Positions 1 to 64,000 of a DNA stretch of 64,000 bases are shown in pieces. How positions within the stretch are numbered: position 1 is the first letter of the stretch; each line of letters begins with the position of its first letter. The DNA comes from Diplonema japonicum (taxonomy: Eukaryota > Protista > Euglenozoa: Diplonemea). The notes beneath the pieces were generated by a model. It was given only the letters and a program-made list of their open reading frames with translations. It did no database searches and had not been told where the DNA came from. The translations under genes were made by a program, and so were the position numbers. Location: positions 1 through 64,000 of the forward strand of contig OZ025655.1 of the NCBI GenBank assembly GCA_964019335.1, written 5' to 3'.

Positions 1-48
1 GGTTTGCGGGTTTGCGGGTTTGCGGGTTTGCGGGTTTGCGGGTTTGCG
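1..48 (+). repeat. Tandem octamer (GGTTTGCG)6, truncated by the window edge; G3N5 spacing could form a G-quadruplex
   Basis: Six perfect copies read directly at 1-48. Confidence 0.95.
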
Positions 49-656
49 GAACACCCAAGTAGACAGTTCTTGTGCAGGGCGACGCCCTTTCGCGTCGTGT
101 CCTTAATGCGTGCAGCTCAACCCCAGCCGGGCGATCAGGGTAACCAAGATTCGGCTCGTGCAGGTTGCTGCCTGTTCGTCACCAGCTCCCTTCGTGTCCG
201 GACGTGCCCCCGCTACTCGCCAACTGTCCATGTAGTTGCTCCACCGCAAGATCTCGCTGTCGTTGTCATGTTGCAAAGCCTTTGTGTTATGAACATGTGA
301 GTTGAAAGAAGAAAATATTCAGACTTGCTTCGTATGGGATTTTATTTCTAGATTTCCGGTTCCTTAGGCACGGCAGAGACTAGCAGACGCCAGCCATCAT
401 GCTTGGTTTGGTCGGAGAGTTGCTCGCTCATAGACCAAAGGGCGGTAGGAGATGATGCTCCTCTTCCCTGCTGCCCACAGAAAAATGGTTACGCTACTTG
501 TTATTTGTCAGCACGCTGTGCAATTATTCAAAGCAAGGAAAAATCTGAACCCCATAAAAGTGTGGACAATCACTTCAGACGAACTCATAAACAAAAAACT
601 AAAACAAAGACTTAAAAAAAAGAAAAAAACTGTTTTCCTTCGTCAGAACGAGGACA

Positions 657-3200
657 CTACTGCATGCTAAACCTCCTACCATGAACAGATTCACGGCGAA
701 CATTCCGCTGGCCACTAGTGCGGAAACTACCACGGTAGCTGCTGTTCCGGTAGCTGTTGGAATAATAAGCACCACCTCCGAAAGAGATAGCAGAAGAATA
801 GCTTCCGCTGTAAGACGAGTAGCGCGTCAACTCAGTAGCAGGGTCTACAGGATACGCAGGTGTAGAAAAGGTGTCTATGCTGCAGCGTGATGAGTCTACA
901 ATTTGAGAAGGCGCAAAGGCCCTCGCCATGCGCGACCCCCCTAGTTCCGCAGGGAAGGTTATTATTTTGAACTTCTCACCTTCCCTCCTCTGGAGGAACA
1001 TTGTCACGGCATCGTCATCATCCACCTCCACCCTGTCGCCGTCTTCTTCCTCATAGTATATAGCTAGGTTCTTTTGATTGAGTTTCTGTTCTATCTTTGC
1101 AATGAACTCCTCATGTGTCGCATTGTTGTCCATAAGCAGTGTCTTGTTGAGATTGTCTCCGTGCATGATCACGAAGAGCTTTGTCTTATTCCCGAACTTC
1201 GACCTTCCGTGGCCTCCTTTCGCAGGCGGGGTCACTCGCTCCCTTTTGTTGATTGGAGAAGGCACTCCTTTGTTGATTGGAGAAGCTAACGGAGAGGGGG
1301 TGTCAGAACCCAGTGAAGGGGTAGGGGAGTCCGTGCCGTCAGACCTCACAGAATCGGCATCAATGCCCAGAGTCTTGGAACTCTTTTCACTCGCATCTAG
1401 CTTAGAGATGACGGAGTTGATAAAATCATCAATATCCTCGTCCTCATCTTCGTCATCCTGAAAAGAGTAATAGTAGTAAAGGAATAGCGTGCAGATACCT
1501 CGCTACGATGCTCCAGCTCAGCAGCCCCCAGAGTGGTCTCCAGGCGTCCTGTGAATCTCTTCCTGGTCTGGTATTCTTCATCCTCTGAAGAATCGGTGGC
1601 ATAATCGTACGTCTTGCCATCCACATCATCCTGTTGGCTTAAGCATGTGACGTGTCCATACCTGCTTTCGCTGGACTCCCTTGCTCAGAGTGTTAAAGTC
1701 AGCATCAAAGTGCTCGTATTCTTGATCCACCAAAACAACGTCATTACGCAGTGGCTTCGGCATCACAACACGATAGCGGGTGCTGGTACCAAACGACACT
1801 ACATGGTTGTGCTGGAGAATCAGCTTCTGCCCAGACCGCACAAGGATGTCGTTCAAATGTGTGTCGCCGTAAAATGGAGCCAAAACGAGCTTGCCACGTC
1901 GCTTGTCCCACATTACGGTCGCATGGTTGTGGGCAATGCCCAACCCACGAAGCGGAACAACCTGCACCCATTGCTTCCTCCAGGGATCGATTCCAAAAAC
2001 TGTAAACCTCAAAATAAAAGGAATGGCAAGCCCCACACGTGAAGCCGGAGCTAAAACCTCGAAATAGGGATAGTCGTGATCTTCTTCAATTGTTTCTATC
2101 CGCACATAAGGACTTTTGGCTACATCGTCCTTCGCCTGGTCAGGATTCCGTATCCATGACAGATCGCTCATGAGGCGCTGCTGGTCTTTACTTACAATCG
2201 AGTCTTTTCCAACATTCCGAATAGACCTCGAATTCTCATAATGCTGCACCTCATCAATTCGTTCCTTCAACATCAACTCGCTCCGTAGGGGTTTCTTAGC
2301 ACGCGGTGTTGAAATCCCAACTGCCAACATGCAGAAGTCCAGACATGCTGTGTTCGTCACATGGTCGTGCTGCTGTGTTCCGAGATGGGCTGCAACCCAG
2401 ATAGTGTTCCCTCCTGTTGCGAAGGGCTGCTTGATGAGCTTTGTAATGGGATTGGGGGTCGGAACTTCAACGCCCTTCTTCCGGAATGCCCTAATGTATT
2501 CTCTGACAGCGGAAGTTGTGGCGCATTCATCGGGGCTGGGCAGGTCAACGAACTGTACGGAGACTATGGTTCCGGCATCGTTGTTAACAGCGATGATGCC
2601 CTCAATCCATACAACCACAGCAGGTTTACGCTTCTCATCGACACCCTCTCTAGCATGGCATGCCTCTTCGATAAGGCCTAAGGTATCCATGATGTCTGCG
2701 TCGCTACGCAGCGTTCGTGTCGTGCGCTCATCCATGCAGTAGTTCCTTCTGTCGTCGATCTGCATTTTGCGTACCGTCCCCGGCGGTGCGAGCACGTCGC
2801 CCAGTTTCTCTGCAACCGACAATATAGTCACACGCACTCCCTTGCCCATCTTCACCATCTGCTTCATAACGCGAATCGCAACACCGTTTTTGTCGGTCAA
2901 CGTGGCGGCCCTTGTTTTTGCGTTTGGGCCATATGTAAAGTAGCAGCAATTATAACCCTTGCTGGCTTGTGTAATAATCTGTGACGCCTGGTTAGCGCAG
3001 AAACCCTTATGATCAGCAGGGCAAACGATCTTCACACCGGGATAGGACTTTTCTTTACCGTCACCAGGATTTCTAATAAACAATGTATCACCTTTGCATG
3101 ATAAATCAGCAGCAGAGGTCGGCAGGAACGCACAAACACGCACTAAGGAAGATGCACCTGCCCTGATGTCCATTTCGAGCAACTGTGATGAGTTAAGCAT
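657..3200 (-). CDS. Degenerate kinesin-3-like motor + FHA + PB1 domain protein (2 introns: 1631-1661, 1458-1498)
   Basis: Kinesin-like segments GYNCCYFTYG, QFVDL, ITKLIKQPFATGGNT; KIF1-type FHA (GIAHNHATV...LQHNHVVSFG...YRVVMP); PB1 OPCA motif YEEEDGDRVEVDDDD. Two GTAT..CAG introns join the three ORFs in frame. Confidence 0.75.
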
Positions 3201-3308
3201 AAATCCTACAACTAACTGTCAATGACACCACACTAAACCGATCGTTAGTTATTGCTCTCTCTAATCTCCTTCGCCTGTTGCATGTGGTTACACAAATTAA
3301 CTAAACGC

Positions 3309-4538
3309 TTATACCTCTGCGTTGGGCACCCAAAAATACACATTCCCTGAATCATGGTCCGAGTCAGTGCAATACAACAGAACGTAGCGCCTGCAGTAAT
3401 AAGAGTGAGAGGTGAGTAATAAGAGTATTCGTCATACTTGGGGTGCCATCTGGCCGCATAGTAGTTCTCTCCAGGAGGAAGCTCAGGAAGCTTCGAAACA
3501 ATCTTAGTAAGGTGATGACATTCCGAAAACCATACCTTCTGAGTCATTGTGTGAACAATGTATAACTCGTTCTTGGAGGCCACGCATGTCAGCTCCCCAT
3601 CGTGGCTAAATGTTATACTTCTAATCTCATCACGGCACACAGAAAAGCAACCCATGCTCTCAAACCTTAACGTCATGAAACTAACAATGCTGTCAGCACT
3701 CCCAATAGCAAAGAACCTGCCCTGCGGGTCAACATCAATGGAGAACACCGACACAGAGTGGCACTGCATGCTTGTCTTCTTGCTCTGCTGCGATATCCCC
3801 GGTGTGCCAGATGTCTTTGAAGGAAGCTGTGAGGTGTAAGTATCCCGTTTCCCCCCATACCGAAAAGGTATCAATAGCACCTGTCTCATTGCAGGCTATC
3901 AAGGTTCCCCCCGAGGGGTCGATGTCGAACTCATTCACGACGTAGTTGAATTTGTAAGTCGTCAGCAAATCGAACTTCTTCGAGTCCATGTTGAAGGAAT
4001 AGACCATCATCCAGTCATCAGAAGTGCCTACGTACACTTGCTGCGCCGTAGGGTGCCAACGCAGGTTCAACCCATGTCCAGCAGACTTACCTTCTGCAGT
4101 TCGGAAATCAGCGCTGGCAATGCAAGCCTCACTCGACTTTTGACGGATGTCCCAAATCTTTAACTTCTCTCCTGCCACTGTTGCAACAATGCTGGGGTCG
4201 TGTGGGTGCCATCTAACATTCGACACCTCTAGCCCATGTCTGTCATCACTTGCTGCCACCTCGAAAACCACCGTTCTACCCCTTTCCAACATCTTCGCCA
4301 GATCCTGCACAACAAGATACCCATCTTTTGTTCCAGATGCGTAGTACCTTCCTTCGCAGTTCCAATCGACGCTCCTTATGCCCTTGTCACGTCGTACTAC
4401 AGTCGTCATTAGCCTGCCACCTGTAGTCTCAGGCCGCCCCGTCTCAAAGAAGTACTTCCTGAACTCTTCCTTCTCTTTCGTCACGAATCCGAATCCATTA
4501 GTCTTGTCCTCAGGGTAATACTCTTCCCATGTTTTCAT
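3309..4538 (-). CDS. THOC3: THO complex subunit 3 (Tex1), WD40 protein; 3 introns (34, 33, 47 nt)
   Basis: WD40 repeats SVDWNCEG, VRWHP, LRWHP, IDVDPQGRFFAIGSADSIVS, and after splicing WHPKRYVLLY...NVYFW, matching the THOC3 pattern. Confidence 0.75.
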
Positions 4539-4593
4539 TGCAACTATGATAGTTAACTGTTCTGACAGCACAAATACACTGAATAATGTCACC

Positions 4594-5023
4594 CTAAATG
4601 TAGTTAAAAAGCATCCTATTCTCATTTAAACTCATTTCATCAATAAAAGGCTCAAGCGCCTTTCGCTGCCCCCGAATCCTCGAATTCAGAGTCTTCAAAG
4701 AATGTCTCACAGAAGAGACCTCCTGTTTTACGGAAAGCATCGAGTCAGTGCGCCCTCTGTCTTGGCTGTGGGTAGCTGCTGAGAGCTTAGCATTTGAGCT
4801 CATCTCAGCGATCTCAGACAGAATGTCGTCAAGGGCGGTCTCCGACTGAAGCTGTTCCATCTCCTTTTCTATCGTACGAATCCCATCCTGTAAAACTCTT
4901 GCGGTGTCTGCGTGTGGTGGGACATGCAGAATTGTACATACTGCAAGTAGCCTGGTTCACGGTGAACGTGACAATGCTGCACACAGCTAGCGGCACGCAC
5001 AATATTAATATCTGCCGATTCAT
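4594..5023 (-). CDS. Hypothetical ~131-aa protein, N-terminal hydrophobic segment + coiled coil; one 34-nt intron
   Basis: GTATG...GCAG intron joins ORF 4829-5023 to ORF 4594-4860 in frame. Confidence 0.55.
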
Positions 5024-5086
5024 CCGCCTAACCTAAATGGCTGGAGCAGACACCTGGTATGAAAAGACAACTACTAAGAACTGCAC

Positions 5087-5932
5087 TCACGCCTCCAACT
5101 GTGATACAAATAACTGTATACCCTTTCGATCACCTGATTTGTAATTCGGGCTTTTCATATGTTGAGCACACCAATTCATTACCAACAGACAGCTTCCCAG
5201 CAATTACCATTTTCTTATTCGAAAAATCAAGTAACTGTATTATCGTCTCTGCCGTACATAATACTTTTAGGCAATCATACCATAAGATGTGAACAACTGA
5301 ATGCACGAAGGAGTAACCATAGGGTCCGGAACGGGGGTAATGAACGGACGCAGGGGGTCAGTGGTCTCAAGAACAACTGCCTTCTGCAATGAGAGGATGC
5401 TGTCCCAAGTGTATTTCTCCTTGAACTGCTCTTTGCCTGCTGACACAATGCACAGAGAAGATTCCGTGATATAAATACTGCAAGGCTCAGGAATGCCTTT
5501 AGACATGATTTTGCACGTGTAGGCAGCTATAAGGGACTCCCTAGCAGCTGTTTCCGGAACGTTGCACGCGAAGCTCGATTGGTCATTCAGCTTGTCCCTG
5601 TTCCTCACGTTCTGTTCCAGGCTCGACTTCACAGAAAAAACACTTCTGTCAACCTTGCGCTTCGTTCGTGACAAGAGGACAGACGCTTTCGCCACCAAAC
5701 CATTTCTCTCACTGCTATCCAGTACCGCATCCTGCTCGGCCTGCCTCTGAGACGCCCGCTTTGCTTCTACATCAAAGTGAAACTGCTGGTCCGGTCTCAT
5801 GTATCCCAGACGCGGGCACGTAGGAGGAGGACCCGAGTAGCTGACAGGGTTGTAGCCGCTACGTACCTCCATCTCCGATGTGAACTGCTTCTGGGCTGGC
5901 GCCGCCACTGCATTCGACGCTAGAAACTGCAT
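5087..5932 (-). CDS. GRAM/PH-like domain protein; 3' end uncertain (stop at 5130, 5087 or 5020 depending on introns)
   Basis: LIAAYTCKIMSKGIPEPCSIYITESSLCI...WDSILSLQK resembles a GRAM fold; intron 5249-5280 extends the ORF. Confidence 0.55.
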
Positions 5933-6047
5933 TGCTTCAGGCCTAGAAGAACTTAGTAACAGTAGTAGAAAACATAAGCGTAAACTAAAATACACGGAAA
6001 GGAATGTTAACAAGATACAAACATGTGGGAGATAATATCGAACGTGC

Positions 6048-8107
6048 TTACATTATTATGTTCATCTCTGCAAGGATACCGTTACACTTCTCAAGCTCTT
6101 TCTTCGACAGGTCATTTTCCATTGCCCTGATAAGGTTCCCCTTGTCAAAGTTGGAGTGGTTCTCCTTGAAAGCCCTCTTGACATCATTCCACATTCCCTG
6201 AGACTGCATCCTAGACAATGTTTCGTAGATGTCTTCCTCATCTGTCCCCAGCCCCTTCATGGCCTTATACAAGACTTCGGCGTACCCGGCAATTTCTGCA
6301 CTGTCATACTTGGGTGCAGAAGGCACTGGCACCGCTGGAGGGGGCACCGGCTTTACGACGGGCGACGTTTTCTGAGGCCTGGGGTACCTGCCGTCATCGT
6401 ATCCCGATCGTCCAAATCTTCCTGGAGACAGGGCGCTGCTGGAGCTTGTGTTGGTGTTGTGGGGTGATCTAATGTTGGAACGTCTGGCACCCGACGAGTA
6501 ATGACCCTCACCCACAGAAGCCCTTCCACGTTCTTCCACGGGAGCTCTTCCACGTTCCTACAGTGTATCTATCTCCGGATGTGTAACATACCTGCGACAT
6601 GGTAGGTGTGTAGTGAACGGTGTTGTACATTTCCCTATCCACCTCTCTTCCCTTGTTACTGCCCTCGTATTCCCCGCCCCTAGGGGGAGAAATGTGATAC
6701 GACCTAAGAGATGACTCGCGCCCTTCGTATCCCCTGTCAGCAGGGGAACGCGATCCGTATGCTGGTGTGTATGACTTGATGTTACTGACTCTCTCAGATA
6801 CTGGCGATCGATCAATGGCTACTGGGGACTTAGCATCTGGAGAGGCGCTGATTCGTCTGCTAGAGAACGATCTATTCCGCAGCCTGGCCTCCCTGCTCTC
6901 AAGAGCAACACGCTGCTTACGGAGCGCGACTTCTTCATGGAGCAAGTCACTCTCTTCCTCGGCTGTCTGCATCCTCATACCGGCAAAGTTAGCATTATTC
7001 CTTTCTAAAGCCTCATGCTGACGTGATAGCTCCTTACACTGAACTGAGCAGGCTTCAATATGACCTGCAGCCGCTGTTGCCTTATCAGTCAACGCCCTTT
7101 TGTCATGTTCAGCTTTGCTGAGGGCGTCCCTCAATCTGTTCATGACATCACACGCATCCTTGTAGCTCTGCAGGGCGTTCTGCTCGTTAGCAGTGCACCT
7201 GTGGAGGTTTTCTCCCGCTGCAGCCAGGTCTCTCTCCTTGTCTTGTACACCACGGGACAGGATGTCACATTCATGCATCAGTTGGTCCTCTCTCTCCCGG
7301 CACTCGTGCACAGCCGCATTGGAAGCTTCAACATCGGCACGGCGGCGTTCCAACTCGCGTTCTAGCTCGCGATAAGCAGCTTCTGCCTTGCGAAGACTGT
7401 TCAGCGCTCCCTGAGTGTCCCGTTGCGACTGCTCAATTTTGCTCTGGCTCCTGCGCTCTTCGTCTCTCTCATCGTTCAAAGCAGCCTCCTCAGCCCGCAT
7501 TCTCTGACGCTCTTGCAAAGTAACATTGCGCGAGTCCTCCAAACCCATCTTGCATTCATCTGTCTTTGCTACTGCCTCTCCATACTGGCGCTCAAAAGAA
7601 TCACTATTAAGCCTGCAGTCATCCAGCATCAGCACAGAGGCCTTGTGCGCGTCGTACGCAAGCCTTTCCTGGTTCTGCGCATCAAGAAGCTGCTCACTGA
7701 CCATCTCGATTTCCTTCTGCTGTCTCTGGTCCTCAATGTCGTCTTTGCTGCGGTAGTACAAACAATCAAGGATCTACATGGTCTGATGTTACGGCAACGC
7801 ATACCGTAGGATAACGCTCAGCGAACATCTGGAACTCCCCAAAACGCAAGGCGCTCTTGGCCGAGACAGCAGCTTCTTCAAACAAATCTCTTATTACATC
7901 GCTCCTGAAGTGCATCAAGTCGCCATGGCGCATACCCCAGGTCAATTCTGAAACGGTGGAAGAAGGACAGCCACCCGTCGGCTGTGATCACGTTGTCTTT
8001 TCCCATGCGGTCAAAAATATGGCGCACCTGGAAAATGCGCTTCAAACACAAGTGGTAACAAAGCATACCTTCTGCACATGGGTTGCCTCGTCCTTCGTGA
8101 GCGACAT
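6048..8107 (-). CDS. EF-hand-like N-terminus + long coiled coil + single C-terminal annexin repeat; 4 introns (29, 31, 31, 34 nt)
   Basis: Spliced MSLTKDEATHVQKRIFQ...FGEFQMFAERYPTILDCLYYRSKD, heptad-rich middle, and AEVLYKAMKGLGTDEEDIYETL (annexin consensus). Confidence 0.7.
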
Positions 8108-8171
8108 TTAACAATAAGCTGTGATTAATGAGCTAAGAGGCCGAGAGTGAGAAAATAACCGAACTATAACT

Positions 8172-8619
8172 CTAAGCGATGCAGCAAGCATCCTGCCCGC
8201 CTTTTAAATTTCGTGGGAACATCATAACCTTCGATGGAAAAGCCTCTCCCTGAACAACGTACTGTCCCTTGATCATCTTACTGTAGCCTTTGGTGCCAGG
8301 CTTGGCCAAAGGGGCCCACCCGCCACCAGGGGTGCGCACATAGTTCGGTGCTGGAGGCTTGTCATAAACAGACTGCAGAATTATGTACAAATCATTATTG
8401 CATACCAAAGGATGGAAGAGTGTAGAAGCGCCAACAACCGTGGCCCTAGGCTTAGTACCCCATGCCGGATCCCAGTCCCTGTCACTGATGACAGGGGAAG
8501 TAGCTGAACCTGAACCCGATGGCTCCAGCTTGAGTGTAACCTGAATGATGAAGTTTCAGAGATGCATTATTCAATACACCAACCTTAGAAACTAAAATAC
8601 AACCGTTGAACATCTCCAT
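8172..8619 (-). CDS. Hypothetical ~123-aa protein ending in CaaX-like CCIA; introns 8541-8583 and 33 nt
   Basis: Splicing gives an open frame MEMFNGCILVSK|VTLKLE...HPL|SVYDKPP...DACCIA; start is uncertain. Confidence 0.45.
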
Positions 8620-8634
8620 GAGTCTTGTGCTACC

Positions 8635-9476
8635 CTATTCGGCAACATCAATTCGTGTTTCAAGAAGTGGCTCGTCGTGGATGGAAGATGTCATGGTGCC
8701 CCGGAGATCTGCTAAGCTGCCTCTTCTGCTGGGCGGTGGCGTATCGACACGGCTAAAATACTTCACAAACTTCGACGCTGGCAACCAATTTATTGCACCT
8801 CTCAGTGTGTACTTCGCCTCGCCGTCGCAGTCAATGAACACCTGTAGTAAGTTATTTGAGTCTGGAGCATACCGACGCAAGTGTCGCTACAGTCCCAGGC
8901 CGCACCACCCCCACAGCGCCCTTCATGTTGAACTCCAGCTTTGAGTGTTTCATCATAACTATATATATTTACATACCTTCCCATCAATATTGTTGCGAAC
9001 CACCACATCGCCTACAACAAAAGGTGTTGCCTCAGCACCCCTTCTGTCGAAATGTTTTTCCATAACTGCTAGCTTGCATGATGCTTTTGCATCTTCTATT
9101 CTATATTTCATCTCGTCCCTGTATAACTGCTATTCATCCCTGAAGCATACTTATCTGTCGTGTGGATGGACCTAACAGTAACACGCCGCCCTACACTTTC
9201 TTCTCCCTCTAATGTACCTACCTCACCAGCAAATCTAAAGGCAACAGAAGGGTCTTGCATGTTCCGTGTCAACACGTCTCCAGCTTTATATCTCGGCCGC
9301 CTCGCCTGAGGCTGCTTTTCCCCAGCCCCAGACTGTCCCTGCGAACACATGTTCTTGTATTCCCCATTTAGCTCAGTCGCAGCATGGCACGCCCTATACC
9401 TATTCAGGCGATACACGAGAAATATCGCTAGAAGTACAACCAGCACAACGCCCCCACATAAGATGGCTGCAATCAT
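8635..9476 (-). CDS. Hypothetical single-pass membrane protein with two internal SH3-like repeats; 3 introns
   Basis: N-terminal TM; repeats YKAGDVLTRN...FRFAGEVGTL and FVVGDVVVRN...FNMKGAVGVV; three GTATG introns join the ORFs; C-terminal DEPLL dileucine-like motif. Confidence 0.6.
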
Positions 9477-9712
9477 TCCATACCCTGTCGTGCTGAGTGA
9501 AACGTTCAGTGAGGATTAATAAATGGGTTCCCTTTCTTCCCGAGGAACAAAGAGCAACGGAAAAATGTAACCAAAGCATGGGAGGATGGGTTTGGGAAAG
9601 CAGCCTGATGGGTAGGTGGGCGGCAACCTGCCTTGGGTGGCTACTCATGAAAAGAGGAAGGTAAGAAACACTGAAACAAACACTGATTAATCTTAATCCA
9701 AAACTCCGTCTA

Positions 9713-10288
9713 CTACTTCTTCTTACCCTTCTTCTTGCCGCCAAACATGAAGCCGTCATCGTCCTTCTTCTTGAACTGCGCCATGTTGAAGCCAGCAGGG
9801 AGCTCTACCTTTCTCTCCTCCTTCTTCATCTTCTGCTGGAGCGCTGCTCTCTCTTCGGCCTTCTTCTCTAAGTCAGCCTGGGCAGCCTCATCCCTCTTCT
9901 GGATCTCTTCAGCCTTCTTGGCCTCTTCCTGCTCCTGTTCCACTGTCTTTGAGCCCTCTTCCTCCTTGTCCAGATGGTCGAAGTTCCCTGCACCGTCTTC
10001 AAACATCTTGATGCCCTTCAACTTGCTCTTCACCTTGCCCACATCCTTGTTGAATGCCTCGATCTTCTTGTTGCACTGTTCATCAACAATCTTCACGAGC
10101 TCCTTCACCTCTTCGGGAGTGGCCTCGGACAGCGTCTGCTGAAGAAGTGCGTTGAGCATAAGCACTGCATTGGCATCGCCGTCCTTTGCTGACAGCGTCT
10201 GCTTGCTGATCGCCTTGAAAACAGCGTCAACGTAACTCTCGTAGTCCGCCTTGGTGCGGGGGTACATCTGCTCAATAGAGCCTTGCAT
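9713..10288 (-). CDS. eIF3j-like protein (intronless)
   Basis: IEQMYPRTKADYESYVDAVFKAI...MLNALLQQTLSEATPEEVKELVKIVDEQCNKK resembles the eIF3j helical domain; strong codon bias; CAG acceptor at 10304-10306. Confidence 0.5.
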   Translation of the reverse strand: MQGSIEQMYPRTKADYESYVDAVFKAISKQTLSAKDGDANAVLMLNALLQQTLSEATPEEVKELVKIVDEQCNKKIEAFNKDVGKVKSKLKGIKMFEDGAGNFDHLDKEEEGSKTVEQEQEEAKKAEEIQKRDEAAQADLEKKAEERAALQQKMKKEERKVELPAGFNMAQFKKKDDDGFMFGGKKKGKKK

Positions 10289-10544
10289 CTTGACTGATAC
10301 TCCCTGTGGTGATGGGGAACCAAAAGCAACCAGGTAGGAAAAAATAAATATATGAGTTAAAGGAGGCCGGTGTTGGCGGCGCCCTTTAATAAAAAGAACT
10401 GGAGAGGTAAAAACTGGGTGCTGGGGAAGACCTAACAGGTGCGAAGGCCCTGGTGGGAGGTGAAGGAAGAACCTTCTCCTGTTCCTGGTCATTGTGCAAT
10501 CCTGCTCTTCCCGGTCCCAAGGTTAGAGTGCGATAGTCACCTAT

Positions 10545-11030
10545 CTAGTAAAGTTCGACCTTGTTTGCCTCGTTTGCAATGCTCTCTGCGTGTGCCTTGA
10601 GCTCTTCTGCAACGGCCTGGCTGGTCACATTTACCACAGCTTTCTTGATTGCCTGACGCTTCGCCGACTCCCATGCTCCTGAGGCACCCGGGATGTCCGG
10701 GATGCTGTTCTCAGGGTTATCGTCACCCATGTCGCTCAACATTCGTGACTGCTCGTTACGTGCGTCACGTGAAATGTCAAAGTCGTAGTCCATGTCGTCA
10801 GCAAATCTCTCGATCATGTCCTGCAGATACCTATCTTCCATCGTCTTCTCATGCGCCTCTTCCTTCGATAAGTCCTTGTGTTTTACCTTAACTGCAATGT
10901 ACTTGTTCTGGATCTGCTTAAAAAGATCCGCGTTACGACACTTCCTGCAGTCCAAACCCATTTTCCGAGCGTTCATTTTGGGAACAGGGGCATCGGACTT
11001 CTTGCCCGGCGATCCGCTGCAGTTTCCCAT
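10545..11030 (-). CDS. Hypothetical 161-aa protein with dual-acylation N-terminus (MGNCSG)
   Basis: Clean intronless ORF; MGxC myristoylation/palmitoylation motif. Confidence 0.7.
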   Translation of the reverse strand: MGNCSGSPGKKSDAPVPKMNARKMGLDCRKCRNADLFKQIQNKYIAVKVKHKDLSKEEAHEKTMEDRYLQDMIERFADDMDYDFDISRDARNEQSRMLSDMGDDNPENSIPDIPGASGAWESAKRQAIKKAVVNVTSQAVAEELKAHAESIANEANKVELY

Positions 11031-11260
11031 CTTTCGTAAGGTGTAAAGTAAGAGTTACCTGAAAGTAATGCACGTGCAGAAAAAAATCAAAAAAATAAAA
11101 CAACTTTAAAAAAAGAGAGACTGCCTTCGGCTTCTCATTAACGGTACAAGGGAGGAAATAGATACAGTAGTACAATGTAGTTTAACAAAAAGGGGCAGGG
11201 TATAAAGGGGTACAAAACAAATAGTTTAAAAACCTGGATAACATGGGATAAAGCTTGCAT

Positions 11261-11500
11261 CTAATAACACCATTCATTCACAGCTCTGTCGGCTCGAAGC
11301 TCGGCATCAACAGTACCGTCGGGCAGTACGCCGACGCTTTTAGGCTTCACGTCTGAGGGTGAGCGCAGATGCCCTCGCTCGGCCTTGTAAGCCCTGACCT
11401 TAATGAGCACAGATGAAAGCGACAGCGCTAAGAGTGTTTACCCCAACCCTTGTTCATACATACTAGTAGCAACGTAAGCCAGGTTCTTCATAGTAGTCAT
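11261..11500 (-). CDS. Hidden 67-aa protein (MTTMKNLAYVATTLSLSSVLIKVRAYKAERGHL...NEWCY); intron 11428-11463
   Basis: Absent from the ORF track; a 36-nt GTATG...TAG intron containing a stop joins two exons; CAG acceptor ~30 nt upstream of the ATG. Confidence 0.65.
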
Positions 11501-11817
11501 TTTCTTGTCGTTTATAAACGTGCTATTGCCTGTAGGACCTGAGAGGCAACTCATTGAAAGAAGCACAAATAAGATTACCGACTAAACTAAAACAAAATCA
11601 CGTAGCGGGAGCCTTTAACTGGCCATGTTCGGAGTGCACGAGCCACCTCACGTTTGTGAAACGGTGACAGCGCAACGAACAGAATGCGGAGGGGAGGGTC
11701 TTTTCTTTTTTAAAAAAGCGAAACAAAAACCGCTGGTAAGAAAGATACCACTTACACTAAAACCTGCCCCGCATGACAAGGAGCACAACCACTGCACACT
11801 CCTTACACTAAACCGCA

Positions 11818-13877
11818 TTAGTTAAGACTGATGCCAGGTACACAGCCATCAAGAAGAGCCCGTTTCACACCTGTATTATATCGCTAAATCCTGAAACAAC
11901 ATACCTTCATGTATATCTGCTTGCCTTGCTAAGATGTCCTGGTTTTCAATAACCTCCTTCACCTGAAGGAGTAATACACAGAATGTGAAATTTACACATA
12001 CCCAAAGGCTAGGGGCCTGTAGCAGATTAAGCTTCCCAGGTGGATACTTCTGAAAGTAAGTGTGAGAGTAGCCGGAGAAGGGCACATTGTACAGCGTGCT
12101 CACCAATGGCACCTGCGATGCTTTTGAATACTTTATACTTTATCCATACGATGTCCCTGTGCTGCTTCTCACGCGACTCTGCATCGATATTTAGCTTCAT
12201 CTCTTTGTTGCGTCTGCTGGACAACAGCACACGCTCCGCGAGGACATGAGGCGATTCAACCTCACCAGCTTTCGTCTCGGGCCTGTATCGATTGATATCT
12301 ACGAGCAACAAACACACCTTCCTCCAAACCCGTGCAGTGTAGTAGCATAGCACAATTCCGCCTCGTTGATGCTGTTCACAATCTTCACCACCTCTCCAAA
12401 TCCTTGCCATTCGCACAGTTCCGCAGCCCACTTTTGGAACTCAGGCCTGAGCGCCAACCACCTCACCCCAACATCGTCAGTGAACTTGCTTGCGATGGAC
12501 TCCAACTCGGTCTTCGACATCTTCACAAGCAAACCCTTAATCTCTTCGATACTGGCGTATTCTCGCACGAAGCACATCGCTGCGCCCAAGAACTCCATAG
12601 CACCGTCAGTCACCTCACGGCGGATGAGCTGAGTGAAGCTGACAGTAATTAAGTACATACATATATTTTCCTATCATCATAAGGGACAACTGCAGAAGAG
12701 TTGTATAACCTCATATCAGACTTGCACTTGCTGGTGTTGATCTTCCGTGTCTCCCATTCGTCCTAAGGTGAGATACAATGATCGTGATCGTGCATACCTC
12801 CGGTACAGGGGGTGTACACTTGAACACGACATATCCATTCTTCACATTGCACGTTGCCTTCTCAACGTGAACCCTCTTGCCAACGAGCAACCTGGGTCTT
12901 ATGGCACACGATGCTGCGCTCAGCATAACGCAGGGGTAACCCATATCAACCCCATCATCCAGGTCCTGCAGTATTATATATAATATGAACTTCTCCATAC
13001 AATTGCATCAGCACTCCAGTCCTGAGGATCGACGGCCTGCCTCCCTACCTCAGACATGAAGCACAAGTACCTGTCGAACTCCTCGTCGTCCTCCATCTGC
13101 GCACCGTCATAAGCATACACCGACATAAACACATTTGCGAGAGACGTCTGCAAATGGATGTAGTGTCCTGCGGTGTCATACCTCGTCATCGTCATCCACA
13201 AAGTCCTCACGCAGGTCGTCCCTTGAATTCTCCCACGCACTAGTCTTCTGCAGCATGAATTGGTTGCATAGGATCACCATACCTCCACCGAATCCTTCCT
13301 CGTCAATGTCGCCTTCTTGGTGATAGGTTCCTTGACAGGCGACCCCTGAGGGTGGTAACGAATACGTAAGCACACATACCTTCCCTCTTGACTTAGGCGT
13401 GTTCGAGTAGTCGTAGTCGTGGCTTGCTGTGAAGGTGGTTATATACTACAGCTGTCATACTTCCAACTCCGCCCCACTTACCACCCTTACCCCTCCCAGC
13501 ACTACTTGTCACAGCTGTACCGACGTTTCCTGGCCTTCCGCCCCTCCCTTGCACCATGCCACCCCGTCCCGAATTGGCACCTCGGCCCCCGCCCCTTCCC
13601 ATCTGGCTCATCTGAGTCTTGGGCTCCTCACGTCGCACCACTGCTTCTTTGTAACTAGCTGACACTGTTAATAATTATATAAAAGTAAATGTCCACACCT
13701 GATCTCGCCTGAAAGAGAGCCGCCTTGGGTTGCTGTTCTTCCTTTCTCCTTTCTTCTTGTTCCTTCTCACGGCGTAATCTCTCTTTCTCTTCTTGTTCCT
13801 TCTTCTCTCGTTCTCTTTCCTCCTGCTGCCTTCTCAGCTCTAACTGCTTTTGCTCCTCTTGCTTTTGCAGCTCTTCC

Positions 13878-13909
<32 letters not shown>

Positions 13910-14686
13910 CTTTAATCGCAGTTCTTCTTCTTGGGCTTTCTGTGTTTCATTCTGATCTTGAGAGTACCCTTGTTGTTGCGGGTACTGATGGAACTGCTGG
14001 TGCTGGTGCTGATGCTGGTGATTTTGTTGGTGATATTGAAGATGCTGGTGCTGGTTCTGATGCTGGTGTTGCTGTTGCTGGTGTTGGTGCTGATGTTGGT
14101 GCTGGTGTTGGTGTTGGTGTTGGTGTTGGTGCTGGTGGAACTGGTGATGGTGCTGATGCTGAGGAACCGGCGGTAGATGCTGATGCTGATGCTGAGGGGG
14201 CTGGTAGGGGGGGGGCTGCTGTTGGAAATTGTGCTGGTTCTGATGCTGGTGCTGGTGTTGGTGTTGGTGCTGGTAGGAAGACATTTGGTGCTGGTGCTGG
14301 TGATGCTGGTGCTGGTGCTGGTGCTGGTGTTGGTGTTGGTGCCCGTGATGCTGGTGCTGATGCTGATGCTGATGTTGGTGGTGCATGTGTTGATGCTGCT
14401 GAGGCTGATGCTGATGTTGGTGTTGGTGCTGAGGCATCTGGCCTTGCCCTTGGTGCTGCTGTGGGTGCTGAAGAGGGTGAGTATGGGGATGCAACTGGTG
14501 CGGGTGAGGATGCGGGGGATACGGGTGCTGATTATGTGCATGATGCCCCCCGAAGTAAGGAGACTGCTGTGGTTGTGGATGCGAGTCATGCTGCTGCGGA
14601 GGCCGCTGCTGTTGTGGCTGCTGTGGCTGCTGGGGTTGCTGTGGCTGCTGCACAGTCTTTCTTTTATGTGGCGGCTTATACATCAT
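11818..14686 (-). CDS. Hypothetical protein: Q/H-rich low-complexity N-terminus, charged helix, RGG segment, unknown C-terminal domain; 12 introns
   Basis: Twelve 31-39-nt GT-AG introns join the fragments in frame, including a 15-nt exon at 12002-12016. Confidence 0.65.
13870..14650 (-). repeat. Coding microsatellite: poly-Q and (QH)n hexamer arrays (CAR-CAY)
   Basis: tgctgg/tgttgg/tgctga runs on the + strand. Confidence 0.9.
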
Positions 14687-15651
14687 TATATCACCTATTT
14701 CTGTTTGACAAAAAGAAGACATGCAAAAAGAAACAGATATTGAGAACAGAATAAAACTTATTACTCATTACAACAGCACCCTCCTGTATTTATCCAGCAC
14801 AGTCATCAAAAACCTTGCAACCTGTGCTAATAACAAGAAGGTGCCTGACCGGTAGGGTGGCTATAAGTTATGAACACTAGGGGTGGGAAGGAAAAGTTAA
14901 AGGGACACTAAATACGCCATCCATGTGCACTACGAAAGCCGTCGCAATATCAGGAACGAAGAAACCCCTTCATCCTGTGCACATGGACAGCAAAAGAAAA
15001 AACGGGGGATGCAAACAATAAAATGTACCATTATTAGAGTCAATATGTGGGGGGTTGAATCTCTCCATTATCTTTTCCTTTTCTGCTCTCTGCTCCCTGT
15101 TGATGGCCCCCTCCCTATCCCGGATACCGCTTCCGAGCAATGACTCTCAAGAAAACCGGGAAATGGTAGGAGGAGAAGGTGGGAAAAATTCGAAAAAATA
15201 AAGCTGAGTAAAGACAATCCCACCTGAGGACAGCCTCTTATGTTTACTATCTACTGGTGCACCCCTTCTGGCTTCGTCCAATCCTATGCTTCTAGTATGG
15301 CCTTTTAAGATCTTGGCAACCTTCCTCTGAACGGTGAAATAGCTCCATCTTTGCCCTGCTATAGTAAAGGCGTGCGGCAGACTTCTCTGCGGGTTGTGCT
15401 TCTTGTATCCTGGTACTTCACAGTGTTGGGAAAACTCGATCTTACCTTCGGCACAGAAAAGAAAACCTGACATTCTAAATAAAAGAAAAAAGAGCTTCTA
15501 CGTAAAAAAGAAGAAGTTCTGATCAGCACAGAACTACTGCTCCCTGCACAAGGGACACAACCCTCAAGACGCAAGAACGTAGAAACAAAGGGGGGGTCGT
15601 TCTAGGGTAAAAGGTAAGCTTGGTAGGAGGAAAAAAAAATATTCTTTCGCG

Positions 15652-16594
15652 CTAGTTGACTGTCACCAAGCTTGCGCTGTTAGCTTGTGGCTGTTGTATT
15701 TCCTTCCGGTTTCTTGTTTCCTGAGGCTGCTGTTGTATTTGGTCCTTTTCCTTCTTTTGTTTTCGGATGCGGAACCCTGTCGAGTGTCTTAAACCCAAGA
15801 ATGCCATCATACCATATATCTTGGGTACGTAAGAGTAAGTCGGCTTTGTGACATTCGCAAACAAACTAGGGTTGCAGATACAGAAGAGATGGGGGAACGT
15901 GGTGCCCCAGAAAGCACCGTCGAGGCTCTTGTGTTTTGCAGAGCGGGGGAAGTAGATGTCTTCACACTTCGGGCAGAACACCTTGACGGAGGCCTCACGA
16001 AGGATATCCGACTGCCCGACCGGGAGTACCGACTGGCCGCAGCACATTACACGCGGGCACCTGCCAAATGATACATTTCTGTATTTCTCTTCCTGTAGTG
16101 GAAATCTCATTAAAAAAGAGAAAAAAGGTGTCACACCATGAGCTTCATCCCCCTCATGGTTAAGATAAATCTCGCATGAATCAGACCATAAAGGGTTTCC
16201 GCCGCCGACTCCACAAGCTGCTGCTGCTCCACTGTCAAGTCGTCCTCTGTGATGTCAATGCTTTACTCTGACAGGTTACATACCACCAGGGCTGACCAGG
16301 TCTAGGATATTATCGAGAGCATATTCATAAAAGGGCACCATACTCGACAGCCCTGTTAAATTAAAATCGTCCTGTTGGAAGGTAAATAGAAGTGTCTTTG
16401 CTGCATACCTGAATGTAATCTTCATCTACTTCGACAAAAAATTCGTTCCCTTTCAAAGTGCAAAACCATGTTATCCACGGTATCTCTTCCTCGTCCTCCT
16501 CATCCTGAGAGTCGTAAACGCTCAAGTTCGTGTCCTCATCATCTTTGTCCTCGCTTTCTTGTTTACGTGAAAACACAGGGTTTTTGCCCGACAT
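15652..16594 (-). CDS. CKB: Casein kinase II regulatory beta subunit; 4 introns (37, 37, 44, 36 nt)
   Basis: [21 protein letters not shown]|[62 protein letters not shown]|FRI. Confidence 0.95.
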
Positions 16595-17377
16595 ATGGTC
16601 TTTCCTGACTTTTCTTTGTTTTCTTATTTCAAATACGGTATAAAAGATTAACCCTTAGCCACCATCTAAAAAAAAAAATATATTGTACCGGATTTATATC
16701 GGAACGCAAAACTATTGGGGCCTTTTAGATGTACTCTCCCTGGGTGGGACCTTTCTCGGAACAATTCATCCCCAATCAATACTGTGAAAGAAATACAAGC
16801 GATAAAGGAGGCCAGTGTTGGGGCGCCCACACAAGCACTGCCTACCTGAGCTGTTTGTCGCTAGATACCGAAGGTTGTCAGCACGATTACATAAAAAAGA
16901 AAACCCACATGACTAAACTCTCCTTCCCAAATGAGCAGTTTCACCATCTCAAGGACCCTACCCCCTTATAAAGGTAAGAGTGCATCTCCCGTTTTCTCTG
17001 ATTTCTTGCACCAAGCGCATCCCACTTAAGGGCACTTTCACAAAAAAATAGCTGTCCAAAATGTCAATGTGAAAACAAGAAGCCCAGTCCTGGGGACTTC
17101 TTGCACAAAAAGGCATTAATCGGTTAATCTCTAACAAGAATCTCAAATATGGTTTCTGTATAAGAAAGAGAAAAAAAAAAGAGGAATATCGATTAAAGCA
17201 GAATGAAAAAATAGAAAATACGGAAAGAAGTAGAGGTTTCTCTTAAACGTAACACAATTACAAATACCCTGGCATTTTGAAAAAAGAAAAACAAGTTAGG
17301 AAAACATGAACGAAGACCCAGGGCTTCACGTAGAGTGGTGCTTAAAGACACACGCTGTTACAAAATGTACATTGTGA

Positions 17378-20300
17378 CTACCACTTCTTACTTTTCTTAG
17401 ATGGAAGTTCGTAGTTGGTGAGAGTACCGATTTCTGTGATGGTAATTATTATCTGCAACGGAACAAACATACTCAGCGCCATCCTCCACTTCACCTCCCA
17501 CTCCTTCTTGATGAGCGATGTAATGTCTTGCATCGCCTTCTCAGTCTGCGCGCAAAGGTGCCATCGTACCTGCTCCTCGTCGTCCTGCTCGAAGTCAATC
17601 GCGAACCTCGTAGGGTGGATCGAGCCACCTGCATTGGGTGGCGGCAGTAAGATCTCAACAACGTCTCCCAAGGAACCCCTCTTTTCCAAATGCCACCTAT
17701 TAGCGTTGGACTCACCATCTGGCCATGAGTAGTACTTGTCACTGGCTAATAATATATCCTATATAAAATGGCTGCGACAAATCATGTAACATACGTCCTT
17801 CGTCACGGCGATGCTCACCGGCAGCATCGAACAGCTCACCTCGCGCAGTGGGTACACGTCTTGCGGGAATGACATGTACGATTCCTTATCCTTACCAGAC
17901 TTCTTCTGCACAAAGAGCTGGTCCTGTTTCATAAACACTAGGAAGTATCCGAGCACCGTCCCCATGCCCTGTGCCAGAGGCCTCGTCACAAATGGCGACG
18001 GATGCAACGTGATCATTCCGTCCTTGTCTGTGGTGTGTTGCTGGGGCTGGGCATTGCATACTTGATCCCCTGATCCCTATGAAGGTCTTCAATAGGGACA
18101 ACGTCGTCTTCCTGCACCTCGGCAACAGAAGATAGCTAAACCCCGCATCCCCACCGTACACAAGGCGCATGTACTGCATCCCGAATCCTGAAATGCAGCT
18201 GATTGTTATATGATGCACACCTATTTCTATTTTCAACAGATCGCTGTTCTGGTGACATGAAAGAAACAGAAAAGGCTTGGACGACTTGCCCCCGCGCCCG
18301 AGGTGGTTGCAATCTAGGGTGAAGTAAGTGTGTGTCCCGCTGAGCGCAATCCAGCAACTCTTCTCCTCCTGCTCACTACTTACGTTGCCCAGCAGTACAT
18401 TGCAGTAGCTGTGTTATATTCTTCAAATTAATTAAATGCATCATACCAAGAGGACTCCAACTGCTCACCAGTGTCAACGTCCCGCCGCTTAGCATTGATG
18501 ATGTGCGTGCCAGCCTTGATATCGTGCTTCTCTAAGGCGTCGATATCGGGCTGTAAATAGTGAGGTGTTGATCTTCTGCATACCCTTCGCTTCCCGGCGA
18601 TCTTAGAGCCAAAGTTCATGAACACATCGGAATCGGTGGCAATATGCTGACTGCTGCCTACGCGAAGCTCAGCAGGCGAGACGCATTCAGTTTTCGATAG
18701 TTCGCTGAATGTATTGCCTGCATTTATTATAACATACCTAGTAAAGGGTGGGTGGCTGAACGAGAAAGTCTGCTGGCCTGAAGATGCAGATCCCTTGAGG
18801 CTTGTAACAACAGGCCATTGCGGTGCTGTTCGGCACTCACTTAACCGCTGCTTCAGCATACATATTAAGCACTCCTCGCTCCTGCGGTATGTGGGGGAAG
18901 TAAACTCTGACATACGCTTCGTTGGCGACCTCAAAACCAGCCAGCAGTACAGGCTCGGACACAGGATGGAATGTCGCTCTGATCTCAGCCTGCTGGATAC
19001 GCTGGAGGTACGTCACCCCTGCATTGGTTGTCGTGTACATGGCACCAGGGGTAGGTTCTACAGTCACCTTCTTCGGGTCCCACGGCTTGGTCTCACCGAT
19101 CTCCCACGTCCTCACGTTCTGCATCTTCACCGCATTCGTAGACTCCTTCCTGCCGTAGCCGTGGAACATTGTCATGTTCCTTGTTACAAATCCGGTCTGG
19201 TCAGGCTGCGAGAGGAAGCAGGTCGACCCGCCTTTGCCGCCAAAGAAGCCTTCTTGGCTATCCCAATCGTCTTCAAGTGCTTGGAACTGGCTGCTTCCAA
19301 AGCTATTACCAATGCTGTTTCGATGCCTCGACAAGGCTGTCCTTATGCTGATATATACAACCTGGTCGGTCGTGTGCGCGTCGACAGCGATGAGCCTCGT
19401 GACCTCTGACCCAATGTGCACTGGTGGAAGCAAAGACGCCTTGAAAGGGATCTGTCCGCTGACTGGGATGCGTACGGTGCCCCACTTGTTGCGTCCAGCA
19501 TTTATTCTCGACACGACAGGAGTAATTGTGCCCTCCTTGAGCAGTGCCGACAGACGGTCGCCGACATCGGAGACAAAAGACCTCCACGAGACGCACGTCG
19601 CACTGAAGACATCAGGGTCGTTCAACCTCTGCTCATTTTCTTCGATAAAAGTGGTGATCGTTTCCTCTGGCAACGTGGAGTCTGAGAAGCTCTTTGCGAC
19701 CACACTTTCCAGGAAACCTCCCTTCTCGACCTCCAGACTCCCCATCGTAACAATCTCCCGTCTAACATCCTGCGGAGCACTCGTGTAACTCGGACTGTCG
19801 TCGGTCTCTCTTGCATCTGACTCTGGATCTTGCTCCTGCTCCGGCTCTTGCTGATCCTGATCCCGCTCTCGTTCCTGTTCTCGCTCCCGTTCTTTCTTCG
19901 GTGTGTCGTCACCGGCCTTTCTTTTGACTACGCGCTTCACTGTTTTGTACTTTCTAGTCCCCTTCCGTGGCTTTACCACAGGCTCGTTGGTGCCTGACGA
20001 GAGATGCCTAGAGTCGATACTGTGATTGTGGGATTAGAAACTTTAACATACTCCATCCACGTTGCAATCACTACCAGCACCGCCGCAACAGCTGGTGCAC
20101 TTACCCGCTCTAACGCTTCCTTGGATTCAGGACTCAGATCGACCTTCTTGATTCTCATTGCGCGGGGGCTCTCTTCGATGACCTGTGGTGCTTTCTTCTT
20201 TCCTACCTGTCACACATACCATAGAGTTATATCGCATGTTGCTAGGGGGCGATAGATAGTCCTTGTACTTGGCACTCGTCGTCCGCACTGCCGACTTGCT

Positions 20301-21437
20301 GATATCATCACCTTGCAGTAGCTTCCCATCGAGAACGAAGTCCTTCCACCTGTCAGTGTGGATCATACCCGCAACGAGCGGGCGGTACTGCGGCACATCC
20401 TTCATCAGCAACCCGTTGTTCTTTAAGAATATCTCTACCAACGACGTTGTGTTCGCCAGCAAGTAGAAAACCTCGTTCCAGGACTGCAGGTGATTCGCGT
20501 CAACGTGCAAAGTGTGAATCTTCGGCAAGTCCCACAGACCCTCTACGGACATCAGACGGTTTCCGCTGAGGTTAAGGCTTGTAACTGACGGTGGGAGCAC
20601 CGAGGCCAGTTCCAACGCAGACTCAATGTGGTTGTCACTGAGATCTAACGTCGTGAGCAGCGTGCAGTCGGACAAGTGCTGCACCTTCTGAATCCCATTT
20701 TGTGTCAGTGATAACTTCTTGACGGACACCAACTGGCGGAGACATGGCAGCATAACAATCTCATTACCAGACACAACCACAGTACGCAGCTCGTTCCATG
20801 TCTCGGTGCTGAAAACGTCGTTTAAGTCATACTTCGTGTGAGGTAGCAGCGACGAGCGCACTGTGAGACTCTTCAGTGTCTTCACCACGTCTGGTATCGA
20901 GCTGACGTCGAAGTCCTTTACGCGCTTCACTACTAACGTCTCTATGTCCTCACCTAGCTGCGACAAAACGACAAAACTCTTATTGATGATGGCCTCTTTT
21001 ATCCCTAGAGGGGCATTCTGCACCTCCTCGACGTTGCAACCAGCAAACTCAATAGACTTCAGGCTGTTGAAAGGGTACAGGTCGATCGTCTTCTCGTCGG
21101 GGGGCATTGTCCCAGGCTGTATTTTCACCCGAGGACACACCCTGAAGCAGTCGAACAAGCACCCAAATGTCCTTCTGTCCTTACCTTCCTGCGTCTCTCG
21201 TCGCAGCAGTCGGGTCCGGCTTTTTCTATCTGAGTCCTTCAATTCCTCTAACCTCTGCACTGCATACTTGATACCTGTCAGCGTAAGAGGAACTACACGG
21301 TCGCCCTCCGAGAACAAAGACCCATGCTTCGCTGCGTACTCAGCTAGGTTCTGTATGATAGCCGCATCGCTCATCTTCTTATTAGATCTCGCCTTGCCGG
21401 AGCTGGTGGCACTCCTTTTGGATGAGAAGCTCATCAC
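17378..21437 (-). CDS. Large LRR protein, STK11IP/Nischarin-like, with C-terminal PH-like regions; about 9 introns
   Basis: TIDLYPFNSLKSIEF then LRRs (LTTLDLSDNHI, LNLSGNRL); GTATG introns link all ORFs from 21437 to 17378 in frame. Confidence 0.65.
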
Positions 21438-21789
21438 GTATGCATCCCTATGTGCTGTGTGAATGATACGTACTGTTGTAAAATCAAATCAAACTAAACC
21501 TAACCAAGCAAACAAGCAAAAGCGGCAAACTTCAAACTCCTTCTTCTATTTCGTTTATTTTTCTTCTTCTCATTCCATATTATACTTTCGTTCATTTATC
21601 TTTAGTTGCATGTTCACGTTCCCCACGAGTTCTTTTTTACTTCGTTCGTCTTGTTTGCAACAACCAGGGCACGCGAGTGATGAAAAAAACTTAAGGATAT
21701 ATGCGGTGTCAGCCTGTCTTGTTGTGCAGCCGGTTTTTATCTCCTTGCAGAACGTAATACCATTGTTCAACAATAATGAAAAGACGTAA

Positions 21790-24700
21790 TCAAAGAGAGT
21801 CACGAGAGTACCTACGAAGTGGTGACTGGTGCAGTGTGGATGTAGCTGGCCCCAAAGCGATTGGCCCTGCAAAGAACAAGCTCTCCTTGTTTTCATTAGA
21901 GGAGGATGTGCCGTTGGCAGGAGACCCGCCGGGTGTATTCAGCTGATCTATAGTGTTCACAGAGGGAATAAATAGGTTGCCGTAGTCTTTACTCTGTGTG
22001 TCTGTGTCATCATGATCAGCAACGACAGACGCATGCATGTCCTTCATCTCTTCTTCCATAAATCCCTTCTCCAGTAAAGGAGCGTCAACATCGTCAAACG
22101 TACTGCGGGTACCGTAAAAGCGACCTATCACAAGCCAAAGGATCACGACAACAATCACAACAATGGTAAGCGAATACAGAATAGCAATGCCAACAAGCAA
22201 CGGCTCCCCGTACTGTGGGTGGGTTGAGTTTCCTTTCCGTTTCCGCCCTAAACATACCCTTTCGTCGGCCACCCACAAAGCTGCTAACAACGTGCACGCA
22301 CCTGAGAATAAACCCAGAGAATCCAGTCGCTGCTGCTTAATATCACGATATGGCTGTGGTGTTCTTCCTTCCTATTCTGGGTGGCATACTTCGCATATTA
22401 AATTCATCGTTAGGGAGATAAAGAGTACCCACGTTGCAGAGAAGCACTTCGCAAAGGTTGTGGACGGCATGGCCACTGACAGCACAATCAGAACCTTGCG
22501 CAGCAGCACAACGCTCTCCCAGTAGTAGTAACCCTTTCTGTAGTTCACGTAGAGGAAACCAAAAGAAGACAAACACCGTTGTGTGGAGAGGTGTTGCTGT
22601 GGTGTTATTGAAGTTGCTGCCGATCATCATACCTTTTCGTACGTCAGCATTATCGCAAAAGCGAGTGGGAAACCAATCCCATAAAGACAGAAGAAGGCTA
22701 GCGATAGACGGTAAAGCAGCGACTCCTCGTCGCACTCGACCCTAGGGTCTGCCTGTGCCACACGGATGGTGCCCCTCTCTGGGTGAAGATAGCTGTTGCA
22801 GATGAAAGGCTTTGTCAATTGGTCAATCAACAGCGTGTAACTGAAGTGTATTAAAATGAGCAGCGCTGTTGCAAAGATCTGCCGCTTAGGCAACTCGATA
22901 GCAGTGCCTTCCAACGGGATCTGGTAGTCGGGGTCCAGCTTGTGCTGACGAACAGAGCATGCACGTGAGCATAACCTGCAAACCAACGTCTTGCATTCTG
23001 TGCACTTGAAATCAGCAAATTCCTTTGAGCACATCGCGCAGTCAGGAATTATCTCCGCTTTGAGAACATCCTCCTGGCTGATGCTACCGGTCTTCGCGTT
23101 CGCAGATTCGTAGAACTGGCTCTGCCACTTAATTGTACTGCGGCCCTTCGGCTTCCCAGAGAATACAAAGGAGGCAAACCACGCCTCTGCACACGAGAAG
23201 AGAGGTAAAAGCACCCATACCCACAGACGGTCGTTGAGGTCCATGTTTTCAGGAAGCAAGCAGATGGTAGGCGTGGGGATGCCAGACAGACTGTTGGCGC
23301 TGCTGCTTGTCTGAAGGATGTCCTCCATACCGCTACCCCATTTAAGGTTGAGAGGGCGAAGGATAGCGAGAACCTGGATGCATGACATTAGTATCTTCAC
23401 GAACTGCGGAAGGGGGTCAGGCTTTTCTATTGTGTTCTTCAAGCTTAGTCGCACAACGCACAGCACTCCCGTCAGAATACCTACACCACTTAAAAAAGTC
23501 AAAACGATGCTTGTGAGCTTCGAAAAACACTGCACGCACCCAGTGGGACCCACCCTGCCCGTTCCCTCGCACTCACCACAAAAAGTACCATTCGTCTTCG
23601 GCGCACACATAGACGCCGAAGTATTCGACTCGTTGCTTCCAATACACGTGCCGAATGGACAAGAGTCCGGCGTCAGCACTTCTGCACTGAACCTCCACCA
23701 ATTCTTTTGCACATTTGCACTAAGGGTACCATCGCAAATCAAGCCAGTAGGACAATCAGTGCAAAGATCACCCCTACCTGGAAGAGCCAGCTTGGATGTA
23801 TCAAAGCAGTAAGGCTGCGGTAAGGGCACGACTAAAGGCATGATGGTAACGCCAGTTTCGTTATCATTGCTGGAATCCATTTGGTTGAGCGATAGTACTA
23901 CCAAGTACATCCTGGGCATGTACCACGTGAGGGATGCATGCTCTCCATTCACGGACTTCAAATACTCGCCTCGTTTAAACTCTTCCTCCGGCGGTGTTGG
24001 GAAGAGCTTATCGCACACACACCCACGGGTGCCGTTCATAAAGTGTATATGCTTAGATATCACCTTGCACCTCCGATCTTCAAACGCAGCGTCCCCACAG
24101 CCAGTCTCGTCGCAGGGTATCGAGCCAGGATCACTTATGTACCCGTAGGGTAATGTGTCCCTGAATGGCTTTTGAATCTTCTGGCACTCGTACAAGGCAC
24201 ATGTACAATTAACCTCCTCTCCGACACCCTTAATTGGCTTCTCGGCACCATCCTGCAGCTCGGCCACAATGGGAGGGTATAGAGTCTGGTTGAAGTCTAC
24301 AAAACTACGTTCGTTCGTGCTTCTCAACTGGAATTGATAGGGAACAACAGGTGAGCAGACGAGCTCTGTAGATGAGTTGCTGCTGTTGAAGTAATGGACA
24401 GCACATGATGCGCAATTGTTGTTCGCATCGAACTGCCGTGGGCACTCAGCACAGGAATCACCCTCCCATTGGTTCGAGCACTCGCAGATACACTTGTCTT
24501 TCTCCTCGCTTGGCTTCACCGTAATAGCTCTGCTATTGCAATGTTGCTTGTCCTGACACTCGTAACACAGAGGGTAATTAATCCTTCCCTCAGAACAGCT
24601 AGCACAATTATCGTCCGCATTGAATTGGCTGATGCAAATACTGCAGTCGGCACCGCTCCACATGTCGGTACACTTGCAGACACAATTCTCGTTTGTTTTA

Positions 24701-26163
24701 TCAGAGGTCACAAGAAGAGCGACAGCATTGCCAGAGCAATCAAGTTCATTTGTGCACAAACGGCACCGTTTTGCATCGTCCGTGTTGTTGTAGTCGACGT
24801 GGCCACTGGCGCACTGGTCGCAGTTTGTACCCGAGAAGTGCGGGGGGCATGTACCGCAGTGTACATCAGTCCACTGGGTTCCGCACTCGCAAATACACTG
24901 AGTGGAATTCGCGTTCGGGTAGACGTGACTGGCTCGTCCGTTGCAGTGCTCTTCGGATGTGCACATAGCACAGACAGGGTACCCTACCCTCCCTGGAGCA
25001 CAGGCTCCGCAATCCTTGCTGCTGTCGTAAATAGAATCGCATAAGGTGCAATTTTGCGGAGGGTACCATTGGTTGCGGCACAAACACGTGCAAATCTTAC
25101 CATCAGATGTAGTTGAGTCTGCGTTGCCATTGCAGAGCAGGTGGGTATCACAAAGCGTACAAGCTGGCCAGCTGTGTCTTCCGGTGACACACTGATCGCA
25201 TTGCGTTCCTTGGTACTGGCCTGGGCATACCTCACACTTGCTTCCTGTCCAAGGCACATCACAACCAACACATATACAGCTCAGCTTGTTTATGGACGGC
25301 TCTGCACTAACAGCTCGATTGTTGCAGTAGTCAGCAGTAGTGCACGGCAAACAAGATGGTTTGCTAAACCTCCCTGTGGCGCACTCTGCACAGGATACCT
25401 GCTCGAAACGTGGATCACAATCAGCACAGGTAGGTCCTTCCCAGTAATCAGAACATTGACAGAAACAGTTATTAGGGTCGGTGGGGAGGGTGGTGGCAAA
25501 GGTTGCATGACTGCTGCAGTGCTTGACAGGTGTGCACAGCTCGCACTGCCCCAAAGCGTCCTTTATGTATTGAATATCGCATTCGTTACAGTTGACCCCA
25601 GCGTAACCGACGCTACAGCTCTCGCAGTGGTCGCCTTCCCAGTGGGTGCTACATGAACACTTGCACGTGTCCATTTGCACATAAGCAGTGCCTCTTCCAT
25701 TACAGTGCTCTGTAGGGCTGCATCTTATGCACTTCGGATATGTGATGTACCCGGCAGCACACTCATTGCAGAAGTCCCCATCATAAGGGAGGTCGCATAT
25801 GTCACAGGCACCGCCGGTCCACTGGTTCCTGCAGCGACAGCTACAGTCCATATCTACGGTCGCAGTCTGCGTTTCTGTATGGGTGATCGTAGGTGTGGGC
25901 GTGGGTGGGTACCAGCACGTGCAATTAGAAAACAGAGTAGAACAGTCGTGTGCCATGGGCTCGACGTACCCGTTGTCGAAGCAGCTACCCCTAAGCTGAT
26001 TGGTGTTCCACAACCATATCGTATAACCTGCACACCTTCCTACATCTGATAGTGAAGCGTCGCTGTTGTCCTCCCTCTGGGCGCAGTACTTTCCGGGCAG
26101 CACTCTCACCTTTCCAGCAGCTGCATGACCGCAAAGGGCCAATAATATAAAGAGCCTAAACAT
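21790..26163 (-). CDS. Signal peptide + tandem laminin-type EGF repeats + multi-pass TM domain, with B-box-like Zn finger in a loop; 3 introns
   Basis: About 10 Cys-rich CxCxxxWxGxxCxxC units; TM region with FGFLYVNYRKGYYYWESVVLLRK motif typical of protist EGF-multi-TM proteins. Confidence 0.8.
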
Positions 26164-26278
26164 AAGTCATATTCTCCTGCTTTCTGATTTAAAGTACACC
26201 CGATAGAAAATATGATACTGAACCTGACATGTCATGACATGGATGATAATCTCTTAGTTGTTGTTTCGTATGTTGATT

Positions 26279-27253
26279 TTACAACAACCTCCGCTTTTTA
26301 GCTGTGTTCGTGTATGGTGAAAGCTGCCACTCTGTCTCTGCCTCTTTCATATCGGCGGTGCCTGTGTTGCTTGCGTTTTGAAAAGCCGGAGGGCATACCC
26401 AATTTTATGAGGTACGGACGCAACTCAAAGCGTGGGCCGATCTCAGTCAAAGTAACATCCTTCCCCTTCTTGATGAATGTGTGCTGACGGAATGATATGT
26501 AATCAGATGTGTTGTCATATGATATTACACGCGTGCTGTCCTTTCGTGGCACCTAGGGGCAGGGATTATTTACAAAAGGCTGAGCATACCGGGAACAGAT
26601 GCTGCAACACACTCTTGATTCTTTCGCCGAGCCTTGTGCTGAAGTTTTCAAAAACGAGGTGCGGCAACTGCTGGCTCATGGGACCGCACCCCTCGATGTC
26701 GTGGCGCATAACTGTTCCGTGGATACCGAAGTGGACAGTGGGCCCAAGAGGGAGATGGCACACAACGAGCTCGCTGGGCTCACCACGCTGTTCATGCACA
26801 AAAATCACATCAGAAAACTTTGAAGACCTCGCCTGCTCTATTATCTCCGGGACGCCTGTCGACCCCCTGTTCATCCTCTGTGAGTTTGGGACAACCAGTC
26901 TCATCTCCTTTGCAAACGTCGTCAGCTTCTGGCTCGGCGCATGCGATGTCGTGATCAACACCTTCGGGTCTTCGATACCTGCCGTTGCATACTCGTCATC
27001 GATGTGCGTCTTCAGCTCTGCCGTCTGATCGTCATCAAGCTCCAGCCGCTCCTTATCCTGTCTAGCGAAAGTCCTCAAATGCTTTGGAATCGGCTGCTTG
27101 TTATCCAAAGCCTGTTGGTGTTGTACTACATTTTCCCACGACACGACATACCTCCTTCAACTGCATCTTCCTGTCGTGTATAAAATCCCTCTTTCTATCC
27201 TCACTCTTCGCAGTGAGGTACTCCTTCCTCATCCGGGAATATTTCCGAAGCAT
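26279..27253 (-). CDS. IMP4: U3 snoRNP protein IMP4 (Brix domain); 3 introns (40, 37, 37 nt)
   Basis: THIDDEYA, PKVLITTSH.PS..L..FAKE, CHLPLGPT, ISFRQH, LTEIGPRFELRPY, EWQLSPYTNTAKKR. Confidence 0.95.
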
Positions 27254-27355
27254 CTTGCCTATCCAATCTGTAAAGAAGTAAAAAATAATGTGCAAAACAA
27301 AGACCATAAAATAGACTACATAAAATAGCATGATGCGGAAGCACCATATGAGCAT

Positions 27356-29434
27356 CTAGCTTACCCACTGTCTAGGCCTGTAGCGAAGTGCCTTAAGCCG
27401 ATCCTTTCGCACATGATGGATACACTGCTGGTGCAATCTGATGTGCGTTGCCTCCGACCGCTGTGTGTTGCAAGGAACCTGAACCTCCGATAGATGCTCA
27501 GCACCATCGACGTGGATACCTTTGTCGAGGAGCAACACACCCCAGTCGGTCTTGTGCAGACCCATCGAAAAAGTCAGGGATGTCTCCTCCTCGGTAAATG
27601 AAGATTCTGAGGCTGAAGGAGGCACCGACTCAGGCTGACTTTGGGGTTCGCGCACTGGCTCCCTATTAACCTTTTGGCGGTGCTTTACTGGTGGGCCGAA
27701 GAAGGACATCAATACAGATGAGCTCACTGACTCCGTCACCTCAGACACCATGGGTGTGCCGATAACTGGCTGAGGCACAGCACAATGCACTCGCCTCTTC
27801 CGCCGCAATGGCTTCAGTTCTCCCCGTCGGTAGTCCCTAAGCGACTGCAACCAGTCACCCACCTTTAGACAATCCCCAGGCTCCCGTGTTTCTGCAACAG
27901 CCAAACTGTGAACAGCCTGCAACGAACTCTGCATAGGCATGACCCAATCCTCTAGAAGCAACCTTGTCTGCGGCGGTGCCATGGGCTCGATTGTCCGATT
28001 AAAAGCTGTGTTGTATTGCGCGCTGACGTGTGCCCCTACACTGGTGTCCGTCGCAATAGACGAATCAGAGAAGCTTGACGTGGGGGACGAAATACCCTCC
28101 AAACGGCGCTCGTTCCACCAGCCGTCGAAAGGCAATTTCGGTGCAGCACGATCATTAAGCATTTGTAAATGGTTGAAGGGCTGGTTCAAGAGATCACGCT
28201 TGTGTGGCAGATAAGTCTCGAGGCGTATCTTCAAGAGTTCTTTCATCGCGTGCTTCAGGCACTTGCTCTCTGTCTTCAACGACCTCTGCTTTAGCCTTTT
28301 ATACAGTCCCGGTAGTATTCGCCTTCTGAAAAACCACCCGCGCCACAAAGCCTGTAATGCTGAAACACGCTTATTTAACATGTTCAAGTGACCTTCCAAC
28401 TCTGTGACTCTCTTTCTGTGTCTCATCCGCCGGAACCACCGCTGAATAACGTTCGGCGCTACCCGCTGTGCGTCTGGCCTGACAGCCCGCCGTAGACACG
28501 ACCGAGCCCACGCTTGTATTCTAATACAGCTGTCCAGCCTTTCTTTCCGCTGTATGCACAGATTTGCCACAACGCTCCTCCCAGAAGCACCCCTGTGTGC
28601 ACGCTGGATGGTGCCTGCCGCCATACGGCGCTGCTTCGTCACTCTTAACGACCTCCTTACCTTGTAATGAAACAAACAACCCATCTTGGAAATCACAGGC
28701 TCACTATCAATCACAATCCCGCTTTCGATCGCGAGCGGCGACCCTCGGATAGCGTTAACCTTACTACGCCTGCGGGCTGTGTAGCCCCTCCACGTCTTCT
28801 GGATACGTACGGCACTCATCCTAATCTGCTGGCGGTACTCGTGCTCTTTCGATACCCTGCTGTCATGGCACAAATGTAACACATACCTCGTTGCCTCTTC
28901 CTTGGCCATCACTGCACACCACCACTTGACAATACGGAAAACTGCCTCCTTCTTGCGCTGAGCACTCCTCGCTATGTGTCCACGATGCACTCTCTGGATA
29001 TCTAGTGCAGCTGCATACCGTGCCGCAGGAGACAGGTCCAGCCCGTTCGGTCCCTGTGCTGTGCTGCAGGCACACTGACATACCTTCTCGTAAGACCTTG
29101 AGATCAACTGGCGCATGCTGCGCTCAGTGCTCTCGACTTCAAACCCCGTCGGCCTACCCTCCCACAGCTGTGCGGTTCACAAAAACCAAATACATACTAG
29201 CTGTAACATTATGTACATCTCTGCATTTCTATTCTTTCGAAAGCTGCTCAATGTCTTCAAGGGATTCCGACTGCCCAGACTTCCGCCCTTGCATAGTGTC
29301 TGCAACAGGCAGATGCTTTCCTTTTCGCTTTTCTCGTTATGCTCGTCCCCGCTGTCCAGTTGCGAATCTGGAAAAGTGTCCTCGGTTTCGCACTCGGTGT
29401 CTACCTCAAGGCTCTCATCTCCGGACCCCTCCAT
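27356..29434 (-). CDS. IQ-motif (calmodulin-binding) protein; one 30-nt intron
   Basis: IQRVHRGHIAR, IQKTWRGYTAR, IQRAHRG, IQAWARS, IQRWFRR, LQALWRGW. Confidence 0.75.
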
Positions 29435-29520
29435 CTGCAAACTGAGGAGAAAAAGAAACAAGTCCTGAATAAAAATTCAATACTAGCTACGTACGTGACA
29501 AACTACCTTGATAAAGGTGG

Positions 29521-32127
29521 CTACCTTCTCTTCTTGTTCAAGCTTGGCAGCTTGGAAGAAACCCCCTTCTTATTTCTTCTGAGGTTATTCACAACAGCGT
29601 CAACACTCGCCTTGGAGAGCATGGAAGAGACCACTTCAGCAGTTGTGACTGTAGAGCCGGGATTACGAGAGACAAGAAGCTTGTGCAAGTCTCCAACGTA
29701 ATCCACCTCAGTCGGCCTTCCCTTCCCCTCATCTTCTGTTACATCATTGGTGTCGTATTTCTCCACTCGCCTTACGACAGCTGCTTCCTCTGCCAGAAGC
29801 TCAGGGTCAATAACTACTTTGCTTCTGTACTTCTCCTCCCGCTCCGCTTGCACCTCGCTGATGAGCTCATCCTGCCGCTCCTTCTTCTTCGCAGATAGCG
29901 CTTTCATCCTTCTTAGGAAGGCATCTTCTACAGGTGTGAATTGCTTTGACGTGACTTTTTGTGCAATCGACCTGAATAGTTTCTTTGATGAATCTTTTAG
30001 CGAATCGCCTTCAGAAGGAATACTCCGCAGTAGATCACCACACCACAAAATGCACCGCCTATAGAGGTGAAACTATTTGACCACATACATGGAGTACTTC
30101 AGCATGTCCGAGGTAGCGCTCTTCTTGTCTGCAGTGGGCGGACTGAATTGGAAAAAAGCGGCCATCTCCTCTTGAAGAAGCACAACGGCGTTCATGAGAC
30201 GCCGTGCTAGCTCCTGATCATCGGAGGGGAACCCGAGCCTGACCTTCTCTTCCTTCGGAGCAGCTGTCTGCACACCGAGAGACCGCACCTCCTTAGCAAG
30301 GGACACTGCAGGAACCTCAACCACAGCTTCGGGAACGTAATCTGTACAACAAGCAACATCTACGACATCAGGCTGTGTGCTGCATGGCGCCTCCTGCTGA
30401 CTGTCAGTGTTCTTGCACAGCTTCACAAAACTATTAAGAATCTGCACCTGCGATAGACGCAGGCCAATAGCAACATCTTCCAGCTGCTGCTGAAATAGGT
30501 TCTTAAGACACCTCCACGGTGCTGCATCGTGAAAATCGGATGTGTTGTCCTTGAAATAGATATTGGTATCGCGCAAAGAGGCGTGGAAAGAGCTGCCAAA
30601 GTTCATTATGCCCTGCCATCCAACATGGATGCTCTCCATTAGGAGACCCTTGGGGTCCATTGTGTTTTCAACCTGTTCTTCAAGTGACTGGTGCTGCGGG
30701 CCGACCTCCTCGGCTATCCTTGCATTAATCTCGATAAAAGCCTGATGTGTACCCAGACCACCTTGCTCATAATAAGCCCATGACAGCCTTTCCTCCCATT
30801 CCATCAAATGTTTCTCGTATACGTGACATATGTTTCTAATTCTCCTTCTTACAGGCCGAGGCCTCTCAACTACATGAACAACTTCCTTCACCACGTCGTT
30901 TTTTAGCATATCTGTCTGCACGCCCCTTTCACTTGTCACAGTTGGCAAACACGCCACCACCTGCTCATCTGGCTCTTCGTTATGACGTTCCTTCTGTGCA
31001 GCCTCTGCAGCCTCCTTTGCTTCGGCCACTTCTCGTGTAGCGGCTTCAAGAAGTGCATTTACGCTATCAATTCTAGCTTGCAAATAACCTGTCTGAGCAA
31101 CAGCATGTTTGCAATTGTCCCTCTCAGCAGAGTGCTGATTCTTTAGTTCCAGTAGCTCATTCTTGTACCCTTCTATGATCTTGTTCTCCTGGTCATTGAA
31201 GCTCTTCATTGCTGCTGCGTTCTTGGAAACCTCTTCCTCCAAGTGCATCTCAAGCTCCTTAATGCGCCGTTCCATTTGCTCTCTGTTTGCTCTCCTGTGC
31301 TCTTCGGCTTTACGCATCACCTCGAGCTTTTTCGTGATCCACAGCGAAACCCGCACAGCAAGGTTATGTGTGGCCAGCAAAGCGTCTTCCATTATTTGGT
31401 TGATGCCAATAAACTCATTTAGCCTGGAACGCAGGCTGCGCACCTCCTGCTTGAGAGATGCCTTATCACTGAGGCCCTTTGTCTGAGCAGTAGGACGTGT
31501 GAGGGATGGATCCATGGTAAGTTGTATCCTCATCGCCTTAATGAGATAAATGAGGTCGGCCACAGGCATGGCAAGGGCATCGCGCTCGTCCTCAATGAAC
31601 TGCTGCTCCTGTCGCTCATCAGAGGAGTCCGAGAGCTGGTCCTCGTTGTCTTCGGGCCTAGGGAGGTCATGCTTCGACTTGCGCATCGTTACCGGTATGG
31701 AGTCAAAGTCAGCACGATTGTCCAGAAGGTCATCGGCATCTGCATGCAGCCTGTTCTCTGTTGCTTGGTTATCTGCCTCGAGCGCGTTTAGTATGTAGCT
31801 GATATTGTTGAAAATGGTGTGCCCCTCTGTCTCATTCTCACGCCGGCTTCTTATCAACTTCTTCAGTCGCTTCAACTTACCATGCATATCACCAGGATCT
31901 GCCATCCCACGAACCTGCCCGGTTCCAAATAACGTGTCCGCAAACTGCGTCTTGCGTCGAAACACACATGACCCCTGGACCTCTTCGCGCCCTTCCCCGG
32001 GCAAGCTGTCCTCCTCTGACCCTTCCGAGACTTCATCAACGGAATCATCAGTGACACACCCTTCAACCCACGTTTCATATCTTATAATACTCTGCGGCCT
32101 TCTTGACACGAAGCCAAGTCTTGCCAT
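29521..32127 (-). CDS. Hypothetical coiled-coil protein; one 30-nt intron
   Basis: Long ORF plus GTATG...TATAG intron joining ORF 29521-30048; poly-Y/CAG acceptor just before the ATG. Confidence 0.7.
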
Positions 32128-32170
32128 GCCTGTGTGGCTTGTAAAGATGCGAGAAAGGAAGTACAGTAGG
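32128..32170 (-). promoter_or_regulatory. Representative putative trans-splice acceptor (polypyrimidine tract + CAG) occupying a 43-nt spacer
   Basis: TAG-CCTACTGTACTTCCTTTCTCGCATCTTTACAAGCCACACAG-GC-ATG; similar tracts precede ATGs at 29434, 39658, 60183, 61716. Confidence 0.55.
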
Positions 32171-33674
32171 CTACATCTGTGGTATCTTTAACATTAGCAA
32201 AGCAAAAGCCTCGAAAGGCATCTTTCCGTCAACCAGTAGGTTGTATTTCTCAAGTGTGCCCTGATTGTTCCCTACTCTCTCACCGAATGAATCGAGATAC
32301 TTCTTTTCAAGCGTCAGAAAATCACTGTACTGGATGAAGCCACTCTCGTCAGCATCAAACTTCCCGAACTCTTCCCTGAGCTGCCCTTCCGTGAGGCACA
32401 GGTTTCCTATGTTGTTCTGCAATATCTTAGTGTCGAAGTTATCGATGTGTGCAGGGAGCTGCTTCAGCTTGTTCTTCCTGGTTGTGATGACAGCGTGGTC
32501 ATACCCACTGCGCCACATCTCTAGCAGTGAGGCAACCTGGTACGACAGGCGGTCCTTTGCAACTTGAGTGGGGGTTTCCCCCCTGTTATTCACCTCAAAA
32601 TGCGCCCCAGCTGACAACAGCAACTTCACTAGCTCACAGTCTGTCGTGTCACACCTTGCAGCAACATGGAGTGCAGTATCTCGATCGACGCTCATTAAAT
32701 CCAGCGCGGCCTAGGGACGGTGTGCTCGTGCTTGTCCCATACCTCCGCCTCGTTGATGAGGTAGTCCAATAGCTGCACCACGCGCTTGTAGTCCCTCATA
32801 GATATACCCTCTGGTATCTCCACGGCATAGTGCAGTGGTGTCTTTCTGGCATTGTCGCGTGCATCGACATGGATGCCACGGCACCTTGTAACAAGCGTCT
32901 TGACAAACCGCAGGTCTCCTTTGCACCTACCTGTGAGAGGTTCTAACGCCAATTAAATACCCATGCAAGCCGTGTGCAAGGCGGTGCGCCCTTCTAAGTC
33001 TTTGATATTCTGAGCGTGTGCGCTGTGTTATATTGCTTACTACCTCTATCATACTAACTGGTACTTGCTTCCTGCGAAGCGAACCAACCAAGCAGCAGCT
33101 CTCCGAGCTCAATACAGAAAATCTCTTGCCCGGCTATTGCCCATGGCAGCAACATGTCCAAGTGCTTTGGGACTTGGACTCCCACCTCTACTTCGACGGT
33201 TATTGTGGCAATATCTGTAAAGCTATAGACCACAATGTACCATTTCTCCTGCACCGAGCCGAGATTGAACACGATCTCCTCTTCCCCGAGAGATGCCTGC
33301 CAACGTGTGTCCCGCGTGTCAATATTCCTGGGGTCTTGTGTTCCCAACATCTCCATGTGTAACATCCCCGAAGCTGGCGTGACGCACCCGCCACACGCCC
33401 TCACAGAAACGCGCATGCTGCCATGTGAACTGCCATCGATGAGGAAAACCGCTTTACAAGAAGCAGGCAGGTCTTTCTTTTCCATAATCAACGAATCACT
33501 CGCGACCTTCGAGATGCTGTCTCCTTCTTCACTACTCGCCGTTGTTCCGTACAACGCATACTCGACTTCACTGTCCACTGCTATCCTCTCCTGCACTACA
33601 GCATGCTGCTTAGTCTGGGATTTCGCAGGTTCAGCAGCTTCAGCATTTTTGTATATTGCATAATTCACTGCCAT
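32171..33674 (-). CDS. Ankyrin-repeat protein with C-terminal EF-hand; 3 introns (32, 30, 32 nt)
   Basis: EGRTALHTAC (seen only after splicing), KTPLHYAV, DTALHVAA, GETP; EF loop DADESGFIQYSDF. Confidence 0.75.
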
Positions 33675-33735
33675 TCACCCCTAGGGTAGGTTGATAAAAT
33701 AGGTCCGCAATCAAATATATGTACAACTCATTGTG

Positions 33736-34407
33736 CTAAGGGTTCTGCAGCAGCTCTCGAGCAAACATGTCATTCAGTCGGTGGTGCCGCTCAGAGATAG
33801 AATGAGATAGAGATCGCACACTATCATCCACTAATTCATTGCCATGCGAGATCAGAGCATTGAGTGTTCGAAGGCCTGGGGTGCCGACAGGAGGAGGTGG
33901 CGACGCAGGGCGCGGACGCGCCTCGCAACTGCGTTGCTTCCAGCTCGGAGTGGAATCAACTCGCGCACATGAAGGAGGTTGAGGAGAGAGGGGAAGGTCT
34001 CTACGGGGCATCGGGGCACCGTAGGGGTTGTGGCTGGGACCGTTGGTCATGTGCCCGCTTCCGCGGGATGATGCGGTTTCCCAGGGACCAAGTACAATGT
34101 GCTTCGGCGGCAGGGGCTCTGGAACAGGTGTGGGAGATGCTTTGTTCAACGGCTCATGAAGATAAGGGGTTCTGCCCGACTCGGGAAGCCGGTAGGAATC
34201 CCTTGCCGCACCAGCGGGGCGCAGGTACTGAAACACCTAAATAGAATCACACAACACAAACCTCTTTCATACCTGCTTCTCTAACGGTCGGAAAGAATGA
34301 GACTGCAACACCATTGGCCTCTCAGGGACGCCAACACGAACACCCGCGTCCGTCATGGCCTGCAGAATTTCACTGTTGTCCATGTACCTTACTGGCTGGT
34401 AGCTCAT
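33736..34407 (-). CDS. Hypothetical Pro-rich protein; one 36-nt intron
   Basis: Exon MSYQPVRY...LEKQ joined in frame to ORF 33736-34236. Confidence 0.6.
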
Positions 34408-35051
34408 GTCACGCCATGTTCCTGTAATAGTGGTGCAAGAAAAAGAGCAGCGAAAAGCGTTTTTGACACAATACTAAAACCTGAATGAAGAAAACAAGAA
34501 GAAAAAAAAAGAGGCGTTTAAAAAGGCAAAAAGGAAGAAAGAAAAAAAAGGGTAAAGAAAAAGAGAGGGGGGAATATTCAACGGGGGCGGGAGAGAGGGG
34601 GACAAAGACAAAGGGAATGGGGAACTATAAAGGCACAGGACAAAGTCAGAGAGAAAAAAAAAAGGGGGGAACTGTCCCAAACGGTACTGTAAGGGAGCTA
34701 AGAAAAATAAGATAAAAAAAAGGCAAAAAGAAAAAAATAATGTAAGGTTCTTTTTTCCTTTCTTCCGCTATTTCTTTCTGGATGGCCTTACGGGCCGCCT
34801 GAGCACAGATGAACCTAAGGATCCTGCTGGTGTTAGTCAAGAGTCAGCATATTCTCTATGGATGTCGACGTTACCTGCGGACCATCTAAGTGCCTTACCA
34901 ACTGATACAGAGGAGGGGCAAACTTGGGAAAGGGGAAACACAAAAAAAAAAGGGGGTAAATTAAAGCAAAACCATATCAGACAAAAGACAGTCCAGTTCC
35001 ACTTGCTGGACTATGAACTAACGTCCTTTGTCACACACAGAAGACTTACAT

Positions 35052-37689
35052 CTACTTCTTTGTCATTGCCCAGACACCATCCCAGTTCTCCTTTGGGCTG
35101 ATGCTGGGATCAGCCATGAGGCTTTTGCATCTTTCGGAGAAGGAAATTGATGGACCGTCGTTGGCGCAGACAGGCCCTTCAAACACATCCAGTGCCTCCT
35201 TCCACTTCCTCGACCTATACAGCGCCAGCCCCCGTGCGAACTCGTTGTTGATGTCCTCCTGCTCACTGCTGATGGGAAAGTCCCCTCCGTTGGTGCCCTG
35301 TAATTCATATATCTTGACGGGCTTCTTCTTACCCACCACCTTTATCCAGTCGATCTCCCTGACGACCACCTTGCCCTTCGTTGCCTCATATGTGAACTCC
35401 GTGATGAGGATCCTGACCCTGTACTCCTTTGTTGCGCCCTCTACACGTGACGCAAGGTTCACGCCGTCTCCTATCACCGTGTACTCCATCCTCTTTTCGA
35501 ACCCTATGTTCCCCGCCACGACCTCACCTGTGTTTACACCAATCCCCATATTGATAGGCTTCAGGCCTTGCTTCGCTCTGTCTTCGTTCCACTTCTTGAG
35601 CCGCGAGCACATGAGCAACGCAGAGATACACACGGCTAAGGCATCGTCAGAGGAGCTGAAAGGCACGCCATACACCGCCATCACAGCATCGCCAATGTAT
35701 TTGTCGACAATCCCGCCATACTCAAGCACTGCGCTGCCCATCAGCTGGAAGTAATGGTTGAGGGTCTCCACTACCGCAGGGGCGTCCAGCGCCTCACTCA
35801 GTCCCGTGAAGTTGCGGATATCAACGAACAACACGGATACAGGCAGCTGCTGCCCCCCAAGCTGAGTCCCGCCACCTTCAAGCGCTGCTGCTGCTAGCTC
35901 TGGCGACAAGTACTTCCCAAGAGTGGCCATCATCTTCTTTTCGTGCGAGATGTCCTCCAGCAGTACAACAACACCGTTCTGCTCACCTTCGAAATTCCGC
36001 AGTGCCATCGTTGTGTAGTTTATTTCGAGCTTCTCGTCGTTCTCCATCGCGTACACGAAATCGCTCACATGCCCGTCCCTCCCTGCCTGGAAGCACGAGG
36101 TGATGCTCTCCCTCAGCAGACCATTAACGTAACTGTCTCCAGCCAAGCTTTTAATATTGCTTGCCCTCCGCGACATGTCAGGTTCGCTGCAGCCCAATTT
36201 TGACTGGAACCACTCTGTGTATGGTGCACTCCTCATCATCTCTTCCGTGAGGTCGATCCCCCACTTCACAGGGTCGTGGTTTATGTTGATCAACTTGCCG
36301 TCTTTATCCAGAGTTAGGATGAGTGCCTTAATGGATGACAGCACGCTTTGGAAGAGATTCTTACTTTCTTCTGTTTTCTTGAATAAGAGGGAATTTTCGA
36401 TGGCTACAGCGGCCTGAGCAGAGAGAGCAGCAAGAAGCTTCTGGTCATGTACCTTGAAGGGGCTACCATCCTTCTTGTTAATCATCTGAGTAACACCGAT
36501 AATATCGCCCTGCCTGTCTTTCATGGGCATTGTGAGCATGGAATTTGTTTTGTATCCTGTCTGTTGGTCGATGTCCTTGTTGAAGCGTCTGTCAGCGTAG
36601 GTGTTAGAGATGTTCAGGGCTTCTCCTGTGGAGGCCACAGTCCCTGCGATACCCGAGTTCAGCGGTATCCTAATCTCGTCCGTTCCGTCGGCAACCGAAC
36701 TCCATAACTGAATTTGTTTGTTGCTAAAATAAAGACACAATGACACTACATACCTCATCATGCTCTTTGTCCACCAGGAACAGCGTCGAGCGATCGGCCT
36801 CAAGAAGGTCACGCGACACTGCCATAATGGTTCTGATGAGGGAGTTGACTTCCAGCTCGCTTGCCAGCCTCCTTGCAACGTCCAGCAGGACGCTTACCTG
36901 GTTGGAAGTGCTGTCAAGCCCCTCTTTCATCCGCCTGCAAACTAGGAATGGTGCTGATCGCACACAAAAGGCGTCCAACGCCTCGCACTCGAAGTCAACC
37001 AGCGGGGTGCTTCTTGCTACCACTGAAACAGCTATGACCTCGTCTCTGTTGAAAATCGGAGAGGCGCTGAGGCACATCCCCTTCCCGAAGATGATGGAGT
37101 CAGCTTCTGAAACACTGCCATGCACAGGCTTCTGTGTGCTTGCTGCCGTGCCTACGACGCCTCGCCCGCTAAGACGGTTCTCAGGCTTCAAGGGGTCGAA
37201 GAGCATGTTGTTGTCTGTGTCGCAGATGTAGATGAAGGTCTTATCTACTTTAAACAGGGTACGCATCTCCTGAGCCAGCTGGGCATAAAGTGCATCGATC
37301 GGCTCCCCCTCGGGGCCGAACAGCGTTGCCACGTCGCTCGTTGCGTTCCGTGGGCTCTCGGAGTGTTTCGTCAGCCTTGTAAACATGGCTTTGCCCAGCT
37401 CACGACGCTGCTGCGGAGGGGCTGCTTCACAGAAGTCCATAAATTCCTCTTCAGAATAGGTGCCTGCCTTCACTGCATTTAGGATGGAGTCCATTGTATG
37501 GTGAGATGGGCTCGATGCCGTGCTGCTGGCTTCCTCCTTGCTCGTCTCGCTGACCTCTTTCCACACGTCCATCTTACATGAAGGTCTGCTTGACAACACC
37601 CGCCGTAATATGGTGTCTATCACGTTTGGCAAATCAACCTTACTCATGTAGGCAGCATTCTCGATGAACACCCGCTGCCTGTCCGTCAT
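35052..37689 (-). CDS. Soluble class III adenylate cyclase, D/D-like helix-GAF-GAF-PAS-cyclase-TPR (CyaB-type); intron 36708-36753
   Basis: GAF (ADRSTLFLVD, DRRFNKDIDQQTGYKTNSMLTMP, INKKDG.F...D); catalytic LFVDIRNFT, DKYIGDAVMA, EYTVIGDGVNLASRVE; C-terminus WDGVWAMTKK. Confidence 0.9.
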
Positions 37690-37756
37690 TTTGACCTGTG
37701 GTAAGCCTGGCTTGTGAAAAACAAAGATAATAGTAATCGTAATATCTGATTAACAT

Positions 37757-39658
37757 CTAAGATCTACCCCTCGATGGCGAAGGTGGATTGTTGATGAACT
37801 GCAGTACCCTGCTGTGTTCATAGTCTGCGTCTGCCATTCTACGCTGTCGGAATATTTTATCTAGTGTCTCGCCCTCTTCGTTATCATCTTCAGACGGTGC
37901 TGCCTCTGTAGGGACAATCACCGACTTGTCTTTCTCACCAAGTAGTATGTGGTCCTTGCATTCAAGCTGCTTGTCCACCAACATCTCTAGTCTCCTTACA
38001 TCGAGCTTTATCCGCTTTGCATCAGGTGCCGCTAACCCAGTAGTGCTCAACAACCACTTACTTCTACTTTCATGACTACCCCACACCTTGGGCTTACTGA
38101 GATTGTCAACGACGGTCAACTTTACTGGTTTCGTCAGGACACTTTCCAATGCCTCTTCCCTTCGGTAGTACGGAGCACTGCTACGAGAGTCGATACACTC
38201 GGCCTCTCCGGTCATTTCCAATATTTCGTTCACCTCGCTTGGGATGACATAAAAACCTTTTTCCTTTGGGTTGTAGCCATATGTGAAGAAATACTGGGGT
38301 GCTTCGGGACGTGGCCTGACAGGACCGAGGTTGGCGTAGTTGATGACTGCACGCGGCGCATCTCCCAGGAGCCCTTTGAGCCCGAGTACAAATGAGAGAG
38401 CCGCTACAACACACGCAAGAGGGACAGGGTCGAAGTCTAACGAGAGCTTCACACGCGACGGGTGCAGCCAACGCGAGTTGGGGGGGAGAAGAGTTGTTGA
38501 AGCGCAGGTACAAATGCTACAGCCGCGCAGAGGCACCATCGGGAGATAGTGCACGGCAACAGGGGACCATACTGATTCAGTCAAGCTAATAGTCTCCGTG
38601 TGGAAGGTGAGGAACAGCTCGTTTCCGCAAACCGAAGCTGGCTTGTCGACAAGGCGGCTGGCTTCCCGCAGCCATTCACACATACTGCCGTTCATGTGAT
38701 AAGGCGGAAGAGGCTGTCGTACACAATCAAGGTACGCCTTGTTGAAAGCCGCAGTACTGCATGAGTTCAACCACTGTAATTTAGCCTTATCACAAGTAGA
38801 CGAAAAGCATGGACACGCGCAACTTCGCGAAGCTGGAGGCGACGTGTGTTTGTCAGCAACCTGACTCGGACTCCACATCCATTGTACATATGCCGAGTAC
38901 CTGTAGCCCGAATGTGTGACAATACGGTGAATGTCCACAACCCTGCAGACGAAGGGGACTGAGTTCTTTAACACCTGAATAAAGTGACCTGGCTCAATAG
39001 TAACGCCATCCAGGGGACGCAGCACACCCTTAAGGACATATTGGTGGAGAACAGTCAGGCGCACTTGCTTTGCAGGAATGCCGACAAGAACCTGAGGTAG
39101 CTCTCGAGACTGGCTGGGGATGCCATTGAGAGGCTTAGTCATCCGGCGCTTCCAGAACAGCTCAGGGAAAACAGCAGTGACGTTCCTGAAGCGCACTGTT
39201 GCACTCTCAAAGTTAAGGCGGAGCTCCTTGTCCTGCGCAATGGCGCTGTACACATCACGCCATGGGACGACGCCTAGCGCTAGCTTCAGGGAACGTGGGA
39301 GGTACTTCGATAAGAATGTCAGAGACACCTCCGTCTCGTTCTGAATATCATCAACCCGCAGATTGCATGCACCCATCATGGCATTCAAGAGCGCCACCCG
39401 TCCAACTACCACAGGCAACTGTGGAGTTCGCTTCACTTCCAGCAATTCTTTTTCCATCCCATATGTACACCCCCTGCAATGGTACATCCATATCGCAAAC
39501 TCACCCCACGCATAGTGTTCAAAGAAGCAAACCGACAAGCAGCTCATATGGAAGAACACTCGACACCGAAAGCACATCACAACCCCCGCGCAGGCTTCCA
39601 AATCAACCACTCTGTTACAGTAGCACCCATCTCTATCCCAGTCGTCATATTCCACCAT
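37757..39658 (-). CDS. PHD finger + winged-helix-like + BAH domain chromatin protein
   Basis: CYC...CFRCRVFFHMSC...YHCRGC followed by VALLN; BAH motifs PGHFIQV, PFVCRV, VQWMW, NELFLTFH, YFFTYGY; CAG acceptor 2 nt before the ATG. Confidence 0.65.
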   Translation of the reverse strand: MVEYDDWDRDGCYCNRVVDLEACAGVVMCFRCRVFFHMSCLSVCFFEHYAWGEFAIWMYHCRGCTYGMEKELLEVKRTPQLPVVVGRVALLNAMMGACNLRVDDIQNETEVSLTFLSKYLPRSLKLALGVVPWRDVYSAIAQDKELRLNFESATVRFRNVTAVFPELFWKRRMTKPLNGIPSQSRELPQVLVGIPAKQVRLTVLHQYVLKGVLRPLDGVTIEPGHFIQVLKNSVPFVCRVVDIHRIVTHSGYRYSAYVQWMWSPSQVADKHTSPPASRSCACPCFSSTCDKAKLQWLNSCSTAAFNKAYLDCVRQPLPPYHMNGSMCEWLREASRLVDKPASVCGNELFLTFHTETISLTESVWSPVAVHYLPMVPLRGCSICTCASTTLLPPNSRWLHPSRVKLSLDFDPVPLACVVAALSFVLGLKGLLGDAPRAVINYANLGPVRPRPEAPQYFFTYGYNPKEKGFYVIPSEVNEILEMTGEAECIDSRSSAPYYRREEALESVLTKPVKLTVVDNLSKPKVWGSHESRSKWLLSTTGLAAPDAKRIKLDVRRLEMLVDKQLECKDHILLGEKDKSVIVPTEAAPSEDDNEEGETLDKIFRQRRMADADYEHSRVLQFINNPPSPSRGRS

Positions 39659-39914
39659 TCCTGTGAAAAGTCCTGGAAAAAAAACAGCACGCAACGTAAG
39701 AAATCACACATCACAAGTACACACGGTGTCAATGCTGTTGGGCCCGCACATGGGAACGGCACGCAAACGTTCACTCCGAAAACCGGAAAAAGAGATGCGG
39801 ATGCAAGATATGACGAAGACACGGTGCCCGAAACACCGTAACCTTACGCCTTTACCCTTAAGGGTCTCCTATGATGAAATACTAGTTCCTATGTGCGGTG
39901 TTGCGCCCGCACGC

Positions 39915-41802
39915 TTACTTCTTCAATCTGGCCTTATCGACTAGAGCTAGCCATTCCGCAAACTGCACGCTGGTCGAGGTGTCAGCCTCATCTTCGGCAG
40001 GCCACGAGATGACGTCCATGAACTCAGGGTCGATGACGGCAAACTGTGTGCTTGCGGAGGAACATAAAGGCATACCAAAGGCCTGTGAGTTGGAACGTCT
40101 GCAATCCTGCTCGTAAGCAGCTCCTCGTCACTGCTGCTGACGACAAATGTCTCCCAAGCCTTCACGTTGGCTTTCTGCGAGATGATGAGAATGTAATTAC
40201 GACATACTTGCTCCCATTTGGTAAGGCCCCTCTTGAATTTTGCCAGGTTGACATCATCCTTCCCAGGCAGGAGAAAAGCGCAGTTGGTCCTCATACCCCT
40301 CGATGTTAGCATGAGCCTCTCCATCCCACGCTCGAGGCACAAGTCCAGGGTAGCAGGCGTAAGCTTGCTGTCTGTGATCGTGTCGATGTCGATAGTGTTT
40401 TTGTACGGGTCACCTAGCCCCTTGCCACCCTCCCTCATCTCCACCATTGCCTTGATGGAAGTGACATTCATCTCGCCTCCTTGCAGAGTGTACGTCTTCT
40501 TGCCATCAAATATGCCTGCTGTAGGCACATCAGTCCTCGAGAGCCCGAAAAGCCCAAGCACCCCAGGGGAGTGTGCGACATCCACTGCGTAGACATTCAG
40601 ACCAAGCTCTTTCTCAACCTCTTCGGCAAGGTGTGCAGAAAGCCTGAACTCGTCAGCATGCTGGAATAAAAAGACAGAGGGCTTCTCAGAGGTCACAGTC
40701 ATAGCCTCTTTAAACACAAAGAGGTTAGTAGCGTCAAGGAGGGGCACATTTGCTATTGCCTCATCAGCCCACCTCACGACACACCCCTTACCACAGCACC
40801 CTTCTTTGGGGAGCGTGAAGTGGAAAGCCTTTTCACCACGTCTTTTCCCGGTTGTAGGAAACATCGCAATTGTGTGCCTTGTGACATCTTCCGGTTTATC
40901 GACACGGCTGACCTGCTCCCTTGTGAGCGGTGCCTCGTCCTCCAGTGTGGGTGGCTTTGGCATGCTGTGCTTCTCAACCCACTCGGCATTGAACATGTCG
41001 CCAGGTACCTGGTGATCCCACCAGTTAACGAGCAGTGTGGTTCTGGTAGTGCAGTTGTTGGCACCCAGGTTCAGGTTAGCATCCCCCCTCACCTGGTGGT
41101 ACGCGTTACCTGCAAAAGTGATATGCTTTCCGACCTCGGGCCACATAACGGCAGCCTCCTGCGGAACCTCTGGGATGAGCGCAGACAGGTCCTCGGACAT
41201 AGTCTAATGAGGTTGAGATGTGCATTGGTTTAATACCTGGTTGAAGATGACAGTGGGGCCTCCACAGTTAGAGAGGTAAGTGACAGTGCCGCGGAGGGGG
41301 AAAGACATGACGCCTTGCTTCTTTCTCTCTTCGAATTGCTTGTTGTAGCTGACCTCGTCCTTGTCGAAGTGGGGTCCGCCCATCTTCCATGTAAGTGGCT
41401 TATGATGCACCCACAGCTCAGCCCCAGCGATGTTGTCCACGTTGTGCCCGTCGGCAGCTTCGGCTTCGTAGAGGCGGCGAACCATGTGGCTGAGGGCCTG
41501 CTCATTTTCGCTTTTCGTTCCCCAGATATCCTTACTCATCCAGATAGTCTTAGCTTTGCCCCCCTGTATGTTGTTCCGGCAACAATCAGCATACCTCGGA
41601 AAGGGAAGCCATGAACATGGCCTCGGCCATAACAGCGTCCTGCAGACTGTCAGGCATCGCGTTCTGTTTCAACATAACACCATGGATGTGGTCATACTCT
41701 GTAAACCCTCACAAGAGGCGAAACATCCTCACTCTGCTCCGCGTCGCACGTCTGGCCAACACACACAGCGGCAGTACTTAAGAACAGCACAATCCTCTTC
41801 AT
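39915..41802 (-). CDS. Secreted/ER 2OG-Fe(II) oxygenase-like domain fused to thioredoxin/PDI-like folds; 5 introns
   Basis: Signal peptide MKRIVLFLSTAAVCVG; GAELW, HFDKDE, VTYLS..GGPT, FAGNAYHQV, RTTLLVNWW; then VYAVDV...VLGLFGLSRTDVPTAGIFD..KTY (PDI b'-like). Confidence 0.65.
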
Positions 41803-42206
41803 TGTCCCCTATTCTGTGAAATACAGGATGAAACAAGTGCATAGGATTCAAAAGAAGGGTGGGGGGAACATGAAAGTCAAAAAAAAAAAACAAGAATAAG
41901 AAAAATGAGCTGAGGGTGGGGCTTTAAGCGATGCGATTCCTGGGGGAAACAAAAAAGAACCAACAAAAAAAAAAGAAGAAAAGAAAAGAGACATTTATAA
42001 AAAAAAGAAAAAAGGCGACTATATTGTTTAAAAAAGCGGGAAGCGGAAAGAGCACCGAAGATACACTTACCTAAAAAAAGGGGGGCAAAAGAGGAAAGGG
42101 GAAAATGGCAAAAGAAAAAAACAAAAAAAAAAGGGGAGGTAACACTTCTTTTTATATTTCAGTAATCAAAGTGAAATTGTAGATTGTCGTGCTTTCAAAA
42201 CTGTTA

Positions 42207-45200
42207 TTACTCTTCGTCGACGTTATCGGTGCGCTCGTCCATCAGGCACTCCTCAGGAACACGGCCGGGAGCACCACCGGGGGGTGGCGTGTAGCCATAG
42301 TTCGTTACCTGTTGAGTAGTATGGAAAATGTTTAAAAAATGAATTCAAACCTTGTAAGTAACTCTGACTGTCCCCACCTTACGTGCAAGGCACAGGACAT
42401 CGAGGTCGTGGGACCTCTCCTCGTCGTATGGCTCGACCCTGCCGGCCAGTTCCATCACGGCAGCTCCCCTGAACATCTTGTCCTCTCTGGGCTCAGCCTG
42501 ATCCCTGAAGATGATGTTGATGCTGTGCTTCTCCAGGTACTCGGTCATCTGCACTGTGCACTGAATCGGCTCAGGGAGGTTCTCCCCCGTGAACTCAGGC
42601 GTCATTGTGGTCGTCTTCATCCCCTTGCCCTTGTGCGCGTGCTCAGAGAACGGCGTGTACATCATGATCAGCGGCTTTTTGAACATGAGGTGATCCTGGT
42701 CCAAAAACTTCACGGAAGTAAACTCGAACTGCGGCCGGGGCTCCTGGTCCTTGTGGAAGCATGACATATGCGGCCTGACGCACCTCACCACGTACGTGGC
42801 GTACACAGGCATGTGCTCAGAAGTCCTTACGTCAGCGCTGTTATAAGCAGTACACTTGATGGTCGAGTTCTCGGTGCTCTTCACCAAGATACGGTCAGTG
42901 TAGCTGGGTGCCCTTCCCCTGTCCCTCATGTAGTCGTTGGTACCTGTTTTGAACCTGTAAGTTGGGGCAAACGTGATAGGAGCCTCCTTGAACCCGGCCA
43001 TGATGCCGTTCTCCCTCATCTCAGTTGTCAACTGGTCTTGGTTCAGGATCTCGTTAAACTGTCCTGCCTTGATAAGCGGTTCTGCTTCTGCGTGCTCCAT
43101 TTCCACCCTGTAGTTCATGTCACCCATCCAGAACACGTGGTGGAACTGTGACGTGAGGTCGGAGTCCTTGTTCGCTAGCTGGATCTGGTTCACGATCTCC
43201 TCGATGTTGATCTTCCTCATCTTGCTGCGTTCCAGCCTGGCTGCCAGGTGGCACGACACGAATGCCATGGATGTGTTGTGGTACCTCAGGCAGATACCAG
43301 CAGCACCCTTCATACCACATTTCTCCTTGTGGAGAGTCGCCTTCGTTGAACCCTCAACATTCGTGACCTTTAGAAGGCACTTCTTCCTGCACAGCACAAT
43401 AACAGTAATGTCCCACAGCTGCATGCTGGCAAGAGTCAGATAGTCCTTACCCAGGTACTCCTGCACGTAGTTAAACCACTCACCTTCTTCCTTCTGGTAG
43501 GAGCACTCCTGAGCACCGACAGCATAGAGGTCAAACTTCCCCTTAGGCATCCACTTCTCAAGAGCATTCGGGTCCTTGGGGGGCGGGGCACCGCACATGT
43601 TGAACGTACCTGTCCACACGGACACAGACTCGTCCTGGACCTTGCTGGAGTTGATCTTGCACCTGCCGCTGAGTTCTCTGTCAATCAACTCGCCCGTCTT
43701 CTTGAACGGGTTAGGGACCTTCTGGATAATAGCGTTCTCCTTAATCCCATCGATAGTGGTTGTGGTACTGCCCCCGTCGTGCGCCGTGTCGGGTTTGGTC
43801 AAGCTAGGTGCATAGACCCTGATGGCAGGCCGGATAGACGACCCAGTCTCGTAGAACCTTTCCCTCTCATCGTTGCTGGGGAACAGGATCTCATAGGACT
43901 TTGGGGCATCAAAGAACATGAGACGTGCCCTCCTAGGGTCCATGACGTTTCTCTCGAGCTGAAGGAGCTTGTTGGCGTCGTGCTGCTTCTTGAGTTTTCC
44001 TTTGGCGTCAAGGCAATAGAAGGACTTCGAGAAGTGGTCAACTACCCACACCCTCCTGTCAGCGGCACCGAAAGACTTGGATGGGTTCCACTTAAGCACA
44101 GGGAAGTAAGACTTCAAGTAGATGTTGTTCGTGACCTCGGGAAGGGGAAGCATCCAGGGCTCAGGTGGCTTTTCGGGCTCCTCGTCATCCTCATCAACCT
44201 CATCTTCCCTATCATCTTCATCAGGCTCCGCTTGTTCATCCTCTTCGTCGTCCTCGTCGTCCTCTTCCCACTCTTGTTCCTGCTCCTCAAGTGCTGCTTC
44301 GAGCTCCGCTTCGAGATCTTCGTCGTCCTGTTATGCAATGTGAATTGCTAGCTTCATACCTGGTGCTCGTTATCTTCACCGTCATCTTCTTCCTCTTCTT
44401 CGTCCTCGAGCTCCTCGTCTTCTTCGTCGTCCAGGTCGTCGTTCCAAGCTGCTTCCTCCTCATCCTCATCGGCAGGTTCCTCCTCCTCATCCTCTGCTTC
44501 ATCCATGGGCTCCTCTTCGGCGGGTGCTTCTTCCTCCATGGGCTCTTCCCACTCAGGGTCCTCAGGCATGTCGTCCTCGTTCATAAACTTCTCACCCTCG
44601 AACGGGTCTTCGTCGACAAGCTTCTCGCCTTCGAAAGGTTCATCCACAATCTTCTCACCAACGAAGGGCTCCGAAGTATCAAACTTCTCGCCGACAAAGT
44701 CGTCATCGAGCTTTTCACCGACAAAGGGTTCCTCTTCCTTCATCTTCTCGCCCACAAAATCGTCATCCTTCAACTTTTCACCAACAAATGGATCATCTTT
44801 CATCTTCTCACCAGTGAAAGGCTCGTCGTCCTTCATTTTCTCACCGACAAAATCGTCATCCTTCAACTTCTCACCAACAAACGGATCATCCTTCATCTTC
44901 TCACCAGTGAAAGGCTCGTCGTCCTTCATTTTCTCACCGACAAAATCGTCATCCTTCATCTTCTCACCAACAAACGGATCATCCTTCATTTTTTCGCCAG
45001 TGAAAGGCTCCTCGTCCTTCCTCTGCATGCCATCATCGGCGGGTTCCGGAGCAGAGCGGTTCCACGTGCTTGGCTCAGGAACAGGTTCTTTGTCCTTCCT
45101 CTGCATACCATCGTCACCCTCTGGCTTCTCTTCATCCTTCCTCTGCATGCCATCTTCCGGTGCAGCAGCAGCGCGGCTCCAGGCACTAGCCTTGGGTTCC

Positions 45201-48200
45201 TCAGTGTCTTTGCGGTCCATGCCGTCGTCCTCCTCAGGCTTCTGGGTAGCCTGTCTGTACCACTCAGCGCGTTCGGCTTGCTGCTCCGGGGTAATGACGG
45301 GGGCAGGGGCAGGTGCCTTCTCATCCTTCTCATCCCTCTTCATGCCGTCATCATCTTCCGCAGGTTCAGGGGCAGAGCGCATCCAGCTGCTGACATCCTC
45401 CGGCTCCCTATCCTTGCGTGTCATGCCGTCATCTTCGGGCTTTGGCTTTGCCTTCTCCTTTGAGTCCTTGTTCCAGTCATCAATGTGCTTAGGTGCCTTC
45501 CACCAGTTGTCCTTGAACCAGTCCTCACGCTCCTTCTTCTGATCTTCATCGGCGTCACGCATGCAGTCGTCACCACCGTCTTGGAAGTCTTCAACGAACT
45601 TCGGAGTCTTCCACCATTCGTCTTCCTTGGCCTCGGGATCCTTGAACTGTCTCTCAGGATTCTTAGCGTTTTTGAACCAGTCTTCCCTGTCCTTGATCTC
45701 TTCGGGCGTGGCCTCTGGCGTTTCGTCATCCTCACGGACTGCTCCATCGTCGTCCTCATCAGGCCTGGCCTGCTTCTTCCAGTTGTCGCCATCCTCTCCA
45801 TCCCTGCGCCACTCCTGAGAAAACTTTGGGGACTTCCACCAGTTGTCCTTGAACCATTGTTCCCTTTCGGCAGCCTCTTCGGGAGAGATGGGCCCTTTGC
45901 CACTCTCATCCATCATCCAAGGAGCCTCGGGATCCTCGGGATCCTTCTGGTATTCCTCAATGTGCTCAGGTTTCTTCCACCACTCATCATTCTCAGGGTC
46001 AACATAGTTTCTCTGCCAGTCCTCTGGTGTCTTGTTCGCCTCTTCCTCGGCATCCATGGCAAGGTACGCTGCCTCTTCCTCCTGTCGAGTCATCTCATCC
46101 TTTTCCTGGTCAGCTTTCTCCTCTTCTGCTTGCATGTCAAGTTCATCAGCATCAGGCGCAACATAGAAGTTGGTGTTGGCCACAGCCTTGAAGAACTCGT
46201 CCTGACCGATGGTCTTGGGTTCTTCCTCGCCGTCCTTCTTCATGCCGTCCTCATCATCATCGCCGCCCCTCTCCATGCCGTCATCGTCATCGTCAGCAGA
46301 GCCCCTCTTTCTGCCGGCGTCGGGACCGAAGTCGTCCTTCTCTGCCTTCCTATTCGCCTCGATGGCATCGATGATGGCCTTCACCTGCTTATCGGAAGGC
46401 TTTTGCCCCTCGTTAATGGCAGCCAAAGCTTCAGGAAGCTCTTCTTCCAAAATTCGCTTCTCGTTCTCGGGGCGGTCACGAAGCCACTCCATCCTGCGAC
46501 CCTTGTCATCGTCGGAAAGCTGCTTCTTGTACCAATCCTCACGCTTGCCCAGCTGCGCACCAGATGGCTCCGTAGGGTGCTTCCTGTACCAAGCGTCTCT
46601 GTCGGCCTTTTCTTCAGGGGTGGCGGGGTTTCCTGTGTTTGCTGTTTACCTCTTAAGAAAATGCATACCCTTGTTCTGCTTGTACCATTCATCTCTGGCC
46701 TTCTCTTGCTCAGGTGTTGCGTCCTTCTTCCACTTTTCTTCGCCGTCGGGGCCCTTCGCCCAGTCGTCGCAAATCTCGGGCGCTTTCCACCAGTTGTCTT
46801 TGTACCAGTCCTCACGCTTCTTCTTCTCAGGGCCTGATGCAGGACACTCGTGTCCAAGACCAAGTGCACCAGCTGTTGGGTTTCCGGCAGTCCATTTCTT
46901 GCCGGTCGTTCCCTCTTTGCCGAAATCTTCAATGAACTCCGGACGTTTCCACCAGTCGTCAGCATCACCGTGTTTTCTGTACCAGTCCTCTCTCTCCTCT
47001 TTCTCAGGGTCAGAGGCTGGCTTCTTGTCGCCCTCGTCTCCTTTTGTGGCCTCCGGGTCAACTGCACCCCACTTCTTTCCGTTTGCACCATTCTTAGCCC
47101 AGTCGTCAGCGCATGTTGGAGCCTTCCACCAGTTGTCCTTGTACCACTGCTCTCGCTCCTCTTTCTCAGGGTCAGTTGCCGGCTTCTTCTGCCCCTGACC
47201 AGCAGCAGCAGCGGACTGATCCTCAGCCGGCCACCCCTTGCCTGTATCACCGTTCTTCAACCAATCGTCGATGTACTGCGGCTTCTTCCACCAACCGTCA
47301 CCAATGGTCTCAGGGTCCTGCCTGTCCATCGTCACAGGCTTGTCTCTGCCGCAGAGAGGGCCCTCGGTACCATTCTTCTTCCAGTCATCCATGCACTGCG
47401 GCGTCTTCCACCAATTGTCCTTGTACCATTGCTCTCTGTCATCCTTTTCCTCAGGCGTACATGGGTGCTCTTTGCCACCTGACCTGTTGGCGTTGGGCCT
47501 GTCATCCGCGTTCCACATAGCACCATCGTCGCCATTCTGCCCCCAGTCTTCAACATACTGCGGTTCCTTCCACCATTCGTTGTCAGCGGCATTGCGATAC
47601 CAGTTATCCCTATTCTGCTTCTCTTCATCACTTGCTGGCTCCTTGTCCGCGTCTCCTGCTTTCCCTGCCTCTTCGCTGCCTGCCGGCCACTTCTTGCCTG
47701 CAGCTCCGTTCTTCTTCCAGTCATCTAGGAACTCCGGTGCTTTCCACCAGTTCTTGCGATACCACTCGTCACGGTTTAAAGCATCAGACTTCGTGCAAGG
47801 CAGATCAGCCGCCTTCTTAGCGAAACCCGGTTCCTCACCACACGCCCTCCACATGTCACCAACAGGGCGGTACCAATCGTCACGTGCAGCCGCCTCCTTG
47901 TCGCTGCATGGCTTCTTCGACGCACCTACCTTTGGATCATCGGCAGATGGCTTGTCAGCGGCTCTCCAAGACTCCCCAGTCGGTCCTTTCTTTGCCCAGT
48001 CATGCGCATATTGGGGCGCCTTCCACCAGTTGTCCCTGTACCAGTCCTCCCTCTTCTTCTGCTCTTCAGGTGTGGCAGGATTAGCGTCACCAGTCCCCTC
48101 AATGCCAGCTGGTTCTTTAGCTGCGGGCCAGTTCTTTCCCTTTTGACCATTCCTGTTGAAGTCCTCGATATACTGGGGCTGCTTCCACCACTCATCGTTG

Positions 48201-50068
48201 TCCGGCTTCGTCTTATTTTTCATGCTCTTTGACCAGTCTTCAATGAAGGGTCCCTGCTTCCACCAGTCCTTGTCGGTGTTGGGCTCGTCGTTCTGGGCCT
48301 TCCATGCAGTTCCCAGAGGTCCATTCTTGTGGAAGTCATCGGTGTACTTTGGCTGCTTCCACCAGTTCTTTTTGTACCAGTCTTCTCGCTTCTTCTTCTC
48401 GTCAGGCTTCGCAGGACACTCCTGACCATTCCCAGTGGCTCCATCATTCTCGGTCTTGGCAGGCCAATGGCGTCCCTCAGGTCCCTTTTGGAAGTAGTCC
48501 TCAACGTACTGTGGAAGCTTCCACCATTCTTCGTCCCCGTTCTTGTACCACTCTTCCCTCTTCTTCTTCTCTTCTTCACCAACGGGCTTGCCGCCACCAG
48601 ACTTCGCCGCCTCCTCAGTCGGTGCTTTCCACAGCTTCCCGGTCTTGCCGTTCTTCTGCCAGTCGTCCTTGAACTCGGGCTGCTTCCACCAGTTGTCCTT
48701 GTACCAGTCTTCCCTACGCTTCTTCTCGATTTCGGGCGCAGCTTTCTTGTCGCCTTGGCCGTCGATGCCGGCCTCCTCGGTGACAGCAGGCCACTTGTTT
48801 CCCTTGTCACCGTTCTTCCAGAAGTCCTCACGGTAGGGCTCCTGCTTCCACCATTCAGTGTCCGCCGGCTTGCCAGCAAAGTTAAGTGCGTCAGCATCAA
48901 GACCATCGGCCTTAAAGGCCTCTCTAGCAGCGTCGTTCTTCCACCAGTCACCGTTCCTGTAGAACTCCTCCCTTGCAAGTTTCTCAGGGACACTACACTT
49001 CTCTGGGTCTCCCTCAGTGGCGGAGTTCCACTTCTTCACAACACCACGGGGACCGTTAGCTTTGTACCAGTCCTCTCTCCTCTTCTGCTCTTCCGGAGTT
49101 GCCGGGTACGTGTTGCCCTCGGACTCCAAACCGCTCTCTTCGTCGGCAGCCTTCCAACGCGGACCATCGTGCTTGTTCTGCTGCCAGTCCTTAATGTACG
49201 GCTCCTCCTTCCACCAATCGGCGTCCTCCGTGGCCTCCCAATCTCTCTTGTACTTGTCGGCCTTCCACCAGTCGTTGCCCTTGTAAAACTCTTCTCTTAC
49301 AGCGAGCTCAGCATCTGTTGCCTTCTCCTTGGCGCCTTCGATGACAGCAGTCCACTTCTTACCCTTACCCTTGTGCCTCTCCCAGTCCCTCCTGAAGGGA
49401 TCTCTTTTCCACCATTCACCGTCCTGGTCTTTGTCGCCATTGTCGAATTCGGATTCCTTTGCTGCGAACTTTTCAAACGCGTTGTTAATGGCGTTCTTGT
49501 CCTTCTCAGGCATGTGGTCTGTTGCCTTCCACCAACCGCCCTCATCTTCCATTGCCTTCTTCGCAGCTTCAAGCTCTTTGTTCTTCTCAGCCCTAGCCTT
49601 CTCCCTTTCCTTAACCTTAGCGAGCCTCAGTTGCTGCCTGTCCTCATCCATCTGCTCCATTTCTTCTTGTTTAGCAGCGTTTGCTGCTTCAATGGCCTTA
49701 TAGAAAGCAACGGGGTCTCTCTCAGCACCAGTCTCGATTAGCTTCTTGCGCTCCTCCTTCCATTCGTCTTTTCCTGCCCTGTTACCTCTGGCACGTCTCT
49801 TTAGCCAAGCAAGGATGGTCTCGGGGTCCTCGCCCTGATCAAGCATGTCGAAGATCTTCGCGAGCTGCTTGACAGTAATATGAGTGAGGAGCTCCAGGGT
49901 CTTATTGTCGATATCCTTGCCGTCGCTCTCAACTTGCAGCAAGAGCTGCTTGATGGGCTCACCCAACATATCGAACAAGTTGTTTCCCACTAAGGAGCGT
50001 CTCTCCTTCGCGGACTGGTCCATGTCCTCCCTCACATCACCGTATTTAAGGGGTATATCAATAGGCAT
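42207..50068 (-). CDS. Giant (~2583 aa) inositol polyphosphate 5-phosphatase: Trp-Trp repeat array, acidic repeats, PH-like, 5-phosphatase, C2-like; 3 introns (46633-46668, 44328-44359, 42 nt near 42330)
   Basis: WTGTFNM, GAQE, HLAAR, FWMGDMNYR, FAPTYRF, APSYTDRIL, SEHMPV motifs; introns join the ORFs in frame. Confidence 0.88.
44590..45020 (-). repeat. Coding tandem repeat, 14 x [DE]-rich F(V/T/E)GEK units of 30-33 nt with a 93-nt higher-order period
   Basis: DDEPFTGEKMK-DDPFVGEK(M/L)K-DDDFVGEKMK three times, then degenerate copies. Confidence 0.9.
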
Positions 50069-50184
50069 TGTAGAAAGCTTGTAACTCAATTAAGAGCTTC
50101 CTGCGGAATGTATTACCACTGTAAAAGAAGTATAAATGAAAATAGAACGTACAAAAAAGGGCAACCTTTGTTAACTCTAAGCGC

Positions 50185-51504
50185 CTACGACGCGCAGTAC
50201 CCATCGAGCTGTGTGGTGATTCTATCGCACACGAGTGGGAGGTTCTCGCTTATAAGGCGTGCCTGCAAATGTCGCTGCCATTCACCTTGCATACCTGCTC
50301 TTTATTAATCATGTTCTCCTCTAAGTATCGCTGCCACACGTTGCGGTTATCGGTGTCTTTCCAACTGTGTACATGTGGCATGTTTGATGACATACTCGTT
50401 GATGATCGCAAGGTACACCTTAACGAAGTCCTGCACCCTCGGCATCGCTGGCGTAATAAAGTTATCAGGGCATACAACACTGCCAGCTGGGAACCTTACA
50501 ACAAACCACCGACCCTGCACGGCACCGAAGGCCGACTCGCCGGTGATGACTCCAATGCTATTAGGAGTGATGTGGCCTTGGAACGGCGGATGCTTGCTTA
50601 ACACTGTGTCCTGCAAAATGGTATTCCGTAGCAGCTGCTCGTCCACCTGCACACGCACCCGGCTGCCGACTCCTATCTCTGGAAAATATAAATCAGATGC
50701 CGCACCGACCCTCGGTGTCCCCCGACAGTCAAGAAATGTCGCCACTGTGTCCACACCATTTCCCTCGTTGTGCATTCCCGTCACAGTCACCTCTATCGTC
50801 TTAGTCAACAACTGCCTAAGTCCCACAACCGTGTGCTCTACGCTGCTGACATCCACCTCCTCGTCCTCCTCCCTTGGTACATCAATCTGCTGCATGCTTC
50901 CGATTTCTGTAGCGCCCTGCGCATCGAGACCTACCATGTACTTGACTAACTCTGTGGCCCTAGGGTCCCTCAGCTCGTTCATTAAGCGCACAAGCTTTTC
51001 AATGTCGCACACATACAGCATAATCATGTTTTGGAAGATGTCGCTGGCCGTCTCTACGATGTGAGAGGGGGTGTTGCAGGCAGATATCCGGAACTCTACC
51101 CTACGCGTTACGTATCTCTCGAAAACTGCTTCGTACGGGGTATTGCGCAGCCATTCCAACACAGAGCCTGCAGAAAACTCCTTAGCTAGAAGTTTTAAGA
51201 GGCTTATTATGTCAGGCAGCATCAGCGACTCGCATGCTGATACTAATAGCTGAACCTGAAGAACACCTGAACCACACATACGAACGAAGACACCAATCAA
51301 TAAACCAATTACCTGTACGTCATTTGCTGCACATGCACCCTGCACGATCATCTGCGCACAGTCAGTGCACAGACTGTAACCGCGCTCCTTCACTATCGCA
51401 TGTAATGTTCCAGGTAGTGTATAGCCAAACCTAACTACAAGGGCTTTCCACGTCGCAACACTCGGCCATTGCAATGCAGCGATAACCTCGCGGCTGCAGC
51501 CCAT
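50185..51504 (-). CDS. Hypothetical protein; at least 2 introns; start uncertain
   Basis: Long ORF; 31- and 32-nt GTATG introns extend it to TAG at 50185; CACAG acceptor before MGCSRE. Confidence 0.6.
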
Positions 51505-51647
51505 GCCCTCCTGTGTGTGACGCTTTAACAGGACAAGATCAAGCTGCAATGTAAGACCAGACAAGACCAGAAGCCAAGCAAAGCCTCCGGATAAATATCC
51601 AAGGCCATGCTCAAACAAGCAAATCGGTCTTCACGTTATCTACTCTA

Positions 51648-53087
51648 TTACCTCATAGGTGTCAAGAGACTCTTGACCACATGACGTTCACGTTCAGGAG
51701 ACTGAGTGGGAGAGGAAAGTGGGGTTGTGCTCCTTGGCTCAGGCGTTCTTTGCGGGGTCCGGATGATGTGCTGACGGTAGTAGGAAGGATTATGGGGTGG
51801 CGGTGGAGTAAACCGCAGGTGGGCGGGCCTTGACGGAGATTTCAACGAAACACCGGGGTGGCTGCTGAGTGCTTGACATTCAAACGACTCTACAGAAGGA
51901 GATCTGGTCAACATAGGCACCTTCTTTGGCTCTCTACGCGCTATGAAGGGAAGTGCCACGTGATCAGGTGGTGCTCTGGCACTGACATGGCTAGGGCTCA
52001 CAGGCTCTTCGCTGCTCGCGACAGACTGTGATACACTGTCCTCAATGTAATACTCCGTCTGATCGAACAGAACCCTCTCCCTCCTAATACTGCTCATCAG
52101 CCAGTGCCCAGCTTCGTATCGCCCTACTGCTAGTGTCGACAAGCAAACGACAACGACAGTTCCGTCAGCCTGGCAGGCCGTGCAGTAACCCTTTACATGC
52201 GGAGAAGCAACAACCTTCCATTCATCTCGTTCCAAATCAAAGAGAAGCGTGCAGCCAGTATCTGCAGCATGAACTAGCATACTGTGGTCGTCAACAGCCG
52301 CAGCGAAACCCTTGCCACCTGTGTACAGGCGTCGGAGGTGGTTCTCTGGACACCATCCTGACTCGTGTCCTCGACGAACCTTCACCCACCCGGCAGGCCC
52401 TTTATCTCGTATCTGATGTTGGGGCACCCCGATCAGTGAGTCCCCCTTTCTCAGGTCCATCTGCCTCGAGTCGGTTCTTGAGAAATTATAACGTGCCTCA
52501 AAGGCACCGCATTGAGATGACCGCCACTCATGCTCTGTGGTGTGGTACATCCATAAGTTAGGCGAGGCCTCGCCAGTATCGATGGCAGTGCCGCCGATGT
52601 TGACAAGCAGGTTTCTAAAAAGCACCGTGGCATGGCCCCACACAAAGGGGGAGGGCCCAGTGAGGATGGCCCGCCAGTTATTTGCTTGGCAGTCTAGTTC
52701 AAAAACAGAACTAGGGCTATTGGAAAGACCACCGCACAAGTATAACTTCTCGTCCCTTGTCGTCACTGTGTGGTGTGTGCATGCGTCTGGCACATCACCG
52801 TGGGTCGTGCACTCGAACCATGTGCTACTTGTCAGGTCTAACACAGGTAGCACTTGCGGCTTGTACTCTCCGCGTTGATCAGAACCGTGCACCACATACA
52901 TTAAGTCCCTGTTGATGGCAGCTGCATGGTTGCAGCGACGTGGTGCCACACCGCTGCAGTGCACAGTGCTCAGCACGTCCCCTTCAAGGCGGAAAATATC
53001 ACCACTGGCGCCATTCTTCGTCTTCCCCCCATGAATGAGTATAGAGTACCCGTCGGCAACAGAGGCATACCCTTCCTCCGGAAGCAT
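51648..53087 (-). CDS. Kelch-repeat protein with inserted SH3 domain and Pro/Ser-rich tail
   Basis: Kelch blades (ILIHGG, RCNHAA, LYLCGG, WGHAT...NIGG); SH3 EARYNF...MDLRKGD...GWVKV...GWCPENHL. Confidence 0.8.
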   Translation of the reverse strand: MLPEEGYASVADGYSILIHGGKTKNGASGDIFRLEGDVLSTVHCSGVAPRRCNHAAAINRDLMYVVHGSDQRGEYKPQVLPVLDLTSSTWFECTTHGDVPDACTHHTVTTRDEKLYLCGGLSNSPSSVFELDCQANNWRAILTGPSPFVWGHATVLFRNLLVNIGGTAIDTGEASPNLWMYHTTEHEWRSSQCGAFEARYNFSRTDSRQMDLRKGDSLIGVPQHQIRDKGPAGWVKVRRGHESGWCPENHLRRLYTGGKGFAAAVDDHSMLVHAADTGCTLLFDLERDEWKVVASPHVKGYCTACQADGTVVVVCLSTLAVGRYEAGHWLMSSIRRERVLFDQTEYYIEDSVSQSVASSEEPVSPSHVSARAPPDHVALPFIARREPKKVPMLTRSPSVESFECQALSSHPGVSLKSPSRPAHLRFTPPPPHNPSYYRQHIIRTPQRTPEPRSTTPLSSPTQSPERERHVVKSLLTPMR

Positions 53088-53150
53088 TTCATGAGCCTGG
53101 TGCGTGGTAAATTAAGATGTAAATACTACTATAAAACACTCCTCTGATAG

Positions 53151-54934
53151 CTACTCATTCTTATCCCTTTTTCTCTTCTTGCCTGCAGATGGCTTCGCTT
53201 CGCTTCCTAAAATGCTGCTAAGCATCTTGCTCTTCTTTGCTTCCTTCTTCTCCGCCTCCTCCCAGTCTTCATAGCGATGCTTGTACTGCTCCAAGCGCAG
53301 CTTTTTCACCGTCATGCGTGTAGAATAGATGCTCTGCAGCTGCTTGATACCTGCCGACAACTCCTCGGCAACGGTCTTCCGGTAGCTAAGGGGAAGCACT
53401 GCGTAAAGCTTTTCGACTACGAATGCAGCAGAGCCACACGACGTGGTGACCTGGAGGAACGACCCCTTAAGCTGGTTTGAAAACTTCTTAATCTGTGGCA
53501 GTTAGTAAGAAGACTCAGCGCATACCTCCTTCTCCTTAGCATTTGCGATGAAACCCTCAATCATAGTGCTCCCGGCGACTGTAGATAGCAGGTACGATAT
53601 CTGTGCGTGTTACCTTGGACCCTAGACTCGCATACCTTGTCAACTGTAAGCTCAGCAACACCCTTGTACAGTGCTGCTGTGGCTTCGCTAGGTCCGTAAG
53701 ACAGCATGGCTGAGAGCATCGCTACCCCATGATGGCCGTCGAGTTGTATCAGCGTATCGAATAGCGAACCTGTTACCTGCAGAGCACTCTTCACAAGACT
53801 CATTACGCTGCTCCTCGCGCTTGGGTGCCTTTTGGCACCTTCGCACACCCCACTCAGCACACCAAGCGCCCACTTATTGTAAATCGCCGTGGCTCCTGTA
53901 TTAGTAATAAACGTGAAAGGAGAATACCTTTAGTAAGTGCTTCAACTACTTCCTGCATAGACTCCTCATCCGGGCAGTTCGCGACCCACCTGTGATGATC
54001 ACCAATGTTCACTTGTATACCTCTGGACTGCGTAGAGACCTCCGCGCTGCATCATCTCCTCCCAGTGCTTCACAAAGTGAGAGTGCAGCTTCTTGTGGCA
54101 TGCACTTGACTTCAAGCATGCCTCGAGAACCCGTGACGACACGGAAGACTTGCAGATGTCATCCATGTTCGCCGCTACCTGATCGTGGAGCTCGCTGCCC
54201 TCCCACACAGAGGCAAGCACATCGAGAATACCCGCTGCCTGAGTGCTGCATATCCTGTTCACAAAAATGTCATCCTTAGCTAAGACCTTCACGATTGCCT
54301 TCCCGAGCTTGTCAAGGGGAACCCCGCTGTCGAGGGGCTCCATCACCGTCACAGCCTCTTTGTGTCTCTTCTCGGGAGGGACCTTCCCCGCGAGGACGTA
54401 AATCAATACACGCAGCGCGTAGGAGCCCCCCGGGTGCAATATGATATCAATTAATTTGATATCGCTCTCTTCGTCACCCTCGATGAGCTCGTCAACAGTG
54501 CCCTTTAGCAAAGCCTTCAACGTGGGCAGGCCAGTGGAGTCCTCTTCATCTGAAGACTTCATCAGCTTGTCAGACTTCAGCATCTGCTGACATTGCTTCA
54601 ATAGCTTCTCAACAACCCTGCTGGCCGTATTCTGCGTGCACAGGTAACACAATTTACCAGCTATCTTGAAGTAGAAACTTCTCAAATGTACAGCTGTACT
54701 CCACTCCAGCACCTGCTCCACGATCCTACTGATCTCTCCGTTGTTGAACAGCCTCGCTCCACCTGATGTGAAATGCATTCCGATCGCAGCGTGTGCCGCT
54801 TCCAAAGCACCATGCTGCTGGTCCTCGGAAGCCTCTTGGATCCTTTCGCTCATCTGCCTCCACATCGCAATCTGGTCTGAGTGCTCCTCACGCAGATCCT
54901 TCGCATACTTCATCTTCTTATTGTCAGATGACAT
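53151..54934 (-). CDS. NOP9: Nucleolar protein 9 (Puf-like); 4 introns
   Basis: ISRIVEQVL, ASRVVEKLL, HPGGSYALRVLIYVLAG, SSRVLEACL, GLYAVQR; basic C-terminal tail. Confidence 0.7.
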
Positions 54935-55024
54935 CTTTGATCCTAGAATAATCTGTTAAGAAACCACAGAAGCCACAAAAAACAACGTACTGTCTAAATA
55001 CTAATTCAATCCTACTCTGCGAAA

Positions 55025-55378
55025 CTAAAAATCGATGCACCTCCCTCCCTTTTCCCAATCGCCGTACCTTGTGGGCTCCAAACCAGGGTAACCGTTGATC
55101 TATGGTGTGGTGCATTGTGTCACGGTGCATACCTCGCCTGTCTTCTCATTGCGGTGAAGCAGCTCCTCATCCTTGCCAACATTCTTGAAGTAGTCAGGGC
55201 TCCCGACACTCAGCGCCATCCTGGCGGCCTGATCATTTACCGGTTTGTACTCCTGCGTCTGCCTAGCAGATGCCAAGAAAGTTGACGAGTTCCCATCCCT
55301 CTTCGCCCACGATGTGAACTGAATATCAGCGGGATTAGCCCCCCACTGCGCTCGTGCTGCAAGGGATCTTCTGAACAT
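55025..55378 (-). CDS. SDHAF4: Succinate dehydrogenase assembly factor 4 (DUF1674); intron 55100-55132
   Basis: Mitochondrial-type presequence MFRRSLAARA; after splicing [30 protein letters not shown]. Confidence 0.92.
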
Positions 55379-55588
55379 CTGGGTCCCAGGCTGTGATGTG
55401 ATGTGATGGCAGCCACAAACAAGGATCTCAAAAAAAAAAAAAAACCGAAGTTAATAAATATCTAAATAGGATACCGCCAAAGGGTGAAAAGAGGATAAAT
55501 TAATATTAAAATCTAACGAAAATACAAAACAGAAAAACATGGCAATTCACACATCTCTAATATATATGATAAAATAGAAATAAAAACG

Positions 55589-56278
55589 TCACCACGACGA
55601 CTCGAAAAGGTCTGGTGAGGCAGGGGTGTCAGCGGCGGATGCAGGGACAGGTGCCACAGGTACGGGAGTGGACGCTGCAACAGGCTCCGCTTGCTTCGAA
55701 GGCTTGTCTGGGCTGTCGAAGAAAGGGCTGGTCAATGGGGGTGTGGGGCAGTCACCGCGTACCTTGAGCTCGGCCATGCGTGTAATCATCATGTAGTCCA
55801 CTGGGGATAAAAATTCATAAGTGCGTGTCTTGCCTGAGGCTGGGTCTATGCAACATCTAAAGCGTGTAACCCATATGTCTCTGAGGACGACACTGGCTGA
55901 CATCTCCTTGGTTACAACTCCAGGCAGCTCTCTTGATCTTTTGAAGAGCCCCGTCTTCCTCCCGTCCCGCACCACCTCATCACGCCACTCCACCCGTGAG
56001 CTCCCTTTTGCATCTATGCTTAGTACCTTACCTAGCCAGAAGGACTCCCCGTTGGCCGACTCCTCCGGGTCCACTGCAATCGCGAACAAGTCCCCGACCC
56101 TTGCCCTTGCCCGGTGCGCCCTTGGTTTCTTCTTCAAACTGCTGCTGCTCAGTCTGGGAGGCCTGCACACCTTAATCGGCTGCGACTCCCTCTTCGGGCT
56201 GGGGAGCGTGAATAACCCAATGTCCTTGTCGTGCTGCAACGTCTCGATCCCCAGTGGGGTGTTGGTGAGGATGTCCAT
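55589..56278 (-). CDS. Hypothetical protein with a Tudor/BAH-like beta-barrel segment
   Basis: Intronless ORF; ARVGDLFAI...FWLGKVLSI...RVEW. Confidence 0.6.
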   Translation of the reverse strand: MDILTNTPLGIETLQHDKDIGLFTLPSPKRESQPIKVCRPPRLSSSSLKKKPRAHRARARVGDLFAIAVDPEESANGESFWLGKVLSIDAKGSSRVEWRDEVVRDGRKTGLFKRSRELPGVVTKEMSASVVLRDIWVTRFRCCIDPASGKTRTYEFLSPVDYMMITRMAELKVRGDCPTPPLTSPFFDSPDKPSKQAEPVAASTPVPVAPVPASAADTPASPDLFESSW

Positions 56279-56653
56279 TTTCTTTAAGCCCCCCTGGCCT
56301 GAAGTTTGGTCACATAAATCAATAGGAACAAAGGCAAAAAAGAATGAATCTGACGACAAAAAGAATAAAATAAAATATGACCAGAGCTCAGACCCCAACC
56401 GACGAGTAGAAGAAAAGGAAGAAGAAAGAAGATGCAGAAAAGAGTTGCTGACACTCTATCTGCCTCGCGTGGGGGAGATCCATCTGGGTTGTAGTTGCAG
56501 GGAGCTCGTCTCTGAATCCTAATCGCCGACTGGGATTGGCGTTCCTTGGCAAGTAGCAGGCCTTGTACTGGCTCCCCTAGTTTTTGGAAGTAGAAAATAA
56601 TGGGGGGAAAGAGGCGAATTCTCGTACTTTATAAATCCCTTTGAAAAAGAAGA

Positions 56654-56676
56654 GGGGGGCGGGGGGGGGGGGGGGG
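56654..56676 (+). repeat. G6-C-G16 homopolymer tract (poly-C on the coding strand)
   Basis: Read directly. Confidence 0.9.
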
Positions 56677-57987
56677 AAGAGGTCCTTTCCTCACTCTGCT
56701 CCCTTTCCCATGGTTACGGGCGGGGCGGGTGCTTGAACAGGTCCTTATTCTTACTTTAGATAAACCTCAACAGTTAATAGAATACAAAGAAAACGGATCT
56801 GAAGGGCGCTCCGCATGGCGACAACACGTTGCGTGGCTCATAACGTGAGCTTCCAAAAGGTAGCACTATGATAAACAAGGATTAGGGTTGTCAATTATAC
56901 CTTAGGAAATTAAAGAAAAAAATAAGGTAGCTTGCCAGGTCATGCGGGGCAGACAATAGCCTCCCATACACCTTTTCGTGTATTATATGTTTCTTTATTT
57001 CTTTCTCTCCTCCCTTCTCTTCTTCAACTAGAAAAAAAAAACCTTCTTCCATCTCTGGTGGAGAAAAGTAGGAGCACGATCATATCTCAGGTGCTCACTG
57101 TTCAAAAATTAAAATACGACGCTGCTGAGAGTGGAGAGGTAGGACTGGGGGGGTGGGGGGGGCTTCTTTTTTCTTTTCTTCTTCGTACAAACATCCATTT
57201 ATTCTTTCTTATGTTCTTATTCTCTTTAATAATCCCCTCTGTTTTAAAAACTGTTAAAAACATGAAGGAAGCAAAAAAAAAAAATGTTCGGACTAGTCTG
57301 TGCAAAGAAAGACCGCTTTCTTTTAACTCTTTTCCTTTTTCTTTTGGCAAGTCAAAAGACCTTTTGCATTAAATAAAAACATAAACACAAGTCAAAAAAA
57401 ACAAGAAACGAAGGCCCAAAGACACCGTGGCGGTGTACAGGAGGGCGACAAGGGGAAACAACAACAAAAAAAGGGGGAAGGAGGGAAAGAGTGGGCAGGA
57501 GTCACGGATTTGCCCAATACTCACTATGATGGGGGAAGTTTTAGCAACGACCCACCGAAAGAAAGAGGAAAGAAGGAGAGAGGTGGGACCTTGATCTCTA
57601 TTAGGCTTTCAAGGAATGGGGCAGAAGGCGAGATAGAACAGGTTCTGCCTCTGATTCCATCCTATGCTATTTTAACTCTATATGACTTAAGTCCAACTAC
57701 CCTCTTCCCCTGCCCTCCACTGTGAGAGATGTGAGGGGGGCTCTCAAGGGAATACACAAACAAAGACAAATGAAAAAAAGCTTCTTTTTTCCTTTTATAG
57801 GTATGGGAGGGGGGGAGCTTCTTTTTGTCCCCCCCCCCCTTTTCTTTTCTGACGAAAAAAAAAGGAAGAGTGCTTCTGTTGAAAGGGGGAAGAGACAAGA
57901 ACCGATGCAGAAAACAAGAAAAAAACTCACTATGTAAGGGGGAGAGTGTTGTAGGACCTCGATACATCATCCATCAGAGGAAACGGG

Positions 57988-58747
57988 TTACATGAGAGAA
58001 CACTGGCATGTGGCTTCTAGTGGCTGCGGCCGTGGTGGAACATCAGACGGCCGAGGGGATAGTGGGGACGACGGCTCTGCAGAAATGTCCTCTATCAAAC
58101 GCTCGTCGCCTTTGAGAGAGAAGGTAGCGGACTGCAACCATGTGTTCAGCCGTGCCTCGTCCTTCAACTCCACAATGTGTCTCAGAGACTCTGCAGCCTG
58201 CGGAAAAAAAAACAAACACTGAACTGTATTGCCCAACCATCACACCTCTATTCCTTTCTCCTTCACTATCTCAGACGTCTCCTCACGAAGCGCCCACAGC
58301 AGGTTCTCGATGGTGTCCACCTTGGTGACTATCTTCTGCATGACCATCCTGGTGTCCTCTCGTTCGCGGCGCAGCCCGTTCTTCAGGCAATCGATGTTCC
58401 ACTGCTGTCTTTTGTACATCTCCCCAGCCTGTTTGAGTATCCCAGCATGGTTGGCTGCTAAGCATACCTCATCCAGTAGCTTCTCCCGCTCATCGATCTC
58501 ACCTTGCAGCATTCTAAGGTTCCTCGCGTACATCGTCTCTGATACCCCTGCCTGCACCCCCACATCCACCGTTGCAACCTCCCTAAAGGCATTCTTATAC
58601 ACCCTGTTGTGCTGTGGGCTCGTTGACGGCGTGATATTTGGCGTCCCTCTGCTGCTCGATTCGTAGCCGACCGAGTCCGGCTGTGCATGTTGTGTTGTGT
58701 TGCTTCTATCATACCAAACTGTCCAGACTCCATGTTTTCGTCTGCAT
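57988..58747 (-). CDS. Hypothetical coiled-coil protein with C-terminal CaaX box (CQCSLM); 2 introns (34, 48 nt)
   Basis: MQTKTWSLDSL|PDSV...KGIE|AAESL...CSLM stop. Confidence 0.65.
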
Positions 58748-58872
58748 GTTGGACCCCCGGCAGCCCTGCAGTGGTGCTTAAAGAAAAACAAGAAACTACA
58801 AAAAAGAAAACTAGGCAAATATGAAACGCAACCACTCGCCAAGCCACTCGTATGAGGGTATGCTTTGAATAC

Positions 58873-60183
58873 CTAAAACATGTCAACACTGCCCATGGCC
58901 TTGATCACATTCTCGTACACGCCGCAGCCGCGCACGAAGACGGACTGGGACAGGTACTCGTCGTGCTCGTGGAGGAGGATGGGGTCACGGTTGATGGGGC
59001 TGAAACCAAAAGCAGCAATGCCCAGCTCCCTAAGGAACCTGCTGTCCGTGGCGGCAGGGAACACCTCTTTCTCAAGCTTCACTCCGCCTGACACAACGGC
59101 GTCCCTGAAAGCCACCCAGAAAGGGTTTGAGTCACTGAGCTCTGTGACATTGTGCTCTTTGATTGGGTCGTATCCATATTTCCACTGCACAGCACCTTCT
59201 TCAGCACCCCATTCCTTCTCCGCTTCCCTAGCCCACTGGTTGAAGAGGCCTTCGAGTTCCTCGTATTTCGTCGAGATTGGCACTCGCACATCAAACATCG
59301 CCTTCGCCGTTGTGGGGATCACGTTCACTGCGAAAGTCTTCCCGCCATCGGCGGTCACACCAGCGCGCAGCACAGTCAGGTTCACGGTGGTCACGTCGCC
59401 AAGCTTCTTGCACTTTGCGTGCCCGCAGCCGTACTCCGTCTCGCTCCCGTGAAGGATCCTTTCGCTCTCCCTTCTATGGGCGAGGGCCCTGGTGCACCAT
59501 GCGTGCAGGCAGTGAGTAGCAACACCTTCGATGAACCTGCTCCCATGCCCAGTTGGACCCATGGCCTCAACTTCTACCCACCACGGCAGTCGCTCACCAT
59601 AGAAGACGGTGTATGCATCCTCGGTAGGGTTGGAGAGCCCTTCGTCCAAGGCACACTCCACGTTCAAAGCTTTGAACTCATCAGACTTAGTGAGGAAGCC
59701 CATCCCAGGGCCGCCGATCTCCTCATCAGGAACCATGGACAGGTGTATATCCCTCACGGGCTGGTAACCAGCTGCCTTCAGTCTGGAGATAGCAACGAGG
59801 TACTGCATTCCAACACACTTCATGTCCTGTGTACCTCTTCCGTAGATCCTTGGGCCGTACTTAAAGGACGGGTCGTCAACTACCTTACCTTCCCACGCAG
59901 CTTCTGTCCATTTCTCCTCCACTACAGGCACAACGTCATAGTGCGAGTTCAAGAGGAGCGACTTGAGCTCCGGATTCTTACCCTTCCAAGTCGCTAGCAG
60001 GATGGGCTTCTTGGGGACGTAGTTATCAAGGACCTTCGTCTCGAGGCCTATCTCCTTGCAGATGTCAGAGATGAAGCTGATGCAGGCCTCGTTGGCGCCA
60101 TTGGTGTGCCCTTCGTGCGATATAGTCTTGAACTGCAAGTACCTGCGGAACATGCTCAGTGCCCTCTCATCGCTGAACGCCAT
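58873..60183 (-). CDS. ACY1: Aminoacylase-1 (M20A peptidase family), intronless
   Basis: LLNSHYDVVP, IYGRGTQDMKC, VPDEEIGG, LDEG, GHGS, FPAATDSRFLR, LLHEHDEYL. Confidence 0.95.
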   Translation of the reverse strand: MAFSDERALSMFRRYLQFKTISHEGHTNGANEACISFISDICKEIGLETKVLDNYVPKKPILLATWKGKNPELKSLLLNSHYDVVPVVEEKWTEAAWEGKVVDDPSFKYGPRIYGRGTQDMKCVGMQYLVAISRLKAAGYQPVRDIHLSMVPDEEIGGPGMGFLTKSDEFKALNVECALDEGLSNPTEDAYTVFYGERLPWWVEVEAMGPTGHGSRFIEGVATHCLHAWCTRALAHRRESERILHGSETEYGCGHAKCKKLGDVTTVNLTVLRAGVTADGGKTFAVNVIPTTAKAMFDVRVPISTKYEELEGLFNQWAREAEKEWGAEEGAVQWKYGYDPIKEHNVTELSDSNPFWVAFRDAVVSGGVKLEKEVFPAATDSRFLRELGIAAFGFSPINRDPILLHEHDEYLSQSVFVRGCGVYENVIKAMGSVDMF

Positions 60184-60348
60184 CTTAATGCTGGAGTGCG
60201 GTGAGGTGTGAACAAAACAAAAATAATTAAAGGTTGCACAGCTTATAATGGAATGGAATTTTTGAAAAGGCATTCATAAGCACTAAGTCACGGTCCCTGA
60301 TGAAGGGGGGTGAATAGCGGTGCTTCTGGTTACGTGTCAAGTTTGGCG

Positions 60349-61716
60349 CTAGTATGCACCCGATTGGATAGTGGCCGCCTTAGCAAGCCACTCATCGCCC
60401 CTGGGCCTTGTTTCGGAAGCTTGTTTGAGGTCATCTCTTGTGCGGAGCTGCTCGGAGCTGCGGGGGTATGGCCTCTTGAGGTTCAAGCTGGGGTTCAAGG
60501 TGACCCCGAATCCAGGCTTCGTCGGGTCGAGGTCGATGTAGCCGTCCTTCGGGAGGGGCTCGTCAAGGAAGAGCCCTCCGAAGTAGGGCTGGATAACGTC
60601 TGCCTTGGGTGCAAGCATAATGAGCTCAGCCATGGGGCAATTCTGAAAGGCATACTGCAGATGGTAGGAGTACACACTGCTGCCGTGGGGGATCACAGGC
60701 ACGTCATAGGCGGCAGCCATGGCACACACCTTCCTTGCCTCCGTGATGCCACCGCACCACGTGATGTCTGGCTGCAGAACGTCGCAGCATTTCTTTTCCA
60801 ACAGCTGCCTGAATCCGTATCTCGTGTACTCGTGTTCACCACACGTGAGGAGTGTCTTGTGCCCTACCTTCCTTTTCACCTCGGCGTAGCCTTCGTAGTC
60901 GTCAGGATGGAGGTGTTCTTCCACCCACTTCACGCCACCAGGAACCTCTTTGCTTATCTTGCGCACGAGCTCAATGGTGTACGGGACAGTGAGGGACATG
61001 TAGCAATCAATTGCAAGGGGGAAGTCCTCACCAACAGAGGCCCTCACCTCCTTGATCCTTTCGATGTTGGCTTTCATTCCCTTGTCGCCGTCTGCCGGGC
61101 CATAGGGGAGGGGGATCTTAGCCTGCACAAAGCCCATTTCCTTTGCAAGGTCGGCGCGAACAGTGGTAGCGTAGACAGGCAGCCGGTCCTTAGTCTTGCC
61201 CCCGAGGAGCTGGTATACAGGCTCGTTGCGGAGCTTCCCTAAAGCGTCCCAAAGAGCAAGGTCGACGGTGCTGATGGCCTGGATGGTGAGCCCCTTTCTG
61301 CCGTAGTTGATGGTGCCGCGGTACATCTGGTCCCATATGTACTCGATGTTCCTTGGGTCCTGTCCCTCTACGAAGCGCGACAGGTGGTTCTCGACGATGA
61401 AGCAGCCTGGCTCGCCGGCAATGGCGATGCCGACCCCCACGATGCCGTTCGTGAGCTCTGCCTCCACGACCATGCTGCCGATGGCATCGATGCCCCACTG
61501 CTTCCTGGACGCCTTGTACAGGGGGTAGCAGCTCATAGGGTTCGAGATAGGAGTATCAACGATCCAGTGCCCCCCTGCCTGTGCGTGACAGTCAGCCCCA
61601 CCGCCGGCTTTCTCCTCCTCACCCTTCGAGCCAATCACGTAAGCCCTCAATTCCTTCACAGTCACCGCCCCCTTCACAGGCACGACAGGCGGATGCTCTC
61701 CTAGACTCACGGACAT
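60349..61716 (-). CDS. rhmD: L-rhamnonate/L-galactonate dehydratase (mandelate racemase-like enolase superfamily), intronless
   Basis: GHWIVDTPISNPMS, VDLALWDALGK, KIPLPYGP, DCYMSL, KWVEEHLHPDD, GEHEYT, QPDITWCGG, PHGSSVYSYH. Confidence 0.9.
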   Translation of the reverse strand: MSVSLGEHPPVVPVKGAVTVKELRAYVIGSKGEEEKAGGGADCHAQAGGHWIVDTPISNPMSCYPLYKASRKQWGIDAIGSMVVEAELTNGIVGVGIAIAGEPGCFIVENHLSRFVEGQDPRNIEYIWDQMYRGTINYGRKGLTIQAISTVDLALWDALGKLRNEPVYQLLGGKTKDRLPVYATTVRADLAKEMGFVQAKIPLPYGPADGDKGMKANIERIKEVRASVGEDFPLAIDCYMSLTVPYTIELVRKISKEVPGGVKWVEEHLHPDDYEGYAEVKRKVGHKTLLTCGEHEYTRYGFRQLLEKKCCDVLQPDITWCGGITEARKVCAMAAAYDVPVIPHGSSVYSYHLQYAFQNCPMAELIMLAPKADVIQPYFGGLFLDEPLPKDGYIDLDPTKPGFGVTLNPSLNLKRPYPRSSEQLRTRDDLKQASETRPRGDEWLAKAATIQSGAY

Positions 61717-62212
61717 CTTTGTATCCTGCAAATGAAATGAAACGCCAGTATAACCACAAAAATAAATTACGTAAGGAGACAGGGGGGACAGGGGAGACAG
61801 GGGCTTCTTTTCTTTTTTAATCGGAAAAAAAAGGGGGGGGAACGGGGATTCTGGTGCTTTGTTGCTCGTTGCACCTCCTTACCAGTCTCCTCTGCGGGTC
61901 TGACTTTCCCCGCATACTGGCTTGAAGCAAATGAGCAGGCTATATGCCTGCACACTGCATGTCTTAATAAGCCATCTTGTCTTCTGGTGTGCCCTTTAGA
62001 GACCCTCTCGACCTTGGCTGACTAAAGTTAGTGATAATGCAGCGTAGATATCTTCTCCTTTTTCTGCGTTCTCCTTTACTTTCTCTTTTCCTTACAGTCC
62101 CTCTGCATACTGAAAACTTATCGAACTTCCTTTTACCGGAATAAAATAATAGCTGAACACCATTGAATATGGTCGCTGCTTTCCAAAAGCCTTAGAGCCT
62201 CAGACGGCTTTG

Positions 62213-62238
62213 GTCAAAAGGCCGGACGGCCTTTTGAC
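62213..62238. repeat. Perfect 12-bp inverted repeat GTCAAAAGGCCG-ga-CGGCCTTTTGAC
   Basis: Read directly; extends imperfectly by about 5 bp on each side. Confidence 0.85.
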
Positions 62239-64000
62239 AAGGCAAAAATCGGAATCTTCTGGTTAGACCTTCTGGAAAACCGCGACCACATGTGTACTTC
62301 TTCCTCTTTTCTATTTTCTTCTTTTTGATCCGCTCGCTGATGGCGAACAAAAAAAGGAGGAAAACTGTATTAACAGACGAAGTTACTATTAAAAAATATA
62401 TATGAGTTAAAGGACGTCTTTCACGATGCCCCCCATCCCCCACCTTGCTCTCATTAAAAAGAGGGCTGCGATGCACGAAAAGAAGAGAAGAGAAAATGGC
62501 AAAAAAGAAAAAAAAGCCCACTAAAAAAAACCTCTAAAAGCGAAAGATAACTGCCAATTCCCCCATAGCAAAGAGAAAAAAACAAAGGAGAAGACACGCC
62601 GATTAGAGATAAATTAAAAAGAAAAAAAAATGGGGGTTTGCTTGCAACACTAAGGTGGCGTTAAGTGTGCACCTAAAAAATAAATCCGTATTGCAAGGGG
62701 GGGGATACCTAATCTACCTTCATAGGTTTCGGCAGAATCTTTCTTACTTTAGGGCTCACGCTCTGAACACAATAGACGTGAAGATAGCAGTACGTTGGTG
62801 ACAACTTGTTACATTCTTTTTTTTTGTTTCTTCTTCTTTTTTATATTCGAGATATTACCTTTTGAGAAGATAGAGGAGGCATGGAAGAGGGACACCACAT
62901 AAACAAAAACAAAAAAAAAACATATCGTAGCAAACTTCTCTAACAGCACACATAATAAAAAAAAACTTAAAAAAGGAATAGGCAAGTTTTTCTTTTTTCG
63001 CGTTTGCACAGCGGGCTACATGTCCTGTGACCCGTGGGCTGCCATTCCAAGAATTCCTTTTCTTTTCGATAACTGCAATAACAAGTGTCTCTGTTCATCA
63101 TAAAAAAATAAAATAAAAAAAGCACTCGGGAAGAGGAGAGGAAGAGGGGCGGGGGGACTACCTTCTCTGGCTGCAACATGCAAAGCCTTCCTTTTGCAAA
63201 TAGAGACGGAGGGGTAAAAAAAAACTACTTTAACCTCCTTTGGAATATGGGTGTGTGTGCGCGTGCGTGTGTCCTTCTGTTTCTTAACATATATGGTACA
63301 AGGGGGGGGAGGGGGGAGAAGCAATGGCCACAGCACAGTATGATTACAAGCTGCGGAGCTAATAGTACTTGTTGGTGTAGAGTGACACGCTATATTCCTC
63401 TCCGTTCCTTTCTCTCTTTTCTCGCTCGGAGAAGAAAAAAAAGCCAATGCCCGGACCATTCCCTCTGTAAAAAAAGAGAGAAATAAAAATCCTTATCCTC
63501 ATTCTCCGGGAGGGTGGACGTATTGACCTTTCTTCTTATTTTCTGAGTGGGTGGGGGGTGTGGGAGAAACTAGAATTAAAAACACTAGTAGACCTTTCTT
63601 TCTTTTTTTCTCATTTTACACACGGGCGGCATGGCCCCACTATCCTCTTTCCCTTCTCCAAAAAAAAGGGGGGGGGAAACGCGGCTAATAGCCACAAAAG
63701 TTAGGACTTTTTAAGGGGGGGGAAAATAAATAAAAGGAACTGCCTCACCGATAGTACGCGGAAGGAAAAGAGCAGAGTACAGAGAAGAAGAGAGAAGAGT
63801 GGCAATGGGCTGTCCTTCCTCATCCAGGGATGTACCTCAACTGGAGGGGCTACATAGAGGGAGTCAAATGATTTGCTAACTGATCTTCTTTCTTACTCAC
63901 TATCCCACCTATCATATGTGGATGTTTCACACAGAAACGAGGGGGGAAAAGAATAAGGAATCATAACACTCCTTGAAAAAGGCGCAAGACTCCTCTGCTG

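What the first reader, a model, noticed from the sequence alone, without database searches (positions are those of the whole stretch)
657..61716. Kinetoplastid-style one-strand gene array combined with ~70 miniature cis-introns
Seen: about 31 of 31 genes are on the minus strand, spacers are pyrimidine-skewed on that strand to the window end, and about 70 GT-AG introns of 29-49 nt interrupt the genes. Known: trypanosomatids have directional polycistronic clusters resolved by SL trans-splicing but almost no cis-introns. Inference: this genome processes a long polycistronic pre-mRNA with dense cis-splicing and trans-splicing together, possibly resembling a stage before intron loss in kinetoplastids.
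Basis: partly seen in the sequence, partly recalled or inferred. Interest (0 to 1): 0.8.

Follow-up and report, generated by a model that had tools for sequence, protein, structure and literature searches.

The report
Compact Diplonema gene array with mini-introns
This DNA from a marine flagellate of the genus Diplonema carries about 31 genes all facing one way, broken by about 77 tiny introns and given a shared spliced-leader cap in the RNA; the genes are likely copied as long multi-gene transcripts, a layout already described for its close relatives, so this is an unusually compact example rather than a new system.

Summary
My curated models give 31 genes, all on the minus strand, and 77 GT-AG introns of 30-48 nt (median 34). 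Spliced RNA contigs list 23 of these introns as exact joints. A euglenozoan spliced leader is seen joined at AG acceptors of 3 genes, and poly(A) tails at 2. Two protein trees put the organism inside diplonemids, next to Diplonema, and outside kinetoplastids. The combination is published: Paradiplonema papillatum has one-strand clusters of up to about 120 genes, a leader on essentially all mRNAs and GT-AG introns in 41% of genes (PMC10161547). D. japonicum has 41-nt GTATG…CAG introns (PMC12621601). Polycistronic transcription itself remains inferred. 'A stage before kinetoplastid intron loss' holds only as an analogy: this is a living sister lineage. One detail was not found in my searches: both poly(A) sites lie about 30-33 nt above the next likely leader acceptor, the length of the introns. 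Earlier scan notes also called this genome Diplonema; none covered this architecture.

The parts
60349..61716 (-). Gene 1, mandelate racemase/enolase-superfamily enzyme, 455 aa, no intron; likely leader acceptor AG ending 61726
   Evidence: Pfam MR_MLE_N/C; RNA contigs begin at 61726 with 17-21 unaligned head letters in 2 runs
58873..60183 (-). Gene 2, M20 peptidase (aminoacylase-like), 436 aa, no intron; spliced leader joined at AG ending 60191
   Evidence: Pfam; leader loose end in X6, X7, X8
57988..58747 (-). Gene 3, 212 aa unknown; introns 58714-58681, 58467-58429, 58245-58198; long 3' UTR to about 56350
   Evidence: 3 of 3 introns are RNA joints in 4 runs
55589..56278 (-). Gene 4, 229 aa unknown, no intron
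   Evidence: model; no Pfam hit
55025..55378 (-). Gene 5, DUF1674 protein (SDHAF4-like, name recalled), intron 55132-55100; leader joined at 55391; poly(A) at 54983
   Evidence: Pfam; joint, leader and poly(A) loose ends
54953..54982 (-). 30-nt T-rich spacer between the poly(A) site of gene 5 and the first likely acceptor AG of gene 6 (a second AG lies at 54943)
   Evidence: poly(A) seen in 1 run, no genomic A-tract; acceptor inferred from sequence
53151..54934 (-). Gene 6, NOP9-like PUF protein; introns 54020-53990, 53927-53896, 53635-53601, 53525-53493
   Evidence: Pfam; 4 of 4 introns are RNA joints
51648..53087 (-). Gene 7, Kelch-repeat protein, no intron; likely acceptor 53097
   Evidence: Pfam; contig heads with 22-23 unaligned letters at 53097 in 4 runs
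50185..51504 (-). Gene 8, 418 aa unknown; introns 50395-50365, 50294-50263; likely acceptor 51511
   Evidence: 2 of 2 RNA joints; acceptor inferred from where contigs break
42207..50068 (-). Gene 9, 2583-aa inositol polyphosphate 5-phosphatase-like protein with long Trp-rich repeats; introns 46668-46633, 44359-44328, 42350-42309
   Evidence: Pfam; 2 RNA joints; third intron absent from transcript-derived homologues
39915..41802 (-). Gene 10, 574 aa with a hydrophobic N-terminus; 5 modelled introns
   Evidence: model only
37757..39658 (-). Gene 11, 633 aa unknown, no intron
   Evidence: ORF and model
35052..37689 (-). Gene 12, GAF-GAF adenylate/guanylate cyclase; intron 36753-36708
   Evidence: Pfam; intron modelled
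33736..34407 (-). Gene 13, 211 aa unknown; 1 modelled intron
   Evidence: model
32171..33674 (-). Gene 14, ankyrin-repeat protein; 3 modelled introns
   Evidence: Pfam Ank_2 just under cut-off; model
29521..32127 (-). Gene 15, 858 aa unknown; 1 modelled intron
   Evidence: model, split from gene 16 by hand
27356..29434 (-). Gene 16, IQ-motif protein; 3 modelled introns
   Evidence: Pfam IQ; model
26279..27253 (-). Gene 17, IMP4 (Brix domain), 286 aa; introns 27151-27112, 26589-26553, 26398-26362; poly(A) at 26213
   Evidence: 2 RNA joints and poly(A); spliced model aligns without gaps over 286 aa to a D. ambulator transcript protein
26180..26212 (-). 33-nt spacer between the IMP4 poly(A) site and the likely acceptor of gene 18
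   Evidence: poly(A) loose end; contig head with 22 unaligned letters at 26180, letters not displayed
21790..26163 (-). Gene 18, 1418-aa cysteine-rich protein with several hydrophobic stretches; 3 modelled introns
   Evidence: model; an RNA contig ends at the donor 22632
17378..21434 (-). Gene 19, LRR protein, 1235 aa; 10 modelled introns; likely acceptor 21455
   Evidence: Pfam LRR; contig pieces fit introns 20219-20183 and 20051-20020
15652..16594 (-). Gene 20, casein kinase II beta; introns 16408-16372, 16283-16247, 16136-16093, 15812-15777
   Evidence: Pfam; 4 of 4 RNA joints in 2 runs
11818..14686 (-). Gene 21, Gln/His-rich protein, 816 aa; 12 modelled introns
   Evidence: model, start curated by hand
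11261..11500 (-). Gene 22, 67 aa; intron 11463-11428
   Evidence: RNA joint
10545..11030 (-). Gene 23, 161 aa unknown, no intron
   Evidence: model
9713..10288 (-). Gene 24, weak eIF3j-like hit, no intron; spliced leader joined at 10304
   Evidence: Pfam below cut-off; leader loose end in X6
8172..9476 (-). Genes 25/26 (one or two genes; in-frame TAG at 8637-8635); introns 9150-9119, 8976-8939, 8872-8842, 8405-8373 confirmed, 8577-8541 doubtful; likely acceptor 9485
   Evidence: 4 RNA joints; contig arithmetic
6048..8107 (-). Gene 27, 640 aa with a weak annexin hit; 4 modelled introns
   Evidence: Pfam below cut-off; model
5130..5932 (-). Gene 28, 256 aa unknown; 1 modelled intron
   Evidence: model
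4594..5023 (-). Gene 29, 131 aa; 1 modelled intron; weakest model
   Evidence: model score 5
3245..4538 (-). Gene 30, THOC3-like WD40 protein; 4 modelled introns
   Evidence: Pfam; model
657..3200 (-). Gene 31, kinesin-like and PB1 protein; 2 modelled introns
   Evidence: Pfam; model

Best explanation
This is a compact diplonemid (Diplonema) gene cluster whose 31 same-strand genes are likely transcribed as one or a few long multi-gene precursors; the RNA shows a spliced leader joined at gene starts, poly(A) tails at gene ends and 30-48-nt GT-AG introns removed. Shown: one strand, spliced introns, leader addition at internal genes, poly(A). Inferred: (1) RNA polymerase II runs through many genes from a distant start. 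(2) Leader addition at each T-tract/AG acceptor is coupled to cleavage and polyadenylation of the upstream mRNA, about 30 nt away where measured. (3) The U2 spliceosome recognises each mini-intron across its length, from a strong G/GTATG donor to an A/C-rich CAG. An acceptor with such a donor about 34 nt upstream would be cis-spliced; one preceded by a T-rich tract and no donor would take the leader.
For: One strand, 31 of 31 genes. 23 RNA joints, all GT-AG on minus. Leader letters at 10304, 55391 and 60191 match the 3' end of a published euglenozoan leader exon, and its core is not encoded in the window. 5 more gene starts have unaligned contig heads ending exactly at an AG (61726, 53097, 26180, 21455, 9485). 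Stop-to-start gaps have a median of about 120 nt; 18 of 30 are 200 nt or less. Stop to next likely acceptor is 39-61 nt for 8 genes, little room for a promoter per gene. Poly(A) lies 30 and 33 nt above the next likely acceptor. In 3 runs of one study a contig runs from gene 7 through the acceptor of gene 8 (a weak hint only). Neighbouring genes have unrelated functions. The same model is proposed for P. papillatum (PMC10161547, section 9). Cis and trans acceptors have the same make-up at -12..-4; trans acceptors are more pyrimidine-rich at -26..-13 (p = 1e-4 for all 31 assigned sites) and 49% T at -50..-27.
Against: No precursor RNA, transcription start or cap was observed; all runs are contigs. 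Leader letters are displayed for only 3 of 31 genes (40 of 64 kb laid, tables truncated). 22 of the 31 trans acceptors are guesses (nearest YAG). With only the 9 RNA-supported sites the composition difference is not significant (p = 0.06). Absence of GTATG above trans acceptors (0 of 31) is uninformative: 0.4 expected by chance. Each poly(A)-to-acceptor distance rests on one run and an inferred acceptor. Several spacers are long (644-1709 nt) and could hold internal starts. No genome was held, so strand switching elsewhere was not checked.
Confidence: 0.82

Rival explanations
1. Each gene, or each small group, has its own promoter and short outron, and is leader trans-spliced as a monocistronic transcript. 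The common orientation is kept for another reason, such as avoiding polymerase collisions.
For: Leader addition alone does not prove polycistrony: tunicates add it to monocistronic genes too (PMC7986045 passages). [quoted passage not shown] 4 of 30 gaps exceed 600 nt.
Against: 18 of 30 gaps are 200 nt or less and 8 leave 39-61 nt from stop to the next acceptor. Long spacers are largely covered by RNA contigs as 3' UTRs (56349-58196, 14871-15775).
Confidence: 0.12
2. The organism is an early-branching kinetoplastid that has not yet lost its introns, a direct window on the pre-loss stage.
For: Kinetoplastid-like one-strand array, compact spacers and a euglenozoan leader.
Against: Both trees place it inside diplonemids at 100/100 support, with kinetoplastid rows on a separate branch. 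IMP4 is 91% identical to D. ambulator and 58% to Neobodo. Free-living prokinetoplastids were reported without introns (PMC7859406 passages).
Confidence: 0.02
3. The mini-introns are artefacts (frameshift errors or over-fitted gene models) and the strand bias is a chance run.
For: 54 of 77 introns have no listed RNA joint; the model allowed only GT-AG introns of 26-60 nt.
Against: 23 exact RNA joints, the 11 tested against genomic runs absent from them. Motif excess of 40 against 0 on the other strand and 6 in shuffles. Genomic contigs of two runs match the laid stretch with 0 differences in the listed long pieces. 31 of 31 on one strand has probability about 1e-9 under random orientation.
Confidence: 0.01

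Closest known systems
Paradiplonema (Diplonema) papillatum nuclear gene clusters (Valach et al. 2023, PMC10161547; sections 7 and 9 read whole, other passages)
   Same: Unidirectional arrays of 5-120 genes, leader on essentially all mRNAs, canonical GT-AG introns, polycistronic transcription inferred rather than shown.
   Different: [quoted passage not shown] Here 24 of 31 genes have introns (2.5 per gene), all modelled at 30-48 nt, with a median stop-to-start gap of about 120 nt.
Diplonema japonicum introns (Thakur et al. 2025, PMC12621601; parts 1-4 of 8 of the text read)
   Same: 98% canonical, median 41 nt, (G)/GTATG donor, A-rich tract instead of a polypyrimidine tract, CAG acceptor, YTRAY in about 14% (here 10 of 77).
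   Different: Median here is 34 nt in one gene-dense window. The one protein compared is 88% identical to the EukProt D. japonicum protein, so probably a different species. The parts I read do not treat strand clusters or leader acceptors.
Trypanosomatid polycistronic transcription units (PMC6597758, PMC4538839; passages)
   Same: One-strand arrays of unrelated genes; leader added at an AG after a pyrimidine tract; poly(A) placed upstream of the next acceptor.
   Different: Only 2-3 genes have cis-introns (PMC11613528). Poly(A) lies about 100 nt from the tract in T. brucei, and a median 556 nt from the leader site in L. major, against about 30 nt in the two cases seen here.
Tunicate operons (Oikopleura, Ciona; PMC7986045 passages)
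   Same: One leader, cis-introns in the same genomes (recalled), and very short intercistronic distances (median about 31 bp in Oikopleura under a 60-bp cut-off, about 1 bp in Ciona).
   Different: Operons of a few genes among monocistronic genes, in an unrelated lineage; not 30-gene one-strand arrays.

Membership tests
Diplonemidae (genus Diplonema) nuclear genome | Proteins branch inside diplonemids | tested here: met
   5-phosphatase: sister to D. japonicum 98/95, diplonemid branch 100/100 (19 rows, midpoint root). IMP4: diplonemid branch 100/100, 91% to D. ambulator (26 rows).
Diplonemidae (genus Diplonema) nuclear genome | Canonical GT-AG introns with GTATG donor, A-rich 3' part, CAG | tested here: met
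   23 of 23 short RNA joints GT-AG; GTATG 64 of 77, A 36% at -12..-4; matches PMC12621601.
Diplonemidae (genus Diplonema) nuclear genome | Identity with a named species | tested here: inconclusive
   Best named hits are 88% (D. japonicum) and 91% (D. ambulator) on different proteins; neither is identical.
Euglenozoan polycistronic transcription unit | Long run of same-strand, functionally unrelated genes | tested here: met
   31 of 31 minus.
Euglenozoan polycistronic transcription unit | Spliced leader added at AG acceptors of internal genes | tested here: met
   Letters shown at 3 genes, inferred at 5-6 more; match the 3' end of entry 'Euglenozoa 14' in PMC3795323. That this entry is Diplonema's own is recalled, not shown by the passage.
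Euglenozoan polycistronic transcription unit | Poly(A) site set by the next gene's acceptor | tested here: inconclusive
   2 sites, at 30 and 33 nt. 13 RNA-contig 3' ends lie 18-176 nt above the next acceptor, 10 of them within 60 nt; a weak hint.
Euglenozoan polycistronic transcription unit | One start, multi-gene precursor RNA, base J or chromatin marks at the ends | not testable with these tools
   Only assembled contigs available; no genome held.
Kinetoplastea | Near absence of cis-introns | tested here: not met
   77 modelled, 23 RNA-confirmed introns in 61 kb.
Kinetoplastea | Proteins branch with kinetoplastids | tested here: not met
Non-canonical (hemistasiid/euglenid-type) introns | Ends other than GT-AG, paired termini | tested here: not met
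   All 23 short RNA joints are GT-AG; my model could not have found other ends, and 33 joint rows were not displayed.
U2-type spliceosomal introns | Branch point and spliceosome dependence | tested here: inconclusive
   YTRAY in 10 of 77 only; dependence not testable.

The most novel reading that the evidence does not exclude
This Diplonema has shrunk both its introns and its intercistronic spacers to one footprint of about 30-35 nt. The upstream mRNA is polyadenylated about 30 nt from the next leader acceptor, the tightest coupling I found for a euglenozoan. Cis and trans acceptors look alike in their last 12 bases, so a single cue, a GTATG donor about 34 nt upstream, decides between cis- and trans-splicing. 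That would explain how dense introns survive inside polycistronic units and make the 'cis/trans competition drove kinetoplastid intron loss' idea directly testable.
Probability: 0.35. Interest if true: 0.5.

Novelty: new member of a known kind. Interest (0 to 1): 0.25.

Why it matters
The architecture itself is known for diplonemids, so the finding mostly adds a compact, intron-dense example. Its use is as a test bed. A preprint suggests kinetoplastids lost introns because cis- and trans-splicing compete for the same acceptors (10.1101/2025.10.27.684775, passage). Here about 77 cis acceptors and about 31 trans acceptors of near-identical ending coexist in 61 kb, so that competition is not prohibitive, at least when introns are tiny with strong donors. 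Mis-addition of the leader to cis acceptors could be counted with existing RNA reads.

Tried and rejected
No whole genome was held, so genome-wide strand switching was not measured. The run search listed no holder on record as RNA; I treat X6-X10 as RNA because their contigs are spliced, leader-bearing or tailed. Runs with shares under 0.2 were not used. Rfam at gathering thresholds gave 0 matches: no leader RNA gene, snRNA or other family in the window. The first gene model fused genes through spurious long introns and was replaced. In curation I dropped 4 of 81 introns of the second model (29524, 29483, 14681, 13967) and moved 4 starts. Plus-strand models were rejected as shadows of minus genes. 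The first IMP4 search used a length window that excluded the true orthologues and was repeated. The hypothesis that trans acceptors differ from cis acceptors in their last 12 bases was tested and not supported. The repeat finder returned only coding repeats and low-complexity tracts among the 20 of 60 or more families shown. The D. japonicum genome note holds no text on introns or strands. Paper searches found no report of poly(A)-to-acceptor distances in diplonemids, but the main supplement of PMC10161547 (sections on introns, UTRs and polycistronic units) was too large to read and may contain them. A word search of earlier scan notes found nothing on this architecture.
Full report
Observation. 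I read the whole window and scanned 53 long ORFs against Pfam: 21 of 39 minus-strand ORFs and 0 of 14 plus-strand ORFs had hits. A codon model with short introns, run on both strands, gave 30 minus models with 81 introns. After hand curation (one split, four introns dropped, four starts moved) there are 31 genes and 77 introns of 30-48 nt, median 34. Phases are 48/17/12, GTATG begins 64 and CAG ends 64. Of 34 plus-strand models, 33 lie inside minus genes and are shadows. The pattern GTATG…ACAG at intron length occurs 40 times on minus, 0 on plus and 6.0 +/- 2.5 in shuffles. Spacers are modestly pyrimidine-rich on the sense strand (56%; T-runs 68 against A-runs 10).

RNA evidence. Sixteen runs were listed, none on record as RNA. 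Laying contigs showed that X1 and X4 are genomic and that X6-X10 are spliced. In 7001-27000, 11 of the 15 displayed joints (47 in all) are GT-AG introns on the minus strand, absent from both genomic runs. In 44001-64000, 12 of 15 displayed joints (16 in all) are such introns, each in all four runs (two studies), and they equal the 12 modelled there. That match is not independent, as the final model was trained on them; the earlier blind pass had 10 of 12 exactly. Loose ends at 10304, 55391 and 60191, each at an AG 7-15 nt above a start codon, read as the 3' 23-25 letters of a published euglenozoan leader exon (PMC3795323 passage), and its core is not in the window. Contigs with unaligned heads end at AGs at 61726, 53097, 26180, 21455 and 9485. 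Poly(A) tails appear at 54983 and 26213, where the genome is not A-rich.

Organism. The 5-phosphatase exon's best hits are D. japonicum 88%, hemistasiids 69-71%, a kinetoplastid 51%. The tree puts the window with D. japonicum (98/95) inside diplonemids (100/100). IMP4 is 91% identical to D. ambulator, 85% to Flectonema, 81% to D. papillatum and 58% to Neobodo, and falls in a diplonemid branch at 100/100 with kinetoplastids apart. The spliced IMP4 model aligns without gaps to the D. ambulator transcript protein, which supports all three of its introns. So this is a Diplonema; the species is not determined. Four of four intron positions examined are shared with other diplonemids, where read-through or retained introns appear at the same sites and are longer (about 72 nt for two of them). 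The mini-introns therefore look like shrunken inherited introns, at least within Diplonemidae.

How it most likely works. Shown: one strand, cis-splicing, leader addition to internal genes, polyadenylation. Inferred: long multi-gene precursors. Stop-to-start gaps have a median of about 120 nt, 18 of 30 are 200 nt or less, and 8 genes leave 39-61 nt from stop to the next likely acceptor. The two poly(A) sites lie 30 and 33 nt above the next likely acceptor. Ten of 13 RNA-contig 3' ends lie within 60 nt of it, a weak hint. Cis and trans acceptors are alike at -12..-4. Trans acceptors are more pyrimidine-rich further up (p = 1e-4 for 31 assigned sites, p = 0.06 for the 9 with RNA support). No trans acceptor has GTATG 28-50 nt upstream, but only 0.4 would be expected by chance. 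I therefore propose, untested, that a strong donor about 34 nt upstream commits an acceptor to cis-splicing and that acceptors without one take the leader. Against: no precursor or start site was seen, several spacers are long, and no genome was available to count strand switches.

Comparison. P. papillatum has unidirectional arrays of 5-120 genes, a leader on essentially all mRNAs and GT-AG introns in 41% of genes, and its authors infer kinetoplastid-like processing (PMC10161547). D. japonicum introns have a median of 41 nt, GTATG donors, A-rich tracts and CAG ends (PMC12621601). Two preprints trace one-strand clusters to before the split of kinetoplastids and diplonemids (10.1101/2025.10.27.684775 and 10.64898/2026.07.29.740908, passages). 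Massive intron loss is placed in the kinetoplastid ancestor (PMC11613528 passages), and prokinetoplastids lack introns (PMC7859406 passages). What differs is compaction: more introns per gene, all tiny, and spacers far shorter than in P. papillatum or trypanosomatids (about 100 nt from tract to poly(A) in T. brucei, PMC6597758; median 556 nt in L. major, PMC4538839). Equally short intercistronic distances are known from tunicate operons (PMC7986045). Searches found no diplonemid poly(A)-to-acceptor measurement, but the main supplement of PMC10161547 could not be read.

Verdict. A real and well-supported feature; a new, compact member of a known kind. Interest 0.25. The remaining lead is the roughly 30-nt coupling distance and the cis/trans choice rule (probability 0.35, interest 0.5 if true), which raw RNA reads could test at once.

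Noticed in passing
window 10338-10385 (partial copies at 16803-16821 and 62398-62414): A short element in a spacer. Genomic depth in its 667-nt bin is 2594 against about 16 elsewhere in run X1, roughly 2000 copy-equivalents at 85% likeness, and it is also deep in RNA contigs. Other copies continue into a motif that also lies at window 58-80. Possibly a SINE- or SIDER-like retroposon remnant in UTRs.
   Followed up: partly
window 1-48: Six copies of an 8-base G-rich repeat open the window, next to the motif shared with the dispersed element. An earlier scan note on this genome describes an 8-base telomere-like repeat targeted by a retroelement; I did not check that it is the same repeat.
   Followed up: no
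window 8637-8541: An in-frame TAG is followed by a continuing coding-like frame. Contig arithmetic suggests the main RNA is unspliced at the candidate intron 8577-8541 while another path joins at 8541. It may be a minor cis event, a leader added at a cis-type acceptor, stop read-through or two genes.
   Followed up: partly
window 50068-42207: A 2583-aa inositol 5-phosphatase-like protein with about 1800 residues of Trp-rich and acidic repeats; RNA joints link the repeat exons to the enzyme exon. The repeat region had no Pfam hit.
   Followed up: partly
window 26180 and 8939: An intron (8976-8939, RNA-confirmed) and a likely leader site (26180) use AAG rather than YAG acceptors.
   Followed up: no
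window 9481-9473: A two-codon upstream ORF lies between the likely leader site 9485 and the start at 9476.
   Followed up: no
runs X10, X12, X13: Three other coded organisms hold 39-47% of the sampled words; X10's contigs are about 98% alike and share 8 of the listed intron joints, so near-sister taxa exist for comparing intron length and spacer evolution.
   Followed up: partly
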